Of a stretch of DNA of 64,000 bases, positions 1 to 64,000 are shown piece by piece. Positions within the stretch are counted from its first letter, which is position 1. Each line of letters starts with the position of its first letter. Location of the stretch: assembly GCA_015055975.1 (NCBI GenBank), contig SVHF01000002.1, positions 2,225-66,224 of the forward strand. The letters run 5' to 3'. The position numbers were made by a program, and so were the translations under genes. Below the pieces are notes generated by a model. That model was not told the origin of the DNA, did not search any database, and was given only the letters and a program-made list of their open reading frames with translations. This DNA comes from Clostridiales bacterium (GTDB taxonomy: Bacteria; Bacillota; Clostridia; Christensenellales; UBA3700).

Positions 1-1
1 T

Positions 2-532
2 ACTTTGCTTGTAGATTTTTTAAATAATAAGCAATACGATAAAGCTTTAAATTATCTTCAAGAGCATGGTGCCATTATAGATAGCATGACAATTAAGCAA
101 TACTGTAAAAACTATACAGTTAACTGTTTGCTTTCTTCGTATATTCAAAGAGCAGAAAAGGCTGGCATTAAGGTAGAGTGCCATGCGGATATTCCAGATG
201 AACTAAACATTGATGATTTAAAACTTGCGTCACTTTATGCAAACCTAATTGAAAACGCTATAGAAGCATGTGAAAGAATAAAGGATGAAACAATAACAAA
301 GTTCATTAATGTGCAAACTGCATTTGAGAATGGAACCCTAAGAATATTAATAGAAAATTCTGCAAACAATGATGTTAAATTTGATGGACCATTCCCAATT
401 TCCCAAAAGGCAAATCCAAGTGGTATTGGTACAAAGAATATTTATGAACTTGCACAACAATATAATGGACTTTGCGATTATTCTTTAGCAAACGGAATAT
501 TTACAGCAAGATTAATTTTGGTGGTTAAATAG
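2..532 (+). CDS. Sensor histidine kinase, C-terminal GHKL ATPase portion (5' end outside window)
   Basis: The frame is open to the window edge. LYANLIENAIEA (N-box-like) and PSGIGTKNIYELA (G-box-like) match the HATPase_c_5 domain of AgrC/ComD/LytS-type kinases. The stop TAG (530-532) overlaps the GTG of the next gene. Confidence 0.7.
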   Translation, partial: TLLVDFLNNKQYDKALNYLQEHGAIIDSMTIKQYCKNYTVNCLLSSYIQRAEKAGIKVECHADIPDELNIDDLKLASLYANLIENAIEACERIKDETITKFINVQTAFENGTLRILIENSANNDVKFDGPFPISQKANPSGIGTKNIYELAQQYNGLCDYSLANGIFTARLILVVK

Positions 533-1422
533 TGGATTCAAATAACACATTAAGGATATGTAAAAGTTATAAAGAACGTTTTGATAAACTTACAACGCTT
601 ATGGAATATCCTGAATTTAATGTGGATTATAACTTTTCAAAAAAGTATTTAAAAGAATTATCTGATATAAAGCCAATAGTAGATTTATACAATACGTATT
701 TAGAATTTTCAGATGAAAAAGATAGAGATTTAATAATTCAAGATATAAATAAAGAACTTTTAAAGGGAAGACATGATGAATACGATGGTATAGTCATTGA
801 GGTTTACTCTAAAGATAAGGAAGCAGCAAACTTTGTACTTTCTTCATATTTCAATTATTTTAAATCTAATGAATATAATGTGGATTTACAAAAAGACAAA
901 TTGATTGTATTTGGAGCATCGATATATTCTTTGTATAAAGTTGAGATGGGAACCCATATCTATTTGAATCATAAAGAAGCACAAGTGCAGGTATTAGTAT
1001 TGCCTTATAAAGATGTAAACGACTATACAGTATCTCTAAGGGATTTAAAGGTCGATTATTTCCACTCATCTGGCGCAGGCGGACAAAATATTAATAAAGT
1101 AGAAACGGCCGTTAGAATGACGCATAAAGAGACGGGAATAGTTGTTCAGTGCCAAGATGAAAGATCTCAATTGCAAAACAAGCAACGAGCATTAGAACTT
1201 ATTTCTAAAAAAGTTCAAGATTATTATGCTAAAAAGATAAATGATGATATCTCAAAAATTAGAAAAGATAAAAAATTATTGCAAGCTACAGTAAGAGTGT
1301 ATGATTTAACTAAAAATGAGCTATTTGAAACGCGCACGCAAAAGAAATATAATATTAGTGACGTGTTTATGGATAAACTTAGCGAAATAGATAGTGAGAT
1401 TTTAGTTAATGGAATTAAATAG
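532..1422 (+). CDS. Class-I peptide chain release factor paralogue with GGQ retained and decoding loop degenerate
   Basis: SSGAGGQNINKVETAVRMTHKETGIVVQCQDERSQLQNK (GGQ at nt 1078-1086) is a classic RF-1 domain. The N-terminus (ERFDKLTTLMEYPEF) aligns with the RF1 PCRF domain. No PxT or SPF motif is present. GTG start at 532 (taGTG coupling); the alternative in-frame ATG is at 601. Confidence 0.8.
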   Translation: MDSNNTLRICKSYKERFDKLTTLMEYPEFNVDYNFSKKYLKELSDIKPIVDLYNTYLEFSDEKDRDLIIQDINKELLKGRHDEYDGIVIEVYSKDKEAANFVLSSYFNYFKSNEYNVDLQKDKLIVFGASIYSLYKVEMGTHIYLNHKEAQVQVLVLPYKDVNDYTVSLRDLKVDYFHSSGAGGQNINKVETAVRMTHKETGIVVQCQDERSQLQNKQRALELISKKVQDYYAKKINDDISKIRKDKKLLQATVRVYDLTKNELFETRTQKKYNISDVFMDKLSEIDSEILVNGIK

Positions 1423-3826
1423 CGTAATCAATTTAAATATAGATTCAAATTTAACTATTCTTTCAGATCAATCTAGAATTTTCAAAACCGAGCTTTTTAT
1501 AAAACAAACAAAAGGGCTAAAAGGCGTAGACAGATTCTTAGAGAAAATATCTGATGGGATTTTACTTTCGCTAGATAAAAAGCAAGTTGATTTAAATGAT
1601 GCATATATCATTACATTGATGGAAGGGCAAAACTCTATCTTTTTCAAGTTCGGGAAAGCCGTTTTGAATCAAAAATGTAAAGATGCAGATATCGTTTTTT
1701 ATAAATTCATAACAAAAGATGAAATCAAAAACGAAGATAGAAGATTAGTTCGTGCTATCCAAAAAGAAAATATCTCAATATCTATAAAGAAGATCAAAGA
1801 TTTAGAAAAGGAAGCTTTTTCAAAGTTATATATTTTATCTAATGAAGATAAGGTTAACTTGCCACTTTTAAATAAAGAACAAGAAGAATTAGTTACAAAA
1901 GAAAACGATAACATAATTATCCAAGGTGTTGCTGGAAGCGGAAAGACTAATATATGTATAGACAGAATAGTTTATGCAGCTGCAAGAAGATATAGAGGAA
2001 AGATTCTATACAGCACTTATTCACATGCGCTATTACAGGATACTAAAAACAAAGTATCGTTATTTAATAGCAACATTAAAGATTTTGCTCAAAAGCTTAA
2101 AGATAAAAAAGTTCAATTTATTGGCAAGAACAAAAAGGTTGCTATAGAAAATAGATTGGGTATTTGGCTAGATGTTGATGCTGAAGAAAACATCATTAAA
2201 GCACTTCAAGAGATGTCTACATATTTGGAAACAAAAGTTGATTATATGCTTATTGAAGATCTATATAATAGCATTCAAAAAAGCAATAAGGAATTCGATA
2301 ACGAGAAAGAATTTGTCAATACATATTTAAAAAACATCAAAAATTATAATCTAAAGAGCAATATAGACAAGATATCCCATATCTCATATGAAGTTATATA
2401 TAAAGAAATATACGGGCTTATCTTTGGGTATGCAAAAGATGGCACTTTAGATATTATATCTTTGGATGAATATATAGATTTAAGAAAAGAAAGCTTTACA
2501 AAACAAGAAGCAACAATAATCTATATGATTGCTAAAGATTATCAAAAATACCAAGAGCAAAAAGGCATTATAGATAATAATATTGCGTCAAGATATATAC
2601 TTTCTAAAGCAAACTCAATAGATAAATATTCACTTTGTGTTTTAGATGAGGTTCAAGACTTTACTCAAATCAATTTAAATATGTTCAAGTCTATATCATA
2701 TAAGATGTTCTGTGTTGGTGATGCGCTACAAATGATTAACCCTGCATATTTTTCATTTGCATATCTAAAGAGGTTAATGTTTGAGAATAACTATATAAAT
2801 GTTACTGAGCTTAAGAACAATTATAGAAACTCAAAAAAGATAGAAAAGATAGTAGATAATTTGAGCGAATTAAATATAGAACAGTTTGGAACGCATAGTT
2901 TTGTGCTTAGAGGAAAGAGCGTTGATGACGATATGCTTGCAAAAGTTATATATGTAAATGATGGAAATTTCCAAGAAACAATAAAGAATAAAGCATATTC
3001 AGATGTATCAATAGTTGTTGGTTCAAAAGAAAAGAAACAAGAATTAAGAAAGATTCTTCCAAAGCAGGAAATATTAACCATATCTGAAATCAAAGGGCTT
3101 GAAAGAAACTTTGTAATACTTTTAGACATCCTTTCAGATAATTATCAAAAGTGGGATGTTTTAAGAAGAACAATAATAAGCAAGAAAAAGGCAGAAGAAA
3201 ATTCTGTTTATAGATATTATTTCAACCTATTCTATGTAGGTCTTACTCGTGCAAAACAAAATCTATTTGTAATCGAGAAAAAGCAAATTGAATTATTCAA
3301 AGATTTCTTTAATCAAAATTTTGAAAGCTTAGGAAATAAAGCAGCGTTTGATTTATTGGAATCTATTGCAAGTAAAGTTGATTTAGATAGAGACGAAATA
3401 ATAGAGCGTATAGAAGAATTTATTAAGCGTGAGCAATATGATAACGCAAGAGTGCTTTTAGATAGATTAGATAAAGACGATGCGCGTTTACAAGGAGCAA
3501 AGATAGATATATACGAAAAGTATGTATCAAAAGATAAAAATAGAGAAGCAGGTGTTGAGCTTTGGAAAGCTGGTCTTTTAAACGATGCAAAAGAGCAATT
3601 TAGAATATCTCATGATGAAAAGCTTATTGATTTAATAGATGCCTGTGAAACCAATGGTTCAAATCTAGAATATGACATCGTTGAATTTTTCGATGAGGTA
3701 AAAGATAACGATATTGCAAGACAATTAATTCTAGATACATTAAAAGAAGATTTAGAAAAATTAAAAAATGACCAAAACAAAATTATTAATAGCATAAATA
3801 AGAGGAGAACAAAGTATGGAAAATAA
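1409..3826 (+). CDS. UvrD/Rep-like SF1 helicase-family NTPase with unknown N-terminal (~170 aa) and helical C-terminal (~170 aa) extensions
   Basis: Walker A GVAGSGKTN (GSGKT at nt 1934-1948), motif II VLDEVQDF, motif III VGDALQMI, motif IV NYRNS, motif V IKGLERNFVILLD, motif VI FYVGLTRAKQNLFVIE. Overlaps the upstream gene by 14 nt. Confidence 0.75.
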   Translation: MELNSVINLNIDSNLTILSDQSRIFKTELFIKQTKGLKGVDRFLEKISDGILLSLDKKQVDLNDAYIITLMEGQNSIFFKFGKAVLNQKCKDADIVFYKFITKDEIKNEDRRLVRAIQKENISISIKKIKDLEKEAFSKLYILSNEDKVNLPLLNKEQEELVTKENDNIIIQGVAGSGKTNICIDRIVYAAARRYRGKILYSTYSHALLQDTKNKVSLFNSNIKDFAQKLKDKKVQFIGKNKKVAIENRLGIWLDVDAEENIIKALQEMSTYLETKVDYMLIEDLYNSIQKSNKEFDNEKEFVNTYLKNIKNYNLKSNIDKISHISYEVIYKEIYGLIFGYAKDGTLDIISLDEYIDLRKESFTKQEATIIYMIAKDYQKYQEQKGIIDNNIASRYILSKANSIDKYSLCVLDEVQDFTQINLNMFKSISYKMFCVGDALQMINPAYFSFAYLKRLMFENNYINVTELKNNYRNSKKIEKIVDNLSELNIEQFGTHSFVLRGKSVDDDMLAKVIYVNDGNFQETIKNKAYSDVSIVVGSKEKKQELRKILPKQEILTISEIKGLERNFVILLDILSDNYQKWDVLRRTIISKKKAEENSVYRYYFNLFYVGLTRAKQNLFVIEKKQIELFKDFFNQNFESLGNKAAFDLLESIASKVDLDRDEIIERIEEFIKREQYDNARVLLDRLDKDDARLQGAKIDIYEKYVSKDKNREAGVELWKAGLLNDAKEQFRISHDEKLIDLIDACETNGSNLEYDIVEFFDEVKDNDIARQLILDTLKEDLEKLKNDQNKIINSINKRRTKYGK

Positions 3827-4529
3827 CGAAGTACAATCTTTAATTAGCGCATTTAAAGGGTATAGAGATCTATTGAGTCCTATACAAACATCGTTACATG
3901 AGCTTGCAGATACATATTCTTCAATGGAAGCTGATCTAGATAAGCTTTCTCAAGCATTCAATGGAGATGCGAAAACAAAATTAAATCAAATCTATGATAA
4001 CTTAGCGACTCAGTCTAAAAAGTCGCAAGATTTGGCATCGGCTATCGATGAGTTTTTGAAGAGCAGTTCAAAATACATTTCTGATGTATCAAAGATTTCT
4101 TCTAATCTATCTGCATTTGAATCTAAAATTGCTGCTCTAAATGAAATAGAAACAAAAACTCAAGAGCAAATGAGAAGACTAGATACATTAATTGAAGAAA
4201 AGAAAATAAACTATAACGTTAAAGATTTAGAAAGAGCTCTTGATTCATACAATAACAATGTTCAAAAAGTTAGTGATTTCATTAATAAAGATGTTGCGCA
4301 ATCTTTAAATGAAACTTCAAGAAAGGTAGATGCTATTAAAAAAGATTCTGAAGTTTTGGCAAAACAAATTAAAGATGAGCATGGTTCCGTTGAAGAACTA
4401 TGTGCGACATTTAAATCTACAAATACGCTTTTAAAGAGCGTTGTAGAAAAAGAAGACGTTAATGAAGAATATATCTTCTCAATTCTAGATAAATGGGCAA
4501 ATGAAAGAGGAGTGAAGATTAAAAAATAA
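3816..4529 (+). CDS. Hypothetical all-helical/coiled-coil protein (237 aa)
   Basis: ORF with SD aagaggag upstream. Composition is rich in heptad-like E/K/L/S. Overlaps the helicase-like gene by 11 nt and the next gene by 1 nt. No motif recognised. Confidence 0.5.
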   Translation: MENNEVQSLISAFKGYRDLLSPIQTSLHELADTYSSMEADLDKLSQAFNGDAKTKLNQIYDNLATQSKKSQDLASAIDEFLKSSSKYISDVSKISSNLSAFESKIAALNEIETKTQEQMRRLDTLIEEKKINYNVKDLERALDSYNNNVQKVSDFINKDVAQSLNETSRKVDAIKKDSEVLAKQIKDEHGSVEELCATFKSTNTLLKSVVEKEDVNEEYIFSILDKWANERGVKIKK

Positions 4530-6352
4530 TGTTAGAAGATATTGAAAGCGAAATATTTAATGCCATTAAGGCAGATGATATAAAAAGCTTTGAAACACAC
4601 GTAAGTAAGGGCGCTGTGTTAAACATATCTTTTGGCAGATTCCCAATACTATCTCTTTGTTATTTGTATAATGCAAAGAAAATTATTGCAAAATATGAAG
4701 ATAGATTATTAAGTATCTCAACCTATACACGTGTTGAAGAAAATTTAGAGATGTATACGCTTTTCAAACAAAAAGCAGGGAGAATGTTGCGTATATATGC
4801 AGGTAAAGATAATATAATTCATCCACTTGAAATGCTAGCTATATTAAATCAAGCATCAAGATTGGAAAGTGTATATGCTAAAGCTTCAAAGACAAATAGA
4901 CAAATAGAAAATATAAAGCTTATTGAATCTATTAAACAATCTAAAGAAGTAAAAGCAACCGAAACAAAGATAGTTATGCCAAAGCAACCGCTAGACAAAA
5001 ACTTATTAAAGATGGCAGTAGCTTTCATGGCAGTATTTTTAATTGTAGCAATTGTATTTTCTGGCCTTGCTGTATATATCAATTACTTAGGAAATGGAAG
5101 CGAAGAAAGACCATATCGGGTCGTTTCATATAGCCAATTGAAACAAGCAATAAATGATAATGCATATATCGTTTTAAATAAGGATATAGATGTTGATGAA
5201 ATATCGTTTGAAGAATTCGGTGGAGTTATAGATGGCAATGGACACACTATAACAATTTCTAATCAACAAGCATCGATGTTTAAATCTCTATCTGGAACGA
5301 TTAAGAACTTGAATATAAATATAAAAGCAAATGTTGAATCAAATGTTGAATTTGGTCTTATATCGTCAAATCTAAAAGGATCTATTAATAGCGTCAATAT
5401 AGAAATTAATGGATCGATGAAATATACAGGAAGCGCTTCATCTGGCATGATATATTTTTCAACTTTGGCTATTACGAATGAGGGAAATATTTCAAATGTT
5501 AATTTAAAAGGAAATATTGATGTTATTGGAAATGGCAATAATGATGTTGTGTATGGTGCTGTTGCTAATAACAAATCAACAATTGAATATATAACTATTG
5601 ATTGTAATGTGAATCTTTCAGAAGTAAACGGCGCAAATGTTTCTTATTTAAATCAAGGAAGTATTGAAAACGCAATTAATAATGGAAAGGTTATACAAAC
5701 ATCAAATGCATACAATTGCGATTTATTAGTATCATCAATTGCTGTTGAAAACTATGGGACAATAAAGAATTGCCAAAATAATGGAGAATTGGAAATAGAT
5801 GCTATAAACGAATCTGGAGTATATTCGCGAATCGGTGGTATTGCTTGTACAAATACAAAGCTAATTGAACATTGTAAAAATACAGGGAAGATTATTTGCA
5901 ATGCAAAATATACTGTATTTGTGCTAGGTGGAATCTCAGCCATTGGCGATAGGTATTATCAAGATGAATTACCAACATATAAAGAATGTGCATCGTGTGG
6001 TGATGTAGAAATAAGCGTTGAAGATTCTAGATCTATGGGCTATATAGGTGGTATAGTTGGTGGCTATGATAATTATGGCTATATAGATTTTGTAGATAAC
6101 TATTCAATAATGGATGTTAATACAATTGGTGAATATAATTTATTGCTAATTGGTGGTATGGCAGGACTTTGGCCAAGCAATGGAACGCTTGCTAACAATG
6201 CGTATTTATTCACAACAGCCGTTCTTCATGGATTGTATGTGCGTCGCAATTATTTTATTGAAGTTAAATATGAAGCATATGATTCTGGAGATGGAATGTT
6301 TGCAGGGTATACTAAAAAAGAAGATATAGAAAAATTGGAGATTTATTGGTGA
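4529..6352 (+). CDS. Single-pass membrane protein with an ankyrin-like N-terminal cytoplasmic region and an extracellular GLUG-motif repeat (beta-helix-like) domain
   Basis: TM helix LLKMAVAFMAVFLIVAIVFSGLAVYINYL. Repeated G-x-I-x-N / GGI(A/V/S)G segments (IGGIACTN..IEHCKNTGKI, LGGISAIG, IGGIVGGY, IGGMAGL) are characteristic of GLUG motifs. Confidence 0.6.
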   Translation: MLEDIESEIFNAIKADDIKSFETHVSKGAVLNISFGRFPILSLCYLYNAKKIIAKYEDRLLSISTYTRVEENLEMYTLFKQKAGRMLRIYAGKDNIIHPLEMLAILNQASRLESVYAKASKTNRQIENIKLIESIKQSKEVKATETKIVMPKQPLDKNLLKMAVAFMAVFLIVAIVFSGLAVYINYLGNGSEERPYRVVSYSQLKQAINDNAYIVLNKDIDVDEISFEEFGGVIDGNGHTITISNQQASMFKSLSGTIKNLNINIKANVESNVEFGLISSNLKGSINSVNIEINGSMKYTGSASSGMIYFSTLAITNEGNISNVNLKGNIDVIGNGNNDVVYGAVANNKSTIEYITIDCNVNLSEVNGANVSYLNQGSIENAINNGKVIQTSNAYNCDLLVSSIAVENYGTIKNCQNNGELEIDAINESGVYSRIGGIACTNTKLIEHCKNTGKIICNAKYTVFVLGGISAIGDRYYQDELPTYKECASCGDVEISVEDSRSMGYIGGIVGGYDNYGYIDFVDNYSIMDVNTIGEYNLLLIGGMAGLWPSNGTLANNAYLFTTAVLHGLYVRRNYFIEVKYEAYDSGDGMFAGYTKKEDIEKLEIYW

Positions 6353-6353
6353 C

Positions 6354-6575
6354 ATGAGGGAAGATAAGGCTAAATTTGTATTACGTATCTCGATTTTAAC
6401 TATTTTGGCAATTGATGCTATAGCAATAATTGCTGCGATTGTTTTTGGCATTTTATTGGGAATAGGGGCGATTCTACAATCTAAAATAATGATAATAGCC
6501 GCAATTGTTATCGCGGCCATAAATGTCTTAGAAATCATATTGATTCCTATTGTTCTAAATAAATATAAAGGTTAA
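6354..6575 (+). CDS. Small hydrophobic protein (73 aa, about two TM helices)
   Basis: ATG lies 1 nt after the stop of the GLUG protein gene. Ile/Ala-rich TM segments. Its 3' end overlaps the convergent TetR gene by 4 nt. Confidence 0.4.
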   Translation: MREDKAKFVLRISILTILAIDAIAIIAAIVFGILLGIGAILQSKIMIIAAIVIAAINVLEIILIPIVLNKYKG

Positions 6576-7174
6576 TTATTTAAAATATGTTCTATGCTAG
6601 ATATAACTAGTTCGCTCATATATCCATAGTCGATATATTCATGTTTGTCATATAGATATTCATGAGCATAAGATTGAACAATATCCATAATTAAATGAAC
6701 TTTATCTGTTAGGTGGTTTTTGTTAAAACCTAATTCTTCAAGCTTTTTAGCACCAACTTCAGTAAGTAGCTTTTCTAGTTCCATAAATTCTTCATTGATA
6801 TCGTTGTGAGTATCAGCAAGCGAGTGAAGAATGTTATGAAGATTTGCATTAGTGTGGTGAATCTTAATAGTAATAGTTAATAAAGATTTAGCAAGTTCGT
6901 GCGCACTAATTGGACCTTGGTTAGAATCTATAAAATCAAATAGTGGCTTTTTTACATCTTCAATATATATTTTAATTACATAAAACAAGATGTCTCTTTT
7001 GTCTTTAAAGTAACTATATACAATACCAGTAGAAACTCCAGCAGCTTTTGCAATATCTGCAGTATTGGTGTTGTAATATCCAACATCTGAAAATACTTTA
7101 TAAGCAGCATTGATTATTGCTTCTTTCTTTTTAATAGCTCTATCTTGTTGAGGTTGTCTAATGCTTGTGTCCAT
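6572..7174 (-). CDS. TetR/AcrR family transcriptional regulator
   Basis: N-terminal HTH AIINAAYKVFSDVGYYNTNTADIAKAAGVSTGIVYSYFKDKRDIL is typical of TetR_N. Confidence 0.85.
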   Translation of the reverse strand: MDTSIRQPQQDRAIKKKEAIINAAYKVFSDVGYYNTNTADIAKAAGVSTGIVYSYFKDKRDILFYVIKIYIEDVKKPLFDFIDSNQGPISAHELAKSLLTITIKIHHTNANLHNILHSLADTHNDINEEFMELEKLLTEVGAKKLEELGFNKNHLTDKVHLIMDIVQSYAHEYLYDKHEYIDYGYMSELVISSIEHILNN

Positions 7175-7259
7175 ACGTCTATATTATACCGAATTGGTCG
7201 TTAAAAGCAAGATGTAATATAGAATATTAGAAAAATGTGAAAAATAATTCATATTTCGC

Positions 7260-7288
7260 TTGACAACACGATTACGACAATATAGTAT
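7260..7288 (+). promoter_or_regulatory. Putative sigma-A promoter of the feo operon
   Basis: TTGACA (7260-7265), 17-nt spacer, TAGTAT (7283-7288), about 55 nt upstream of feoA. Confidence 0.45.
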
Positions 7289-7343
7289 ATAGTTGTGAAA
7301 TTGAAATAAGTTTCATATATTTTGTGTTAGGAAGGTTAGAAAT

Positions 7344-7556
7344 ATGCCAATAGTATTAGCGCCAACAAATAAGGTGTTGAAAATAGTAAGAATAGCTGCA
7401 GACGAGAAAACGAAGAAGCACTTAGAGAATTTAGGTATAACAATTAACGGAGAAATAACAGTTTTAAGTTCTTCAGGCGGAACAGTAGTTTGCAAGATAA
7501 AAGATGGAAGAATTGCGTTAGATGGAAATTTGTCAACGCACATTTTCGTTGCTTAA
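7344..7556 (+). CDS. feoA: FeoA-domain protein
   Basis: 70 aa. The pattern LKIVRI..(x)..HLENLGITINGEITVL..GGTVVCKIKDGRIALD is the FeoA SH3-like fold. SD ggaagg upstream. Confidence 0.85.
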   Translation: MPIVLAPTNKVLKIVRIAADEKTKKHLENLGITINGEITVLSSSGGTVVCKIKDGRIALDGNLSTHIFVA

Positions 7557-7586
7557 TAGGAAAAAAATTAAAGGAGCATATAGATT

Positions 7587-7820
7587 ATGGAAAAAACATT
7601 GGATAATTTTTCTATAGGCGAAACAGGCATCGTAAAGATGGTTGCAGGCGAAGGAAAAATTAAAAGAAGACTTTTCGATATGGGAATTACACCAGGTGCA
7701 GAAGTTTTCTTAAGAAAGAAGGCTCCTCTAGGTGATCCAATTGAAATCACTTTGAGAGGCTACGAGCTAACTTTGAGAAAGAGTGAAGCAGCTTGTGTTA
7801 CAGTGGAGGTAAAAGCATGA
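7587..7820 (+). CDS. feoA: FeoA-domain protein (second copy)
   Basis: GETGIVKMVAGEGKIKRRLFDMGITPGAEVFLRKKAPLGDPIEITLRGYELTLRKSEA is canonical FeoA. The stop TGA overlaps the feoB ATG. Confidence 0.85.
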   Translation: MEKTLDNFSIGETGIVKMVAGEGKIKRRLFDMGITPGAEVFLRKKAPLGDPIEITLRGYELTLRKSEAACVTVEVKA

Positions 7821-10123
7821 AGAGATTTGCATTAGCAGGAAACCCAAACTGTGGTAAGACAACATTGTTTAACTCTCTAACTGGTGCTACAGCTCACGTT
7901 GGTAACTGGCCAGGCGTTACAGTTGATAAGAGAGATGGTGTATACAAAAAGTGTGCAGAACCTGTTCAAATTGTCGATTTGCCAGGTATTTATTCATTAT
8001 CACCATATACACCAGAAGAAGTAATCGCAAGAAATTACATTCTAGATGAAAAGCCAGATTGCGTCATCAATATCGTTGATGCTACAAACTTGGAAAGAAA
8101 CCTATATCTAACAACTCAAGTATTAGAAATGGATGTTCCAGTCGTTGTTGCTTTAAACATGATGGATGCTGTAAAGAAAGCTGGCGATTCTATTAACGCA
8201 AAACTTTTGGAAGAAAGATTAGGCGTTCCAGTTGTTGAAATTTCAGCTCTAAAAGAAACTGGTTTAAAAGAATTAATGGATAAAGCTTTCAATGAAAGCA
8301 AGAAGATTAGAGAAGGACAAACAGTTCTTGAAACATCACCACTTGGTCATTTAATTGGAGATGTTAAGATCGCTCTTAAAGGACAAAATGTAGCAAATCC
8401 ATTATTCCATGCAGTAAAGCTTGTTGAACAAGATGAAATTGAAGCTGAAATGCATAAAGAAACTCTTCCAATGGTTGAAGATTTCAAAAAGACTTATAAC
8501 GATGATATCTTTGGAACAGATTTTGAAGCACTAGTTGCAGATGCAAGATATAAATACATATCTTCAAATTTCGCATCAGTTCTATCTAAGAAGTCTAAAG
8601 ATAAGACACAGATGTCTAAGTCAGATAAAGCAGATAAAGTATTGACACATAAGTGGTGGGGTATTCCTATTTTCTTACTAATACTATTCGGTATATTCCA
8701 CTTAACATTCGGTGAAGATTTACTATACTTAGGTAAGATTTTCTCATTGCCATCACTAGAAGATTTAGGTTTATTAGATGAAGATGGTGAAGCAATTAAC
8801 TTTGGTGTAAGAATCTTGGCTACATTCTATGATGGAGCCGTGATGTCGCCGGGCGTTTGGATTAACAACGTTTGGAACGACTTAATCGTCGGCGAATTCT
8901 TTGGATGGCTAGGTGGCATTGTAGAAGAAAGCGGCATGGCACCATGGGCAATCGGGTTAATTAACAACGGTATATTTGATGGTATTTCAGCAGTTCTATC
9001 ATTCTTACCACCAATCTTAGTATTATTCTTATTCTTCTCAATTTTGGAAGATTCAGGATATATGGCAAGAATTGCATTCATTCTTGATAGAATGTTCAGA
9101 AGATTTGGATTATCTGGTCGTGCATTTATGCCTATGATCATGGGCTTTGGATGTTCAGTTCCAGCTATGATAAATACAAGAACTTTGGCAGATGATAAAG
9201 AAAGAACAGCAACAGTTAGAGTTATCCCATTCTTCTCATGCGGAGCAAAACTTCCAATTCTTACAGCCGTAGCAGGTGCAATCGTAGCATTCTTCGGAGT
9301 AGGTAATGCAGATGTTATAACATTCTCTATGTATGTATTAGGTATTGTTACAGCTATCGTATGCGTATTGTTAATGAGATCAACAACTCTAAAGGGTGAA
9401 ACACCTCCATTTATTATGGAATTGCCAACATACCATATGCCACAATTTAAGAATTTGATGGCTCACCTTTGGGATAAGACAAAGCACTTCGTAAAGAAAG
9501 CTTTCACAATTATCCTTGCATCAACAATCGTAATTTGGGCGTTAACACACTTCAGCTTCAACTGGACATTCCTAGAAGACGAACAAGTAAATGAAAGTAT
9601 CTTAGCTGGTATTGCTCAATTAGTACAACCAATCTTTACTCCACTTGGATTTGGTTCTCAATTAGGACAATATGGTTGGGTATTTGTAGTAGCAGCTGTT
9701 GCTGGTTTAATCGCAAAGGAAAACGTTATTGCTACATTCGCAACATTGGCAGCATGCTTAATGGCAGTAGTTGGACTAGACTTTGGTGAATTAGCAATTG
9801 ATGCAGAAGATGGTATCGATGCTGTACAAGCTATGATCCAAGCAACAGGTATAACAATTCCAGGTTTGATTGCGTTTATCGCATTTAACATGACAACTAT
9901 CCCATGCTTTGCAGCAGTAGCTACAGCCAAAGCTGAATTAGGGAATAAGTCAACATACCACTGGACGTTAGTATTCTGGTTAGTTGCATCATATGTAGTA
10001 GCAGCAATAATATACACAGTAGGTTCTTGGTGGTGGACAATCTTCATCTGGGCAGTAGTATGTGCAGGTGTAGTAGGATGCATCATCTGGAGAAACAAAA
10101 TGGCAGCAAAGAGGTTGAACTAA
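7817..10123 (+). CDS. feoB: Ferrous iron transporter FeoB
   Basis: N-terminal G-domain MKRFALAGNPNCGKTTLFNSLTG..VGNWPGVTV..DLPGIYSL followed by a polytopic membrane domain. Start moved to ATG 7817 (SD ggagg); the track start at 7793 lies inside feoA. Confidence 0.95.
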   Translation: MKRFALAGNPNCGKTTLFNSLTGATAHVGNWPGVTVDKRDGVYKKCAEPVQIVDLPGIYSLSPYTPEEVIARNYILDEKPDCVINIVDATNLERNLYLTTQVLEMDVPVVVALNMMDAVKKAGDSINAKLLEERLGVPVVEISALKETGLKELMDKAFNESKKIREGQTVLETSPLGHLIGDVKIALKGQNVANPLFHAVKLVEQDEIEAEMHKETLPMVEDFKKTYNDDIFGTDFEALVADARYKYISSNFASVLSKKSKDKTQMSKSDKADKVLTHKWWGIPIFLLILFGIFHLTFGEDLLYLGKIFSLPSLEDLGLLDEDGEAINFGVRILATFYDGAVMSPGVWINNVWNDLIVGEFFGWLGGIVEESGMAPWAIGLINNGIFDGISAVLSFLPPILVLFLFFSILEDSGYMARIAFILDRMFRRFGLSGRAFMPMIMGFGCSVPAMINTRTLADDKERTATVRVIPFFSCGAKLPILTAVAGAIVAFFGVGNADVITFSMYVLGIVTAIVCVLLMRSTTLKGETPPFIMELPTYHMPQFKNLMAHLWDKTKHFVKKAFTIILASTIVIWALTHFSFNWTFLEDEQVNESILAGIAQLVQPIFTPLGFGSQLGQYGWVFVVAAVAGLIAKENVIATFATLAACLMAVVGLDFGELAIDAEDGIDAVQAMIQATGITIPGLIAFIAFNMTTIPCFAAVATAKAELGNKSTYHWTLVFWLVASYVVAAIIYTVGSWWWTIFIWAVVCAGVVGCIIWRNKMAAKRLN

Positions 10124-10299
10124 TGGGTGTTTTAGAAATAATACTAATAGTTGCGTGCGCCGCAATAGTTATAGGTGTAATAACAGCATCAATAATTAAA
10201 AAGAAACAAGGCAAATGTTCTTGTGATTGCGGAGGAGATTGCGCTCATTGCGCAGCCTGCATGGCAGCTCAAAAAAAGAAACAGTCAAAAAATATATAA
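10123..10299 (+). CDS. FeoB-associated Cys-rich membrane mini-protein
   Basis: MGVLEIILIVACAAIVIGVITASII (TM) followed by KCSCDCGGDCAHCAAC. The ATG overlaps the feoB TAA (taATG). The 90-aa ORF in the track is an upstream extension inside feoB. Confidence 0.75.
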   Translation: MGVLEIILIVACAAIVIGVITASIIKKKQGKCSCDCGGDCAHCAACMAAQKKKQSKNI

Positions 10300-10322
10300 C
10301 TTAAGCCAAACACAAAAAACAG

Positions 10323-10360
10323 AGATAGCGAGCATTAGTGTGCTTGCTATTTCTTTATTA
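10323..10360 (+). terminator. Rho-independent terminator after the feo operon
   Basis: About 10-12 bp stem atagcgagca/tgcttgctat (one G-U pair), 6-nt loop, then ttctttattattt. Confidence 0.6.
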
Positions 10361-10449
10361 TTTAACTTTAACCTGTATACATTTTTTAATATTAGTGATA
10401 AACTAAATATGAATATGAAATAAATTTCACAAAATAGAGGATAAAGAAA

Positions 10450-11067
10450 ATGGGACTTATTAAAAAATACATGAATCAAACAAGAAAGCCAAATGGATTT
10501 TTAGGCAAGATGATGCTTAAAGGAATGAACATGGGACACGCTAAGCTTTCTGACTTTGGAATATCAACTCTTCCAAATAGGGAGTTTTTTAATATTGCAG
10601 AACTTGGCTGTGGCGGTGGCAGAAATATTGATGCGCTATTAAACAAATACTCAAAAGCAAGAATAGTTGGTGTAGATTATTCGCCACTTTCTGTTGAAAA
10701 AGCAAAAGAATTTAATAAAAAGAACATGTCTCGTTGCGAAATTAAACAAGGTGATGTATCAAAGCTTGATTTGCCTAAGAATAAATTTGATCTAGTTACA
10801 GCGTTTGAAACAATTTATTTTTGGCCAAATATTGACAAATGTTTCAAAAACATTTTTGAGATATTAAATGATAATGGTTATTTTCTTATTGTAAATGAAC
10901 TTGAAGGAGAAGATAAATCAAGTTTGAAATACGAAGAAATGATAGAAGGATTAAAGGTATATAAGATTGTTGAACTAGAATGCATTTTAAAAGATGCAGG
11001 ATTTAGTGAAGTAGTAGTAAATAAAGCTCAAGGGAAGGCATGGTTTTCAATTGTAGCAAAAAAATAA
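10450..11067 (+). CDS. Class I SAM-dependent methyltransferase
   Basis: Motif I AELGCGGGRN, then VGVDYSP..., and the post-I/II pattern DLVTAFETIYFW. Confidence 0.8.
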   Translation: MGLIKKYMNQTRKPNGFLGKMMLKGMNMGHAKLSDFGISTLPNREFFNIAELGCGGGRNIDALLNKYSKARIVGVDYSPLSVEKAKEFNKKNMSRCEIKQGDVSKLDLPKNKFDLVTAFETIYFWPNIDKCFKNIFEILNDNGYFLIVNELEGEDKSSLKYEEMIEGLKVYKIVELECILKDAGFSEVVVNKAQGKAWFSIVAKK

Positions 11068-11076
11068 AGGTGGGAT

Positions 11077-11325
11077 ATGAATAAATATATCATAGGTATT
11101 GATGGAATGATGTGTGGGATGTGTGAAATGCACGTCGAATCAAAAATCAAGGAAAGCTTTGTAGTAAAAAAAGCAAAAGCTTCACATATTACAAATAAAG
11201 TAGTTGTAATTACTGAAGCAAATCTTATAGAGGATGATTTTAAAGCAGCTTTAGATCCAACCGGATATAGAGTAACATCTTTTGAAAAGCAAGCTGCTAA
11301 AAAGACACTTTTAGGATGGAAATAA
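11077..11325 (+). CDS. Heavy-metal-associated (HMA) domain metallochaperone-like protein
   Basis: GIDGMMCGMCEMHVE contains the GMxCxxC metal-binding motif. 82 aa with ferredoxin-like HMA size. Confidence 0.8.
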   Translation: MNKYIIGIDGMMCGMCEMHVESKIKESFVVKKAKASHITNKVVVITEANLIEDDFKAALDPTGYRVTSFEKQAAKKTLLGWK

Positions 11326-11326
11326 A

Positions 11327-12118
11327 ATGGTAGATATAGCATATCCAATAATTGGTATATCTTTGATATTTATATGTACAACATTGGGTGCATTATTGGT
11401 ATTTTTTGTAAAGAAAGAAGTATCTCCAAATATGAATAAGATATTCATATGATTTGCTGGGGGTGTAATGTTTTCTGCATCTTTCTTTTCTTTAATAAAG
11501 CCAGCTCTTGAATCTAATGTTACATATCTGCCAGCTTGGGTAATTGTATCTATATCTATTATTTTGGGAGCAGCGTTTTTATGGTTAATAGATAAGCTTG
11601 TTCCTCATTTCCACGCAAATGTTAATAAAGAAGAAGGTCTATCTTCAAGAAAACTTTCTAAAACATCTAAGATGTTTTTGGCTGTTACAATTCATAATAT
11701 CCCAGAGGGACTATCTGTTGGTATAGCTTTTGGCGTTGCGCTATCTCAAGCAAATAACGCATCTTTATTAATGGGTGCATTATTATTGGCAGTAGGAATT
11801 GGTATACAAAACATTCCAGAAGGAACGGTTGTATCTTTGCCAATTAAAGGGGAAACAGGTTCATCTCCTAAGGCGTTTTTGTTTGGGATGTTATCTGGGG
11901 CGGTTGAACCAATTGCTGCAGTTATTGGATTGTTTTTAGCTATGCAAATACAAGGTATAATGCCGTGGGCATTAGCTTTTGCGGCTGGCTGTATGATATA
12001 TGTGGTTGCAGAAGAAATGATTCCAGAAATGACAAGTGAAGGTCATAATCATTATGGAGTTTGGGCATTTTGCCTAGGCTTTGTAATAATGTTGGTTTTA
12101 GATTGCATACAGTTTTGA
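11327..12118 (+). pseudogene. zupT: ZIP-family zinc transporter (ZupT/GufA-like) interrupted by an in-frame TGA at 11450-11452
   Basis: ATG 11327 opens MVDIAYPIIGISLIFICTTLGALLVFFVKKEVSPNMNKIFI-TGA-FAGGVMFSASFF..., in the same frame as the 11468-12118 ORF. Two HNIPEG/QNIPEG motifs are present. The total of 263 codons matches ZupT length. The stop sits where ZupT homologues have Gly (SLGFAAGIM). Confidence 0.8.
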
Positions 12119-12162
12119 CATAATTTATTTCTTTCATAATTATGCTCCGATATGACCAAGGG

Positions 12163-12200
12163 ATACATTGTAGGTTTTATTATCTGCAATGTATTTCATT
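12163..12200 (+). terminator. Putative terminator after zupT
   Basis: Stem acattgtag/ctgcaatgt (extendable with wobble pairs), 8-nt loop, then atttcatttt. Confidence 0.45.
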
Positions 12201-12227
12201 TTAAACGAATGCATTATTTATATAATG

Positions 12228-12236
12228 TGTTATAAT
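12228..12236 (+). promoter_or_regulatory. Extended -10 element (TGtTATAAT) upstream of the glycosyltransferase gene
   Basis: The sequence tgttataat lies 39 nt upstream of ATG 12275. No good -35 was seen. Confidence 0.35.
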
Positions 12237-12274
12237 GGTATAGGCTAAATGGGGTTAAGCAAAGGAGATTTTAA

Positions 12275-13453
12275 ATGGAGCAAAAGCCAAAAGTACTATT
12301 AACGTATATCGAGTCAGGTATGGGGCATATTACTTCTATGCAATCTATTAAAGAAGGATTACAAAAGTATGCGGATGTTCTAGATATAAAAGAAGATTTT
12401 ATAATGCGACATAATACGTCAGCTAAAATCTACGAAAAATTTATTACAAGAGAGTGTGCTAACTGCGTTAAGCATCCATTATTTGGAACATTCATGTTCT
12501 GGTTTTTTGATGTAATTGGCGGTATTGAATCTTTAGCAGCACTTCATCACTCAATTTTCTATGTAGCATATCACGCTATTATGAAACACTTCGAAGAAGA
12601 AAAACCAGCAGTAATTATAAGCACTCACTATTTTGTAACTTATGTTGCTGTTAGATATAAAATGAAGCACGATCCAAATTGTATCGTCATTACATATAAC
12701 CCAGATAACAATGTTCATATGTGGTGGGATGGAAGAGAAGGCTTATTCTTAGTTAATAACGAAACAGCAAGACAAGAAGCTATTAACAAGAGAAAATTTG
12801 ATCCAGAAAGAGTTATAAACGTTGGATTTAGCAAGAGAAAGGAAGTTGTAGATTGTACAGCTACAAAAGAAGAATTAAGAGATAAATATAATCTTCCACA
12901 AGATAAATTTACAGTTCTTATAGCAGATGGAGCATACGCAGTAGGTCGTTCTAAGGATTTCTGTAGACATTTACTTTGGACAAAGAAAGATATAACAATT
13001 ATTTACCTTGCAGGTAAAAATATTAAAAAGCATTACTACTTCTTAAAGAAAAAGGCAAAGCTTGAAAAGAAAGGAAGAACAAATATTGACTTTAGAATCC
13101 TTGAATTTACACCAAAGATTTATGAATATTATAAAGCTTGCGATTTGGTTATCACAAAGGCAGGCCCAAATACACTTTTGGATTGCTGTTTAGTTGGTAC
13201 ACCATTTATCGCAAACCTATTACCTCAACCAATGGAAAAAGCTGCTTATCAATTATTTGTTAAAGATAAGAAGTGTGGTATGGGCGTATTTAGAGATTGG
13301 CAAATTCAAAAAGTTGTTGAGCATATCATAGATTGCCCAGAAACACTTGATGAATATAAAGAAAATATGAAATATTTCCAAAACATGCCAAATGGTGTAG
13401 AAAAGATTTCACAAGTAATTGAATCAGAATTGAAAAAGCAAGGACTTATTTAA
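12275..13453 (+). CDS. GT28-type glycolipid glycosyltransferase (UgtP/MGDG-synthase-like)
   Basis: N-terminus KVLLTYIESGMGHITSMQSI and C-terminus DLVITKAGPNTLLDCCLVGTPFIANLLPQPMEKAAYQLF parallel B. subtilis UgtP (MITKPGGITLTEA..GVPVILYKPVPGQEKENANFF). Confidence 0.7.
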   Translation: MEQKPKVLLTYIESGMGHITSMQSIKEGLQKYADVLDIKEDFIMRHNTSAKIYEKFITRECANCVKHPLFGTFMFWFFDVIGGIESLAALHHSIFYVAYHAIMKHFEEEKPAVIISTHYFVTYVAVRYKMKHDPNCIVITYNPDNNVHMWWDGREGLFLVNNETARQEAINKRKFDPERVINVGFSKRKEVVDCTATKEELRDKYNLPQDKFTVLIADGAYAVGRSKDFCRHLLWTKKDITIIYLAGKNIKKHYYFLKKKAKLEKKGRTNIDFRILEFTPKIYEYYKACDLVITKAGPNTLLDCCLVGTPFIANLLPQPMEKAAYQLFVKDKKCGMGVFRDWQIQKVVEHIIDCPETLDEYKENMKYFQNMPNGVEKISQVIESELKKQGLI

Positions 13454-13455
13454 TA

Positions 13456-14322
13456 ATGAAAATTAACTGGGATAAAGAACATGAAGAACTAGAATATCAA
13501 GGCAAATTTGACGAGTATACAACTCCATATAACTTTGACCACACAATTCCAGTTGACGAAAATTACGAATATATCCCAAAGAATTTAGGATTTAAAATTT
13601 CTAGTTGTTTTTATAGATCGCTAATGTTCCTTCTAGGTGCACTAGCAACTAAAGTTGCATTTGGCGCTAAATATTACGGAAAGAAAAAACTAAAGGACTT
13701 AAAAAAGAAAGGCTATTTTACTGTTATGAATCACTGTTCATACTTGGATAGTTTAATGTTAAGACATGCAATTGGTGATACAAAGAAAGTTTATCTAACA
13801 GTTGCGCCTCATAATAATAAATCTGGCTTTGGTGGACACGTTTTAAGAGCTGGTGGTATATTGCCACTTGCAGAAAAATTATCTGCAGTTAAAAACATGA
13901 ACAAAGCTTTCCACGAATTAATTCAAAAAGGAAACGTTATTCAATTCTATGCTGAAAAAGCTATGTGGATGCATTATGAAAAGCCACGTCCTTTAAAAAG
14001 AGGAGCTTTTACATATGCTGTAAAAGAAAATGTTCCAGTTGTTCCAGTATTTATTAGATGGGCGCCAGCAAAGGGATTAAGAAAACTTCTAGGATGGAGA
14101 AAGGTTGCATCTGTAATAGTTCTAGATCCTGTATATCCAAAAGAAGGATTATCTACAAAAGAAAACACAATTTATATGCAACAACAAACACAAAAAGAGT
14201 TTATTGATGAATATAGAAGATTCTTCAATGTTCCAAAAGATCAAAAGCCATGTATCTATGATATAGGTGAAGAATATATGGACACATTAAATGAAGAAAC
14301 AAAATACGCAGTAACTCTATAA
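13456..14322 (+). CDS. Lysophospholipid (PlsC-family) acyltransferase
   Basis: NHCSYLDS (the NHxxxxD catalytic motif) and FYAEKAMW...PLKRGAF (block III/IV-like). Confidence 0.75.
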   Translation: MKINWDKEHEELEYQGKFDEYTTPYNFDHTIPVDENYEYIPKNLGFKISSCFYRSLMFLLGALATKVAFGAKYYGKKKLKDLKKKGYFTVMNHCSYLDSLMLRHAIGDTKKVYLTVAPHNNKSGFGGHVLRAGGILPLAEKLSAVKNMNKAFHELIQKGNVIQFYAEKAMWMHYEKPRPLKRGAFTYAVKENVPVVPVFIRWAPAKGLRKLLGWRKVASVIVLDPVYPKEGLSTKENTIYMQQQTQKEFIDEYRRFFNVPKDQKPCIYDIGEEYMDTLNEETKYAVTL

Positions 14323-14343
14323 GAGATAGAATAGCAATAAATT

Positions 14344-14370
14344 ATCTCCCGTTTGGGAGGTATTTTTTTT
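14344..14370. terminator. Terminator hairpin between convergent genes
   Basis: atctccc-gttt-gggaggt followed by T8 (14363-14370). Confidence 0.6.
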
Positions 14371-15343
14371 ACTTTGTAGCTTCTTCACAATTAAACAGAT
14401 CTTCTATAATCTTTGCAAATGCGATTGAATTTTGATGGGTCCATTCGTTGCATTCAAGTTTTCCATCTTCTAAAGCTTTCTTGCAAGCAATAAGTTCATA
14501 TTCAAATCCGCCGTATTTTGGCTTAGTTATTTTGCATGAAGTCAAAATCTTGCATTTATTGAACGTTGTGATGACGTTTGGACAATTTACCATATCTATG
14601 TTCATTGTGCCTTTATCGCCCTGAATTTTAACCGTAAGGGTAAGTTTTGTTGTGCCATCGACTTTGCAGATGCCTTTAACGCCATTTTTATAATTGAAAG
14701 TTAAATCTTCTTTTATATCTACGCCGTTTTTATATGTGATGTTATTTATGTCGTAAGAATCATAATCAAAACCTAGCGTTCTAAATACAAAAGATACAGG
14801 GTAGATTCCTATATCCATCAAAACGCCACCGCCTAGAGCACGTGATGTAACTCTTTCTTTATGCATAAGCGGAACCATAAATTTTGCTGTCATAGATTGA
14901 ATGTTTCCAATTTTTTTCTTTTCATAAAGCATATGGTGGATATATTGTCTTGATGGCATAAAGCTTGTCCATAAAGCTTCTGATATAAATACGCCAGCTT
15001 CCTCAAATTTTTTATATATACTTTCAGTATCTTTAAGAGACGTCGTTAATGCTTTTTCACATAAAACTGGTTTTTTATATTTCAAGCATAATTCCATTTG
15101 TTCTAAATGCACAGAATGAGGAGTAGAGATGTATACCAAATCTACATTTTCATCTTTTAACATATCTTCATATGAATAGTATGCTTTTTGAAAACCATAT
15201 TTTTCTTTAAAAGCATCAGCTTTTTCTTTTGAACGTGATGCTACTGCATAATTACAAAAACCTGGCAAATTCTTTATTGTTGAGGCCATCTTATTTGCAA
15301 TATGACCAGGTCCGATTAATCCAATTCTTAGATCTTTTCCCAT
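14369..15343 (-). CDS. Gfo/Idh/MocA family oxidoreductase
   Basis: N-terminal Rossmann LRIGLIGPGHIANKMA and the EKALT motif (VLCEKALT). Confidence 0.8.
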   Translation of the reverse strand: MGKDLRIGLIGPGHIANKMASTIKNLPGFCNYAVASRSKEKADAFKEKYGFQKAYYSYEDMLKDENVDLVYISTPHSVHLEQMELCLKYKKPVLCEKALTTSLKDTESIYKKFEEAGVFISEALWTSFMPSRQYIHHMLYEKKKIGNIQSMTAKFMVPLMHKERVTSRALGGGVLMDIGIYPVSFVFRTLGFDYDSYDINNITYKNGVDIKEDLTFNYKNGVKGICKVDGTTKLTLTVKIQGDKGTMNIDMVNCPNVITTFNKCKILTSCKITKPKYGGFEYELIACKKALEDGKLECNEWTHQNSIAFAKIIEDLFNCEEATK

Positions 15344-15514
15344 AAATAACCTCTTGATTTTATTAGTTATATGATAGTAAAAAATGTATGCTTTTACAAG
15401 ATTAAAATAAATCTTGTCGCATTAGTGCTATAATAGAAAAGGCGAATTTATAAAAATAGTATTAATTTCAGGCTAGAAGAAGCACCCAAGACATTTTTAT
15501 AATCGCTTTAAAGG

Positions 15515-16990
15515 TTGAGGGGAATGGTTAGGACTAGCAAGAAAGTTTGGGTTATCGTTTTGGCGTTTGTCATTATGGCAATTGTAATTGCTATATCTTT
15601 AATGCTTGCTCTAAATCTTGGGTATGTTTATTCGCCAACTCATGCAGATCAGCTTATAAAAGAAGGAGAACTTTGTGAATTAACCATTGAATATAATGGT
15701 GCTAATGGCATGCCAGAAAAAGAAGTGAAGTATATTGAGGCGTTTTCTTTATATACTTTCCCAAAAGTTGAAAAAGATGGTTATAAGTTTTTCTGTTGGT
15801 TTTGTAATTTTGTTTCTTACCAAGAATCTGTTCCAATTTATGCTAAAAAGATAAGAGCAATCGCTCAATTTGAAAAAGATTATTCTTCAATTGATTCGCC
15901 ATGCGCTTTGTTTAGTGCAAATACTACATACGAAAAATACGAAGTCGGAGAATATAGCGATATAAATCAAAAGGTTGTTGACGTGTATGTTGATGGTGGA
16001 TATGGCGTTTCTATTTTCGAAAAGAAAGATTTTAAAGGGAAACAAACGAATATATATTATCAAGGGAACTTTTCTGGAAAAGTAGGCTCAATGAAGGTAT
16101 TTAGAATCGATACAAAAAGCGTAACTATTCCAGATCTTTCAGATAATACAAAAGCAGAGTTATTAAAAACATATGCTCCAAGGCTATGGTGGGATGAAAA
16201 TGAAAAATATTATGCATCTTCTGTTGAATTTGCTTTGCAACATTTAAAGAGAGAACTATCGCCATATGGGTATATGGGAGTAGTTGAAGGCGTGGATTCT
16301 CCAACATATAAAGAAGAATATTTCTTCGGCGATAAAGATAACATGAAAGCCTATGGCTTTATAGTAGAAAAAGAATATAAATATATTGATTTATGCTATT
16401 ACATTTATTTCCCTTACAACAAAGCAAAAGAAGTATTAGGTATGGAGTTTGGAAACCATATTGGTGATTGGGAGCATGTGATTGTTAGACTTTTAGTTGA
16501 AGAAAATTCTGGAGTTTTAAGCATAACGCCTATATTTGCTCAATATGGTATTCATAGCGAAAGATTATATATCCCTTGGAATGAGCTTCCAAGATTTGAA
16601 GAAACACACCCATTTGGCTTTATTGCAAATGGAAGTCACGGTATATGGCCAAATGCAGGCAAGAATGTTTATAAAGACTTGTTCATTATAAAGCTTTCAG
16701 ATATTTGCTCAGAAGGTGAGAATTGGGATTTATGGGAAGGAAGCAATTTAGAGACATATTCATATGATGCAAAAACATGGACAGGAAAAGGTATTGGGGA
16801 GTCAAATTGGAATACTTGCTTTGACCATGATTTTTATAATAGAAAATCTAATTCGCTTGTAAGATGGGGCAACTTTGGGTATGAATACCCAATACAAGTA
16901 TATGCAAGGCTACAAAATGCACCTGAAGGCCCAACTTGCAAAAAGGGTGTTTTTGATTATTACACAATAGATACAAGATTCTATTATTGA
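15515..16990 (+). CDS. Membrane-anchored/secreted protein with an Flg_new-like repeat and a Vps62/DUF946-like domain
   Basis: N-terminal TM [31 protein letters not shown] is a Listeria-Bacteroides repeat signature. [49 protein letters not shown] and APEGPTCKK parallel plant DUF946/Vps62 blocks. The start is ambiguous (TTG 15515 or ATG 15524). Confidence 0.7.
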   Translation: [491 protein letters not shown]

Positions 16991-16997
16991 TTAAATC

Positions 16998-17918
16998 CTA
17001 TTTCTTTTTCTTTCGAATTTCTGCAATTTTTAAAGCTGCAGCTTTGTCTATAACTTCGATTCCATTTTGTTCTGCAATTTCCGCAATTTGAAGAAGTGCA
17101 GCTTTCATAAATGGCCTTGGAATTTTTACATATAATTCGCAAGCTTCTTTTGTGAATTTCACTTTTGTATCTAATCTTTCGGCACAATACATTACGCTAT
17201 CTACATCGCAAGCGTTAGATGCTGCGATTGCTTCAGATGTTGGTAATATGCCCTTGAATTTTTTATACCAAAAGTTCTTGCTATCATGATATCCATAATC
17301 TACTGGAACGTTAGGGAATGATGTAGCTTTTAGTCCATTTTTTAGATTATTTGCATATTTTTCTTCCATTAAAATCTTGTCTATTTTTAATATGAAGTGG
17401 CATCCAAACTTTGATGTGATTCCATTGAAGTTATTATATGGTCCTTCAACTCCTTCTAATTGGCCAATTTTTTCTTTTGCTTTATATCCATCATCAAGGC
17501 TATCATCCCATGTACATTCGATTACTTGATAAGCATCCTTTAGAATCAATGGTCTTTCACCTTCAGCTTCGCCTTTAATCAATTCAAAATTGCAATTCTC
17601 CATCTTTTCTTTTGGAGTCTTTCCAGGGAAACCTAATCTTACTGCTTCTTTGAAATATTTTCTATCGTCTTTGATGAAGTTCAAAGCGCACTTGCCATTC
17701 TTAAGAATGTTTTGTGCGGTATTTGATGAATTTCTGCATTCTAAAAGCATTGCATAATAGTCTTTCCCAGCAATGTAATAAGGGAATACAAGAGAATAGC
17801 TTCCGCATGTTGTCATGCCATCGTCACAAAGTGTTGTTATGATAACAGTTGGCATTGGAAAGAATAAATTGTTTTGGTAGAAATTGTCTACAGGTTTAAT
17901 TGATTTGAAATTTGCCAT
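16998..17918 (-). CDS. Flavin reductase-like (FMN-binding split-barrel) protein with a C-terminal PCP_red-like helical domain
   Basis: FFPMPTVIITTLCDDGMTTCGSYSLVFPY...NILKNGKCALNF fits Flavin_Reduct. The C-terminus FTKEACELYVKIPRPFMKAALLQIAEIAEQNGIEVID resembles the protochlorophyllide-reductase 57-kDa C-terminal (PCP_red) motif. Confidence 0.65.
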   Translation of the reverse strand: MANFKSIKPVDNFYQNNLFFPMPTVIITTLCDDGMTTCGSYSLVFPYYIAGKDYYAMLLECRNSSNTAQNILKNGKCALNFIKDDRKYFKEAVRLGFPGKTPKEKMENCNFELIKGEAEGERPLILKDAYQVIECTWDDSLDDGYKAKEKIGQLEGVEGPYNNFNGITSKFGCHFILKIDKILMEEKYANNLKNGLKATSFPNVPVDYGYHDSKNFWYKKFKGILPTSEAIAASNACDVDSVMYCAERLDTKVKFTKEACELYVKIPRPFMKAALLQIAEIAEQNGIEVIDKAAALKIAEIRKKKK

Positions 17919-18269
17919 ATAATCCTCCAGTAAAAATCTTTAGTCGTTTGCATAATAATATTACCATCAAATAAGGTGTTATTCAATGTAGCCTTTTTGT
18001 GAAATAGCAATCTGAATAAAATAAAGATTGTTTATATTAATCACAATATATTTTACGAGAAATATACATTCTATATAGTTCTTTATAGTTATTTTTAATA
18101 TGCGATTGTTATTTTATTAACAAGAGGTGCCCTAAATTTAATAAACAAATGTCTATAAGTAGAGCCAAGTTGAAAAGAATTGTTTATTTTAATTGCTACA
18201 TAAGGTCATCCCATTATTTCTAAAACACGAGCCATACAAAAATAGTTTTTAAGTGGAGGGGTTATAAGT

Positions 18270-19934
18270 ATGCGAAAACTATTTATTATTTTAGTTGCAA
18301 TATTAATTGCGACGCTTTTGGTTTTCAGTGCTTGTTCAAGCACAGATGATTTCCAAACAACAATCAAACTACATGAGTATTTTGTAGATGAGGAATTGCC
18401 AGAGATTAGCATTAATACAAAAAATGGTATCTCAATTTCTGATTCATCTTTAGTAATTCCTGATGAACACAAAGGACTTGCAGGTGAAGTAAAAGTTTAT
18501 GACTATGTCAAAGCAACAATAAGCGTTTCTAAGGCAGGCGAGTTCAATTTAGACAATGTCGAGGGTAAAGTTAAAGTTAGAGGTAACTATACATCTACAT
18601 ATCCTAAAAAGCCTATTAGAATTAAGTTCTCAGAAAAGCAATCACTTGTTGGTTTAAATAATGGTGTAAAACTAAAGAGCTGGGTATTGCTTGCTGAATA
18701 TAAAGATACAAGTATGTTGAGAAATAGCGTAGCTGCATACATCGGTAATTCTTTACTTGAATCAGAAGGATATTATTGTACAGACTTTAGATTAGTAAAA
18801 GTTTATATGAATGGCGCATATGAAGGCTTATATGTTGCAGTAGAACAACAACAAGTTGATTCAAATAGAGTAAATATTCCAGAGGCAGAAAAGACAACAA
18901 GCGTAAAGACGGGATATATGCTTGAATATGACGGATATTATTTCAATGAAGCTCCAATGCAACAATTTACGATTAATTACGATACAATAAGCCATCTTGA
19001 TGGAACTACATTTAATGCTACAACAAATGGCAGAAGCTCAAAGGGATTCTCAATTACAAACGATCTATATGCAAATGACGAGGAAGATCCAGATGTTGTA
19101 GAAGCTGTTCAAGAAGCACAACGCGCATTTGCTCAAAAGTGTGTTCAAAACATTTGGAACGTTTTATATGATGCAACTAATGTAGATCACACATCTAGCC
19201 CATATCACACAATTAATGGAGATGGGGATTATGTTGAAGATGCTTCAATTAAATCTGCACAAGAAGCTATTGAAAAAGTCGTAGATACAAAGAGCTTAAT
19301 AAACATGTATATATTACATGAAATTTGCCAAGATTATGATATTAGTTTCTCATCATTTAATTTCTCTTTAGATATGAGTGAAGAAGGGAACAAAAAGCTT
19401 ACTTATGTTGCGCCATGGGATTTTGACTATTCAATGGGATACAATCCAAACGATGGTGGTCGTGTACCTGCTACAAAGGGTGGTTTAAAAGATAAGGATA
19501 AACTTATCCAAGAAGGAAAGGTTGAAAACAATCATTTCACAGTGGATGCTGTTATTTCTCCAGAAGATTTTGAGTTTACAAATACAGAATTCTTGTATGC
19601 TGCAAATACAAACAATCCTTGGTTCGTTGTTTATACAAATCAAGCATGGTTCTGGCAAATGGTTAACGATAGATTCGTAGAAGCTGAAAGAACAGGAGTA
19701 TTTAGTGGCGCTGTTAATATGGTTAATACTCTATCTGATAAATATGTTGATGCATTTGCAGAGAACTTTGAAAAGTGGGATGCAATTATAAGCGGAAGAG
19801 AAAGAGTAGATATCAACATGCAACCAATTGCTGGATATTTTAGAACTCAAAAGCAAGCTGCTACATATCTAGCTGCATGGTTAAATGCAAGATGTGCAGG
19901 ACTAGGCGTTGCTTTAAAAGAGCAAGCAAAATAA
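18270..19934 (+). CDS. CotH family protein (atypical kinase fold), predicted lipoprotein
   Basis: Signal peptide plus lipobox LLVFSAC. The core KPIRIKF..LLAEYKDTSMLRN..YCTDFRLVKVYMNGAYEGLYVAVEQ matches CotH. Confidence 0.8.
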   Translation: MRKLFIILVAILIATLLVFSACSSTDDFQTTIKLHEYFVDEELPEISINTKNGISISDSSLVIPDEHKGLAGEVKVYDYVKATISVSKAGEFNLDNVEGKVKVRGNYTSTYPKKPIRIKFSEKQSLVGLNNGVKLKSWVLLAEYKDTSMLRNSVAAYIGNSLLESEGYYCTDFRLVKVYMNGAYEGLYVAVEQQQVDSNRVNIPEAEKTTSVKTGYMLEYDGYYFNEAPMQQFTINYDTISHLDGTTFNATTNGRSSKGFSITNDLYANDEEDPDVVEAVQEAQRAFAQKCVQNIWNVLYDATNVDHTSSPYHTINGDGDYVEDASIKSAQEAIEKVVDTKSLINMYILHEICQDYDISFSSFNFSLDMSEEGNKKLTYVAPWDFDYSMGYNPNDGGRVPATKGGLKDKDKLIQEGKVENNHFTVDAVISPEDFEFTNTEFLYAANTNNPWFVVYTNQAWFWQMVNDRFVEAERTGVFSGAVNMVNTLSDKYVDAFAENFEKWDAIISGRERVDINMQPIAGYFRTQKQAATYLAAWLNARCAGLGVALKEQAK

Positions 19935-19960
19935 AGAATAACTTACAATTTGATACGATA

Positions 19961-20006
19961 CCTCCAAAGTGGACACTTGAAAAAGTAAAAACTTTGGAGG
20001 TTTTTT
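19961..20006 (+). terminator. Rho-independent terminator after the cotH-like gene
   Basis: Perfect 10-bp stem cctccaaagt/actttggagg, 20-nt loop, then T6. Confidence 0.65.
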
Positions 20007-20068
20007 ATGGAAAGTTTTGCATGTTTAATGCAGTTAAACAGATGATTAAGAAAAGAAAATGCGAAAAG

Positions 20069-20130
20069 CGGGACAATTTGACCCGTTTTTATTGAAATAT
20101 TCGGGACAATTTGACCCGTTTTATTGAAAT
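20069..20130. repeat. Tandem direct repeat, two copies of about 30 nt (cgggacaatttgacccgtttt(t)attgaaat)
   Basis: Copy 1 is 20069-20098 and copy 2 is 20102-20130. They are identical except for one T in the T-run. Copy 2 contains the putative -35 of the downstream ATPase gene. Confidence 0.9.
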
Positions 20131-20152
20131 TTACTGCAAAATGATGTATTAT
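20124..20152 (+). promoter_or_regulatory. Putative promoter of the DUF4143 ATPase gene
   Basis: TTGAAA (20124-20129), 17-nt spacer, TATTAT (20147-20152). Confidence 0.45.
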
Positions 20153-20175
20153 ATGGTTGCAAAGGAGAACTTAAA

Positions 20176-21519
20176 ATGAAAAGATTCGTTGAAAATGTTT
20201 TAAATGAATGGATTACTAATAAAGATAAATCTGCATTACTTGTAGAAGGAGCTAGGCAGGTAGGTAAAACATATAGTTTAAGAAACGCGTTACAAAATAA
20301 TAATATTTCATATTATGAAATTAATTTTTTGGATCGTCCAGACATATTAGAACAAATTAAAAATCTAAACGATGTGCAAGATATAATTTCAAAACTAGAG
20401 TTATTAGCCCCAACTCCGCTTACAAGGGGGGAGTCAATTATATTCTTCGATGAAATACAAGAATTTCCTGAAATAATAACTAAGATTAAGTTTTTGGTTG
20501 ATGAAGGTAGTTACAGATATATTCTTAGTGGCTCTTTATTAGGGGTGGAATTAAAAGGGATTAAATCAGTCCCTGTTGGATACATGAAAACAATTAGAAT
20601 GTATCCTATGACTTTTAATGAATTCATTATTGCTGTTGGAATGAAAGAAGAAACTGTAGAATATGTGCACAATTGTTTCAATGAGAAAAAAGAAGTCGAC
20701 AAAATTATCCATGATAAAATGATGCACTTGTTTTATCTATATTTGATAGTAGGAGGAATGCCTGCTGCTGTTCAGAAATTTTTAGACACAAAAAATTTGT
20801 ATGAAGTAGATAAAGAGCAAAAGAGTATTATTAATTCATATAAAGCAGATTTTTCTAAATATGAATCTAATGATAGAAAGTTAAGAATTATTTCTATATA
20901 TGACAATATACCTTCTCAATTAAATAAGCAGAACCAAAAGTTTATATTCACATATCTAAATAAAGAACTAAGATTTGAAAGATATGAGAACAGTTTTTTA
21001 TGGTTAAAAGATGCTGGGGTCGCCTATCCTGTGTATATTGCGAATGAAGCTAAGAGCCCATTGGTTATTTCAAAAGATAAAAATTCATTCAAATTATTCT
21101 TATCAGATGTCGGATTATTAACTTCGTGCTATCCATTTTTTGTAAGAGAGGAAATAATGGCAGATACAAACAACGAGTATAACAACGGGGCATTGTTTGA
21201 AAATTATGTAGCTCAAGAACTATATGCAAATAACGTAATTCCATATTATTATAAAAGTTCTGATGTTGGAGAAATAGATTTTCTTGCCGAAATAGATGGT
21301 TCAATTGTGCCAATTGAGGTTAAATCGGGGAAAGGATATCAAACACACAAAGCTTTAGATAAATTAAACGCCAAGTATTCAAAAACGCTGGCAAATGCAA
21401 TTGTGCTTTATGCGGGGAACACTTTAGCGAAAAAAGGTATTTTTTATATGCCAATCTATATGGCAGGTTACATAAAAGAATCTGAGGTTAAACAATTTAT
21501 TGTTTCTCTTGATATATAA
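20176..21519 (+). CDS. AAA-family ATPase with DUF4143-type C-terminal domain
   Basis: Walker A VEGARQVGKTY and Walker B IIFFDEIQ. Length and C-terminal GEIDFL...IPIEVKSG (restriction-endonuclease-like DUF4143) are typical of the AAA_14/DUF4143 family. Confidence 0.8.
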   Translation: MKRFVENVLNEWITNKDKSALLVEGARQVGKTYSLRNALQNNNISYYEINFLDRPDILEQIKNLNDVQDIISKLELLAPTPLTRGESIIFFDEIQEFPEIITKIKFLVDEGSYRYILSGSLLGVELKGIKSVPVGYMKTIRMYPMTFNEFIIAVGMKEETVEYVHNCFNEKKEVDKIIHDKMMHLFYLYLIVGGMPAAVQKFLDTKNLYEVDKEQKSIINSYKADFSKYESNDRKLRIISIYDNIPSQLNKQNQKFIFTYLNKELRFERYENSFLWLKDAGVAYPVYIANEAKSPLVISKDKNSFKLFLSDVGLLTSCYPFFVREEIMADTNNEYNNGALFENYVAQELYANNVIPYYYKSSDVGEIDFLAEIDGSIVPIEVKSGKGYQTHKALDKLNAKYSKTLANAIVLYAGNTLAKKGIFYMPIYMAGYIKESEVKQFIVSLDI

Positions 21520-21600
21520 AAAATAATTATTTTGTGAACAATAAATAATCTCATCGAAAAAAGTTTTGTATACTAACCAGTAGTGCGCTTGAGACCCTAA

Positions 21601-21690
21601 TGGCGGAGAGCGCGAGATTTGAACTCGCGGTACGATTGCTCGTACACAGCATTTCGAGTGCTGCACCATCGACCACTCGGACAGCTCTCC
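21601..21690 (-). tRNA. tRNA-Ser (anticodon CGA), encoded CCA
   Basis: The reverse complement reads GGAGAGC-TGTCCGAGTGGTCGATGGTG-CAGCA-CTCGAAA-TGCTG-(long variable arm TGTACGAGCAATCGTACC)-GCGAG-TTCAAAT-CTCGC-GCTCTCC-G-CCA. It has a 7-bp acceptor stem, a T-loop TTCAAAT and a class II long variable arm. Confidence 0.9.
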
Positions 21691-21729
21691 GCGCGTATAA
21701 AGTATATAATATTTTGGTCGTATTAGCAA

Positions 21730-24048
21730 TTACGAATTGGCTTGGATTTTTGACATTGCAATTGCAAAGTTATATATATTTAGAACAATTATAGCAAGAG
21801 CTATTATTCCACCAGCGATAATTATTATTTTCCCAACAAGAGAACTCCATATATCGTCAAAAGAAATAATATCGCCATTTAGTATTTTATTTAATAAACC
21901 AAAAGAATTCTTGCCTAAAGAATCTAGTTTGAAGTATTTCAAGACTTTTTCGAAGTTAGATTTTTGAGCATCGCTACTAATTTCTGTTACATGTTCCATC
22001 ATTAATTCATCTAAAGTGTATTTCGATGCGCTTGTAACAAGGCCATTATCAGCTGCTATAAAAGCATCATAATCAATATCGCTATTTATAGCATTTACCT
22101 TCCCATAGAATGTCATGTATGCGTATAAGTCTAAGTTATAGTTATCTCCAGCTATAGCATCATAGGTGGCGTCATTTTCTATTAGCGGAACTTCTTCTTG
22201 ATCTAACCAAGTAATATCGCTAGAATCTGTTTTTGACCATCCTTTCATTATGTATAGGGCATATTCTTTTCCCAAAGTTAGTGAGCCAACACGAATAGCA
22301 TTATGGTTTTTCCCAATATATCCAGATATAAAGTTTGGTATATCAATTGGCTCGCCTTTTGCACCTTTTGAAACAAAAACTAGGTTTCCATTAACATAGA
22401 AGTTTACATTGTAATGTAAGTAGATTCTTATATAAGATATTTGTTTGTCAGTGTGGGCATATAACATTCCATCGTTTGTGTAAACTTGAATTTCTTCATT
22501 ATCGCTTGAATAAGCTTTATAAGAAGTTGATCCTGTTTGTTTAAAATAGTAGGGAAGTTGCTTTGTATCATCTTGCATGTCGCCAAGGAAGTATTCGTTT
22601 AGCGAGTCAATATAGTAAGGCATAGAACCAAGAAAGATGTATTGAGGTGTATCTTTGTCTACATCAAAGAAATATACATCCAAATATAGCATCTCTTGCC
22701 AACTTGGAAAGAATGTTATATCGGAAGCCACAAAAGAGGAAGAATAAACAGTTTGAGTGCATTCTTCATCTAAATACCAACCAGCAAACATATACCCATC
22801 TTTTAAGGGCTCTACATCGTTTTCAAGAAGATCAGCTCTTTTTGTGTAGTAATTAAACAGCTTATCGCCATCGTGTAAATATACATCGGTTTCTAATGCG
22901 TAAGATATTGAATAAATTGTTGGCGTTTCATATTTTATATATGAAGGGACTCCATACGACTTTATAGAGGCGATTTTGCCGTCATTTTCGTAATATGGGA
23001 TAATTTCTCCATTTGTGTTGTATACATGATATTCATAATCTGTGTGATATGAAGATAAATCATTGAAATTGTTTGAATAGTAATAGTCGTATTCATCTTC
23101 ATAATAATCTATGGTTAAAACTATATCTTCATATACTTCAAAAAAATCAGTATATTTGTAAGTTGCATTAATAGAATATATTGGGCTCCATTTTGCATAT
23201 AGTGTTATGTCATGTGGCGTGAATGAAGATGTATATGGAGTTTGTGTATATTCTTCATCTAAATACCAGCCCATGAATTTTGCATTATCTTTAGTGGGGG
23301 TTACTGTATTTAAGCCCAGATCCGCTCTTTTATAGTAATAAGCATAGGGAGTTGGCGACATAGGAAGAGCGCCGCCGAAACAGTTATAACTAATAGTAAA
23401 GAACGGATCTGAAGCTACCCGAATAAACGATGGAACACCAGAAGATGAGGTTGTAAAATATCCAATCTCGTCTTGCTTGACATCTAAAGCTACATTTGAT
23501 GATGTATAAATCGTGTAACTTGAATGTCCTGAGACCATCGTAGAGACAGAATCTAGATTCTCATAATAATATGAATAAAAATTATAATAACAATTTATAT
23601 ATGAAACCGTATCGTCAATAGCATTATAAAAGTCTGTATACAAATATTTTACTGGAAGTGAAATATATGGAGTAAATTGTGCATACAAAGTTAAATTGCC
23701 AGATAAAGTTGCTGGCTTTACTTTGTCTATGTAGTTAGAATATCCAGAATCTTTAAACCATCCTAAAAATTTATATCCAGCTTTTGTAGCAGGTTGTAGA
23801 TAAAATGCGCTATCTGTAGATTGAACAGATGTTGGATTAGATGGGCTATTTGTACCTCCATCTAAAACATATGTTATGTAATATGTGTTTGCTAAAGAAA
23901 CGGGGATTGTATCGTTTGCGGTTAAGATTTCATCTTCTGCGCTTGCGATGTTCCTGTCGCATGCAATCAAGAATATAGATATGGTTAACACACCTAAAAA
24001 TAGAACAATTAATATCAAGAATAAATTTTTATATATATTATTATTCAT
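21730..24048 (-). CDS. Large Tyr-rich surface lipoprotein with Flg_new (Listeria-Bacteroides) repeats and a C-terminal TM anchor
   Basis: Signal peptide plus lipobox FLIAC. Three Flg_new signatures (KAGYKFLGWF, NAKFMGWY, DGYMFAGWY). C-terminal TM IIIIAGGIIALAIIVLNIY. Confidence 0.7.
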   Translation of the reverse strand: MNNNIYKNLFLILIVLFLGVLTISIFLIACDRNIASAEDEILTANDTIPVSLANTYYITYVLDGGTNSPSNPTSVQSTDSAFYLQPATKAGYKFLGWFKDSGYSNYIDKVKPATLSGNLTLYAQFTPYISLPVKYLYTDFYNAIDDTVSYINCYYNFYSYYYENLDSVSTMVSGHSSYTIYTSSNVALDVKQDEIGYFTTSSSGVPSFIRVASDPFFTISYNCFGGALPMSPTPYAYYYKRADLGLNTVTPTKDNAKFMGWYLDEEYTQTPYTSSFTPHDITLYAKWSPIYSINATYKYTDFFEVYEDIVLTIDYYEDEYDYYYSNNFNDLSSYHTDYEYHVYNTNGEIIPYYENDGKIASIKSYGVPSYIKYETPTIYSISYALETDVYLHDGDKLFNYYTKRADLLENDVEPLKDGYMFAGWYLDEECTQTVYSSSFVASDITFFPSWQEMLYLDVYFFDVDKDTPQYIFLGSMPYYIDSLNEYFLGDMQDDTKQLPYYFKQTGSTSYKAYSSDNEEIQVYTNDGMLYAHTDKQISYIRIYLHYNVNFYVNGNLVFVSKGAKGEPIDIPNFISGYIGKNHNAIRVGSLTLGKEYALYIMKGWSKTDSSDITWLDQEEVPLIENDATYDAIAGDNYNLDLYAYMTFYGKVNAINSDIDYDAFIAADNGLVTSASKYTLDELMMEHVTEISSDAQKSNFEKVLKYFKLDSLGKNSFGLLNKILNGDIISFDDIWSSLVGKIIIIAGGIIALAIIVLNIYNFAIAMSKIQANS
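22414..23667 (-). repeat. Internal coding repeats: two full (~163 aa) and one partial module within the surface-protein gene
   Basis: aa 128-288 (YISLPVKYLYTDFY...ITLYAKWSP) and aa 289-451 (IYSINATYKYTDFF...ITFFPSWQE) are colinear. aa 452-545 repeats the Tyr-rich half. Confidence 0.7.
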
Positions 24049-24055
24049 TTTGTCT

Positions 24056-24112
24056 AAAAAAACTTGTCATGGTTTCTGTAGAGGAAAACTACTAAATAAC
24101 CACCATGACAAG
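24056..24112 (-). promoter_or_regulatory. Terminator-like hairpin plus U7 in the 5' leader of the surface-protein gene (possible attenuator)
   Basis: On the minus strand, cttgtcatgg(t) (24112-24102) pairs with (a)ccatgacaag (24073-24063) around a ~28-nt loop. T7 (24062-24056) follows, ending 7 nt before the ATG. No SD is visible. Confidence 0.45.
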
Positions 24113-24138
24113 CCATAGGGAGACATTTTTGTTCATCT

Positions 24139-24192
24139 AAATACTCTAACTCGGGTATTCATGGTTACATTTTAACCCTACTTAGAGTATTT
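24139..24192. repeat. Perfect 11-bp inverted repeat (aaatactctaa / ttagagtattt) with a 32-bp spacer, bracketing the -10 and TSS of the surface-protein promoter
   Basis: The arms at 24139-24149 and 24182-24192 are exact reverse complements. Confidence 0.85.
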
Positions 24193-24197
24193 GTCAA
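24169..24197 (-). promoter_or_regulatory. Putative sigma-A promoter of the surface-protein gene
   Basis: Minus strand TTGACA (24197-24192), 17-nt spacer, TAAAAT (24174-24169). Confidence 0.5.
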
Positions 24198-24226
24198 TAA
24201 TAAAATCAAACATTTTTATAAAATTG

Positions 24227-24235
24227 TGTTAAAAT
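24227..24235 (+). promoter_or_regulatory. Extended -10 (TGtTAAAAT) upstream of the XRE gene
   Basis: The sequence tgttaaaat lies 36 nt upstream of ATG 24271. Confidence 0.35.
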
Positions 24236-24270
24236 GATTACAAAATTACGAACAAGCATAGGGAGAATAT

Positions 24271-24567
24271 ATGTTCGGCGAGAGATTAAGAGCGCTAAGG
24301 AAGGCACGCGGCCTTAGCCAGGAAGAATTGGGTGAAATGACTCAATTGGGTCAGAGTAACATTTCCGCGTGGGAAAGAGGCGGAAGGTTGCCGCTACCAG
24401 ATGGTTTGATTAAGTTAGCGTCATTTTTTAATTGCACAATTGATGAGCTATTAGGTTTTGATGCTAATGAAAAAACTGAAGATTTGCTATTTGTAGAACA
24501 AAAGTATTTATCGTTAAAAGAAGAAGATAAAGAAAAAGTAAAAATATATATTGAATCTTTAAGTTAA
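24271..24567 (+). CDS. XRE-family helix-turn-helix transcriptional regulator
   Basis: FGERLRALRKARGLSQEELGEMTQLGQSNISAWERGGRLP is a canonical HTH_3 domain. Confidence 0.85.
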   Translation: MFGERLRALRKARGLSQEELGEMTQLGQSNISAWERGGRLPLPDGLIKLASFFNCTIDELLGFDANEKTEDLLFVEQKYLSLKEEDKEKVKIYIESLS

Positions 24568-24617
24568 ATTAATGTATATTCTTTAATATATACGAAAAAG
24601 CTAGAAGGAGATTAACT

Positions 24618-25910
24618 ATGAATACTTCTAAAATGAAGGCACAACTTTGGGACAAAACCCAATATTTTTTGTCAAACTTTTATGATAGAATGATGAACTA
24701 TGCAATTTTTTATGATGGTGAATTAGATATAGATATTATTAGAAAGTCTGTTAAGGCTGTAGTAGATAAAGTTCCAGCTTTACATTCTCAATATAAACCT
24801 AATTGGATAAGACCATATTGGAAGATAAGAGATGATTATACTCTTGAAGAGATGGCAGATTTTGAAGAAGTTGAAGATTTGGAAGCTGCTACAACTGAGT
24901 TTTTGATGGGTGAAGTAGATAATAACAATAAGCTTCAATTCAAATGTAAGGTATTTAAATCAAAAGGTAAGTGTTCTTTTGCTACAATAGTTAATCACCA
25001 ATGTTTCGATGGTAGTGATTATAAATATTGTATGTTTAAAATTGTAGAATATTATAATGCTTTTAAGAGAGATGGAAATATAGACAAAGTCGTTTTCAAA
25101 CAAGGTCCAAGAGATCTTTCTCAACTATACGACAACATGGAAGAAGAGGCTGCTAAAAAAGCAAAAAAATTATATAGCAATCCTACAAAATCTGGTATAA
25201 AAACAACGTTTAGATTTACAGATGATAAAGATTGTAAAAAGCGTCTTATCATGAAGATGATTCCAAAAGAATTGTTTGAAAAAGCTAAGGCAAAAGGTAA
25301 GGCAACAGGCGCCTCAATTAACGACGTTATGCTTACAGCATACTTTAGAGCTTTGGTTAAGGAAATCGGATGCAAAAACGATGAGCCATTAAACATTACT
25401 TCAATGATGGATTTAAGACGTCATATGAAGAATGGAGACACTATTGGTGTTACAAATATGACAGCATTTATGCCATGTAAATTAAGTGAAGGAATAGGTG
25501 GCACATTTGAAGATACTTTAGCTCGAGTTCAAGAGCAGACTTTAAAGCAAAAACAAGATAGTGTTACTGGACTTTATGGCCTTCCTTTATTAGGACTTGC
25601 ATATAAAGTATTTTGGATTGATTGTCTTGCAACTTTTGCAATAAAACTTGGATATGATAATCCATTAATTCAAATGAGTAATTTAGGTATTTTAAAAGCA
25701 GAAGACGTAGATTTTGATGGATGTCATTTCTATGATTGTATAATGACAGGTGCTGTTAAATATAAGCCATATTTCCAATTCACTTGTGTAACAAGAGAAG
25801 GGAATATGAAATTCTGCGTTGCTGAAAGATGCTCAGATAAAGACGAACAATTAATTAGAGGCTTTTTTGACGATATGGAAAAAGAGCTTGAAGGTTACGT
25901 AAAAATATGA
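24618..25910 (+). CDS. Stand-alone condensation-domain-like (HxxxDG) acyltransferase
   Basis: VNHQCFDGSDY carries the HxxxDG catalytic motif of the NRPS C-domain / PapA5 / WS-DGAT / alcohol-acetyltransferase superfamily. 430 aa fits the two-lobe CAT-like fold. Confidence 0.55.
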   Translation: MNTSKMKAQLWDKTQYFLSNFYDRMMNYAIFYDGELDIDIIRKSVKAVVDKVPALHSQYKPNWIRPYWKIRDDYTLEEMADFEEVEDLEAATTEFLMGEVDNNNKLQFKCKVFKSKGKCSFATIVNHQCFDGSDYKYCMFKIVEYYNAFKRDGNIDKVVFKQGPRDLSQLYDNMEEEAAKKAKKLYSNPTKSGIKTTFRFTDDKDCKKRLIMKMIPKELFEKAKAKGKATGASINDVMLTAYFRALVKEIGCKNDEPLNITSMMDLRRHMKNGDTIGVTNMTAFMPCKLSEGIGGTFEDTLARVQEQTLKQKQDSVTGLYGLPLLGLAYKVFWIDCLATFAIKLGYDNPLIQMSNLGILKAEDVDFDGCHFYDCIMTGAVKYKPYFQFTCVTREGNMKFCVAERCSDKDEQLIRGFFDDMEKELEGYVKI

Positions 25911-26377
25911 AGATCTTGTTCGTATGTTCATCAAACATCTGTAGAAGTCCATACTGCGAGATGCTATTTAGTAGAATGATAAAAGAAGATGAAAAGCTTT
26001 CTCTATCAATAGAGAAAGTATCTTCTGCTGCTGTTCTAAATCAGTCATTCAAAATTCATCCAAAAGCAGTGTTGGCTCTAAAGCGTGAAGGCTTTTCGGA
26101 AGAAGAAATCTATAGCCATAAACCTCGCTTTAAGTGGTTGGCTTGGAAAGACTTTAAAGAAGCAGATTTAATTATTGGGATGAACAACGCAAATAAGGTA
26201 TTTACTCCACTAATGTTTCAAAAGAAATTTAAGACATTATCTGAAGTTGCAACAGGAGAGGATGTATTTATCCCAGATCCATGGCTTATGAAGGACATAA
26301 ATGACTACTATAAAGTTATGGACATTATAAAAGACTATTTGATAAAATTCGCGGCCAAATTGAAAGGCCAAAACTAA
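25907..26377 (+). CDS. Low-molecular-weight protein-tyrosine phosphatase
   Basis: P-loop ILFVCSSNICRSP (CX5R-S) and a DPW general-acid motif near the C-terminus. ATGA overlap with the upstream gene. Confidence 0.85.
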   Translation: MKILFVCSSNICRSPYCEMLFSRMIKEDEKLSLSIEKVSSAAVLNQSFKIHPKAVLALKREGFSEEEIYSHKPRFKWLAWKDFKEADLIIGMNNANKVFTPLMFQKKFKTLSEVATGEDVFIPDPWLMKDINDYYKVMDIIKDYLIKFAAKLKGQN

Positions 26378-26398
26378 CTAATCTATTTTTATATAAAA

Positions 26399-26427
26399 AA
26401 GCGTATATGGACATACGCTTGTTTGTG
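26399..26427 (+). terminator. Rho-independent terminator
   Basis: aagcgtat-atggac-atacgctt followed by gtttgtgtgt. Confidence 0.5.
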
Positions 26428-26473
26428 TGTTAAAATAATAAAGTAAATTAATTTCTAAAGGTGAACGGTAGAT

Positions 26474-27988
26474 ATGGAAAAAATAGCAATTATTGATGTA
26501 GGCTCGAATTCAGCACGTTTGGTTATCGTAGATATTTTAGAGAACGGATTTTTCCAAGTTGAAGATCAACTAAAAGAGACTTTAAGATTAGCGCAAGATA
26601 TGGAAGAAGATGGTTTCATTCAACCAGCTAGAATTGCGCAAACTGTAAAGACTCTAAAGATGTTCTCAAGACTTTGCGATGCGAACAAAATTGAACGTGT
26701 TTATGCTTATGCTACAGAAGCAGTTAGAAAAGCTAAAAACCAAAGAGGTTTTTTAGATGAAATTGAATCTTGTACAGGAATCAAGTTAAAAGTTTTGGAA
26801 TATGAAGAAGAAGCTAAGCTTGTTTACCAAGGTGTTATTAACTCATTGGATATTCCAAGAGGTTTAATTGTGGATATCGGCGGCGGTAGCACACAATTCA
26901 TTTACTACAACAGAAAAAATCTATTACAATTTACAACATTGCCACTTGGCGCTGTTGTAATTACAGATATGTTTAAAAATTCAGGAGCAACTCCACTTGA
27001 AAGATCTCAAGCTATGGAAAAATATGTGCTTCAAGAATTAGAAAAATTACCATGGTTAAATGAAATCGCACCAGATACAAAACTTATCGGTGTAGGTGGT
27101 TCATTCAGAAACATTGGTAAGATCTCTAGAATGTTGAAGAAATATCCATTATCAATGGCACATAATTATCAAATCCCAGCTCAAGAATTTGATAGCATTT
27201 TCAACAACATAAGAACACTAGAACTTTCTAGCACAATGAAGATTAAAGGATTATCATCGGTTAGAGCAGATATCTTCCCAGCTGCACTTTCAGTAGTTAG
27301 TGCAATTATGAAGAAGTGCAAGTTTGATGAAATCGTTATTTCTGGTTGTGGTTTAAGAGAAGGTGCAATGTTCAAATATGCAGTTCCATCAACTAATGAA
27401 AAACCAATTAACGATGTTGTTGGACATAGCATTTATTCATTGTTGAATTTCTTTAATGCAAATATTGAACATGCTGAGCATGTTTATGAATTATCTATGC
27501 AACTATATAAGCAATTAAAAGTACTTCACAAATTGCCAAGACAATATGTCAAAGTATTAAGAGTTGCAGCGCTTTTACATGATACAGGTACTCGCATTAA
27601 GTATTATGAACACCAATTCCATTCAGCATATATCATTTTGAACTCTAACCTATATGGAATTTCTCATAAAGACTTAGTTATGAGTGCATTTGTTGCATCA
27701 CTTCATAGAAAGGGCGAAATCAATATGGCAGAGCTTATGAAATATAAAGATATGCTATCTGCTGAAGATGTAGATGCAATTATGAAGATAGGTGTTATCG
27801 TTAGAATTGCAGAAAGCTTAGATAGAAGTATGAGCGGATGCGTAACAACAATTCTATGTGACGTTTTAGGTGATAGCGTTATCATGAAAGTTGAAGGCGA
27901 TGGCGATTATTCTCTTGAAATTAAAGATGCTTTAACAGCAGTAAGTGAATTCAAGAGAGCTTACAAGAAAAACTTACAAATACTATAA
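26474..27988 (+). CDS. ppx: Exopolyphosphatase / guanosine pentaphosphate phosphohydrolase (Ppx/GppA family)
   Basis: IAIIDVGSNSARLVI and DIGGGSTQ actin-like ATPase motifs, plus a C-terminal HD-like domain (AALLHDTG). Confidence 0.85.
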   Translation: MEKIAIIDVGSNSARLVIVDILENGFFQVEDQLKETLRLAQDMEEDGFIQPARIAQTVKTLKMFSRLCDANKIERVYAYATEAVRKAKNQRGFLDEIESCTGIKLKVLEYEEEAKLVYQGVINSLDIPRGLIVDIGGGSTQFIYYNRKNLLQFTTLPLGAVVITDMFKNSGATPLERSQAMEKYVLQELEKLPWLNEIAPDTKLIGVGGSFRNIGKISRMLKKYPLSMAHNYQIPAQEFDSIFNNIRTLELSSTMKIKGLSSVRADIFPAALSVVSAIMKKCKFDEIVISGCGLREGAMFKYAVPSTNEKPINDVVGHSIYSLLNFFNANIEHAEHVYELSMQLYKQLKVLHKLPRQYVKVLRVAALLHDTGTRIKYYEHQFHSAYIILNSNLYGISHKDLVMSAFVASLHRKGEINMAELMKYKDMLSAEDVDAIMKIGVIVRIAESLDRSMSGCVTTILCDVLGDSVIMKVEGDGDYSLEIKDALTAVSEFKRAYKKNLQIL

Positions 27989-28011
27989 AAATTTGTATGT
28001 GATAAGGGCGG

Positions 28012-28042
28012 AAAGAGGATGCAAATATTGCATCCTCTTTTT
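28012..28042 (+). terminator. Rho-independent terminator after ppx
   Basis: Perfect 12-bp stem aaagaggatgca/tgcatcctcttt, loop aatat, then a T-run. Confidence 0.75.
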
Positions 28043-28106
28043 GTGTGCGTTGCATTTATTTTATACGCGTGTTAAAATAAACTCGTAATATATTTTAGGT
28101 GGTTAT

Positions 28107-29636
28107 ATGGGGATTAAAAATATCGAATTTGAAGCAAATCAAGGAAATGCGGAAGCACAAGTAAAACTAGGACGTATTTATTTGAGCGGCCTTGGCGTTG
28201 ATGTTGATTACAAAAAGGCTCATAATTGTTTTGTAAAAGCTGCCAAAGCTCAAAATGCTGATGGCTATGCTTATCTTGCTTATACATATGCTCTTGGACT
28301 TGGCGTTGAAAAGAACGATGAGAAGGTAGTTTCTTATTTCCAAAAAGCTAGTGAACTTAATGATGATTATTCTTCATTTGCATTAGGCTTCATCTATAGA
28401 AAGGGTTTATTTGGCGTTGAGAAAGACGAAGCACAAGCTTTAGAGTATGTACAAAAAGCTTCAAATAACAATTTTGGCCCAGCAAAATATGAATATGCAT
28501 TCTTGTTAGAAAAACAAGCAAATAAATTAAAAAAGAGCAATGATGCGCAAGATGTTAAAAAAGCGGACGAGATGAAAACGCAAATTATTGCGTTATATAA
28601 AGATTCTGCAAATTCTAATTATGCTCCAGCTCAATATGCTTTAGCTGTAAGACTTTTAAAAGAAAACAATCCTCAAAAAGATGTAGAGGCTTTCAAATAT
28701 TTAGAATCAGCAAAAGAAGGCGACTATGCGCTTGCATATTATGCGCTAGCAACTCTATACGATGAAGGAAGAGGCTGCGAACAAGATTTCTATAAGAGTT
28801 TTGAATATTATGAAAAAGCCTATGAACTTGGCTATAAAAAGGCAGTACTAGATATTGCCAATGCATATATTTATGGACTTGGCTGTAAGCAAAGCTATAA
28901 ATCAGCATTAGATGTTTGTAGAGACGCTGTAAATGGTGGTATTCAAGAAGCCAACTATTTTGCAGGTATGTGTTTTGAATACGGCTTGGGCGTTGATCAA
29001 GATTACGAAAAGGCAATTGAACTTTATGGGTATGCATCTTATTCATATTTCCCAGCAACAATAAAACTTGGACAAATATATGACCCATATTATGGAATTG
29101 GCGCCGATGAAGTAGGAGCAAGAGAAGAATACGAACAAGCTGCTCAAAACGGTTCTATTGATGGTATGGCAGAAATTGCGAAACTAGATTTAGATAAAGA
29201 TGAAGAAACACACCTAAAAGAATTAAAAAATTATGCAGATATGGGGTCAGCTGTTGCTAACGAAGTTCTAGGAACTTTATATAAAGACGGAAAATGCGTA
29301 AAGCAAGATGCAACAAAGGCTCTAGAATATTACAAGAAAGCTTCAAAGCTTGGCTCAGATAAGGCAACAAAAGAAATTATTGAAATTGCTAAAGCAAAAC
29401 AAGATAAAGCACTTGAAGAAGCATATACAGATAGAATCTCTTTGCTTGGTTCTCCAAAAGGATATTTTACAAGAGCAAAGGTTTTATTTGAAGAAGGGGA
29501 AACAGAAAGATCTGCTTTTTGGTATGCGATGGGTGGACTTGCTACTCAAAAAGAAGAAAACAAGCAAAAAGCAGTAGAAATTTTGAAAGAAAAATTCAAA
29601 AAGGATGCAAGCGGTGCTTGGGGAAGCGCAGAATAA
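28107..29636 (+). CDS. Sel1-repeat (SLR/TPR-like) protein
   Basis: At least 8 repeats of the G-x-A-x-A-Q-x-x-L-G-x-x-Y-x-x-G-x-G-V-x-x-D-x-x-K-A type (GNAEAQVKLGRIYLSGLGVDVDYKKA, etc.). Confidence 0.85.
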   Translation: MGIKNIEFEANQGNAEAQVKLGRIYLSGLGVDVDYKKAHNCFVKAAKAQNADGYAYLAYTYALGLGVEKNDEKVVSYFQKASELNDDYSSFALGFIYRKGLFGVEKDEAQALEYVQKASNNNFGPAKYEYAFLLEKQANKLKKSNDAQDVKKADEMKTQIIALYKDSANSNYAPAQYALAVRLLKENNPQKDVEAFKYLESAKEGDYALAYYALATLYDEGRGCEQDFYKSFEYYEKAYELGYKKAVLDIANAYIYGLGCKQSYKSALDVCRDAVNGGIQEANYFAGMCFEYGLGVDQDYEKAIELYGYASYSYFPATIKLGQIYDPYYGIGADEVGAREEYEQAAQNGSIDGMAEIAKLDLDKDEETHLKELKNYADMGSAVANEVLGTLYKDGKCVKQDATKALEYYKKASKLGSDKATKEIIEIAKAKQDKALEEAYTDRISLLGSPKGYFTRAKVLFEEGETERSAFWYAMGGLATQKEENKQKAVEILKEKFKKDASGAWGSAE

Positions 29637-30187
29637 TGCAAATAATCCTCGCATCTCAATCTCCAAGAAGAAAGGAACTTTTAAAAGAAATATTTGATGT
29701 CTTTGATATCATGCCACAAGATGTTGATGAGGATGTTAAAGAAGATAATCCTATTGAACTTGTGAAAGAGCTTGCTCTAAAGAAGTTAAACAACTTGGAT
29801 GAAAAATATAAAGATGCGCTAATTATTAGTGCAGATACAATAGTGTGGTTGAATGGAAAATTGTATGGAAAACCACACACAATAGAAAAAGCAATAGAAA
29901 CTTTACATGCACTATCTGGAACAATACATCACGTATTTACTGGCGTATGTATTGCATATAAGGGCGAAAGACATGTGTTTGTTGATGAAGCAAAAATAGA
30001 ATTTCGTAAATTAACAGATGATGAAATCGTAAAATACGTTTACGACAAAAAGCCACTAGATAAAGCAGGCGCTTATGGAATCCAAGATGGAGATATGGTA
30101 AAGGGATATGAAGGAAGTTATTCAAATATTATGGGGCTTCCTGTTGAAAGATTAAAAGAGGAATTAAAAAAGCTAGGAGTCATATAA
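29636..30187 (+). CDS. maf: Maf-like nucleoside-triphosphate pyrophosphatase
   Basis: MQIILASQSPRRKELL..., ISADTIV and AGAYGIQ motifs. ATG 29636 overlaps the Sel1 gene TAA. The track ORF from 29519 is an upstream extension. Confidence 0.9.
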   Translation: MQIILASQSPRRKELLKEIFDVFDIMPQDVDEDVKEDNPIELVKELALKKLNNLDEKYKDALIISADTIVWLNGKLYGKPHTIEKAIETLHALSGTIHHVFTGVCIAYKGERHVFVDEAKIEFRKLTDDEIVKYVYDKKPLDKAGAYGIQDGDMVKGYEGSYSNIMGLPVERLKEELKKLGVI

Positions 30188-31194
30188 TGAGAAGCATTCA
30201 ACTAGTAATAGATATTGGGAGCAAGTTTACAACAATTTCGCAACAAGGAAAGGGCTTTGTTTTAAAAGATGCCTCATTGGTATTTATCGAAAACAAAAAC
30301 AACAAAATAAACCTTATTGAAGTTGGTAGAGGTGTTGCAAGTTACATTGGTCAACAAAGACCAAATGAACAAGCAATTTATCCAATCAAGGAAGGAACAA
30401 TCTATCATGAACGTGCTGCCGTATTGATGTATAGAGCTTTTTTAAATAAGATTGCTGGCGAATCATTATTTAGACCAAAGATAAAAGCAATTGCTTGTGT
30501 ATCTTGCGGTTTAACAAATACAGAAAAACACGATATAGAAAAGGTGCTAACTCAAGCTGGTGTTTCAGAAGTAGTAATTTTAGAATCACCACTTGCTGCA
30601 TATGCAGCTGTTGCCGATGGAAGCGCTCGTTGTATCGTAGATATTGGTGCATCAAAAACAGAAGTGGCAATAGTAAATAGACAAGGTATTGTTGCAGGAT
30701 GTTCTTTGAACATTGGTGGTAATTCATTCAACCAAGCAATTATGGATTACATTTTGGATGAAAAGCGTTGTAGATTAGCTCCAGAGAGGGTTGAGAAATT
30801 GAAAAAGCAATTGGCAACTTTATCAGATAGTGAAAACTTTGCTGTAAATGAAGTCGTAACAGAAATTGGCGCTGGAACACAAACTCAAATTCAAATCCAT
30901 TCTTCAGAGATTAAAAAAGCTCTAGAGCCATATGTTGCAAAGATTTGTACAACTATCTTGTCAATTCTATCTCAAACTCCAGAAAATCTAGTTGATGAAG
31001 TTACTGCAAATGGTATTCTTCTTTGCGGCGGTTCATCAAGAATAAATGGGCTTTGTGAATATATTGCAAATGATGTAGGATTGATGGTAGCACGTGCAGA
31101 AAATCCAGAAAACATAATTGTTAATGGTGGTATGTACTTTATTGAGCACAGAGATCAATTAGCAAATCTATTGAATGTCGTAAATTTAAAATAA
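30187..31194 (+). CDS. MreB/Mbl-like actin-family protein (divergent)
   Basis: Colinear with B. subtilis MreB: PIKEGTIYHERAAVLMYRAFLNKI vs [24 protein letters not shown], and VDIGASKTEVAIV..GIVAGCSLNIGGNSFNQAIMDYI vs [36 protein letters not shown]. The phosphate-1 motif is atypical (DIGSKFT). Confidence 0.75.
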   Translation: MRSIQLVIDIGSKFTTISQQGKGFVLKDASLVFIENKNNKINLIEVGRGVASYIGQQRPNEQAIYPIKEGTIYHERAAVLMYRAFLNKIAGESLFRPKIKAIACVSCGLTNTEKHDIEKVLTQAGVSEVVILESPLAAYAAVADGSARCIVDIGASKTEVAIVNRQGIVAGCSLNIGGNSFNQAIMDYILDEKRCRLAPERVEKLKKQLATLSDSENFAVNEVVTEIGAGTQTQIQIHSSEIKKALEPYVAKICTTILSILSQTPENLVDEVTANGILLCGGSSRINGLCEYIANDVGLMVARAENPENIIVNGGMYFIEHRDQLANLLNVVNLK

Positions 31195-31195
31195 G

Positions 31196-32140
31196 ATGTT
31201 TGTTGGCGTAGATATTGGTGGAACTAATACAAAGATAGGTATTGTAAGCAAGCTTGGACGCGTGGTTGCAATGTCTTCTTTTAAGACAAGATCACCAAGG
31301 GAGCCACAAGATTTTGTTAAAGAGATTTTTGCAAACATTGAAAAACTTCTTCATGCAAACGACATCCAATTAGAAAATATTGAAGGCATAGGCGTAGGTG
31401 TTCCTGGCGTTGTAGATAATAATGGGGTTGTTGTTAATGCAACAAATCTTAAATGGAAAGATGTAGAACTTAAAGAGATATTCAAAGAATATACTACATC
31501 AAAAATAGTAATTGGGAACGATGCCGACTGTGCTATGCTTGCTGAATGGAAATTTGGCGGCGCTAAAGGCGCAAAGAACGCAATTTTGATAACACTTGGA
31601 ACTGGTATAGGTTCTGGGATAATTTTGGACAATAAGCTTTATAGGGGCGCGCACGGGACAGGTTCAGAATGCGGGCACATGGTTATAAAGTTTGATGGGG
31701 AGATGTGTAGCTGCGGAAATAGAGGATGCTGGGAAGTGTATGCATCAGCTAAAGCTTTAACAAGAAGAACAGAGCAAGCAGTTATGCAAAATCCAAATGG
31801 GGTGCTAAGTAAAATAGTATCTCAATATGGTAGAGCGTCAGCTCATTCTTGTTTTGAAGGAGCAAGAAGAGGAGATAGTGTCTCACAAAATTTAATGAAC
31901 GAATACATTGATTATGTAGTTTGTGGCCTTATTAACTTAACCCAAATATTTCATCCGGAGATGTTTATCTTGGGCGGAGGAGTTGCTAAAGAAGGACTAA
32001 ATTTCGTGAAAGCAGTGGATGCTAAACTAAATGATTTTCTAAAGAAAAATAATTTTGAGCCAACGGTTTTAGTGAAAAGACCTGTACTTGAAAACAATGC
32101 AGGGATAGTTGGAGCTGCATCGTTGGCAATGGACGTATAG
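31196..32140 (+). CDS. ROK-family sugar kinase (glucokinase-like)
   Basis: VGVDIGGTNTKIGIV, ITLGTGIGSGII, and the ROK zinc motif GHMVIKFDGEMCSCGNRGCWE. Confidence 0.85.
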   Translation: MFVGVDIGGTNTKIGIVSKLGRVVAMSSFKTRSPREPQDFVKEIFANIEKLLHANDIQLENIEGIGVGVPGVVDNNGVVVNATNLKWKDVELKEIFKEYTTSKIVIGNDADCAMLAEWKFGGAKGAKNAILITLGTGIGSGIILDNKLYRGAHGTGSECGHMVIKFDGEMCSCGNRGCWEVYASAKALTRRTEQAVMQNPNGVLSKIVSQYGRASAHSCFEGARRGDSVSQNLMNEYIDYVVCGLINLTQIFHPEMFILGGGVAKEGLNFVKAVDAKLNDFLKKNNFEPTVLVKRPVLENNAGIVGAASLAMDV

Positions 32141-33889
32141 ATGACAAATGAGTTAAAAGACATTTTGTTGCAAGTTGAAAGACCGGCAAGATACGTTGGC
32201 GGAGAATTCAATTTGCCAGACATGCAAAAGCAATGCAAAGAAAGAGTTTGTATGTGCTTTAGCGACAAATACGAAATAGGTATGTCGAATATTGGTATAA
32301 GAATCTTATACCATATGCTTAATGACATGGATGATGTCGTATGCGAAAGATGCTTTGCTCCAGATTTGGATTTAGCAAAATTATTAAAAGAAAAGAATAT
32401 GCCTCTATTTTCAATAGAGACAAAGAAAGATTTAAAAGAATTTGATTTAATTGGTTTTTCTGTTCAATTCGAGCTTCAATATACAAATATTGCGTACATG
32501 TTTGATTTAGCAAACATTCCATATTATGCAAAAGATAGAGGAGAAGAATTCCCACTAATTGTAGCTGGAGGCCCTTGCTCTGTAAATCCTATGCCATATG
32601 CTGACTTTTTTGATGCAATATTAGTTGGAGATGGAGAAGTTAATTTAAAGCAAATTGTTGAATTACATAAAGAGCTTAAAGATCAACATTTAACAAAAGA
32701 AGAATTCTTAAAGATTGCCGTAGATAAAGTCGATGGTTTATATGTACCAAGATTTAAGAATAAAACAAAAAGGGCAATTATTCAAGATTTAGATAAAGCA
32801 TATTTCCCAACAAAGATTTTGGTTCCAAATTGTGCAATTGTTCATGATAGATCAACGATTGAATTATTTAGAGGATGCGCAAACGGTTGTAGATTCTGCC
32901 AAGCATGTTTCTACTATAGACCAATAAGGGAAAGAAAGGTGGATACTTTAGTTGAATATGCAAAGCGTTTAATGGATTCAACTGGATATGAAGAATTGAG
33001 CTTATCTTCTTTGTCTACATCTGACTATTCAGGACTAAAAGAGCTTGTGGATAGGATTAAAAAAGAGGCAGATGAAAGAAAGGTTAAATTGGCTGTCCCA
33101 TCTCTAAGATTGGACTCATTTGAAGCTGAGATATATGAAGAGCTAAATGGGGCTTCTTTAACATTTGCTCCAGAGGCTGGAACTCAAAGATTAAGAAACG
33201 TAATAAACAAGAATATTTCTGAAGAAAATATTACATCGGCAATTGAAGGTGCGATGAAGAATAACGTTAAAAACGTTAAATTGTATTTTATGATTGGTCT
33301 TCCAACAGAAACAAATGAAGACTTAGACGGCATTGCTAAGATTGCAAAAGAGGTTCTATGGCTTCACAAAAAGAGCGGAACATCAAAGATTATAAATATA
33401 ACAGTTTCAACTTCAGTATTTATTCCAAAGCCTCTAACTCCATTCCAATGGGAAAAGCAAATTACTTTAGAAGAAATGGAAGCAAAGCAAAAATATTTGC
33501 AAGAAGCCTTAAGAATTAAAAACGTAAGATATAACTGGCACGATGCAAAGACGTCATATTTAGAGGCTGTATTTGCAAGAGGCGATGAAAAGTTGATGCC
33601 AGCAATCATTAAAGCTTATGAAAAGGGCTGCGTATTTGATAGTTGGAGCGAATGTTTTGACTTTGATAAATGGATGGAAGCATTTAAAGAATGCGGCATA
33701 AATATGGACGATTACACTGGTGCAATTCCAGAAGATAAAGTTTTACCTTGGGATGTAATAGATAATGGCGTAACAAAGGCATATTTATTGAAAGAAAAGC
33801 ATTTGGCATATGAGGGAGTCACAACTCCAAATTGCATGGGTAAATGTAACGGCTGCGGTGCCTCAAAACTCGGGAGGTGCTTTGAATGA
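32141..33889 (+). CDS. Radical SAM protein of the TIGR03960 (B12-binding-like N-domain) family
   Basis: The CxxxCxxC cluster is CANGCRFCQAC. Its size and its position directly upstream of a TIGR03936-like gene and rng are characteristic. Confidence 0.85.
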   Translation: MTNELKDILLQVERPARYVGGEFNLPDMQKQCKERVCMCFSDKYEIGMSNIGIRILYHMLNDMDDVVCERCFAPDLDLAKLLKEKNMPLFSIETKKDLKEFDLIGFSVQFELQYTNIAYMFDLANIPYYAKDRGEEFPLIVAGGPCSVNPMPYADFFDAILVGDGEVNLKQIVELHKELKDQHLTKEEFLKIAVDKVDGLYVPRFKNKTKRAIIQDLDKAYFPTKILVPNCAIVHDRSTIELFRGCANGCRFCQACFYYRPIRERKVDTLVEYAKRLMDSTGYEELSLSSLSTSDYSGLKELVDRIKKEADERKVKLAVPSLRLDSFEAEIYEELNGASLTFAPEAGTQRLRNVINKNISEENITSAIEGAMKNNVKNVKLYFMIGLPTETNEDLDGIAKIAKEVLWLHKKSGTSKIINITVSTSVFIPKPLTPFQWEKQITLEEMEAKQKYLQEALRIKNVRYNWHDAKTSYLEAVFARGDEKLMPAIIKAYEKGCVFDSWSECFDFDKWMEAFKECGINMDDYTGAIPEDKVLPWDVIDNGVTKAYLLKEKHLAYEGVTTPNCMGKCNGCGASKLGRCFE

Positions 33890-34539
33890 TTATAGTAATT
33901 AAGCATGTAAAAGCAGGCGACTTTTCTTATGTGTCACACTTAGATACAATGGACGTGTTGCATAGAACCTTGAAACGTGCAAAAATAGATGTTAATTATT
34001 CGCAAGGTTTCGTAAAGCATATGTTAACATATGCAACAACTCCAATTCCTCTTGGAACTCAATCTGTTGCAGAATATTATTCTGTTGATTGTAACAATAT
34101 AACTCCAGAAGAATTTTTGGAAAGATTTAATGAAAATGTACCACAAGATTTAAGAGCAGTATCTGCTGTTGCAAAACCAAAGAATCCAAATCTTGCAGGC
34201 AATGTCACAGCTTCAGATTTTCTTGTTAAGTGCAAAAATATTGTGCCTGTTGAAATTGAAGAAATAATGGACAAAGATTCTTATATGATTGACCTAACGA
34301 AAAAGGGAGAAATCATACAAAAAGATATTAGAGGTATGCTATTTAGCATATTTGTTGATGGTAAAAATCTTTGGATAAGAAGTGCTACAGGAAATACAAA
34401 CTTGAGAATAGATTCCTTTGTAAAGCACCTTATTAAAGAGTATAATATTGAAACGACTATGAACGACATAACTAGACTTGCTCAGTTCGTTCAATTAGAT
34501 GGAAAATTTGTAGGAGTAGACGATTATCTAAAACTATGA
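33886..34539 (+). CDS. TIGR03936/DUF2344-family radical-SAM-associated protein
   Basis: FSYVSHLDTMDVLHRTLKRAKIDVNYSQGF matches the family N-terminus. ATGA overlaps on both sides. Confidence 0.7.
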   Translation: MIIVIKHVKAGDFSYVSHLDTMDVLHRTLKRAKIDVNYSQGFVKHMLTYATTPIPLGTQSVAEYYSVDCNNITPEEFLERFNENVPQDLRAVSAVAKPKNPNLAGNVTASDFLVKCKNIVPVEIEEIMDKDSYMIDLTKKGEIIQKDIRGMLFSIFVDGKNLWIRSATGNTNLRIDSFVKHLIKEYNIETTMNDITRLAQFVQLDGKFVGVDDYLKL

Positions 34540-36023
34540 AACAAATTATTATCGCTTCACACCCAGCTAACACTCGCGTTTGCATCGTAGAAGATGGCAA
34601 ATTAGTTGAGTTTTGGGTTGAAAGAGAAAGCACAGAAAGAATAGTAGGCAATATCTACAAAGGTAAAGTCATGAATGTATTACCAGGCATGGCATCAGCT
34701 TTTGTAAACATTGGTCTTGAGAAAAACGCTTTCTTATATGCAGGCGATATGATAGACGAAGATGGTTCTATTAAAGAAACAAATGGTAAGTTAAACGTAA
34801 AAGTTGGGGATGAAATATTAGTGCAAGTTGTTAAAGATCAATTTGGCAACAAGGGCGCTAGAATTTCAATGAATATATCTCTTCCATCTCGTGGATTAAT
34901 CTTGATGCCTCAAATAGATTATGTGGGTGTTTCAAGAAAGCTTGAAGATACAGAACAAGTCAAAGAGCTTGTTGATTATGTAGAAAGTATAAGAAAACCA
35001 GGTCACGGATATATTTTAAGAACACAATCTACAGATTGTACTAAAGAAGAAATTTTAAGCGACGCGCAAGAGCTAGAATCTATCTGGGCAAAAATCCAAG
35101 ATACATACAATCATTCATCAGCTCCAGCTTTAATTTATAAAGACGAATCTTTAGCAATTAGAGCCGTTAGAGATATGCTTCGAAGCGATGTTTGTGAAAT
35201 CGTTGTAGATAGCGAAAAGGTGTATGAGGAATTAAAAGCTACATTCCCACACGTAGTTGAAGAAAATCCAAATCTATTCAAATTATATAACCATACAGAA
35301 AACATTGTTTATGCATACAATTTGAATTCTCAAATTGACGCTTTGCTTCAAAAGAAAGTAGAGATGTCTAATGGCGCATACTTAGTTATAGATAGAACGG
35401 AAGCTTTAACGGTTATAGACGTAAATACAGGAAAATACGTAGGACAAAAGCAATTATCTGAAACAATCTTTGAAACAAACAAGATTGCAGCAAAGGAAAT
35501 TGCAAGACAATTAAGATTAAGAAATTTGGGTGGAATTATAGTTGTAGACTTTATCGATATGGATAAGCAAGAACAAATCGATACTGTTATGGCTATATTA
35601 AAAGAAGAGCTTGCAAAAGATAGAATTAAAACAACGCTTATTGATATAACTCCACTTGGATTAGTTGAAATTACAAGAAAGAAGACATCTTCAATGCTTG
35701 GCGATGTAATGTTACAACCTTGTCCATATTGTCATGGCGATGGATATGTATTTTCAGATGAGCATGTAGTTACAAAATTAAAGCAAGATTTGAATACAAT
35801 ATTCAAAAATCCAATGAATACTACTGTAATTATTGAGGTTGCTACATCTGTATTTAATAAGGTGTTTGCGTATAAATTATTAGAAAAAGAATGCGAAACG
35901 ATTTGGAAAGATAAGAGAATTTATTTAGTTCCATCTCAAAGTTTGCATATAGAAAAGTATAAAATTCAAGCAACTAACGCAACTATTATCGATTTGCCAG
36001 ATACTGCAAAGTTGCTATTCTAA
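34536..36023 (+). CDS. rng: Ribonuclease G/E family (Rng/CafA-like)
   Basis: S1 domain GNIYKGKVMNVLPGMASAFVNIG. Catalytic core VIDRTEALTVIDVNTGKY and GGIIVVDFIDM. Zn-link CPYCHGDG. Confidence 0.85.
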   Translation: MKQIIIASHPANTRVCIVEDGKLVEFWVERESTERIVGNIYKGKVMNVLPGMASAFVNIGLEKNAFLYAGDMIDEDGSIKETNGKLNVKVGDEILVQVVKDQFGNKGARISMNISLPSRGLILMPQIDYVGVSRKLEDTEQVKELVDYVESIRKPGHGYILRTQSTDCTKEEILSDAQELESIWAKIQDTYNHSSAPALIYKDESLAIRAVRDMLRSDVCEIVVDSEKVYEELKATFPHVVEENPNLFKLYNHTENIVYAYNLNSQIDALLQKKVEMSNGAYLVIDRTEALTVIDVNTGKYVGQKQLSETIFETNKIAAKEIARQLRLRNLGGIIVVDFIDMDKQEQIDTVMAILKEELAKDRIKTTLIDITPLGLVEITRKKTSSMLGDVMLQPCPYCHGDGYVFSDEHVVTKLKQDLNTIFKNPMNTTVIIEVATSVFNKVFAYKLLEKECETIWKDKRIYLVPSQSLHIEKYKIQATNATIIDLPDTAKLLF

Positions 36024-36060
36024 CGCATTATTATATAAATATTTATTTATTATATTTCGT

Positions 36061-36090
36061 TTGACACACTTTATTTGTTTTGTGTATTAT
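36061..36090 (+). promoter_or_regulatory. Putative promoter of the rplU-prp-rpmA operon
   Basis: TTGACA (36061-36066), 18-nt spacer, TATTAT (36085-36090). Confidence 0.55.
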
Positions 36091-36096
36091 AGACAC

Positions 36097-36171
36097 TGAG
36101 CCGCGTGGAGAAGGTCTGAAGTTTTCGCATGAAACACCTTAACAGCGAGACTGGAGAGAGGAGGTATTAAC
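36097..36171 (+). promoter_or_regulatory. Candidate ribosomal-protein L21 leader (autoregulatory 5' UTR)
   Basis: About 75-nt GC-enriched leader (gagccgcgtggagaaggtctgaag...cagcgagactggagagaggagg) between the promoter and rplU. Its position matches the Firmicute L21 leader, but the structure was not folded. Confidence 0.4.
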
Positions 36172-36474
36172 ATGTACGCAATCGTTACAACAGGTAATAA
36201 GCAATACAAAGTTGCTAAAGATGATATTATCAAGGTTGAAAAGCTAGAAGCTAATGTTGGTGATGTCGTTGATTTAGAAGTTGTTATGCTTAATGATGAA
36301 GGTAAGATTAAGTGTGGTAAGGACGCAGCTAAGGCATCTGTAAAGGCTGAAGTTGTAGCTCAAGACAAGGCTAAGAAAATTGTAATTTTCAAGTACAAGG
36401 CTAAGAAGAATGAGCGTAAGCGTCAAGGTCATAGACAACCATTCACAGCATTAAAGATTACAGAAATCAAATAA
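36172..36474 (+). CDS. rplU: 50S ribosomal protein L21
   Basis: MYAIVTTGNKQYKV...FKYKAKKNERKRQGHRQPFT is canonical bL21. Confidence 0.95.
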   Translation: MYAIVTTGNKQYKVAKDDIIKVEKLEANVGDVVDLEVVMLNDEGKIKCGKDAAKASVKAEVVAQDKAKKIVIFKYKAKKNERKRQGHRQPFTALKITEIK

Positions 36475-36803
36475 TGACAACAATTACAATTAAAAGACAA
36501 CACAATAGCATTATTCAAGTTGAGTGCAAAGGCCATACTGGATATGCAAGAAACGGCGAAGATATAGTATGTGCAAGTGTATCATCAATAACACAAACAG
36601 CAATGTTAGGATTATTGAATGTAGCAAAAGTAAAATTAAATAGCACAAAAAACGACGATCAAGGATATTTAAAATTTGAAATCGTAGGCGACTTGGATAA
36701 AGAGAAAAGACATGAATGCGATATGATTCTTGAAACTATGGTAGCAGGAATTAAAGATTTAGAAGATGGCTTTTCTAAGTACGTAAAATTGGAGGAAAAA
36801 TAA
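36474..36803 (+). CDS. prp: Ribosomal-processing cysteine protease Prp
   Basis: [18 protein letters not shown] (catalytic His/Cys pair context), located between rplU and rpmA. Confidence 0.85.
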
Positions 36804-36804
36804 T

Positions 36805-37086
36805 ATGTTTATTAATATTCAATTATTTGCTCATAAGAAAGGTGTAGGAAGCACAAAGAACGGTAGAGATTCTGAAGCTAAGAGACTTGGACCAAAGAAG
36901 TCTGATGGCCAACCAGTTCTAGCTGGCAACATCCTAGTAAGACAAAGAGGAACAAAGTATCATCCAGGTAACAATGTAGGTATCGGTGGAGATGACACAC
37001 TATTTGCTCTTATCGATGGCGTTGTTAAGTTCGAAAGAAAGGGCAAGGATAAGAAGCAAGTTAGCGTATATCCAAAAGAAGCTTAA
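36805..37086 (+). CDS. rpmA: 50S ribosomal protein L27 with a cleavable N-terminal extension
   Basis: [29 protein letters not shown]... contains the propeptide plus the AHKKG mature N-terminus typical of Prp-containing Firmicutes. Confidence 0.95.
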
Positions 37087-37110
37087 TAGCGAAACAAAAT
37101 AAGAAAAATT

Positions 37111-37132
37111 AAGCGAGCTGAAAAGCTCGCTT
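37111..37132. terminator. Bidirectional terminator between rpmA and the convergent ferritin-like gene
   Basis: aagcgagc-tgaaaa-gctcgctt. A T-rich tract follows on the minus strand (aatttttcttatttt), with a weaker one on the plus strand. Confidence 0.65.
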
Positions 37133-37141
37133 ATTTCATAT

Positions 37142-37531
37142 CTAGAACTTTTTAGATAACTCCAGCATATGATCACCGTGTTTTATCTCATCTTTTAATA
37201 CTGATTCAACTTCAGGGAAGTCTTTAATTAATGGTTCATAAGATTTTCCTGCGTTATATTCAAATTTAGATATTGTTTTAAATACTAGCTTTTTACCAAG
37301 TATTGTCATTAAAAACACTACAGCATTTGCTTGTAGAGATTTTGGCTTTAATACAACCCCTGTTAGTTTATGAAATACAGAAGCGTGACATCCTTCATCT
37401 TTTGCAGCGTCTAAAATAACTGCTTTTATTTCATCATCTTTAATTTTCTTTGCTATTTTTTGATACATTAAAACAGCGTCTAATTCACCTTGTTGAGCAT
37501 TAAGTAGTGTCTTTAAGGTTTTATCGTCCAT
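37142..37531 (-). CDS. Ferritin-like/rubrerythrin-like four-helix-bundle protein
   Basis: Two E-x-x-H motifs about 80 aa apart (KDEGCHASVF and KDEIKHGDHM), 129 aa. Confidence 0.55.
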   Translation of the reverse strand: MDDKTLKTLLNAQQGELDAVLMYQKIAKKIKDDEIKAVILDAAKDEGCHASVFHKLTGVVLKPKSLQANAVVFLMTILGKKLVFKTISKFEYNAGKSYEPLIKDFPEVESVLKDEIKHGDHMLELSKKF

Positions 37532-37701
37532 ACTTCACCTCGAATGATTTCTGGTATTAATATACTAAAATATGTGGAATTTGTAAAGAATGTTATTATT
37601 TTGCATATAAATGATACTATTTATTTCATAATATTGTTGAAAATGATACTAAAAAATGTTATTATAAACTTGTAATATATTATAAATAGTTATATTGACG
37701 C

Positions 37702-39927
37702 GTGAAATATATGCAAAAAATAGTAACAAAAGAACAAATAGAGCAAATTTTAGTATCATATGGCATAGGCAAAAAGCCTTTGTCAATGCTTCTTGGCTGG
37801 GGTGAAACTACTATTTGCAGATACTTAGATGGGGATACGCCAAGTGAGAAGTATTCAAATGTTCTTTTGAACATTTTCAATGATCCATATGCATATTTAA
37901 AAATACTAGAAAAGAATAAGGCAAATGTTACTGAACTTGCATATACAAAAAGTTTAAAAGCAACAAAAGATTATATAAATGAAATAAGATCAGAATTTGC
38001 TGAAGATAGACCTATCTCTGGTTTAGTAAGAGTCGCAGCTGGAACTATAAAGGTTACGGTTGCAGATATTGAAGCAAATAAAGCTGAAATTATAAAGCAA
38101 ATAGATTTAGCATTTAATCGAGATGTAAAACTTTTAACATTAAATGAATTATGTTTAACAGGTTATACCTGTCATGATTTATTCTTACAAGATTTATTAC
38201 TTCAAAAAGTAGAAGATGAAATTATAGAAATTGCTAAATACACAAGATATAAAAACATGGTTGTTATAATAGGTGCTCCTTTAAGAAAGGATGAGAAATT
38301 ATACAACTGCGCTGTAGTTTTATTTAACGGAAAGATTTTAGGCGTTGTTCCAAAGATAAATATTCCAAATTACAACGAATTCTACGAAGTAAGACATTTT
38401 GTATCTGGACAAGGCATTGTATCTTCAGATATAGAGATTGGAACATTCAATGTTCCATTTGGTACAAATCTTTTGTTTAGAGATAAATTAAAGAAGGAAT
38501 TTAAATTCGGCGTAGAAATCTGTGAAGATTTATGGGTTGCTATTCCTCCGTCTTCATATTTAGCACAAGCTGGAGCAACAATTATTGCAAACCTTTCTGC
38601 TTCAAATGAAGTAATTGGGAAGAGTGAATATAGAAGAGATTTAGTTTTAAATCAATCTGGAAGATTAGATTGTGGCTATGTGTATGCATCAGCAGGCGAT
38701 GGAGAATCTACTCAAGATTTAGTATTTTCAGGACACAATATAATTGCTTCAGAGGGAAGAATAATAAAAGAAACAAAGCTATTTGAAAATAAACAAATAG
38801 TAGGCGAAATAGATTTAGAGCAAATTACACACGAAAGACAAAGAAAGAATACTACACAAGTTGTTACTCAAAACATTCAATATATAGATTTTGAACAAAA
38901 GATTGAGGATACAATTTTGCAACAAAGATTGGCTAGATTTCCATTCGTACCTCATGACGACAAAAAGCGTGATGAAAGATGCGATTTAATCCTTACTATG
39001 CAAGCAAACGGATTAAAGAAGCGTATAGAGCATATCAATTGCAAGAAGGTCGTAGTTGGATTATCTGGTGGATTGGATAGTGCACTTGCAATCTTAGTTG
39101 CAGCAAAGGCGATGGATTTATTGGGCAGAGATAGAAAAGATATCATCGCAATAACAATGCCATGTTTTGGTACGACGAAGCGTACAAAATCTAACGCCGA
39201 AATTCTTGCAAATGCTCTAGAGACATCATTTATGGATATAAATATATCCAATGCTGTAAAACAACACTTTATTGATATCGATCAATCGATGGAAAAGTTT
39301 GATGTAACTTTCGAAAATGGTCAAGCAAGAGAAAGAACTCAAGTTTTAATGGATATAGCAAATAAAGAAGGCGGAATTGTTTTAGGTACAGGAGATCTAT
39401 CTGAACTTGCATTGGGCTGGGCAACATACAATGGTGATCACATGTCAATGTATGCAGTAAACGCATCTATCCCAAAAACTCTAGTTAGATATATTGTTAA
39501 ATATTATGCGGATACTTGTGGAAACGAGGATATCGCTAAATCGTTATATGATATTTTGGATACTCCAGTATCTCCAGAGCTACTTCCAGCAAAGGATGGC
39601 AAAATAAGCCAAAAGACAGAGGATTTGGTTGGGCCATACGAATTACACGATTTCTTCTTGTATTACATAATTCGTTGGGGATTTGCGCCTAAGAAAGTAT
39701 ACGCGCTTGCAATTAATACATTTAAAAATGTTTACGATAAAGAAATTATATATAAATGGTTAAGAAACTTCTATTGGAGATTCTTTAATCAACAATTCAA
39801 ACGTTCTTGTCTTCCAGATGGGCCAAAGGTAGGATCTGTTGTTTTATCTCCAAGAGGGGATTGGAGAATGCCATCAGATGCTAAATCATCGCTTTGGATG
39901 AAAGAACTAGATGAAATAGAGGTATAA
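37702..39927 (+). CDS. nadE: Glutamine-dependent NAD+ synthetase (CN-hydrolase + NAD synthase domains) with an extra ~106-aa N-terminal HTH-like domain
   Basis: CN-hydrolase core (LNELCLTGYTCHDLF, FGVEICEDLW, catalytic Cys context) and the N-type ATP-PPase motif VVVGLSGGLDSA. The N-terminal aa 1-106 lie outside both domains. Start is GTG 37702 or ATG 37711; no clear SD. Confidence 0.9.
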   Translation: MKYMQKIVTKEQIEQILVSYGIGKKPLSMLLGWGETTICRYLDGDTPSEKYSNVLLNIFNDPYAYLKILEKNKANVTELAYTKSLKATKDYINEIRSEFAEDRPISGLVRVAAGTIKVTVADIEANKAEIIKQIDLAFNRDVKLLTLNELCLTGYTCHDLFLQDLLLQKVEDEIIEIAKYTRYKNMVVIIGAPLRKDEKLYNCAVVLFNGKILGVVPKINIPNYNEFYEVRHFVSGQGIVSSDIEIGTFNVPFGTNLLFRDKLKKEFKFGVEICEDLWVAIPPSSYLAQAGATIIANLSASNEVIGKSEYRRDLVLNQSGRLDCGYVYASAGDGESTQDLVFSGHNIIASEGRIIKETKLFENKQIVGEIDLEQITHERQRKNTTQVVTQNIQYIDFEQKIEDTILQQRLARFPFVPHDDKKRDERCDLILTMQANGLKKRIEHINCKKVVVGLSGGLDSALAILVAAKAMDLLGRDRKDIIAITMPCFGTTKRTKSNAEILANALETSFMDINISNAVKQHFIDIDQSMEKFDVTFENGQARERTQVLMDIANKEGGIVLGTGDLSELALGWATYNGDHMSMYAVNASIPKTLVRYIVKYYADTCGNEDIAKSLYDILDTPVSPELLPAKDGKISQKTEDLVGPYELHDFFLYYIIRWGFAPKKVYALAINTFKNVYDKEIIYKWLRNFYWRFFNQQFKRSCLPDGPKVGSVVLSPRGDWRMPSDAKSSLWMKELDEIEV

Positions 39928-39930
39928 GTT

Positions 39931-41385
39931 ATGGAGTGGTGGATTTACTTGTTAATAGCGATTGGGGTATGCCTTTTAGGCATAATAGCTGTTGTTTTGA
40001 TTAGAACAGCTATGTTCAAACCAAAAAAGCATAACTATGTAAAAAATACAGAAGAGATTGTCTTTGATAAACAAAAGAATGTTTCTAATTTACAAGAATT
40101 AATTAGATGCAAAACTGTTTCTTTTAGAGACACATCGCTTGAAGACGATAAAGAATTTGAAAAATTAGTAAATCTATTACCAAAGTTATATCCAAATGTT
40201 TATAAGGCTTGCACACTTAAAACATTTGATGGACGTGCACTTCTATTTAAATGGGAAGGAAAGAGCCATGAAAAGCCAACAGTTTTGATGGCACATTATG
40301 ATGTAGTTCCAGTCGATGAACAAGAATGGTCAAAGCCTGCATTTGATGCAATTATTGAAAATGGTGAACTATGGGGAAGAGGTGCTGTAGATACAAAAGT
40401 TACTTTCAACGCAGCTTTATTTGCAGCAGATACATTAATTGCACAAGGATTTGTTCCAAATAGCGATATCTATCTTGCATTCTCAGGCGGCGAAGAAGTA
40501 AATAATGAGGGTGCATCAAATATTGTTAAATATTTTGAAGAAAACAATATTGAACTTGGAATGGTTTTAGACGAAGGCGGAGCCGTTGTTCAAAAAGTAT
40601 TCCCGGGTGTAGATGAAAAGTGCGCTGTTGTTGGCATCGCAGAAAAAGGAATATTAAATCTAAAGTATACGGTTAAATCTGCAGGCGGTCACGCTTCAGC
40701 TCCAAAGAAAAATACTCCAATTCCAACTCTTTCTAATGCATGCATTAGAATAGAAAAACATCCATTTAAGATGCACTTATCTAAAGCAACTTTGGAGTTA
40801 TTGGATGAGATAGGAAGGTATTCAAAGGTTTGGGCTTTAAGAATGGTGCTTGCAAATCTTTGGTTATTTAAGCCTTTACTTGGACTTGCAGGAAAACTAA
40901 TTGGAGGCGAGATAAATGCGCTTTTAAGAACAACAGTTGCATTTACTCAATTCAAGGGATCTAACACGGAAAACGTTATCCCACCTGAAGCGACAATGGT
41001 TTCAAATATACGTATTAACTTAGATGAAAGCATAGATAGCACAATTGCATATTTAAAGAAAACAATTAATAACGATAATATTGAACTTTCTGTTATTAAT
41101 GGCTCTAATCCATCTATTGTATCTCAATCTTCAGGAGACGCTTGGGACAAGATTGGAGCAGCAATTGTATCTACATGGGATGGATCAGTTGTTATCCCAT
41201 ATGTAATGCTAGCTTGTTCAGATAGTAGACATTACGGAAGAATTTCTGACAAGGTATACCGTTTTTCTGCTTGCGATTTAACAAATCAAGAAAGGGCAGG
41301 AATTCACGGAAATGACGAAAGAATCAGATTAGAAGTTGTAGAAAGAGCTACATCATTCTATATAAGACTTATAAAGAGTTGCTAG
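39931..41385 (+). CDS. M20-family metallopeptidase (Cps1/PM20D1-like) with an N-terminal TM anchor
   Basis: TM WWIYLLIAIGVCLLGIIAVVLI. Metal-ligand blocks VLMAHYDVVPV, RGAVDTK and SGGEEV. Confidence 0.85.
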   Translation: MEWWIYLLIAIGVCLLGIIAVVLIRTAMFKPKKHNYVKNTEEIVFDKQKNVSNLQELIRCKTVSFRDTSLEDDKEFEKLVNLLPKLYPNVYKACTLKTFDGRALLFKWEGKSHEKPTVLMAHYDVVPVDEQEWSKPAFDAIIENGELWGRGAVDTKVTFNAALFAADTLIAQGFVPNSDIYLAFSGGEEVNNEGASNIVKYFEENNIELGMVLDEGGAVVQKVFPGVDEKCAVVGIAEKGILNLKYTVKSAGGHASAPKKNTPIPTLSNACIRIEKHPFKMHLSKATLELLDEIGRYSKVWALRMVLANLWLFKPLLGLAGKLIGGEINALLRTTVAFTQFKGSNTENVIPPEATMVSNIRINLDESIDSTIAYLKKTINNDNIELSVINGSNPSIVSQSSGDAWDKIGAAIVSTWDGSVVIPYVMLACSDSRHYGRISDKVYRFSACDLTNQERAGIHGNDERIRLEVVERATSFYIRLIKSC

Positions 41386-41393
41386 GAGGGAAT

Positions 41394-42134
41394 ATGCCAC
41401 AAAGTTTAGTTTCAGTATGGATAATAGGCGCTGTAATAGTTGTAGCAGTTTTGGCTATGAGTATAGCGTTCCTAATTAAAGCTATAAAAAGAGGCAAAGC
41501 AATAGGTATGTCTAAAGACATAATAATGCAAGCAGTTAAATCTAGCGCAATATTCTCAATTGTTCCATCAATTCCAATAGTAATTGGTGTAGGTATTTTG
41601 ATGACATTCGTTGGTATGGCAATATCTTGGATAAGATTGAGTGTAATTGGCGCTTTGCAATATGAGATATATGCACAACAAATAGTATTTTCTGAAGGCG
41701 GAGCTGCAGATAATCAAATGGTGCTAATTGCTACAGCTTTAACTCTAATGACAGTTGGTATTATTTCAGGTCCGATATTCAATGCTATTTTCTATAAGAA
41801 ATATCAAAACACATTAGCAACATTACAAGAGAAAAATGAAAAAGCTATGAATGCAGTAACAGGAGCTTTAATGGGCGGTATGTTAGCTGGTATGACATCA
41901 GCAATAGTAGTAAATGCATTCTTCGCTTTAGGCGATCCAAAAACGGATGCTGCTGGAATCACAACATTTGGCGAAGTTACTTTGATAGCATGGGCTGCAA
42001 GTGTAGTAATAATGGCTCTTTGCGGCGTGCTTCTAAAGTTTGGTAAACAAAAGTGGATTGAAAACTATGCATTGCCTTTGGCAATGGTAGGCTCAATGGC
42101 CATAGCATATGCATGCACAGGATTATTTGCTTAA
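41394..42134 (+). CDS. Polytopic membrane protein of unknown function
   Basis: Strong SD aggaggg precedes ATG 41394. About 6 hydrophobic segments. May be a DUF5058-type family, but I am not certain. Confidence 0.5.
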   Translation: MPQSLVSVWIIGAVIVVAVLAMSIAFLIKAIKRGKAIGMSKDIIMQAVKSSAIFSIVPSIPIVIGVGILMTFVGMAISWIRLSVIGALQYEIYAQQIVFSEGGAADNQMVLIATALTLMTVGIISGPIFNAIFYKKYQNTLATLQEKNEKAMNAVTGALMGGMLAGMTSAIVVNAFFALGDPKTDAAGITTFGEVTLIAWAASVVIMALCGVLLKFGKQKWIENYALPLAMVGSMAIAYACTGLFA

Positions 42135-42147
42135 AAAGGAGGTCAAT

Positions 42148-42834
42148 ATGAAGAATTTATTTAAAGTTGCAGAAACTAGAGAAGAACATAACAACCAAAT
42201 GCATAATATTGGCCGTATCTTTACCTTGATAACTCTTGGCCTTATATTACTTGTTCCTATCCTATTTTGCTTAGAAGCAAAAGTTACTCCAGATTGGTCA
42301 CTATTCTTAAAGACATTACCAGCAATCGTTGGAGCATATTTTATCGTAGGTTTTGTTGAAGCTATATCTTATGCGCCACTTCTAGGCACCGGCGGACAAT
42401 ATCTATCTTTTATTACAGGAAATATTAGTAATTTAAAATTACCATGTGCAATCAACGCTCAAAACATTACAAAGTGTCAACAAGGTTCAGAAGAACAAGA
42501 AATAATAACAACTATTTCAATTGCTGTATCAAGTATTGTAACAACAGTAATAATCCTTATTGGATTAATACCACTAGCACTACTTCAAGAAAGCATTGTT
42601 GAAGCAGTGAAGCCTGTATCTCCATATGTAATCCCAGCAATCTTCGGCGGATTATTAGTAGCTCTTATGGCTAAGTATATGAAGATGACAGCAATCCCAT
42701 TTGTTATCTGTATTTTAATATCTGTAATTACAAACATATTAGGAAGCGGATTGAATCAATCTGTAATGGTAATTGTAGGTATGGTAATAAGTGGCATATA
42801 TACATTTGTAATGTATAAACTAAAAAAGATTTAA
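42148..42834 (+). CDS. Polytopic membrane protein of unknown function
   Basis: SD aaggagg precedes ATG 42148. About 6 hydrophobic segments. Co-oriented and adjacent to the previous gene. Confidence 0.5.
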   Translation: MKNLFKVAETREEHNNQMHNIGRIFTLITLGLILLVPILFCLEAKVTPDWSLFLKTLPAIVGAYFIVGFVEAISYAPLLGTGGQYLSFITGNISNLKLPCAINAQNITKCQQGSEEQEIITTISIAVSSIVTTVIILIGLIPLALLQESIVEAVKPVSPYVIPAIFGGLLVALMAKYMKMTAIPFVICILISVITNILGSGLNQSVMVIVGMVISGIYTFVMYKLKKI

Positions 42835-42872
42835 TCGATTAATTCGTTGTAAACCTAAATTATTTTCGAAGT

Positions 42873-42894
42873 ATGGAGGCCCTCGGACCTCCAT
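42873..42894 (+). terminator. Possible terminator hairpin after the membrane-protein pair
   Basis: atggagg-ccctcgga-cctccat followed by atttcatt (weak U-tract). Confidence 0.4.
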
Positions 42895-42904
42895 ATTTCA
42901 TTGC

Positions 42905-42930
42905 AAAAAAAGAAGACGGCTTTGCCGTCT
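42905..42930 (-). terminator. Rho-independent terminator of the minus-strand acidic-protein gene
   Basis: agacggc-ttt-gccgtct is preceded on the + strand by A7, which is U7 after the hairpin on the minus strand. Confidence 0.65.
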
Positions 42931-42950
42931 CCTTCATGATTCGTTTTATA

Positions 42951-44231
42951 TTATAGAGCTTTCCAAATAGCTTCTGTTACTGAATCGTCATTGCAATCTG
43001 CATCTTTGTAGCTGTATTTGCATTCAGATTTAGCATTTGCTTCGCCTTGGTACATTTGAATCTTACCGCTCCATGTTTCATCAATCTTATATTCCTTTGG
43101 TAAACCACATTTCCAAACTTGGTATGTGATTTCGCACTTTGAAATATTTGCTGTTGATGTTCCGTTATCTTCGTTGAAGTAACTCATTGTATCGCCATCG
43201 CTATTAGCAACTGATGGATCAACTTCTACAAAGATTTCGTAATAATCACCTTTGTCTTCAATCTTTGCTGAAGATTTCTTAAATATTGCCTTTGGACTTG
43301 TAATATCTGCATTTGTATCTGCATCATAATCGTTTGTCATACCATCAACTAAAGATAAATAGTTGATTCTTGCTTCTTTGATGTTTGCAGAATCAGCAAC
43401 TGTTTCAGCCTTTCCATAATTTGGACCTTTTGCCCATTTATCACAAGATAAGAAACCTGTAGTTGAATCATAAGTAATTGAGCTACTCTTAATTCTATAG
43501 ATAGCTTCATCTTTAATGTATCTTATAGCAACTTTTCCTTCACCTGATACGGCGGCAACTTCTAAAGCCCCAAAGTTGTGGTTGTATGGAAGCTTTAATG
43601 TTGTATCATCTTTGATTTCTTGGTTTTGTCTTCTCATTCTTTGAACGATTAAAGTACCAGATTTTTCTCCTAAATTGGTTGTACCAATTTGGTTCTTAAA
43701 ATATGAATATTGATGAGCTGTTGCCAAATTCTTTGTAGCAGCAAACATCATTTGAGCTGCGATTAAATTTTTGTCCTTTGAAGAATTGTATAAATCTTCT
43801 AAATCGTCTGCATCAAATACTAGTGCGGCTTGAATCTTTGTTTTAGATTCACAAGCTGTTGGATTTGTTTTGTATCCAGCTACCTTTTTGCTGAAATCAA
43901 CAGAATCTGCAACGTCTCCGCTTTGGCTCTTAGCAAATAGATTAAATCCTAACATTGGTAGGATTACAAATAGGGCAACTAAAACAATTGCAGCAACACC
44001 AGCAACAACGCTTGATGTAATAATAGCAATTTTTGTACCTTTCTTCATTTTGCCTTTCTTTGCTTTCTTTGGAGCTTTTGCTTTTTTAGAAGGCTTTTCG
44101 TCTTCTTCTTCGAAATCTTCGTCGTCTAAAACTTCTTCATCGTCGATGACTTCTTCATCTTCATCAATGAATTCTTCTTCGTCTAAGATTTCATCGTCTA
44201 GTTCTTCTTTCTTTAAATCTTTTTTAGCCAT
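42951..44231 (-). CDS. Type-II membrane-anchored protein with a polyacidic then polybasic cytoplasmic N-terminus and an unknown extracellular domain
   Basis: aa 1-45 are almost all D/E (DDEILDEEEFIDEDEEVIDDEEVLDDEDFEEEDE), then KKAKAPKKAKKGKMKK, then TM IAIITSSVVAGVAAIVLVALFVILP, then ~330 aa with no recognised motif. Confidence 0.5.
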   Translation of the reverse strand: MAKKDLKKEELDDEILDEEEFIDEDEEVIDDEEVLDDEDFEEEDEKPSKKAKAPKKAKKGKMKKGTKIAIITSSVVAGVAAIVLVALFVILPMLGFNLFAKSQSGDVADSVDFSKKVAGYKTNPTACESKTKIQAALVFDADDLEDLYNSSKDKNLIAAQMMFAATKNLATAHQYSYFKNQIGTTNLGEKSGTLIVQRMRRQNQEIKDDTTLKLPYNHNFGALEVAAVSGEGKVAIRYIKDEAIYRIKSSSITYDSTTGFLSCDKWAKGPNYGKAETVADSANIKEARINYLSLVDGMTNDYDADTNADITSPKAIFKKSSAKIEDKGDYYEIFVEVDPSVANSDGDTMSYFNEDNGTSTANISKCEITYQVWKCGLPKEYKIDETWSGKIQMYQGEANAKSECKYSYKDADCNDDSVTEAIWKAL

Positions 44232-44340
44232 AATTCACCCTTTTAATAGTTTTAAATTATATATATTCAAGTATATAGTCAAGTTTTAGTATAAGTCAAT
44301 ATTTAATATTTTAACGCGCCTATATAGTAGCGCACGCATA

Positions 44341-44368
44341 TTGACAAATCGTGAAATCTACTTAAAAT
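44341..44368 (+). promoter_or_regulatory. Putative promoter of the GH38 gene
   Basis: TTGACA (44341-44346), 16-nt spacer, TAAAAT (44363-44368). Confidence 0.45.
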
Positions 44369-44388
44369 TAAATTATACGAGGTAAAAT

Positions 44389-47334
44389 ATGGTTGAAAGA
44401 ACGGCTCTTTATCCGCAACATGTTATTAGGTTGCTTGGAATTAGAAAAAACATTTACAAAAAGATTGCAGAATTAGATTGCGAAGCTGCATTATCTAAAG
44501 AACCAATAAAAAAAGAAAGATTAAACGAGGCAGAATTCTATAAGTTCCAAAACGGAATGGTTTGGGGCTCAGATTTTGATTGCGCTTGGTTTAAATTCAA
44601 AGGGAAGGTTCCAGATAGTGCAAAGGGCAAGCACGTAGTTGCTTTAATTAACATTGAAGGCGAAGGTGTTGTATATATTGATGGAAAAGCAACTCAAGGT
44701 ATTACACAAGTTTTAACGGGTATTGATCTTGTTCAATCAAGGAAAGGGAAACAAGTAGTAGAACTATTCCAAAATGCTCAAGGCGGAGAAAATGTAGATT
44801 TACTTGTTGATGCTGGCTTTAATGGTAAGCGTAAAAAACAAGGCGTTAAAGTTTCGCTTGCTAGAAAAGATATCGCGATTTGCAATGATGAAGTTCTAAC
44901 TTATTATTATGATTATCTACAACTATTTATGTTGATGCTTACATATAAGGAAAATGAACTTCTAAAAGAAGATAGATTAAAAGAGATCCAATTAGCACTA
45001 AATGCAAGTTATAAGCTATATTCTAAAAAAGAATATCTAAAAGCGCACGAACTTCTAAAAGAAGTTATCTCAAAACCAATTGACTATAAAGCAACTGAAT
45101 ATACAGCAATCGGTCATGCTCATATTGACCTTGCTTGGCTTTGGCCAATTAGAGAGACAAAAAGAAAGGGCGTAAGAACATATGCAACAGCTCTTCATAA
45201 TATTGAAAAGAACGATAAATATGTATTTGGGGCATCTCAAGCTCAACTTATGCAATGGGTAAAAGAAGAAGAGCCAGAGCTTTATGAAAGATTCAAACAA
45301 GCCGTCGCTGCAGGAAGAATTGAGCTTCAAGGTGGAATGTGGACGGAAAACGATTGTAATATCCCATCTGGCGAATCAATCATAAGACAATTCCTATATG
45401 GCGAGAAGTTCTTTATAGATGAATTTGGAAAAACATCAAAGATGGTATGGCTTCCAGATGTATTTGGATATCCAGCATCGTTGCCTCAAATTATAAAGAA
45501 ATGCGGTAAAGATTATTTCATGACAATTAAGCTTACATGGAATACACATAATAAATTCCCATATAAGACATTTATGTGGAAGGGAATAGATGGAACAGAA
45601 GTTCTATCTCATATGGCACCTCAAGGCGATTATAACTCAACTGCATCTCCAATGGCTGTAGTAAAAAGCAATAAAGGAAATCCACAAAAAGACAAGATTG
45701 GCAAAGCTTTGCTTATCTATGGAGTGGGCGATGGTGGTGGTGGCCCAGGTGAAGCTCAAATTAGCTTTTTGGATAGACAAGAAGAAAATTATGGTCTAAA
45801 TAAAATTGTTAGACGTGGAGCTGAGGAGCTGTTTAAAGATCTAGAGCAAGAATATGCAGAAGTTATTCCAACATATGATGGCGAACTATATCTTGAAAAG
45901 CACCAAGGTACTTATACTTCTCAAGCGAAGAATAAATATTACAATAGAAAGCTTGAGAACGATTTGCACACACTTGAGTGGCTAACTACGGTTGCTCAAA
46001 TTAATAGAATTCCATTTGATCAAGAAAAGATTGATAAAATCTGGAAGGAAGTGCTTTTGTATCAATTCCATGATATTATCCCAGGATCTTCTATCAAGCG
46101 TGTATACGACGAATCTGTGGCAAGATATCAAATCCTTGAAAAAGAAGTTGCAGAAATGCAAAACTTCATCTTGGCAAAAGTTGCAACAAAGCAAACACTT
46201 GCTGTTATTAATCCAATAGATTTTGAAAGACAAGAATATGTAAAAGTTGAGGATACTTGGTATAAAGCAGAAGTAAATAAGTATTCTGCCGCTGCTTTAT
46301 CTCCAGCAGGGGAATTTGAGGGCTTGAAATATGGCGATGATTTTATCTCAACACCAAAGATAAAAGTTGGATTCAATATGGATGGTTCAATTTGCTCGCT
46401 ATATGATAAAGAAGAGCAAAAAGAACTATGTGGCGAGTTTATGAATAAACTCGTAGTATTTTCTGACCCAAAGCTTTATTACAATGCTTGGGATATAAGA
46501 GATGACTATAGAAAATTAAAGACAGAAGAATTCAAGTTGGTTAATTTCAATTCATATATTGATGGGCCTGAAGCAGTAAGAGAAAACACATATAAATATA
46601 ACAAGAGTTTGCTTGTTCAAAAGATAAAGATTGGTATTGATTCAAAGCTTGTCACATTTGAGACAATCGTAGATTGGCATGAAGATTTTAAGATGCTTAG
46701 AGCTGAATTTAAACCAACGTTCTTTAATGATAAAGTAAACTGTGACATCCAGTTCGGAAACGTAGATAGATCAACTCATGATGATACATCTATAGAGAAG
46801 GCGCAATTTGAAATCTGTGCTCATAAGTTTGTAAATATCGACGGCGATGGATATGGATTAGGATTAATCAATAATTGTAAATATGGTCATAGAGTAAAAG
46901 AAGGACTAATTTCTCTAAATCTTCTAAGAAGTCCAAAATCTCCAGACCCAACTTGTGATATGGGTAAGCATTACTTTGCTTACGCGCTATATCCACACGT
47001 AGGCTCATGGGAAGAAAGCGACTTAGTAAAACAATCTTATTGTTTTAATTATCCACTTTTAGTTAGCGATTATCTTGTAGATATAGGGGATATTGTAGAT
47101 GTAGATAACTCTAACGTAATCGTTGAGACAATCAAGCCTTCTTCAACTGGAGACGGATTTGTGATAAGATTGTATGAGAGGTATGGTATGCCAACCTCGT
47201 GCAAATTAAGAATAGGAGTAAAGGCCAAAGAGGTGTTCTTAACGAATCTAATAGAGCAAGATCCTGTTAAGTTAACAACATCAAATCTAGACTTTGGTCC
47301 ATATGAAATAAAGACTATTTTAGTAAAGTACTAG
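44389..47334 (+). CDS. GH38 alpha-mannosidase
   Basis: IGHAHIDLAWLWP, WLPDVFGY and the later HQGTYTS blocks are GH38 signatures. 981 aa. Confidence 0.9.
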   Translation: MVERTALYPQHVIRLLGIRKNIYKKIAELDCEAALSKEPIKKERLNEAEFYKFQNGMVWGSDFDCAWFKFKGKVPDSAKGKHVVALINIEGEGVVYIDGKATQGITQVLTGIDLVQSRKGKQVVELFQNAQGGENVDLLVDAGFNGKRKKQGVKVSLARKDIAICNDEVLTYYYDYLQLFMLMLTYKENELLKEDRLKEIQLALNASYKLYSKKEYLKAHELLKEVISKPIDYKATEYTAIGHAHIDLAWLWPIRETKRKGVRTYATALHNIEKNDKYVFGASQAQLMQWVKEEEPELYERFKQAVAAGRIELQGGMWTENDCNIPSGESIIRQFLYGEKFFIDEFGKTSKMVWLPDVFGYPASLPQIIKKCGKDYFMTIKLTWNTHNKFPYKTFMWKGIDGTEVLSHMAPQGDYNSTASPMAVVKSNKGNPQKDKIGKALLIYGVGDGGGGPGEAQISFLDRQEENYGLNKIVRRGAEELFKDLEQEYAEVIPTYDGELYLEKHQGTYTSQAKNKYYNRKLENDLHTLEWLTTVAQINRIPFDQEKIDKIWKEVLLYQFHDIIPGSSIKRVYDESVARYQILEKEVAEMQNFILAKVATKQTLAVINPIDFERQEYVKVEDTWYKAEVNKYSAAALSPAGEFEGLKYGDDFISTPKIKVGFNMDGSICSLYDKEEQKELCGEFMNKLVVFSDPKLYYNAWDIRDDYRKLKTEEFKLVNFNSYIDGPEAVRENTYKYNKSLLVQKIKIGIDSKLVTFETIVDWHEDFKMLRAEFKPTFFNDKVNCDIQFGNVDRSTHDDTSIEKAQFEICAHKFVNIDGDGYGLGLINNCKYGHRVKEGLISLNLLRSPKSPDPTCDMGKHYFAYALYPHVGSWEESDLVKQSYCFNYPLLVSDYLVDIGDIVDVDNSNVIVETIKPSSTGDGFVIRLYERYGMPTSCKLRIGVKAKEVFLTNLIEQDPVKLTTSNLDFGPYEIKTILVKY

Positions 47335-47348
47335 GAGGTAAGTACAAG

Positions 47349-48230
47349 ATGAAAAGGCTAGTTAGTATTATATTAGTAATAGGTATTATTGCTTCTTTAG
47401 CAATAGTAGGACTTGTAGCTTGTAAAGATACAAGAACAGGATATCCTGACGGGGAAAAGTACTCAGTAGGTACAGGCGAATATAATATCGCCAATGTTTC
47501 TAAATTAAATGTTACATGGACTGCAGGTGCAGCATACATAACATTCACAGATGAAGTAACTTCTGTTCAAATTAGTGAAGAGAATAATTTAACAGAACCA
47601 GACTATCAACTTCATCACTATCTAGATCCAGATGGAACATTATGGATTAAACCATTGGCAGCTACAGTACTTGATGATGCTATTCCATCTTTCTCAACAA
47701 AGATTCTAACTCTAAAGCTTCCAAAGAAGGCTTTAGCCGAAGTAGCTGTTGAACAACACGGCGCAGAACTTGTATTAGTTGGAGCTAACGCTCAAAAGAT
47801 TACAACATACAACACTGGATATGGCACATCTATTAGAGAATCTCAAGCTGTAGATCTAAGCGCAACATCTCAAGGTATTACAGGTGATGTAAGCTTTAAT
47901 GGTGCAGTAACTGGAACAGTTAAGATTTCAGCTGCAATGCAAGCATTCTTTACAACAACAACAATGCCTACAGAAATCACTATGAGTGGTAAGGGTAAGG
48001 TTTCTTGCTATATTCCAGAATCTAATCCAGGATTCAATGTTAAGTACAATTCAGTTACAACATTCCATTCTAACTTCACACTAACAGATCCAGTCGACAC
48101 AGAAGATGGATTAAAAGCTAGAACATTTGGAAGTGGTCAAGTTGCAATTAAATTATCTTGCTCAACAAGAACATGGTTGTTCAGTGATAAGACAGAAAAC
48201 ATTACAACTATTAGCTATCTTGAAGCATAA
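47349..48230 (+). CDS. Lipoprotein of unknown function (possibly a DUF4097-like beta-strand repeat)
   Basis: Signal peptide plus lipobox IVGLVAC. The remainder is Thr/Ser-rich and beta-rich. Confidence 0.55.
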   Translation: MKRLVSIILVIGIIASLAIVGLVACKDTRTGYPDGEKYSVGTGEYNIANVSKLNVTWTAGAAYITFTDEVTSVQISEENNLTEPDYQLHHYLDPDGTLWIKPLAATVLDDAIPSFSTKILTLKLPKKALAEVAVEQHGAELVLVGANAQKITTYNTGYGTSIRESQAVDLSATSQGITGDVSFNGAVTGTVKISAAMQAFFTTTTMPTEITMSGKGKVSCYIPESNPGFNVKYNSVTTFHSNFTLTDPVDTEDGLKARTFGSGQVAIKLSCSTRTWLFSDKTENITTISYLEA

Positions 48231-48252
48231 ATAAGTAATTAAAGAAAAGTGT

Positions 48253-48276
48253 AGGGAGTTGCGATTGCAGCTCCCT
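48253..48276. terminator. Bidirectional terminator hairpin between convergent genes
   Basis: agggagttgc-gatt-gcagctccct (10 bp including one G-U pair). Confidence 0.55.
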
Positions 48277-48299
48277 TCTTATATGCGTGTACGTTATAA

Positions 48300-49067
48300 T
48301 TAATCGATACTATTATAATTTTGAATCTTTGGAGATTCTGTGAATTCTTTTGGAGATACTCCAGTTATTTTTTTGAATACTCTTGAGAAATATAACTGAT
48401 CAGTAAATCCACACATTTCAGCAATTTCGTAAATCTTGTAATTGTTTACATCTTTAGATAAAAGCAACTTTTGAGCGAAGTTGATTCTTGTATTAGACAA
48501 AAATTGTAGTGGTGAAATACCTTTTTCTTTAATAAATTGACGCCTAATATAATCCTTAGATAAATCGAACTTATCATATACATCTTCTAGATCAAATTGT
48601 GGGTCAGAGAAGTTCTCAAGGATGATATTTGCAATTGCTTCAATATGGTGTGACGCTTGAATTGAATCACTAAATGCCATAAGCATAGATAGGATCAATT
48701 CTGTAAATGACATAATGATATCTGAGTGTCCCATATCTTCAAGATTGAAGTATCTTAAACACATATTCAAAATAGAGAATAAATCACATTTTTCGTTGTC
48801 GTTTATAAGAACAGCATTTTTAAATGCTGGGTTCCAATTTGCAACAGTCATGTGGATGTTTTTAAACCCATTTTGTGATGTGTTTGAGTGAATAGTTTTT
48901 GGTGGTATTATAACGACTTGATTTTTTGCGTATTGAATGTCTTGTCCACCCTTAATCTTAATAGTTCCGTTACCGTTTGTACAATATATGATTTCCCAGT
49001 AGTCATGTTGGTGAACTGAGACGTCATATGTTTTCATGTTTCTTCCGATATAATTAATTATTGGCAT
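48300..49067 (-). CDS. AraC-family transcriptional regulator (cupin sensor plus HTH_18)
   Basis: N-terminal cupin-like HQHDYWEIIYCTNGNG. C-terminal GISPLQFLSNTRINFAQKLL...IAEMCGFTDQLYFSRVFKKITGVSPKEF. Confidence 0.85.
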   Translation of the reverse strand: MPIINYIGRNMKTYDVSVHQHDYWEIIYCTNGNGTIKIKGGQDIQYAKNQVVIIPPKTIHSNTSQNGFKNIHMTVANWNPAFKNAVLINDNEKCDLFSILNMCLRYFNLEDMGHSDIIMSFTELILSMLMAFSDSIQASHHIEAIANIILENFSDPQFDLEDVYDKFDLSKDYIRRQFIKEKGISPLQFLSNTRINFAQKLLLSKDVNNYKIYEIAEMCGFTDQLYFSRVFKKITGVSPKEFTESPKIQNYNSID

Positions 49068-49255
49068 AGTTATCCCTCTTTTTGATTTGTAAAACTATTA
49101 TACAAAATCATATCCGTTTTGTCCATAATATTGATAAAAATTAGCATTGTAAATAGATATTCTTTAAATTATAATTAATTACATAGGGGCGCAATGCGTA
49201 TTATAAATAATTATTTAACACCCCGATAACGTGAATATAATTTAGGAGCACATAT

Positions 49256-49903
49256 ATGAAGAAGTTTGAAATTTATCAAGCAGTTAAGCAAGAAGGCGTT
49301 GTTGTCGTTATAAGAGGCGATAGCGTAGAACAAGCAATCAAAACAGTTGAATCATGTTATGCAGGTGGAATTAAAATCATGGAAGTTACTTTCACAGTTC
49401 CAAATGCAGACCAAATCATAAAGACTTTAGTTGAAAAATACAAGGGCACAGATATGATAGTTGGAGCTGGTACAGTTCTAGATCCAGAAACAGCAAGAGC
49501 AGCAATTTTAGCTGGTGCTCAATTTGTTGTATCTCCAGCATTAAATGTTGAGACAATCAAACTTTGCAATAGATATGGTGTTGCAGTAATGAGTGGTATC
49601 TTTACTCCAACAGAAGCAATTACAGCGCTTGAATATGGCGTAGATATTCTAAAGCTATTCCCAGGCGATGTTGCAACTCCAAAGGGATTAAAGGCTCTAA
49701 AGGGACCTCTTCCTCAAGCTAACATTATGCCAACAGGTGGCGTTAGCTTAGAAAACGTTGAAGAATGGTTCAAAGCTGGTGCTTATGCAGTAGGCGCTGG
49801 TTCATTTATTACAAAGGGCGCAAAGAGCGGAGATTATAAAGCTGTTGAAGATATTTCAAGAGAATTCGTAAATAAAGTAAAAGCAGTTAAGGGGAATAAA
49901 TAA
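49256..49903 (+). CDS. eda: 2-keto-3-deoxy-6-phosphogluconate (KDPG)/KHG aldolase
   Basis: GGIKIMEVTFTVPNA, VGAGTVLD, FVVSPA and LKLFPG blocks. Confidence 0.85.
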   Translation: MKKFEIYQAVKQEGVVVVIRGDSVEQAIKTVESCYAGGIKIMEVTFTVPNADQIIKTLVEKYKGTDMIVGAGTVLDPETARAAILAGAQFVVSPALNVETIKLCNRYGVAVMSGIFTPTEAITALEYGVDILKLFPGDVATPKGLKALKGPLPQANIMPTGGVSLENVEEWFKAGAYAVGAGSFITKGAKSGDYKAVEDISREFVNKVKAVKGNK

Positions 49904-49904
49904 G

Positions 49905-50930
49905 ATGGGCAAGATTTTAACAGTTGGCGAAATTATGATGAGATTGCAACCTCTTGGATATAAGAGATTGATGCAAGCTGACACACTAGAAGTAGTATTT
50001 GGTGGCGGCGAAGCAAACGTAGCAGTATCTTTAGCACAATTTGGCGAAGATGCTGTTTATTTTACTAAGCTTCCTAAGAACGCTTTAGCAGATAAGTGTG
50101 TAAATCAATTAAGAGGATTTGGCGTAGATACAACAAAGATTATCCGTGGCGGAGATAGAATGGGTATCTACTTCTGCGAAAAGGGATGTTCACAAAGAGG
50201 TTCAAATGTCATTTATGATAGAGCAAACTCAGCAGTATCTCAAATGAAGGCAGATGAAATCGATACAGACGATTTATTAAATGGAGTTACATGGTTACAC
50301 TGGACAGGTATCACTCCAGCTTTATCTGAAAATGCTATTGAATGCATGAGAAAGATTTTAAGAGCAGCAAAATTAAAGGGCATTACAGTATCTTGCGATC
50401 TTAACTATAGAAAGAAGCTTTGGACAAAGCAAAGAGCGAATGAAGTTATGAGCGAACTTGTAAATTATGTAGACGTTCTAATTTCAAACGAAGAAGATTC
50501 TAAAGATGTATTTGGAATCGAAGCAAGTGGCTCAAATATTACAGCAGGCGTTTTATCTGCTGATGGCTACGAAGAAATTGGTCATAAGTTAATGGCTAAA
50601 TTCCCAAATATTAAATACGTAGCATTTACACTAAGAGAATCTATTTCTGCATCAGTTAACAATTGGTCAGGAATTTTAATCACAAAAGAAAAATCATATA
50701 AGTCTAAAAAGTACACAATTCAAATCGTAGATAGAGTAGGCGGCGGAGATAGCTTCGGTGCTGGTTTAATCTATGGCCTTGTAAATAAGCTTTCAGAACA
50801 AGAAACAATCGAATATGCAATTGCTGCATCTTGTCTAAAGCATACAATAGAAGGCGACTTCAACATCACAAGTGTAGATGAAGTTATGAAACTTGTAGGA
50901 GGAGATGGCAGTGGCAGAGTTCAAAGATAG
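49905..50930 (+). CDS. kdgK: 2-dehydro-3-deoxygluconokinase (PfkB family)
   Basis: VGEIMMRL, GGGEANVAVSLAQFG and the C-terminal DRVGGGDSFGAGLIYG PfkB signature. Confidence 0.85.
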   Translation: MGKILTVGEIMMRLQPLGYKRLMQADTLEVVFGGGEANVAVSLAQFGEDAVYFTKLPKNALADKCVNQLRGFGVDTTKIIRGGDRMGIYFCEKGCSQRGSNVIYDRANSAVSQMKADEIDTDDLLNGVTWLHWTGITPALSENAIECMRKILRAAKLKGITVSCDLNYRKKLWTKQRANEVMSELVNYVDVLISNEEDSKDVFGIEASGSNITAGVLSADGYEEIGHKLMAKFPNIKYVAFTLRESISASVNNWSGILITKEKSYKSKKYTIQIVDRVGGGDSFGAGLIYGLVNKLSEQETIEYAIAASCLKHTIEGDFNITSVDEVMKLVGGDGSGRVQR

Positions 50931-52281
50931 ACCAGTCAATCTTCTAAAGAGCAAGTTTGCTGAAGATTTATATAAGCAAGTTAAGGACTTGCCAATTATC
51001 GATTATCATTGTCACTTATCTCCAAAAGAAATTTACGAAGATAAAGTATTTGATAACATTGGTGAAATGTGGCTTGCTGGCGACCATTATAAATGGCGTT
51101 TAATGAGAGCTAACGGCGTTGAAGAAAGATATATTACAGGTGGAAGCACTTGGGAAGAAAAATTCACTAAATTCATCGAAACAGTATCTACAGCATATGG
51201 TAATCCTATTCAAGATTGGGTAGCGCTAGAGCTTGAGATGTTCTTTAATATCACTCTTCCTCTAAAGCCAGAAAATGCAAAAGCTATTTGGGAAAAAGCA
51301 AATGCAAAAATTAAGGATGAACAATTATCTCCAAGAAAGCTTATAAAGATGGCAAATGTTGAATATATCGCAACAACAGATGATCCAATCGATTCACTTG
51401 AATATCATAAGCTTTTACAAGATGACAAGACATTTAACGTTAAAGTAGTGCCATCTTTTAGAGTAGACAACATCTTGTTGGCTCAAGATAAAAATTATCC
51501 AATTTACATGTGTCAATTAAGCCATGCAAGTGGAATTAAGATTCAAGATATAGAAACACTTCAAAAAGCAATACTTGCAAGAATGAACTTCTTTGTATCA
51601 ATGGGATGTAAATTCTCAGATGTTGGTATTCAAGGATTCCCAACAAGAATTGCACAAAAATCAGAAGCAGATGAAACATTTAAGTTATTGCTTCAAGGAA
51701 AAGAAGTGTCTCAAGAGCAATATAACGGATTTTTGGGATACATGTATCTATTCTTAGGAAAAGCATACACAGATAGAAAGATGGTTATGCAATTACACTT
51801 AGCAGTAACAAGAAATTCAAATAGTGAAATGTTTGAAATACTTGGAAAAGATGCAGGCTTTGACTGCGTAGGAGAAGTTATTCCAATTAACTACATAAGA
51901 AATATAATCGATGCGCTAAATTCAAATAAGGCGCTTCCAGAGACAATTATATACACACTAAACCCATCAATGTATTACACACTAATTACAATGATTGGAG
52001 CATTTAGAAACGTTCACTTAGGAATCAGTTGGTGGTTCTGCGACCACAAGCGCGGTATGTATGAAACTCTAGAAAAATTAACAGAGCTTTCACACATTAA
52101 AGCTTTAGTTGGTATGCTTACAGATTCAAGAAGTTTCTTATCTTATGTAAGACATGACTACTATAGACAAATCGTTTGCGACTTTTTAGGTGGAATTATT
52201 AAAGAGGCAGATGATTTAGCAATCGACGTTGCTAAGGCATTATGTTATACAAACGCAAAAAAGATTATTGAGGAGAGATAG
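50905..52281 (+). CDS. uxaC: Glucuronate isomerase
   Basis: [15 protein letters not shown]...[14 protein letters not shown] is the canonical UxaC N-terminus. The start is uncertain (ATG 50905 or GTG 50911) and overlaps the kdgK 3' end. Confidence 0.9.
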
Positions 52282-52283
52282 AT

Positions 52284-53330
52284 ATGAGTTTTAAGATGAC
52301 ATTCCGTTGGTACGGAGAAAACGACAAAATCACTTTAGACTACATTAGACAAATTCCAGCAGTAGAGGGAATTGTATCTGCAATCTATGATGTTCCTGTT
52401 GGTGAAGTATGGCCAATGGAAAACATTCTAAAGATGAAAAAGCAATGTAACGATGCTGGATTAACATTTGAAGTTGTTGAATCAGTTCCAGTACACGAAG
52501 ATATTAAACTTGGAAACGCTAATGCTCCAAAGTTAATCGAAGTATACAAAGAAAACATTAGAAGATTAGGAAAAGCTGGAGTTAAGTGTATTTGCTATAA
52601 CTTCATGCCAGTATTTGATTGGTTAAGAAGTAACCTTGCAAAAGAATTAACAGATGGTTCAACGGCTCTTGCTTATGACCATGCTACAGTTTTAGCAATG
52701 AATCCACTAACAAGTGAATTATCTCTTCCAGGTTGGGATTCAAGCTACACAAAGGAAGGCTTAAAAGAATTATTAAACCAATACAAAGATATTGATGAAG
52801 AAAAACTATGGAAGAACATGGAAGTATTCTTAAAAGAAATTATTCCAGTTGCGGAAGAGGCTGGCATTAAAATGGCCATTCACCCAGACGATCCACCATG
52901 GGGAATCTTTGGATTACCAAGAGTTATTACTTGCGAAGAGAATTTAAAGAGATTCTTAAAGCTTGTTGATTCTCCAGCAAATGGTATTACACTTTGCACA
53001 GGATCTTTAGGTGTATCTTCTACAAACGATATCGTTCATATGATTCATACATGCAAAGGCAGAATGCCATTTGTACATTTGAGAAATATCAAAATCACAG
53101 GCGATCATTGCTTCGAAGAAAGTGGACACTTATCTTCAAAGGGAAGCTTAGATATGTATGCAATTGTTAAAGCTCTTCATGATGATGGCTTTGACGGATA
53201 TGTAAGACCAGATCATGGAAGAATGATTTGGGGCGAAACAGGAAGACCAGGATATGGCCTTTATGATAGAGCACTAGGTGCAATGTATTTACAAGGCTTA
53301 ATTGAAGCCGTAGAAAAGGCAGATAAATAA
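52284..53330 (+). CDS. uxuA: Mannonate dehydratase
   Basis: [21 protein letters not shown]..., [10 protein letters not shown] and HPDDPPW blocks. Confidence 0.9.
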
Positions 53331-53342
53331 GGAGTTTAGAAA

Positions 53343-54179
53343 ATGGGACAAAAAATGGAAGGACAAGTTGTCGTAATTACAGGTGGCGGTGGAGTTTTAT
53401 GTAGCACTATCGCTAAAGAGTATGCAAAATTAGGTGCTAAGGTTGCTGTTACAGATTTACGTGTAGAAGCAGCTCAAGCAGTTTGTGATGAAATCGCTAA
53501 AAATGGCGGTATCGCAAAAGCTTATTCAATTAACTGTCTAGATAAAAAATCTATCCAAGCAGCTCATGATGCAATCGTTGCAGATTTAGGACCATGCACA
53601 ATCTTAGTAAATGGTGCAGGTGGTAATCATCCAAAGGGAACTACAACAAGTGAATATTTCTTCCCAGAAGATATTGATGATGAAGCTAAGGTTTCTTTCT
53701 TCGATTTAGATGAAAACGGAGTAGACTTCGTATTCAAACTAAACTTCACAGCAACATTCTTAACAACACAAGTATTTGCAAAAGATATGATTAAAACTGG
53801 TGGTAACATTATTAACATTTCTTCAATGAATGCATTTAGACCACTAACAAAAATACCAGCATATTCTGGTGCAAAGGCAGCCGTATCTAACTTTACAGCA
53901 TGGCTTGCTGTTCACTTTGCAAACGCAGGAATCAGAGTAAATGCTATCGCTCCAGGATTCTTCGTAACAAACCAAAATAAGGCATTATTATTCAATGCTG
54001 ATGGCACACCAACTCCAAGAACAGAAAAGATTTTGGCAGGAACACCAATGAGAAGATTTGGTAAGCCAGAAGAATTGTTAGGCACAATTATGTGGTTAAC
54101 AGATAATGATGCAGCATCATTTGTAACTGGAATCGTAGTACCAATTGATGGTGGATTCTCAGCTTACTCAGGAGTTTAA
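53343..54179 (+). CDS. SDR-family oxidoreductase, likely D-mannonate/fructuronate oxidoreductase (YjmF-type)
   Basis: VVITGGGGVLCS (TGxxxG) and YSGAKAAV (YxxxK). The functional call rests on context between uxuA and uxaC. Confidence 0.75.
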   Translation: MGQKMEGQVVVITGGGGVLCSTIAKEYAKLGAKVAVTDLRVEAAQAVCDEIAKNGGIAKAYSINCLDKKSIQAAHDAIVADLGPCTILVNGAGGNHPKGTTTSEYFFPEDIDDEAKVSFFDLDENGVDFVFKLNFTATFLTTQVFAKDMIKTGGNIINISSMNAFRPLTKIPAYSGAKAAVSNFTAWLAVHFANAGIRVNAIAPGFFVTNQNKALLFNADGTPTPRTEKILAGTPMRRFGKPEELLGTIMWLTDNDAASFVTGIVVPIDGGFSAYSGV

Positions 54180-54197
54180 TTCAAAATAGGGTAATTT

Positions 54198-55505
54198 ATG
54201 GAAAAGGTAAAAGAAGTAAAAGTTGTAATTTTAGGATTAGGCAATCGTGGTAAAAACTATGGTGGCCATTTAGCAAACACACCAGGTGTAAAAATTGTTG
54301 CTATCTGTGATAAATATCAAGAAAAGATAGACAAGGTAAAAAAGGCTTGGGGCGTTCCAGATGAAATGTGCTTTACAGACGAAGAAAAATTCTTTGGTCT
54401 TGGTAAGGTTGCAGATACTATGGTTATTGCTACACAAGATAAAGACCATTATGGCCATGCTATGAAGGCATTGAAGTTAGGATACAACCTAATGATAGAA
54501 AAGCCTCTATCTCCAGATATTAATCAATGTCTTGAGATGGAAGAATACGCAAGAAAGCAAGGCTGCAAGGTTTTAGTTTGCCACGTTTTAAGATATGCAC
54601 ATTACTACAAAAGAATTAAGGAAATAATCGATTCTGGAGTTTTAGGAAAGATTATTTTAATTAACCATGATGAAGACGTTGCTTACTGGCACTATTGCCA
54701 CTCATACGTTAGAGGCAATTGGAGAAGAGAGGAAGAAACATCTCCACTTCTTCTTGCAAAATGCTGCCATGACATGGACTTAATGTATTGGTATGCAGGC
54801 TCTAAGGCAAAGAGCGTTTCATCATATGGAGCATTAACTTATTTCAAACCAGGTAATGAACCAGAAGGCGCAACAGATACATGCTTTGATTGCCCACATA
54901 AAGATACCTGTAATTTTGAAGCAACATATCAATATATCGGAAGAAAGAAAAAGTTCTTCGGAAAGGAAAAGAAAAAATATAAATGGAAGCCATATGCTTT
55001 CTGTATTTCAAATGACCCAAATGACATTTTAGACAAGTTAAAGAATGACGAAAAGGGTAAGTTATGGTCAAGATGCGTATTTAAGTGCGATAACAACGTT
55101 GTAGATTGCCAAACTGTAAATATGGAAATGGAAAACGGAATACAGGTTCAATTAAACGTTAACGCATTTAATGAACATGACCATCGTCATACAGAAATAA
55201 GAGGCTCAAAAGGTATCTTGATTGCCGATGATAGCGGTTCAGTTCTAAGACTTCAATTATTTGGTAAGAAAGAAAAGAAAATCGTTGTAAATTTAATCCC
55301 TGTTATTAAAGGACACTTTGGTGGAGACCAAGGCGTTATCGCAGCAACTATCGATTTAGTTAGAGGCGAATTAGATCCTAACGGTCAATACACATGGATT
55401 CAAGATACAATCGAAAGCCATAGAATTGTAACAGCTGCAGAAATGTCAAGAAGAGACGGAGGCAGAAAAGTCGACCTAAGTGAGGTTCCAGACATTAAGA
55501 AATAA
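54198..55505 (+). CDS. Gfo/Idh/MocA family oxidoreductase (long form with a Cys-rich insert)
   Basis: VVILGLGNRGKNY Rossmann fold and MIEKPL motif. Insert TDTCFDCPHKDTC. Confidence 0.8.
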   Translation: MEKVKEVKVVILGLGNRGKNYGGHLANTPGVKIVAICDKYQEKIDKVKKAWGVPDEMCFTDEEKFFGLGKVADTMVIATQDKDHYGHAMKALKLGYNLMIEKPLSPDINQCLEMEEYARKQGCKVLVCHVLRYAHYYKRIKEIIDSGVLGKIILINHDEDVAYWHYCHSYVRGNWRREEETSPLLLAKCCHDMDLMYWYAGSKAKSVSSYGALTYFKPGNEPEGATDTCFDCPHKDTCNFEATYQYIGRKKKFFGKEKKKYKWKPYAFCISNDPNDILDKLKNDEKGKLWSRCVFKCDNNVVDCQTVNMEMENGIQVQLNVNAFNEHDHRHTEIRGSKGILIADDSGSVLRLQLFGKKEKKIVVNLIPVIKGHFGGDQGVIAATIDLVRGELDPNGQYTWIQDTIESHRIVTAAEMSRRDGGRKVDLSEVPDIKK

Positions 55506-55507
55506 GA

Positions 55508-55978
55508 ATGACTAAAATAGCGGAATTTAATTGGGATATAACAAGCGCTGATACCAAAAAGCATCTATCTGGGGATTTCTTGGTAGATAAGCCATACGAT
55601 AAATTAATCTTCGATTGTTCATACACTCCAAAGTATTTGGAAGATAACGTCGCTGGATTAAAAATGATGAAAGAAGCATTAGTTAAAGCAGATTGGTCTT
55701 TGTCTAAATATACGGATGAAGACTTGCTAAAGCATATGCCTCTTGCAAATCATGTATCGTGGTCTGTAGATAGCCCTATAGAGTTTGTTGGCACAAAACA
55801 TAAGCATGATCCACATCAAATCTTGCAAGTGTCAAATGGCCAATCAACTCCAGGATTTAAAAATACGCCTATCTACGAAGGCAGATGGTCTATTACAGCG
55901 TCTTTAAATGCTGTTTTGACAGATAAGTTATCTATCCACATTGTTGTATCAGGAGATGGCGATAATGAAATGGTATAG
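55508..55978 (+). CDS. Hypothetical protein (156 aa)
   Basis: The ORF is tightly packed between neighbours and overlaps the next gene by 14 nt. No motif recognised. Confidence 0.45.
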   Translation: MTKIAEFNWDITSADTKKHLSGDFLVDKPYDKLIFDCSYTPKYLEDNVAGLKMMKEALVKADWSLSKYTDEDLLKHMPLANHVSWSVDSPIEFVGTKHKHDPHQILQVSNGQSTPGFKNTPIYEGRWSITASLNAVLTDKLSIHIVVSGDGDNEMV

Positions 55979-56951
55979 AGTTGAATTACATACACATACA
56001 ATAGCATCTGATGGAATTATGGATCCAGAAGAGCTAGCAAAAAGAGGAAAGAAGAGAAATTACGACGCAATCGTTGTAACAGATCACAATACAACAACTT
56101 CTTGCAATGCAGTTGCAGAAAAGGGCAAGAAGGTTGGACTTGTCGTTGTTCCAGGAATAGAATGGACAACATTTTGGGGCCATATAGTTGTAAGTGGCGG
56201 TCATTCTACAGTTGATTGGCGTTCGATAAACCTTGATAACATAGACGAGAAAATGGCAGCAGCAAGAAAGAGCGGAGATATAGTTACTGTTGCTCATCCA
56301 AAAAGACCTGGGACACCATTTTGTTCTGAGTGTAGATTCTTGTATAAGCTAAAGGATTGGAATAATGTAGATGCATATGAAGTTTGGTCTCATTACAATC
56401 CATCTTTAGCAGAAGATACAAAACTTGCTAAAAAAGAATGGTCAAATCTTATAAATGAAGGGTATAAGATTGCTCCAGTTTATGGATATGATTGGCATGA
56501 ACCAGATGAAGATGGCCCAGCTTATGCGTATACATATGTAGGGTTGGATGATGAATTGCCATTAACTCCAGAAAACATCTTGCAAGCAATAAGAGATAGA
56601 CATACATATCTTGCAATGGGAGTTAATGTTGTTGCCAGTATCTTAGTTGATGATAAAGAGTTTTTCTTTGGCGATGAAATCTTAGCAAAGCAAGCAACAA
56701 TAAAGTTGCAAGCTCACGTATCTAGTGATTACAAAAAGAGATTCGACGTTGAAGTTAAAGGCTTGAGAATATACAAAAATGGAAAGATGTTCTTGGCTAA
56801 AAAGTGGGAAGGAGAAGAAATTGAAATCCCAGTTGATTTAGATTGTAAGAACATAAGAGTTGAATTATATGGTGCAGTTGATGGCAATGATTGCGATATA
56901 GCAATTCTAAGCCCGATATATATAGTAAAAAGAGGTAAAAAGGGATTATGA
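55965..56951 (+). CDS. PHP-domain (CehA/McbA-like) metallohydrolase
   Basis: MKWYRVELHTHTIASDG (HxH...D) and VAHP motifs. SD aggaga is 8 nt upstream of ATG 55965. Confidence 0.75.
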   Translation: MKWYRVELHTHTIASDGIMDPEELAKRGKKRNYDAIVVTDHNTTTSCNAVAEKGKKVGLVVVPGIEWTTFWGHIVVSGGHSTVDWRSINLDNIDEKMAAARKSGDIVTVAHPKRPGTPFCSECRFLYKLKDWNNVDAYEVWSHYNPSLAEDTKLAKKEWSNLINEGYKIAPVYGYDWHEPDEDGPAYAYTYVGLDDELPLTPENILQAIRDRHTYLAMGVNVVASILVDDKEFFFGDEILAKQATIKLQAHVSSDYKKRFDVEVKGLRIYKNGKMFLAKKWEGEEIEIPVDLDCKNIRVELYGAVDGNDCDIAILSPIYIVKRGKKGL

Positions 56952-57589
56952 TAACAGCACATGGTGGTTCATTTAATTCAGGTAGAAATTCAAACAAATA
57001 CTTGAACCATACAGACATCTTTGATGCAGATGCAATTGAGGTAGATATCTACAAAATGTTCGGCGTTTTGTATATCAGCCACTGGCCAGCTCCATTTACT
57101 TATTACAAGAAGATTCGTTTAAGAGAAGTATTCAAACTTGTAAAAGAAAAGGGAATGAAAGTTAATTGCGATTTAAAGACACACGGCATTATTGGCGATG
57201 TAATTAAGCTTGCAAAGTCAATGGGCGTTGAAAACCAATTAATATTCACTGGTTGCGTAAGCGAGTCAGACTACAAAATTATAGACTGTGGCGAAGCTTG
57301 GTTTAATAGAATTAAAGGCATCAAATATAAGGCAAAGAATGCAAAGGCCATCAAAGAAAGAATAGATAGCTACAATAATCCTCATTTCAAAGGTATAAAC
57401 CTAAATTACCATAGAGTAAATGCAAGATTTATAGAAGCTTGCAAAGCCGTAGATTTAAAGCTAAGTGTATTTACGGTTGACGATATCGAAGCACTATTAA
57501 GATTAGTGCCAGTAATCGATGGAAACATAACAACAAATTTACCACTTGTTGCAAGATCAATTCTAAACAAGTTGGGAACAAACAAATAA
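56948..57589 (+). CDS. Glycerophosphodiester phosphodiesterase (GDPD)-like protein
   Basis: ITAHGG..., ADAIEVDIY...LYISH, VNCDLKT and the C-terminal SVFTVDD...IDGNITTNLP follow GDPD block order. Divergent. Confidence 0.55.
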   Translation: MITAHGGSFNSGRNSNKYLNHTDIFDADAIEVDIYKMFGVLYISHWPAPFTYYKKIRLREVFKLVKEKGMKVNCDLKTHGIIGDVIKLAKSMGVENQLIFTGCVSESDYKIIDCGEAWFNRIKGIKYKAKNAKAIKERIDSYNNPHFKGINLNYHRVNARFIEACKAVDLKLSVFTVDDIEALLRLVPVIDGNITTNLPLVARSILNKLGTNK

Positions 57590-57598
57590 GGGGTATAT

Positions 57599-58732
57599 AT
57601 GATAAACGTAGCAGTAGTCGGTGTTGGTAGAATGGGTTCAAAACATGCTTACAATTTAGCAAAGCGTGTCAAGGGCGCAAACCTTGTTGCAATATGTGAC
57701 TTAGATACTCAAAAGGCCAACATGATAGCAAAAAAGCTTAAAGCAAAAGCTTATTATGATGTAGACGAGATGTTAAAAGCGGAAAAGCTAGATGGCGTGG
57801 TAATTGCTACTCCACATTATTCTCACGTAGATATTGCGTTGAAGTGCTTGGATAAGGGAATTAACATCTTATGTGAAAAGCCTATATCTGTGACAACTAA
57901 AGAAGCAAATAAGTTGTTAGCAAAAGCAAAGGATTCTAATTTGATTTGTTCAATGATGTACAATCAAAGAACAAATAGAATGTATCAAAAGGCAAGAGAG
58001 TTAATAGCAACTGGTGCAATAGGTAAAATCCAAAGAGTGAATTTCACAATCACAGATTGGTATAGAGCGCAATTCTATTACAACATGGGAGGATGGAGAG
58101 CTAGCTGGTCTGGAGAAGGTGGCGGAACTTTAATTAACCAATGCGTTCACCAATTAGATTTATTGCAATGGCTATGTGGTATGCCAGCACTTATAAAATC
58201 ATACAATCAAACAAAGGGCAGAAGAATTACAACAGAAAACGATGTGACTGCCATTATGAGATTTGATGGATTTGATTGTGTGTTCACAGCATCAACACAT
58301 GAAATCCCAGGAGTAAATAGATTGGAAATCGCAGGGGATAAAGGTATCATCACAATTTATTCTAAGACAATGAAATATAGACTAAATAAGATGAGTGAGC
58401 CAGAAGTAAACCAAAGAGCAAAGCGCGATTATGGTAACAAGAAAGACAAAACTGGCAAAACATATCATTATTGGTATGGACTAAAAAATGCTATTAAAGA
58501 TGCAATACGTGGTCAACAATGCAATATCATTGAAAATTTTGTAGCAGCTGTTGAAAACAAAAACAAGGATTTGTTAATTGCACCACTTGAAGAGGGAATT
58601 AAAGCATTAACTTTGATTAATGCACTAAATATGTCTTCATGGGAAAATGAGGAAATTAAAATTCCATTTGATGATGAAGAATATGCAGAACTATTAAAAG
58701 AAAAAATTGATAAAGAAAAGCAAGATAAGTAA
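57599..58732 (+). CDS. Gfo/Idh/MocA family oxidoreductase
   Basis: INVAVVGVGRMGSKHA, ILCEKPI and GGWRASWSGEGGGTLINQCVHQLDL. Confidence 0.85.
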   Translation: MINVAVVGVGRMGSKHAYNLAKRVKGANLVAICDLDTQKANMIAKKLKAKAYYDVDEMLKAEKLDGVVIATPHYSHVDIALKCLDKGINILCEKPISVTTKEANKLLAKAKDSNLICSMMYNQRTNRMYQKARELIATGAIGKIQRVNFTITDWYRAQFYYNMGGWRASWSGEGGGTLINQCVHQLDLLQWLCGMPALIKSYNQTKGRRITTENDVTAIMRFDGFDCVFTASTHEIPGVNRLEIAGDKGIITIYSKTMKYRLNKMSEPEVNQRAKRDYGNKKDKTGKTYHYWYGLKNAIKDAIRGQQCNIIENFVAAVENKNKDLLIAPLEEGIKALTLINALNMSSWENEEIKIPFDDEEYAELLKEKIDKEKQDK

Positions 58733-58744
58733 TTGGAGGATTTT

Positions 58745-59692
58745 ATGGTTAAAATTTCAGGATTTTATGATGAAGCAAGTTCAGATTTAAGAAAGCAATG
58801 CGAATTGATTAAATCATTTGGCGAAGAATATCTTTGCCCAAGAGTTGTAAATGGTAGAAATATCTCTACATATACAGCAGAAGAATTCGAAAAGGAAATT
58901 AAGCCAATACTTGATGAATATGGCGTTAAGTTCTCTTCAATTGGTTCACCTATTGGTAAGATTGATTTATATGATGATGAAGCATATGCAGTTCAATTAA
59001 AGAAGCTAGAAGAATTAGTTAAGATCTGCAAAATTATGAATTGTAAATATATCAGAATGTTCTCATTCCATGTTGATCCAAAAGGAAACTACGACGAATA
59101 TTTCCCAGTAGTTGTTAAGAAGTTAAAGGGATTCTTGGAAGTAGTTAAGGGAACAGATGTAATTCTTCTTCATGAAAATGAAAAGAAGATTTATGGTGAT
59201 ACACCAGAAAGAGTATTGAAGATTTATGATGCAATCAACGATCCTCAATTCCAATTAGCATTTGATGCTTCAAACTTTATTCAATGCAATTGTAATGCAC
59301 CTCAAGCATATGAAATGTTAAAAGATAAGGTTGTTTATTATCATATCAAGGATTGTTCACCAGAAAAGGTTGAAGTTCCAATCGGACTTGGTGAAGGCGG
59401 ATATGAAAATATGATTCACGACTTAATCGTAAATAGAAAATATGATGGCTTCATGACTTTGGAACCACACACAGGAAAATATGCTGAAGCTAAGATTATA
59501 TTCAACTGCTTCTTCTGGATTACATGGATTGTTCCATACGTAAGATACTGGCATAAAGTATTTAGAAGAATTGATAAAGGCATGGGAATCAAGAAGTGGC
59601 AAAAGGTAGATAGACCAACTATTGTTACATGGCAATATCAAGGACTAAAGAAATTATTAGACAAAGCATACGCTGAAGTTAACAAGAAATAA
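58745..59692 (+). CDS. Sugar-phosphate isomerase/epimerase (xylose-isomerase-like TIM barrel)
   Basis: YIRMFSF, LLHENE, HIKD and MTLEPH blocks of the AP_endonuc_2 fold. Start moved to ATG 58745 (SD ggagg). Confidence 0.75.
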   Translation: MVKISGFYDEASSDLRKQCELIKSFGEEYLCPRVVNGRNISTYTAEEFEKEIKPILDEYGVKFSSIGSPIGKIDLYDDEAYAVQLKKLEELVKICKIMNCKYIRMFSFHVDPKGNYDEYFPVVVKKLKGFLEVVKGTDVILLHENEKKIYGDTPERVLKIYDAINDPQFQLAFDASNFIQCNCNAPQAYEMLKDKVVYYHIKDCSPEKVEVPIGLGEGGYENMIHDLIVNRKYDGFMTLEPHTGKYAEAKIIFNCFFWITWIVPYVRYWHKVFRRIDKGMGIKKWQKVDRPTIVTWQYQGLKKLLDKAYAEVNKK

Positions 59693-59701
59693 GGAGTAAT
59701 T

Positions 59702-60874
59702 ATGGAAAAGGTTAGATATGGAATTATTGGTGTAGGTAAGCAAGGACATTTATATGCTCAATTTATCTACGATGGATTTGATAAAAATGCTGTCTTAACA
59801 GCAATTTGTGATGAAAGCGAAGAAAGACGCGAATGGGCAAAGAAAAGATTAGCAGGCGTTGAAATCTTTTCTAATTATGAAGATATGCTAAAGAGCGGTC
59901 TTATTGATGCTGTTATGGTAGAAACTCCTCACTATTTCCACCCAGAAATAGTAAAGAAAGCATTGGAGGCAGGTCTTCATGTTATGAGTGATAAGCCAGC
60001 TGGTGTTTACACAAAAGCAGTTAGAGAAACAGCAGAATTTGCAAAGACAAAGCCAAATCAAGTTTGCGCTCTTTTATTAAACCAAAGAACAAACAAGGCA
60101 TATAGAGAAGCTAAAAAGATTATTGAATCTGGCGAACTTGGAAACCTAAAGAGAATTGTTTGGATTATTACAAACTGGTATAGACCACAAGCTTACTATG
60201 ATCAAGGAGGCTGGAGAGGCACTTGGGCAGGAGAAGGCGGTGGCGTTCTTATCAACCAAGATCCACACCAATTAGACTTATTCACATGGCTTGCTGGCCA
60301 AAAGATTACAAAGGTTTGGGCAACAGCTAAAACTGTAGGTAGAAAGATTAACGTAGAAAACGATGTTACAGCTTGCTGCGAATTCGAAAATGGTGCAACA
60401 GGTGTATTTATTACATCAACTCATGATGCTCCAGGAACAAATAGATTGGAAATCACAGGAGACGGCGGTAAAATTGTTATCTCTGGTCCAAACGATTGGA
60501 TGATGAAGATGGAATTCACAAAGAACGAAATAATGGAACCAGAATTTTCTGCAACAAATAAAGTGTTCATGGGAAAACCAAAAACAACAACAAGAACAGT
60601 TAAGTATTCATACTTTGAAATTATCCAAAAGCTAATTAAAAACAGAGGTATGCAACACCCAGATGTTATTAGAAACTTCTCAAATGTAATTTTGGGTAAT
60701 GAAAAAGAATTGATTGGAAGATACGAAGAAGGACTAAACGGACTAACATTCTCAAACGCAATTCACCTATCTTCTTGGTTAGGCAAGGAAATTACATTGC
60801 CACTTGATGAAGACTTATTCATTAAAGAATTAGATAAGAGAAAGGCTGAAGAAGCTAAATCTAGCAATAAATAG
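59702..60874 (+). CDS. Gfo/Idh/MocA family oxidoreductase (paralogue of 57599-58732)
   Basis: VRYGIIGVGKQGHLYA, VMSDKPA and GGWRGTWAGEGGGVLINQDPHQLDL. Confidence 0.85.
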   Translation: MEKVRYGIIGVGKQGHLYAQFIYDGFDKNAVLTAICDESEERREWAKKRLAGVEIFSNYEDMLKSGLIDAVMVETPHYFHPEIVKKALEAGLHVMSDKPAGVYTKAVRETAEFAKTKPNQVCALLLNQRTNKAYREAKKIIESGELGNLKRIVWIITNWYRPQAYYDQGGWRGTWAGEGGGVLINQDPHQLDLFTWLAGQKITKVWATAKTVGRKINVENDVTACCEFENGATGVFITSTHDAPGTNRLEITGDGGKIVISGPNDWMMKMEFTKNEIMEPEFSATNKVFMGKPKTTTRTVKYSYFEIIQKLIKNRGMQHPDVIRNFSNVILGNEKELIGRYEEGLNGLTFSNAIHLSSWLGKEITLPLDEDLFIKELDKRKAEEAKSSNK

Positions 60875-60881
60875 GTGAGAT

Positions 60882-62810
60882 ATGAGCGTTAGTTATAAAG
60901 ATGGAAAAATTATCGTAGATGAAGCATTTCATAATGATACTAATTATGATGTAGCTAATAATTTAATCACAGCACAATTTAATGGCAAGGGAGCTATTCC
61001 AAAATATGCTGTTATGAATAAGTTCTCAGTATTTTCAGCATACTATAACTTAATCAGCGTAGATGGCGTAGCTTTTGATTGGAATGCACAAAAGCATGTT
61101 GAGATGGTTGGAAAGAAGCAAGTTACATCTTTTTCTACAAAAGATTTTGATATTGAGATTTTGCAATTTTTAGATCAAAAGAGCAATTGCATCTATGTTC
61201 AAAACAAAGTTAAAGCAAAAAGAGATATTGACTTTAGAGTAGTTAACAATTTTGGTATTAACTATTCTTCATATGTTGAACAACTTCTTGCAAATAGATT
61301 ATCTCCAAAGACTATTGCAACTTTGCTTGCAGGTTTCTGTAGATCAAAAAGAAACGGCTTAACTATCCAAGAAGATGGCTCAGGTTATATTAGAGGAGAC
61401 GTTCTTGGTGACTTCTATTTAGATATCGCTATCTCTACAGAGCCAATTGCGCTTGAATCAGAAAGAGGATTTGTTAACCAATTTGGTTATGGCTCAAAAA
61501 TTGCCAAGGGTGAAGAAAAAGTATATAGATTCGTAATTTCTGCTGGGACAAGAACAGATTTCACATTCTGCGATGTTAAAGAGGCTCTAAAGAACTTCGA
61601 TAATGCAATTAAAGATACAGATGCGTATATTGATTCTCTAAAGTGCCCAGTTGAATTAAAAGACGAATTCTTAAATGCTTATTACAAATCACTTCTAAAT
61701 ACATCTTTATCTAACTACAAAGAATTAAATAAATTCAAAGGATTCTTAGCAGGCATTGTATATCAATTCCCAGCAAGAACATATTATAGAGATGCATACT
61801 GGACAGTTTTATCTGTTTTGCCAGTTCAACCACAGTTAGTTAGAAATGAAATTATAACACTTGCAAACGGTATTAACTCAAAAGGTGAGTGCCCAAGTGC
61901 TGTTAAATTCAATTTCAAAAATTACTGGGGAAATCACTATGATTCACCATCATTCTTTGTAATGATGATATATGATTACATCGCTCATACAAATGATAAA
62001 TCTATCCTAAACGGAAATGTTGCATGCGGAACAGTTCTAGATAGTGCAAGATTAGTTTTAGATAGATTATATGAAGAAGTAGAAGAATCTACAGGCTTAT
62101 TACTAAAGGGCGGTATGTTCAACAGAAGAGACTGGTGCGATAACGTATTTAGATCAACATATTGTACATACGATGAAGTTCTATACTGCAGAGCTTTATA
62201 CTGCTTGAGCGAGATTTATAAGCTATCTAACGAAGAATTATCTCAAAAGTATGCTAAGATGCATGAAAAGGTTAAAAAGAGCATTAATGATTTGCTTTGG
62301 GATGAAGAAAAGGGCTGGTATATCAACTATAAGTCTGAAAACTTCACAGAAGACAACCTATCTATAGATACCGTTGTTGCAGCTCTATTTGGAGTTGCTG
62401 ATGAAAAGAGAGCAAGAAGAATGCTTGAAAATATGGAAAAGTGGCTAGAAAGTAAGAACAATAAAGAACAAGTAGCTGGAGATTTTGGTACTCTTGCTGT
62501 TTATCCATTCTATAAGAATGTTCAAGATATCGTTCAAAAGTCATCATTGCCTTATTATTATCACAATGGTGGAGATTGGCCATATTTATCTTCAATCTAT
62601 GCATATGCAAAATTGATGTATGGTATGGATTATATGTATCCTCTAACAAGATGGTTTACATATAATATTGAAAAGGGCAACTATACTCCAATCGAGTTCT
62701 TTAGCCCATTACAAAAAGATGGTTCATTACTACAAGCGTGGTCATCAACAGGTGCTTTTGTATTAAGCTACCCAGATGGCAAGTTCTTTAGTAAGAAAAT
62801 AGAAAAATAA
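60882..62810 (+). CDS. Six-hairpin (alpha/alpha)6 glycoside hydrolase, GDE_C/GH63-like
   Basis: YYRDAYWTVLSVLP, DSPSFFVMMIYDY, HNGGDWPYLS and LLQAWSSTGAF resemble amylo-alpha-1,6-glucosidase/GH63-type catalytic barrels. Family not resolved. Confidence 0.6.
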   Translation: MSVSYKDGKIIVDEAFHNDTNYDVANNLITAQFNGKGAIPKYAVMNKFSVFSAYYNLISVDGVAFDWNAQKHVEMVGKKQVTSFSTKDFDIEILQFLDQKSNCIYVQNKVKAKRDIDFRVVNNFGINYSSYVEQLLANRLSPKTIATLLAGFCRSKRNGLTIQEDGSGYIRGDVLGDFYLDIAISTEPIALESERGFVNQFGYGSKIAKGEEKVYRFVISAGTRTDFTFCDVKEALKNFDNAIKDTDAYIDSLKCPVELKDEFLNAYYKSLLNTSLSNYKELNKFKGFLAGIVYQFPARTYYRDAYWTVLSVLPVQPQLVRNEIITLANGINSKGECPSAVKFNFKNYWGNHYDSPSFFVMMIYDYIAHTNDKSILNGNVACGTVLDSARLVLDRLYEEVEESTGLLLKGGMFNRRDWCDNVFRSTYCTYDEVLYCRALYCLSEIYKLSNEELSQKYAKMHEKVKKSINDLLWDEEKGWYINYKSENFTEDNLSIDTVVAALFGVADEKRARRMLENMEKWLESKNNKEQVAGDFGTLAVYPFYKNVQDIVQKSSLPYYYHNGGDWPYLSSIYAYAKLMYGMDYMYPLTRWFTYNIEKGNYTPIEFFSPLQKDGSLLQAWSSTGAFVLSYPDGKFFSKKIEK

Positions 62811-62828
62811 TATACGGAGGGTTTAATT

Positions 62829-64000
62829 GTGAGCGAAGAAACAACAATGAACAACGAAAGTGTTGTTGTTGCTGAACTAGAAGCTAATCCAGGCGATCCA
62901 AACGGATTATCAGCAGAAGAGCAAGCTCTTTTGGGTAAGAAGTATTTAAAGCCTAGAGATTATTGGCTATTCAGTTTAGCAAGATTCGCATCAAGTGCCG
63001 TTACAGGTTTGGTTCAAGGTTACTTGTTGTATTTCTATACATCATGTGTCGGAATCAACGCAGCAGCGGTAGGTTTGATGTTCTTGATTACAAAAATCTT
63101 CGATGGTTTGAATGACCCAATCATGGGTGCTATCGTAGATAAGACAAGAACAAAGTGGGGTAAGATGAGACCTTACTTGTTCTTCGGTGCTGTTCCTTGG
63201 GGTATTATAACTATATTGATGTTCTTACCTCAAATTTATGCGGGAATGAATATGACAGGAAAGATCGTGTATATGTATGTTACATATATCGCATATGGTC
63301 TTTTAGGAACAATCATTGGTGTACCTTTGGATGGTATCCCTGCTGTTGCATCTCCAAATACAGATGAAAGAGCAAAGATTATTTCTATTTCTCGTATCTT
63401 AGGAAGTATCGGTGAACAATCAGCTTTAGTTCTTCTTACTGCATTCTTATTGTTTACACACGATGACTATTCATCTTCATACATGTGGATGGGTATTGTT
63501 ATCGGTATCTTAGGACCAATCTTCATGTTGCTTGGTGCTATGACAATCAAGGAAAGATTAGAGCCAACTAAGCAAACTCCTAGTGTTTGGGAAGGATTTA
63601 AATATCTATTCAAGAATAAGCAGTTTATGTTACTTATCCTATCTAATCTATTAACATTCTTTAGAAACTTAGTTTCAGCTATGATTCTATATGTAGTGTC
63701 ATATGTTATAGGAAAAGGATCATTGCAAATTGTATTCTCGCTTCCTGGAGCCGTCGCGTCAATGATTGGTATGATGATTGCGCCTAAGATGAGAAAGATG
63801 ATGGACTCTAAGAAGTTGTTTATAGTTGCTACAATTTGGCACTCAGTAGCTCTTGCAGTTATCTTCTTTATTTCTTTGGCAGTCGGCATCGAAAATCTTC
63901 CAAAGACATGGGGCTGGGTACTTCTTGCAGGTATGATGTTCGTTGCTATGATCCCAGTAGGTATCTTAAACGTAATTCCTCACTTAATGGCAACAGATAC
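62829..64000 (+). CDS. Glycoside-pentoside-hexuronide (GPH):cation symporter, 3' end outside window
   Basis: This ORF is not in the track because it has no stop within the window. GTG 62829 lies 10 nt after ggagg. LITKIFDGLNDPIMGAIVDKTRTKWGKMRPYLFFGAVPWG is the GPH/MelB/UidB signature. Confidence 0.85.
   Translation, partial: MSEETTMNNESVVVAELEANPGDPNGLSAEEQALLGKKYLKPRDYWLFSLARFASSAVTGLVQGYLLYFYTSCVGINAAAVGLMFLITKIFDGLNDPIMGAIVDKTRTKWGKMRPYLFFGAVPWGIITILMFLPQIYAGMNMTGKIVYMYVTYIAYGLLGTIIGVPLDGIPAVASPNTDERAKIISISRILGSIGEQSALVLLTAFLLFTHDDYSSSYMWMGIVIGILGPIFMLLGAMTIKERLEPTKQTPSVWEGFKYLFKNKQFMLLILSNLLTFFRNLVSAMILYVVSYVIGKGSLQIVFSLPGAVASMIGMMIAPKMRKMMDSKKLFIVATIWHSVALAVIFFISLAVGIENLPKTWGWVLLAGMMFVAMIPVGILNVIPHLMATD

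Follow-up and report, generated by a model that had tools for sequence, protein, structure and literature searches.

A release-factor paralogue linked to an SF1A helicase and membrane proteins in an undescribed gene cassette of uncultured gut Clostridia

Peptidyl-tRNA hydrolases of the release-factor type are thought to form four bacterial families, RF1, RF2, ArfB, and PrfH, and codon-blind paralogues such as PrfH have been tied to biological conflicts (PMC6514570). Two further reports describe PrfH as rescuing ribosomes damaged by ribotoxins (PMC9304027, PMC12829566). Here, we describe a locus in which an RF1-derived paralogue is linked to a helicase, a helical protein, and two membrane proteins, found in a window of 64,000 nucleotides (the whole stretch of DNA analysed) from a Clostridiales bacterium. 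The first-pass annotation, made from the sequence alone, could not relate this combination to a described system; we find likewise that no PADLOC system and no published account matches. The five-gene set is undescribed, and the joined set is known only from uncultured gut Clostridia.

The release-factor-like protein (RF; 532..1422, forward strand, as are all genes given coordinates below; 296 aa) is a paralogue derived from RF1 (Pfam RF-1, E 1e-27), ranging from 282 to 345 aa across the family and retaining an N-terminal PCRF-like domain. Its domain 3 is nearly identical to that of RF1 around the GGQ motif and is the most conserved part of the protein; SSGAGGQNINKVETAVR...CQDERSQLQNK aligns with RF1, and the GGQ is conserved in all cassette RFs. 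The loop with which RF1 reads stop codons (PxT/GRIHTS) carries a 7-10-residue deletion in all of the approximately 40 family members. The GTGGEEA loop and the switch-loop region also differ from RF1, and the window's clade has a shorter domain 1.

None of the established families can accommodate this protein. It scores 122.1 bits versus 400 (NF001859) and 114.9 versus 423 (TIGR00019) as a canonical RF1, 69.6 versus 166.65 (TIGR03072) as a PrfH, from which it is also set apart by a domain 1-like region, and 46.7 versus 100 as an ArfB, from which its 296 aa with domains 1, 2, and 4 separate it further; nor does it belong with RF2. RtcB was not found in any of about 60 loci, the partner of the RF being the helicase. 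With the GGQ kept and the decoding loop lost, the RF has the sequence prerequisites of a stop-codon-independent rescue factor.

The adjoining gene encodes a divergent UvrD/PcrA-like helicase or translocase of SF1A (HEL; 1409..3826, 805 aa), in which UvrD-helicase (PF00580, 31.6 bits versus a cut-off of 23), AAA_19, and UvrD_C_2 are all matched above cut-off. Fourteen of 14 diverse members match UvrD and viral SF1 RNA-helicase Pfam models, and the SF1A motifs GxAGSGKT, DExQD, VGDxLQMxNP, and YVGxxRA are invariant among them. PcrA, UvrD, and HelD are the closest relatives in the PDB, the similarity to HelD being at chance level outside the ATPase motifs, and neither the N-terminal (1-150) nor the C-terminal domain (about 636-805) matches a solved structure. 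The UvrD/PcrA (DNA) type of the core, together with terminal domains for which relatives were not detected, makes an RNA or ribosome substrate no more than a candidate for the helicase.

The third protein (CC; 3816..4529, 237 aa) is all-helical, cassette-specific, and the best conserved component, with a constant length of 236-243 aa. By alignment and AF2 model, it is a long hairpin of helices whose basic C-terminus is conserved; helices are modelled at residues 3-46, 52-132, 135-211, and 217-231, with low global confidence (pLDDT 69, pTM 0.27). Relatives amount to 107 representatives among 1.84e9 representative proteins, every one of the 243 CC clusters is labelled "hypothetical," and no Pfam family, PF04012 included, is matched. 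Kinship with PspA/Vipp1/IM30/ESCRT-III, the top Foldseek matches, was rejected, as these are non-significant (E 0.2-0.9) and derive from this low-pTM model.

The large membrane protein (BIG; 4529..6352, 607 aa) is single-pass: residues 1-137 form an ankyrin-repeat domain on the cytoplasmic side, 157-187 the TM helix, and 196-595 a GLUG-type beta-helix outside the cell. The AF2 model (pLDDT 92.5, pTM 0.72) is matched by Foldseek to the beta-helix of IgA1 protease (prob 1.0) and to DARPins (prob 0.6-0.9). The ankyrin domain is more conserved than the beta-helix, and the ectodomain is weakly constrained, its only conserved residues being Gly and Asn. A rescue function leaves the purpose of a 400-residue extracellular beta-helix without explanation. 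The operon ends with a small hydrophobic membrane protein (SM; 6354..6575, 73 aa) that probably has two TM helices, seen as one merged hydrophobic segment in a 19-residue hydropathy scan; its hydrophobic segments carry semi-conserved D/N and N..E residues. Only part of the cassettes have a small TM ORF after BIG: ORFs of 73-88 aa, homologous or similarly placed, occur there in at least 22 loci, and dN/dS for SM is 0.13 in the pair L032/L033.

Re-reading of the sequence reproduced the ORFs and junctions of the first-pass annotation, that is, taGTG at 532, overlaps of 14, 11, and 1 nt, and a gap of 1 nt, and its domain assignments are borne out by Pfam, structure modelling, and Foldseek. It had seen no promoter or terminator inside the operon. 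Matches to both are indeed at shuffle level (53 promoter-like matches observed versus 58.8 in shuffles; 4 terminator-like matches versus 3.5), but at its 3' end (window about 1325-1353) the RF gene contains a promoter-like match of 11/12, which may be an internal promoter. The proposal of a five-gene operon holds for the tight coupling and the gene content, but probably not for its extent: the transcription unit in the window's clade most likely comprises seven genes and starts upstream of the window, with a LytTR regulator and an AgrC-family kinase preceding the five cassette genes. The operon is bounded by luxS and tetR, and the SM gene is convergent with tetR.

The window itself contains only the 3' end of the kinase gene (2..532, ORF 5..532), which encodes 176 aa of a 436-aa AgrC/HPK10-family kinase (HATPase_c_5, E 6e-16). 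A response regulator had been anticipated beyond the left boundary, and the LytTR regulator gene and the rest of the kinase gene do lie upstream of the window on the same contig (L001 797-2820). The kinase has six predicted TM segments, and in a PDB search its sole solved relative is the catalytic domain of AgrC (4bxi, E 2e-4). A polytopic HPK10 kinase and a LytTR regulator place the pair with Agr at the family level only, both proteins scoring far under the AgrC/AgrA equivalog cut-offs. The kinase had been described as being of a quorum- or peptide-sensing type; the family assignment is sound, but in the luxS-tetR interval there is no AgrB, AgrD, peptide precursor, or bacteriocin gene in or beside the operon, and a quorum or peptide signal is therefore no more than a possibility.

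The 210-nt leader contains a promoter and a direct-repeat box only. The promoter upstream of the regulator gene is a perfect TTGACA-18-TATAAT (sigma-70), and the box, TGGCAA-N14-17-TGGCAA, sits just upstream of the -35; each of 12 TCS-bearing (two-component system-bearing) loci has a single copy of it ahead of the regulator, compared with a chance expectation of 0.1 per 64 kb. The regulator promoter is apparently autoregulated. One sub-lineage has kept the regulator without the kinase. Pairs of the HPK10/LytTR type often regulate bacteriocin and immunity loci.

The order RF-HEL-CC-BIG is constant in approximately 40 species-level genomes, all from uncultured Clostridia/Christensenellales, and the start/stop overlaps are preserved among the cassettes. 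Because this order recurs between unrelated flanks with the overlaps kept, the arrangement is not due to chance, and the synteny in relatives on which the first-pass proposal hinged does hold. The cassette had been viewed as appended to the kinase; the direction is the reverse. Since most carriers have no two-component system, the cassette (minimally HEL-CC-BIG) is, by its distribution, the older unit, to which the two-component system was added in one narrow clade. About 90% of cassettes possess a translationally coupled RF. Three (L023, L028, and L044) lack it, so HEL-CC-BIG seems able to exist as a trio on its own, and no alternative effector was found in these RF-less variants. All five genes are under purifying selection, with dN/dS values of 0.02-0.20 for RF, HEL, CC, BIG, and SM, well below 1 everywhere. 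Inheritance of the cassette appears to be vertical, and in several lineages the housekeeping genes on its flanks are syntenic. The 130 genes in its neighbourhood have metabolic or housekeeping functions and do not constitute a defence island; viral contigs and plasmids yielded no copy.

How might these parts work together? We tentatively favour, at somewhat less than an even chance, a membrane-tethered machine for stop-codon-independent peptide release and ribosome clearing. The five gene products would form one membrane-tethered complex in which the RF, through its retained GGQ peptidyl-tRNA hydrolase domain, would end translation without a stop codon. Being unable to read stop codons, the RF would have to be directed to ribosomes by a non-codon cue, for which a stalled, empty, or damaged A site, or the partner proteins, are candidates. 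The coupled SF1A helicase may contribute ATP-driven remodelling, for example by removing the mRNA or by splitting the ribosome and clearing it once release has occurred. The CC hairpin would connect RF and helicase to the cytoplasmic ankyrin domain of BIG, and the variable extracellular beta-helix, together with the small TM partner, would place or gate the activity at the cell envelope, possibly with a signal passing from outside to inside. In the window's clade, control of the cassette has passed to the apparently autoregulated AgrC-family/LytTR system. This reading draws on the conserved linkage and overlaps, the intact GGQ domain beside the deleted decoding loop, the invariant helicase motifs, the confident model of BIG and its better conserved cytoplasmic domain, purifying selection on all five genes, the housekeeping context, and the promoter with its repeat box. 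It is weakened by the three cassettes that lack the RF, the DNA-type core of the helicase, the unexplained ectodomain, and the low confidence of the CC model.

Constraint is weakest on the RF and the ectodomain, as one would expect of contacts with an adversary, and the same components could instead be arranged as an abortive-type immune system. Here the beta-helix would sense phage adsorption or an incoming toxin, the helicase would receive the signal by way of the ankyrin domain and CC, and the codon-blind RF, as effector, would stop translation by premature release of nascent chains. Membrane sensor, coiled coil, helicase, and effector do resemble membrane-anchored defence systems, the cassette is controlled by an HPK10/LytTR pair, and PrfH-like codon-blind paralogues are tied to biological conflicts (PMC6514570). 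Weak, partial GajB-type matches of the helicase (best E 2.5e-9, PADLOC) point the same way, but GajA is absent, no GajA-like gene being present in cassette or flanks, and Gabija was rejected. Zorya was rejected too, the ZorA matches to CC being low (19.8 bits) and the membrane proteins having no PADLOC match. Indeed, the PADLOC v2 check suggested by the first-pass annotation found no catalogued system complete, with no matches for RF, BIG, and SM and only generic ones for HEL and CC. Apparently vertical inheritance with syntenic housekeeping flanks, neighbours that are not defence genes, the absence from viral contigs and plasmids, the dN/dS values, and RF-less variants with no other effector further argue against immunity, which we regard as unlikely. 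Slightly less likely still is a response to ribosome damage on the lines of PrfH-RtcB. In such a repair or rescue system, the RF would free ribosomes jammed by an external ribotoxin or antibiotic, the helicase would clear damaged RNA, the membrane proteins would serve as sensor or barrier at the entry site, and the two-component system would induce the operon on exposure. Like PrfH, which is reported to rescue ribotoxin-damaged ribosomes (PMC9304027, PMC12829566), the RF keeps the GGQ with a remodelled domain 2/4 and no stop-codon reading, and the cassette is chromosomal, stably inherited under purifying selection, and TCS-inducible in one clade. The RF nevertheless lacks every feature that marks membership of PrfH, no RNA ligase, kinase/phosphatase, or other repair enzyme accompanies it in the cassette, and no ribotoxin is known for these bacteria.

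In three lineages HEL-CC-BIG persists in the absence of the RF, and this observation would fit a role in the envelope or on nucleic acids rather than in translation, with HEL-CC-BIG acting as a membrane-anchored DNA/RNA translocase (e.g., in nucleic-acid uptake or export, or in RNA polymerase recycling at the membrane like HelD) and the RF as a dispensable accessory or a non-ribosomal esterase. Among solved structures, the helicase is nearest to two DNA helicases, PcrA and UvrD, and to HelD, which recycles RNA polymerase, and the top, albeit non-significant, fold matches of CC are the membrane-remodelling PspA/Vipp1/ESCRT-III. However, beyond the ATPase motifs the likeness to HelD and PspA does not exceed chance, and a channel-forming protein is missing. 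An RF that is coupled in about nine-tenths of cassettes and whose RF1-grade catalytic domain is kept by purifying selection is also difficult to reconcile with an accessory role; we consider this alternative quite improbable.

If we return to the release-and-clear machine, its fullest form would make the RF a fifth class-I RF paralogue family, the catalytic subunit of a membrane-tethered assembly with its own SF1 helicase that links what happens at the cell surface or the translocation site to termination without a stop codon. This is possible, though doubtful, and the same applies to viewing it by analogy as a convergent bacterial counterpart of eukaryotic membrane-associated ribosome quality control. 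Should it be true, translation could be ended by a further route, and ribosome and cell envelope would be joined by a rare physical link, through an additional codon-blind family that always occurs with its own helicase and a membrane protein of receptor-like shape. The cassette marks a lineage, the Christensenellales-type gut Clostridia, and points to unexplored biology in this abundant and health-associated group, on which there has been hardly any experimental work. The hypothesis is directly testable, as the GGQ domain can be mutated, the helicase motifs are intact, the ectodomain is confidently modelled, and a promoter and regulator box are available.

Among known systems, canonical RF1 (PrfA) is the closest sequence relative of the RF, with a recognisable four-domain layout. 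PrfH is alike in being a class-I paralogue with the GGQ kept, domain 2/4 remodelled, no stop-codon decoding, and an operon shared with an RNA-directed enzyme, presumably so in the cassette, but it is a protein of about 200 aa without domain 1 and has the RtcB ligase as its partner, whereas the cassette RF goes with an SF1A helicase and membrane proteins. ArfB, ICT1, and C12orf65 (mtRF-R) share the principle of GGQ release without codon recognition and, for mtRF-R, a dedicated partner; unlike the cassette RF, they are small GGQ domains (ArfB about 140 aa) with a basic tail and without domains 1, 2, and 4. The helicase shares its ATPase core and every SF1A motif with UvrD, PcrA, and HelD, and with GajB of Gabija, but differs in its unique terminal domains, its coupling to an RF paralogue, and the lack of a GajA/OLD nuclease.

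Agr/Blp/Com-type HPK10-LytTR systems resemble the upstream pair in their polytopic HATPase_c_5 kinase, LytTR regulator, and direct-repeat box near the -35, though the cassette operon has no AgrB/AgrD, peptide precursor, or bacteriocin gene. The ectodomain of BIG is a right-handed beta-helix with a weak Pfam Glug match, as in the streptococcal IgA1 (M26) proteases; it has no protease domain or conserved catalytic residues, and is anchored via an N-terminal TM helix to a cytoplasmic ankyrin domain. In eukaryotes, UPF1-eRF1/eRF3 and Vms1/ANKZF1 also combine a hydrolase of release-factor fold with an NTPase, Vms1 doing so at a membrane, and Vms1/ANKZF1 is further alike, by analogy of parts, in its ankyrin repeats, coiled coil, and p97 ATPase. 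The release factors of these surveillance modules have the eRF1 fold, and there is no homology to the cassette, in which the parts reside on separate proteins, one of them with a large extracellular domain.

In the window, the kinase gene is entered from within (positions 5–532, + strand; HATPase_c_5 in the family scan, E 6e-16) and is followed on the same strand by genes for a release factor-like (RF-like) protein (532–1422), a helicase (1409–3826), a 237-amino acid (aa) protein (3816–4529), a 607-aa protein (4529–6352), and a small protein (6354–6575). The junctions are just as the first-pass annotation had read them: taGTG, overlaps of 14, 11, and 1 nt, and a gap of 1 nt. A convergent tetR gene (6572–7174, − strand) comes next, and then feoA-feoA-feoB. 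The G+C content of the cassette region (window 1–6000) is 0.29–0.30, slightly below the 0.31–0.37 found elsewhere in the window.

The operon extends beyond the left edge of the window. In L001, a 101-kb metagenome contig that carries an identical RF-like protein and reaches further upstream, the gene order is luxS (−), a LytTR response regulator (238 aa), the whole kinase (436 aa), the five genes, and tetR (−). The LytTR regulator that had been sought upstream is thus present, before the kinase, and no AgrB/D-like or bacteriocin gene is found there. The full-length kinase has six predicted transmembrane (TM) segments. Among solved structures it has only one sequence relative, the AgrC catalytic domain (E 2e-4), and the regulator gives full-length yet sub-threshold matches to BtsR and AgrA; the description of the kinase as AgrC-like, therefore, holds at the family level only. 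This two-component system is confined to the narrow clade of the window. In one sub-lineage (L009 145–1709, L010, and L011), the regulator is followed directly by the RF-like gene without a histidine kinase, that is, it is an orphan.

The regulator start codon is preceded, at a distance of 25 nt, by a perfect sigma-70 consensus (TTGACA-18-TATAAT; L001 743–772), with a direct repeat, TGGCAA(A/T)A ... TTTGGCAA, immediately upstream of the −35 element. In each of 12 loci bearing the two-component system, the pattern TGGCAA-N14-17-TGGCAA occurs exactly once, 60–90 nt before the regulator start: at 709–735 of L001, which is upstream of the window, and at the same position in L002–L004, L013–L017, L020, L022, and L076. 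It has zero matches in the 64-kb window (expectation 0.1 per 64 kb), and is missing or altered in L005–L008, L009–L011, and L021. The repeat is a candidate binding box of the LytTR regulator and, judging from AgrA/ComE-type boxes, the layout of box and promoter is what one would expect of a LytTR-regulated, autoregulated promoter. Inside the operon, promoter-like and terminator-like matches are no commoner than in shuffled sequence; one 11/12 promoter-like match falls at the end of the RF-like gene. A leader RNA or riboswitch was considered and dropped, as Rfam has no match upstream of the cassette in the window or in seven other loci. Across the window, Rfam returned nothing at the gathering threshold, and a tRNA-Ser(CGA) gene (21601–21690, − strand) is the only RNA gene detected.

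The five genes form an independent, conserved cassette. Relatives whose RF-like proteins are 59, 55, 46, and 34% identical to that of the window all share the seven-gene operon beside luxS; in L018, at 30% identity, RF-like, helicase, 237-aa, 717-aa, and 74-aa genes sit in another neighborhood and lack the two-component system. A scan of genome collections seeded with the 237-aa protein recovered 44 species-level genomes from animal and human guts, 43 of them titled as uncultured Clostridia, Eubacteriales, Christensenellales, Christensenella, or broader Bacillota, and the other a bin labelled Ruminococcus bicirculans. When the proteins were mapped onto these loci, the helicase, 237-aa, and beta-helix (607-aa type) genes were found together wherever the contig permits. 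About 90% of loci have an RF-like gene immediately before the helicase gene, usually with a 4-nt overlap at the helicase start, and many have a small TM ORF of 73–88 aa after the beta-helix gene. Even a very remote member (profile E 3e-28) retains helicase, 239-aa, 662-aa (Glug), and 83-aa genes. Gene order is kept across the recovered loci despite their differing neighborhoods, so the synteny on which the operon reading depended is borne out. Because three cassettes lack the RF-like gene, the irreducible core is the helicase–237-aa–beta-helix trio, to which the RF-like gene is nearly always attached. None of the three carries a substitute effector; the upstream genes considered for that role encode an MBG surface protein, an AMP-binding enzyme, and a PadR regulator. 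The last of these (L044, 5026–5568) precedes the core, and a long Rel/SpoT (p)ppGpp synthetase-hydrolase gene (10947–13091) comes after it.

The RF-like proteins constitute a small family well apart from canonical RF1. The window's member matches RF-1 (E 1e-27), with a weak N-terminal PCRF match, and scores far under the curated cut-offs for prfA, prfB, prfH, and ArfB. Alignment with RF1 shows that domain 3 is essentially of RF1 grade (SSGAGGQNxNKVETAxRxTHxxTGIxVxCQDERSQLxNK). It also reveals a deletion that takes out the PxT tripeptide together with the GRIHTS loop after it, a shorter GTGGEEA loop, and changes in the switch-loop region. The decoding-loop deletion is universal in the family, and in the clade of the window approximately 28 residues of domain 1 are also missing. 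On this alignment, the protein appears to keep catalysis and to have lost decoding.

The helicase (UvrD-helicase, AAA_19, and UvrD_C_2, each above cut-off) is a divergent SF1A member in which Walker A, DExQD, motif III, and motif VI are invariant, and its catalytic motifs are all intact. PcrA, UvrD, and HelD are its nearest solved relatives around the ATPase motifs only; for the first 150 and the last 170 residues, a PDB profile search returned no match below E 0.2, and no domain was assigned to either end. In the case of the 237-aa protein, generic coiled-coil matches are the only ones obtained. Its length is nearly constant (236–243 aa), and its family comprises 243 clusters in 5.8 billion proteins, every one unnamed; a profile search found only 107 representatives among 1.84 billion. 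The model (pLDDT 69, pTM 0.27) has four helices with an approximately 80-residue hairpin. Fold matches to this low-pTM model are non-significant, the top ones being PspA/Vipp1/ESCRT-III (E 0.2–0.9), and Pfam has no match, so a PspA/ESCRT-III assignment was rejected.

The 607-aa protein, with a single weak Glug match, was modeled with high confidence (pLDDT 92.5) as a helical N-domain (1–137), a TM helix (157–187), and a beta-helix (196–595). In Foldseek, the beta-helix resembles the IgA1-protease GLUG domain (prob 1.0), and the N-domain resembles designed ankyrin repeats. Only structural Gly and Asn are conserved in the ectodomain, compared with many invariant residues in the ankyrin domain; this is a receptor-shaped membrane protein whose conserved part is the cytoplasmic domain. 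The small protein, without a match in family scans, is hydrophobic throughout, with semi-conserved polar residues within its hydrophobic segments.

In every syntenic locus pair, the beta-helix protein diverges most, followed by the RF-like and small proteins, then the helicase and 237-aa protein, and finally the flanks; inside the individual proteins, conservation peaks in RF domain 3, the ankyrin domain, and the helicase core. Nei–Gojobori dN/dS for the closest pairs is 0.02–0.10 for the helicase and 237-aa protein, 0.07–0.17 for the RF-like protein, 0.12–0.17 for the beta-helix, and 0.13 for the small protein. On these values, selection maintains all five genes, and none shows gene-wide positive selection in these pairs. 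Flanks that are 87–95% identical beside RF-like and beta-helix proteins that are 34–59% identical had raised the idea of a hypervariable or ancient-allele locus at a fixed site. This was withdrawn because the flanks, too, show saturation at synonymous sites (LuxS pS ~0.65); the compared loci come from different species, and the cassette proteins are just under weaker constraint. Apparent gene decay in L005–L007 was likewise discarded, as 100-N gaps in these metagenome scaffolds (L005 4458–4557, L006 2574–2673, and L007 6493–6592) account for the seemingly broken helicase and kinase genes.

A presence/absence polymorphism at the tetR-feoB site was considered and rejected. It was suggested by one close relative, L074 (FeoB 93% identical), where rsmI, cysS, cysE, argS, ychF, and plsY adjoin tetR in place of the cassette (6514–16514). 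Either the site is empty or the region has been rearranged; the genome is not thereby shown to lack the cassette, since the right flank varies in other carriers too. Several further neighbors are worth recording. An ABC exporter pair (ABC_membrane + ABC_tran, ~586 + 592 aa) immediately follows the cassette in the same orientation in several lineages (L015 16189–19654, L021 9493–12965, L022, and L043 13440–16975) and lies close by in L041, L044, L053, and L061, which could reflect a loose functional association or the mere commonness of such pairs. In one lineage (L015 5951–7339, L016, and L017), a 462-aa SLFN_AlbA_2/HATPase_c_4/HTH_24 gene is found a short way upstream of the operon, flanked by proS and luxS. 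A 90-aa ORF with a TTG start is listed at window 10027–10299 (+); the last 58 aa of this ORF start at an ATG, have a hydrophobic N-terminus and an CSCDCGGDCAHCAAC motif, and match the 58-aa gene directly after feoB in L001. Gene calling likewise places small ORFs of 53–57 aa immediately after feoB in L002, L005, and L012.

The gene set is translationally coupled and kept by selection. [quoted passage not shown] That the target is ribosomes damaged by toxins, rescued in the manner of PrfH, is unlikely; the cassette contains no repair enzyme. A function that is not primarily translational would fit the RF-less variants and the DNA helicases to which the helicase is related; it is the least probable reading, and the near-universality and conservation of the RF-like gene count against it.

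An abortive-type immune system is rather doubtful, and the main argument against it is a context that is housekeeping and vertically inherited. The flanks from 25 species, 130 genes in all, consist of ordinary metabolic and housekeeping genes, and the matches among them to PADLOC entries (mad3, mad8, AriA, and AbiLi) are attributed to ABC and SMC-type ATPases, which Pfam detects in the same set. With these flanks, and no copy in IMG/VR viral contigs or PLSDB plasmids, a defense island or mobile element was rejected; flanks common to several lineages are consistent with vertical descent. The sole defense-type neighbor noticed is a Thoeris-like TIR protein gene (ThsB_TIR + 8xMP; L018 239–1159, − strand), approximately 9 kb upstream of that contig's cassette. 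The large extracellular beta-helix has a role that neither the membrane-tethered release complex nor any of the three alternatives explains.

PADLOC assigns no system to the cassette, in line with the first-pass view, and returns only partial GajB-type matches for the helicase plus coiled-coil noise. Literature searches on an RF-like protein with a helicase, defense, GLUG, or ankyrin found nothing relevant, and no counterpart of the combination was found among catalogued defense systems, curated families, solved structures, or the papers of the searched literature. For bacteria, a 2019 census of RF-type hydrolases comprises RF1, RF2, ArfB, and PrfH only (PMC6514570); none of these has a helicase partner. 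The parts of the cassette fall into known superfamilies. What is undescribed is the RF family, the family of the 237-aa protein, and the assembly taken as a whole.

Follow-up and report, generated by a model that had tools for sequence, protein, structure and literature searches.

A putative glucuronide utilization operon of a Clostridia bacterium combining a predicted 3-keto cleavage module, a glucuronate pathway and five further conserved genes

The window analysed here, a stretch of 64,000 nucleotides from a gut or rumen Clostridia bacterium, contains an AraC-controlled operon which probably encodes the import of glucuronides, their cleavage by 3-keto oxidation and elimination instead of an ordinary glucuronidase, and the catabolism of the released glucuronate, together with a set of additional enzymes. 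The precedent for the cleavage module is P2B11, a β-thioglucuronidase cluster (Iso1-Oxido1-Oxido2-Iso2) on a human-gut fosmid, whose enzymes were shown experimentally to cleave α- and β-glucuronides via 3-keto oxidation/elimination (Nasseri/Withers; bioRxiv 10.1101/2024.03.25.586180) and whose glucuronide-3-dehydrogenase, Oxido1, is represented by PDB entry 8TDI (bioRxiv 10.1101/2024.03.25.586180; Nature 2024, 631:199).

Organization of the operon

The regulatory region and the last gene within the window are as follows:
48300..49067, minus strand, AraC-family regulator, divergent from the operon (HTH_18, 7.5e-17; HTH_AraC; AraC_binding)
49068..49255, unstranded, divergent promoter region between the AraC gene and eda, with promoter-like sites on both strands
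62829..64000, plus strand, GPH/MFS_2 cation symporter (PF13347, 1.2e-50; TIGR00792, 206 bits)

The first-pass annotation described 14 co-oriented and minimally spaced genes downstream of the divergent AraC regulator, and the verified gene map agrees, the spacing between operon genes being -26 to +18 nt. A hairpin scan revealed no convincing internal terminator in the operon. The symporter gene starts with GTG at position 62829 and is cut by the end of the window; contig L001, which is 100% identical to the window across 14,299 nt, extends the operon beyond position 64000 and contains the full-length carrier (569 aa), a 343-aa lipoprotein and a terminator with a 16-bp stem located 17 nt 3' of the lipoprotein stop codon. 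The AraC-controlled operon comprises 16 genes, from eda to the lipoprotein just outside the window, and forms one tightly packed unit with promoter-like sites at one edge and a strong terminator at the other. These sites are consensus matches only and are located at 49147-49175 on the plus strand (10 of 12 matches) and at 49125-49097 on the minus strand (11 of 12); a search of the intergenic region 49068..49255 for Rfam elements found none. The position of the AraC regulator is kept in all related loci in which this region is visible. Within the operon, a signal peptide is present in the terminal lipoprotein only and in none of the enzymes. The GPH symporter would import a glucuronic acid-containing glycoside, perhaps assisted by the cognate surface lipoprotein; uptake of a glucuronide-like glycoside had been predicted before, and this prediction is supported here.

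The glucuronate-to-KDPG genes

The first five genes of the operon encode the following proteins:
49256..49903, plus strand, Eda, KDPG/KHG aldolase (PF01081, E=5.6e-44)
49905..50930, plus strand, KdgK-type PfkB kinase (PF00294, E=2.7e-34)
50911..52281, plus strand, UxaC, glucuronate isomerase (PF02614, E=1.9e-152)
52284..53330, plus strand, UxuA, D-mannonate dehydratase (PF03786, E=2.2e-149)
53343..54179, plus strand, SDR-type D-mannonate oxidoreductase with UxuB function (NF006132, 418 bits; cut-off 281)

The gene families and the completeness of the glucuronate branch were thus assigned correctly at the outset: the hexuronate genes present are those of the glucuronate-specific branch (uxuA and the mannonate oxidoreductase) and not uxaA/uxaB. 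The PfkB kinase presumably acts as 2-keto-3-deoxygluconate kinase, a role suggested by its location between eda and uxaC. For uxaC, the earliest in-frame start is at 50905, and the protein is called with 456 aa in contig L001. In the established pathway, the steps from glucuronate to pyruvate and glyceraldehyde-3-phosphate are catalysed by UxaC, the SDR mannonate oxidoreductase, UxuA, KdgK and Eda, and D-glucuronate released in the cytoplasm would be degraded in this manner. Classical systems for hexuronate utilization are uidABC together with uxaC-uxuAB-kdgK-eda in Escherichia coli and uxaC-yjmBCD-uxuA-yjmF in Bacillus subtilis. They share with the operon a GPH-family carrier combined with UxaC, UxuA, an SDR-type mannonate oxidoreductase, KdgK and Eda, as well as the release of glucuronate followed by the KDPG route, whereas the operon lacks a GH2 β-glucuronidase, contains a multi-enzyme redox/elimination module in its place and is associated with an AraC-type regulator.

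The Gfo2-TIM barrel-Gfo3 core

Three adjacent genes form the predicted cleavage module:
57599..58732, plus strand, Gfo2, Gfo/Idh/MocA protein, paralogue of glucuronide 3-dehydrogenase (8TDI, E=4.2e-67)
58745..59692, plus strand, xylose isomerase-like TIM barrel, homologue of P2B11 Iso1 (PF01261, E=4.6e-21; earliest in-frame start 58733)
59702..60874, plus strand, Gfo3, closest homologue of P2B11 Oxido1 (8TDI, E=1.6e-93, full length)

Gfo3 shares 42.8% sequence identity with 8TDI and retains all of N147, W179, R181, Y185, N205 and H209; Gfo2 shows 33.7% identity with 8TDI and 38.6% with Gfo3 and likewise has six of six Oxido1 active-site residues. These six residues are common to glycoside 3-dehydrogenase sites in general, and a role in setting glucuronide specificity is not known for them; with regard to function, with just 43% identity between Gfo3 and the nearest characterised enzyme, glucuronide activity is a prediction. 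The TIM barrel shows 39-46% identity with the Iso1 proteins of P2B11-like loci (E about 1e-72), and the metal-binding and catalytic residues H147, E148, D178, H204, D207, E244 and H246 are invariant in both groups, suggesting that it functions as 3-keto-glucuronide 1,2-lyase/hydratase.

The similarity to P2B11 includes gene order, as the TIM-barrel gene is located immediately 5' of the Gfo3 gene like Iso1 5' of Oxido1, and both systems contain a second Gfo enzyme. They originate from Gram-positive gut bacteria, and P2B11-like clusters are in some cases followed by uxaC, uxuA and MFS_2 genes. Counting against the parallel, the operon departs from the P2B11 architecture: Gfo2 is a paralogue of the Oxido1 type and not an orthologue of Oxido2, the genes are arranged as Gfo2-TIM-Gfo3, a hydrophobic insertion of about 25 aa is present in the TIM barrel, and no homologue of Iso2 was found in the operon. 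Furthermore, one operon here unites the module with a regulator, a transporter, a lipoprotein, the complete glucuronate pathway and the five additional conserved genes.

In the proposed cytoplasmic route, Gfo3 and/or Gfo2 would oxidise C3 of the glucuronide by means of tightly bound NAD, whereupon the metal-dependent TIM barrel would remove the acidified C2 proton and the aglycone would be eliminated from either anomer. Hydration of the resulting glycal would yield 3-keto-glucuronate, which a Gfo enzyme would reduce to D-glucuronate, so that the overall reaction would be a net hydrolysis. These steps are modelled on the homologous P2B11 and AL/BT enzymes, with the chemistry taken from the P2B11 work (bioRxiv 10.1101/2024.03.25.586180). 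The AL1-AL4 and BT2156-BT2160 systems of Alistipes and Bacteroides thetaiotaomicron appear to follow the same logic, comprising a Gfo/Idh/MocA 3-dehydrogenase, a metal-dependent TIM-barrel 1,2-lyase, hydration and reduction, but sequence similarity to them is low, the operon lacks a DUF1080 lyase/hydratase, its enzymes are cytoplasmic rather than periplasmic, and its predicted substrates are glucuronides, not glucosides or mannosides.

The three core genes, the five further genes and the symporter gene had been regarded as lying outside the glucuronate route. Since the three core proteins are homologous to the enzymes with which P2B11 cleaves glucuronides, they would feed the hexuronate route and not be foreign to it, and they fit a 3-keto route of glucuronide cleavage delivering glucuronate to UxaC-UxuB-UxuA-KdgK-Eda; the earlier remark on keto-sugar chemistry was well founded in this respect. 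The five extra genes have no assigned step.

Additional conserved genes

The five remaining genes encode the following proteins:
54198..55505, plus strand, Gfo1, 435-aa Gfo/Idh/MocA oxidoreductase with a Cys-rich insertion (Pfam GFO_IDH_MocA N- and C-terminal domains)
55508..55978, plus strand, u156, 156-aa β-sandwich protein, partner or N-terminal domain of the PHP protein (predicted model; fusions)
55965..56951, plus strand, PHP-family trinuclear metallohydrolase of the CehA/McbA type (NF038032, 203 bits; cut-off 80)
56948..57589, plus strand, u213, 213-aa GDPD-fold protein, PLC-like phosphodiesterase TIM barrel (profile match; predicted model)
60882..62810, plus strand, GH642, (α/α)6 six-hairpin glycosidase-like protein (GDE_C, 6e-9; trehalase, 8e-9; GH94 superfamily, 2e-7)

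None of the five was found in 80 P2B11-like loci. Gfo1 is 67-97% identical between operon variants, deviates from the Oxido1 active site at three of its six positions (V, Y and A) and fails the IolG model (79 bits; cut-off 355). Its motifs C229-x2-C232-x5-C238 and C293-x3-C297 are invariant, and C304 is conserved in eight of nine sequences, the exception being an Asn in L020.

u156 has no sequence match in Pfam, NCBIfam or PDB; its model (pLDDT 87.5) shows a β-sandwich fold and gave no specific structural neighbour. It is fused to the PHP protein in two loci (L016 and L106), and a PHP domain is present in all ten long members of its family. The PHP protein matches the CehA/McbA group over its full length and has every PHP metal motif invariant. 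It differs from that group and from PHP phosphoesterases by its dedicated partner u156; its PDB relatives are phosphoesterases, with similarity limited to the N-terminal part (the first ~80 residues). At first sight, the combination of a Gfo oxidoreductase, a TIM barrel and a small protein without annotation is reminiscent of DgpA, DgpC and DgpB, and DgpA structures occur among the weak PDB matches (E 1e-13 to 1e-17). Deglycosylation of a C-glycoside (C-glucuronide) of this type is nevertheless disfavoured and highly improbable: Dgp structures are available in the PDB, yet neither the TIM barrel (E<=0.01) nor u156 (E<=1) has a PDB sequence match, the fusion partner of u156 is PHP and not a TIM barrel, and the O/S-glucuronide enzyme 8TDI is the best match by far.

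As a single sequence, u213 has no GDPD match in Pfam even at E<=10, whereas a profile of its orthologues matches the GDPD 2pz0 with E=3.2e-6, and the top PDB neighbours of its model (pLDDT 96) are exclusively GDPDs (TM 0.7-0.8). It is found in every operon variant. Like GlpQ/UgpQ GDPDs (2pz0, 5t9b), it has the predicted fold and keeps both catalytic His residues, the Glu/Asp/acidic metal triad and the Lys; H5, G6, G7, R13, N14, E31, D33, H45, D75 and K77 are invariant in the family (n=33). However, it is about 40 residues shorter, every family member has HGG instead of HRG, with Gly in the position of the phosphate-binding Arg, and (G)RN instead of ENT, and its relatives lack glp or ugp neighbours. 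The designation GDPD is valid at the fold and superfamily level only.

GH642 is 65-95% identical in all operon variants. Its Pfam-type matches are weak, though above the gathering score, and no CAZy family is assignable; its profile also matches PDB entries weakly only (trehalase, 2.8e-5; GH78 RhaB, 4e-5). Because five conserved genes are without an assigned step, the substrate in nature could be something quite different from a simple glucuronide. GH642, u213, u156-PHP and Gfo1 presumably strip further substituents (an extra sugar, phosphate or another ester) from a complex natural substrate; alternatively, u213 may take the part of the second "isomerase" that P2B11 has and the operon lacks.

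Conservation and modularity

The block is conserved yet modular. In its entirety it is conserved across several Clostridia lineages and occurs in four or more architectures, with identities as low as about 60% for Gfo3 and 40-50% for u213. The related loci stem from rumen, sheep gut and mouse gut, i.e. from animals with plant-rich diets. PHP and u156 are absent from the otherwise complete operons L018, L019 and L107, and u156-PHP-u213 recur as an independent trio outside the operon (L103); u213 relatives adjoin PHP/u156, an MBL-fold phosphodiesterase-like gene and PfkB kinases. A split of the block into independently conserved sub-operons, considered in the first-pass annotation, thus applies in part: stand-alone sub-modules exist, but the full block is conserved as well. 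The phosphodiester-linked substrate proposed there is a reasonable hypothesis, which gains from the independent trio of PHP/u156 and the GDPD-fold u213 and loses by the absence of PHP/u156 from three operons and the Gly in place of the HRG Arg.

It is decidedly unlikely that the Gfo, TIM-barrel, GDPD, PHP and GH proteins act on a non-glucuronide (another keto-sugar, an anhydrosugar, an inositol derivative or a 6-phospho/6-sulfo glycoside) and merely share the operon with a plain glucuronate pathway. The separate occurrence of modules would suit this explanation, as would the generic Gfo annotations (weak IolG, levoglucosan dehydrogenase and UDP-GlcNAc 3-dehydrogenase matches, all far under cut-off) and the slow turnover of 6-phospho- and 6-sulfo-substrates and sulfoquinovosides by P2B11 enzymes (bioRxiv 10.1101/2024.03.25.586180). 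However, the genes are translationally packed with the uxu genes in one unit, this joining is conserved across lineages, uxaC and uxuA have also joined P2B11-like clusters that stand alone, and among characterised proteins the closest homologue acts specifically as a glucuronide 3-dehydrogenase.

The GH38 neighbourhood and candidate substrates

Two features precede the AraC gene:
44389..47334, plus strand, GH38 α-mannosidase (GH38 N, middle and C domains)
47349..48276, plus strand, lipoprotein u293 and terminator-like hairpin (signal peptide, lipobox; hairpin)

u293 (47349-48230) has no Pfam match. GH38 and u293 form a transcription unit separate from the operon, closed by the hairpin at 48253-48276 (10-bp stem with six GC pairs), and no operator common to both units was found beyond chance. 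GH38 is located upstream of AraC in six of seven informative loci (window, L009, L014, L015, L106 and L107), which differ in their downstream flanks; in the seventh, L105, iolA and a true iolG (TIGR04380, 463 bits; cut-off 355) occupy this position. In Christensenella sp. (L014), a GH2 β-mannosidase-like gene replaces u293 between GH38 and AraC.

The conserved GH38 adjacency and the GH2 gene of L014 raise the possibility, which we rate as unlikely, of a phosphate-free mannose-glucuronic acid oligosaccharide as substrate. Xanthan-type side chains (β-Man-1,4-β-GlcA-1,2-α-Man) and plant or algal glucuronomannans (4-β-GlcA-1,2-α-Man repeats) are of this type. Mannose would be released by GH38, and in some genomes also by the GH2 β-mannosidase, the 3-keto system would take the place of a β-glucuronidase, and PHP and u213 would serve as esterases or auxiliary eliminases, in line with the naming of the CehA/McbA group for carbamate-ester hydrolases and with the glycosidase-like six-hairpin fold of GH642. 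However, the operon lacks a mannose kinase or isomerase, terminator and operator comparison give no sign of co-regulation with GH38, and both the iolA-iolG adjacency in L105 and a GDPD-fold enzyme whose relatives adjoin phosphoesterase-type genes and sugar kinases are left unexplained.

The head group of plant glycosyl-inositol-phosphoceramides (GIPC), suggested in the first-pass annotation, is an unlikely substrate. GH38 or GH642 would take the capping sugar off hexose/HexN(Ac)-α1,4-GlcA-α1,2-inositol-phosphate, u213 and u156-PHP would remove the phosphodiester and phosphate, and the 3-keto system would cut the otherwise intractable α-GlcA-inositol bond, glucuronate then entering the Uxu route. 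This proposal draws on the ability of P2B11 to cleave α- as well as β-glucuronides (bioRxiv 10.1101/2024.03.25.586180), the retained metal triad and catalytic His residues of the u213 GDPD fold, the intact metal site of PHP and its phosphoesterase relatives, the independent trio, the plant-rich diets of the host animals and, circumstantially, the GH38 adjacency despite differing flanks and the iol genes of L105. It is weakened by the operons that are complete except for PHP and u156, by the u213 Arg replacement, and by the terminator and the opposite-strand regulator between GH38 and an operon with which it shares no operator beyond chance. Moreover, Gfo1 is not an IolG and the operon lacks iol genes, all enzymes are cytoplasmic behind a GPH carrier with no lipid-cleaving step identified, GH38 and the GH2 β-mannosidase could equally represent an unrelated mannoside or N-glycan unit, and no precedent was found in the literature searched.

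Conclusions

The core of a formerly unexplained gene block now has a characterised precedent in P2B11 (2024). If the preferred reading of 3-keto glucuronide cleavage, the most likely one, is true, the bacterium would use no ordinary glucuronidase but cleave glucuronides by the recently described sequence of oxidation and elimination, and then burn the released glucuronate; the five conserved extra enzymes suggest a natural substrate more complex than a simple glucuronide.

Organization of the operon

The first-pass annotation had described a co-oriented gene block behind a divergent AraC regulator, and this block proved to be real and well bounded in the ORF listing and in Pfam and NCBIfam scans, which place 14 plus-strand genes between the regulator and the end of the window.

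Genes of the operon and its regulator in the window (coordinates or position, strand, assignment; ORF listing and Pfam/NCBIfam)

48300–49067, minus strand: AraC regulator, divergent from the operon
Start of the operon, plus strand: eda (PF01081, E = 5.6e-44), PfkB kinase (E = 2.7e-34), uxaC (PF02614, E = 1.9e-152), uxuA (PF03786, E = 2.2e-149)
After uxuA, plus strand: SDR, the oxidoreductase of the Ashwell pathway (NCBIfam D-mannonate oxidoreductase model NF006132, 418 bits vs. a cut-off of 281)
54198–55505, plus strand: Gfo1, Gfo/Idh/MocA protein, 435 aa
55508–55978, plus strand: u156, 156-aa ORF without family match
55965–56951, plus strand: PHP metallohydrolase of the CehA/McbA group
56948–57589, plus strand: u213, 213-aa ORF
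57599–58732, plus strand: Gfo2, Gfo/Idh/MocA protein
58745–59692, plus strand: xylose-isomerase-like TIM barrel
59702–60874, plus strand: Gfo3, Gfo/Idh/MocA protein
60882–62810, plus strand: GH642, 642-aa six-hairpin protein
62829 (GTG start) to the window end, plus strand: GPH/MFS_2 symporter

The intergenic gaps within the operon range from -26 to +18 nt. The metagenomic contig L001, which corresponds to window positions 49702–64000 without a mismatch in 14,299 nt, completes the GPH gene (569 aa) beyond the end of the window and continues with the gene of a 343-aa lipoprotein and, 17 nt after the stop codon of the latter, a terminator with a 16-bp stem, so that the operon comprises 16 genes. 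The spacer between the AraC gene and eda contains promoter-like sites in both directions, and the GH38-lipoprotein gene pair located upstream (44389–47334 and 47349–48230) has a closing hairpin of its own at 48253–48276. An Rfam search of the whole window for a riboswitch or leader gave no family at the gathering score. All enzymes of the operon are predicted to be cytoplasmic, the terminal lipoprotein being the exception.

At the end of every operon variant, the gene of a GPH carrier precedes that of a lipobox-containing lipoprotein. The carriers are unusually long in all variants (515–607 aa; carrier and lipoprotein together occupy L001:13128–15935, equivalent to window positions 62829–65636), and the lipoproteins directly following them (309–434 aa) are poorly conserved and have no Pfam match. 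A 140-aa ORF located antisense within the GPH gene (63467–63889, minus strand) is most likely spurious.

Relationship to the P2B11 glucuronide-cleaving system

All five enzymes of the D-glucuronate isomerase (Ashwell) pathway are encoded in the operon, the specificity of the PfkB kinase as KDG kinase being deduced from its gene context. As the glucuronate branch (uxuA/uxuB type) is the only one present, glucuronate is favoured over galacturonate.

In a PDB sequence search, Gfo3 matched chain 8TDI over its full length (E = 1.6e-93) and Gfo2 matched the same chain with E = 4e-67. This chain is Oxido1 of the human-gut fosmid cluster P2B11 and was deposited as 'P2B11 Glucuronide-3-dehydrogenase'. 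In MAFFT alignments, the identity to 8TDI is 42.8% for Gfo3 and 33.7% for Gfo2, and all six residues of the NAD/sugar pocket of Oxido1 (N147, W179, R181, Y185, N205, and H209 in the numbering of the paper, i.e. chain numbering + 10) are kept in both proteins. The four P2B11 genes, arranged as Iso1-Oxido1-Oxido2-Iso2, cut α- and β-glucuronides as well as thioglucuronides by a route in which C3 is oxidized by tightly bound NAD, the aglycone leaves in a metal-dependent 1,2-elimination, and the product is hydrated and re-reduced (Nasseri et al., bioRxiv 10.1101/2024.03.25.586180). Stimulation by Mn2+/Co2+ is characteristic of this type of cleavage. Between the TIM barrel of the operon and Iso1 of P2B11-like loci, the identity is 39–46% (E about 1e-72), and both have the invariant residues H147, E148, D178, H204, D207, E244, and H246, a set of His, Glu, and Asp residues typical of a metal site; apart from a secondary match of UxuA, the TIM barrel is the only AP_endonuc_2 protein of the operon. 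At residues ~250–275, the TIM barrel contains a hydrophobic, Trp/Phe-rich insertion of ~25 residues (KIIFNCFFWITWIVPYVRYWHKVF), which is present in all orthologues from extended operons and absent from P2B11-type Iso1.

Judging from these sequence relationships, the core function of the operon is probably the cleavage of a glucuronide via 3-keto intermediates, feeding the glucuronate pathway encoded in the same operon. The GPH carrier would import a glycoside containing glucuronic acid, Gfo3 and/or Gfo2 would oxidize its C3, the TIM barrel would eliminate the aglycone, hydration and re-reduction would then form D-glucuronate, and UxaC, the SDR, UxuA, KdgK, and Eda would complete the catabolism. 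A substrate unrelated to glucuronides is distinctly improbable. To a specialist, a 3-keto glucuronide module beside uxu genes would be no great surprise. The first-pass annotation, which had proposed import and hydrolysis of a glucuronide-like glycoside and had called the genes downstream of the SDR unexplained, was partly right, but missed the published P2B11 precedent for the core of this block.

For comparison, 80 P2B11-like loci with 64–85% identity to 8TDI were used, which show the published architecture, often adjoined by an MFS_2 carrier and sometimes by uxaC/uxuA. Like P2B11, the operon encodes both an Oxido1-type dehydrogenase (Gfo3) and an Iso1-type barrel. Unlike P2B11, it has no Iso2 homologue, Iso2 of the related loci L024 and L030 giving no blastp match (E ≤ 0.01) among all window proteins. 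A second oxidoreductase, Gfo2, is present and is nearer to Oxido1 (33.7% identity) and to Gfo3 (38.6%) than to Oxido2 (26%); both Gfo2 and Gfo3 look Oxido1-like, and neither is an evident Oxido2 orthologue. The operon further differs by its additional genes, which encode the whole downstream pathway, the regulator, the carrier, and the lipoprotein and include five conserved ones found in none of the 80 P2B11-like loci. By analogy, the operon would work like P2B11, although its architecture does not simply match that of P2B11. From the extra conserved genes, a substrate of greater complexity than a simple glucuronide is to be expected; another possibility is that u213 takes the role of the absent Iso2. 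A literature search on 3-keto-glucuronides, bacterial degradation of plant glycosyl-inositol-phosphoceramides (GIPCs), and Christensenellaceae glucuronide operons yielded nothing relevant besides the preprint of Nasseri et al., and none of the papers in the collection searched describes this operon.

Additional conserved proteins

Gfo1, whose identity across the operon variants (67–97%) is slightly above that of Gfo3 and GH642, carries V, Y, and A at three of the six Oxido1 pocket positions in the MAFFT alignment. With the IolG model TIGR04380 (cut-off 355 bits), scores of 79, 140, and 105 bits were obtained for Gfo1, Gfo2, and Gfo3, respectively; a function of Gfo1 as inositol dehydrogenase is supported neither by its score nor by its pocket, and a search for iol genes in the operon found none. 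Residues 229–304 of Gfo1 form a Cys-rich insertion (C229-x2-C232-x5-C238 ... C293-x3-C297-x6-C304), which is unusual for a Gfo/Idh/MocA enzyme. The first five cysteines are invariant and C304 is kept in eight of nine orthologues; the cluster may represent an Fe-S or Zn site. GH642, searched both as single sequence and as profile against PDB and Pfam, showed only clan-level six-hairpin similarity, namely to GDE_C, trehalase, the GH94 superfamily, GH100, and GH78 (E 1e-9 to 1e-3).

The single sequence of u213 gave no GDPD match (PF03009) in Pfam at E ≤ 10 and a faint, non-significant one to PI-PLC-X (E = 0.06), so that it could be assigned only with the help of a profile and of a structure model. 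When eight orthologues were combined in a profile, the GDPD 2pz0 was matched in PDB (E = 3.2e-6), and the top structural neighbours of the AlphaFold model (pLDDT 96) are all GDPDs (TM 0.7–0.8), each of the 42 best PDB matches being either a GDPD or a domain of GDPD fold. The protein is therefore predicted to adopt a PLC-like GDPD TIM-barrel fold with two catalytic histidines and an acidic metal triad. In its family, some of whose ~300 clusters bear the name GDPD at NCBI, H5 and H45, the triad E31/D33/D75, and K77 are invariant among 33 members. In all 33, the HRG motif reads HGG and the ENT motif (G)RN, so that the arginine of HRG, the phosphate-binding residue of GDPDs, is missing.

The PHP protein (PF02811, E = 1.1e-7; NF038032, 203 bits vs. 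80) has all metal motifs (HxH, D, DH, E, H, H, DxH) invariant in seven orthologues, and its solved relatives are phosphoesterases, the match being limited to the N-terminal ~80 residues. Its neighbour u156 appeared rare in a word-indexed search (19 clusters), and an exhaustive HMM search retrieved 295 representative clusters. Since a PHP domain directly follows the u156 domain in all ten long family members tested, u156 is regarded as belonging specifically to this PHP subfamily, either as a partner or as a domain. It represents a β-sandwich family without Pfam entry that is recurrently fused to the N-terminus of these hydrolases. The many invariant His and Asp residues of u156 (H19, H82, H98, H100, D46, D70, and D88) suggest that it may contribute to a metal or active site. 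The u156 model (pLDDT 87.5) is a generic β-sandwich without an informative or specific structural neighbour (TM ≤ 0.5), and u156 was accordingly rejected as a DUF1080/GH16-like lyase or DgpB analogue. We also rejected, as very improbable, a C-glycoside system of the DgpA/DgpB/DgpC type: in the search for DgpC and DgpB homologues, the TIM barrel and u156 gave no PDB sequence match, and u156 pairs with PHP.

Distribution and modularity

Relatives of u156 occur in only 4 of 185,579 GTDB species, all four being MAGs of uncultured Clostridia or Christensenella with a rumen or sheep origin, which puts the source organism near Christensenellales. Synteny extends over the entire block, AraC-eda through lipoprotein, in these species and in metagenomic sequences closely related to them. 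When more distant homologues of Gfo3 and u213 were followed, the operon was found in three other arrangements: the mouse-gut locus L016 (5710–7194) and L106 (8511–10004) have a u156-PHP fusion protein of ~495 aa, L018, L019, and L107 lack both but keep everything else, and L020 and L105 have them as separate genes. Outside the operon, L103:526–3892 carries a stand-alone u148-PHP-u213 trio (u148 being homologous to u156 and the third gene u213-like), which adjoins an Fe-ADH gene, and in L102:7513–15612 the neighbours of a u213-like gene are two divergent PfkB kinases, a split transketolase, an SSF carrier, and an MBL phosphodiesterase-like gene. The latter context of a distant u213 homologue is phospho-sugar-like and not inositol-specific, and both clusters possibly represent unknown phospho-sugar pathways. 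The first-pass annotation had held that a block splitting into independent sub-operons would argue against a common function; modules are indeed found separately elsewhere, which makes the block modular, yet the assembled 16-gene unit is stably inherited.

Flanking genes and candidate substrates

A GH38 gene lies just upstream of the AraC gene in the window and in the related loci L009, L014, L015, L106, and L107, whereas the downstream flanks differ. In L014 (positions 1–2758; Christensenella sp. SUG1028), a gene for an 839-aa GH2 β-mannosidase-like protein is located between GH38 and AraC and replaces the lipoprotein gene (u293). In L105 (positions 1–1338; MAG GCA_029058825.1), the GH38 position directly upstream of AraC is occupied by an iolA-like methylmalonate-semialdehyde dehydrogenase gene and by iolG, the latter being genuine (463 bits vs. 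355), and this is the only locus in which iolG and iolA adjoin the operon. Further upstream in the window are a 426-aa ORF without family match (42951–44231, minus strand), just upstream of GH38, and, at 39931–42834, genes for an M20 peptidase and a DUF5058 protein followed by a small ORF. After the operon terminator, L001:16179–19892 encodes two proteins without Pfam match, a lipoprotein of 736 aa and a 460-aa protein whose repetitive N-terminus is extremely acidic (DDEIIDDEIIDDDEIVDD...).

These flanks bear on the proposal of the first-pass annotation that the operon and GH38 act together on the mannosyl-glucuronosyl-inositol-phosphate head group of GIPCs, which we consider unlikely. On this proposal, the 3-keto module would exist because no hydrolase can cut the α-GlcA-inositol bond, and the phosphate linkage would be removed by the GDPD-fold protein u213 together with u156-PHP. 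The recurrent GH38 gene, the iolA-iolG pair at its position in L105, and the fact that two enzymes of phosphoesterase superfamilies form a module of their own speak for it. However, some lineages do without PHP and u156, the phosphate-binding arginine is missing from u213, there is no evident step of lipid cleavage, and GH38 and GH2 could together be a mannoside unit with no relation to the operon. Moreover, GH38 forms a transcription unit separate from the operon, and in a search for an AraC operator common to the GH38 upstream region and the AraC-eda spacer, shared words were not above shuffled controls. Phosphate-free Man-GlcA oligosaccharides of the xanthan or glucuronomannan type are equally plausible as substrates, which is to say also unlikely. 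There is a small chance that the operon and GH38 form a pathway for the polar head group of plant GIPCs, or for a related phospho-inositol or phospho-glycerol glucuronide, which would be the first in bacteria.

Biological significance

At present, GH2 β-glucuronidases are regarded as responsible for freeing drugs, hormones, and bilirubin from glucuronides in the gut, and inhibitors target these enzymes. The operon, which is seen in Christensenella-like MAGs of rumen, sheep, and mouse gut, suggests that Clostridia possess a widespread and self-contained alternative; one variant of the operon's dehydrogenase occurs on over 200 contigs. Cleavage by redox-elimination would couple directly to glucuronate catabolism and would be unaffected by GUS inhibitors. 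With this operon, the non-Koshland glycan breakdown discovered in 2024 is extended to a whole regulon that includes a transporter, a regulator, and the pathway downstream and that offers natural genetic access to the physiological substrate. New chemistry may be marked by the Cys-cluster protein Gfo1, the β-sandwich PHP partner u156, the arginine-less u213, GH642, and the MFS-paired lipoprotein. If the substrate were a phospho-linked glucuronide, e.g. the head group of a plant sphingolipid, a new field would be opened in the turnover of dietary lipid-glycans. The conserved, elaborate architecture is a concrete and testable lead that is relevant to glucuronide reactivation in the gut.
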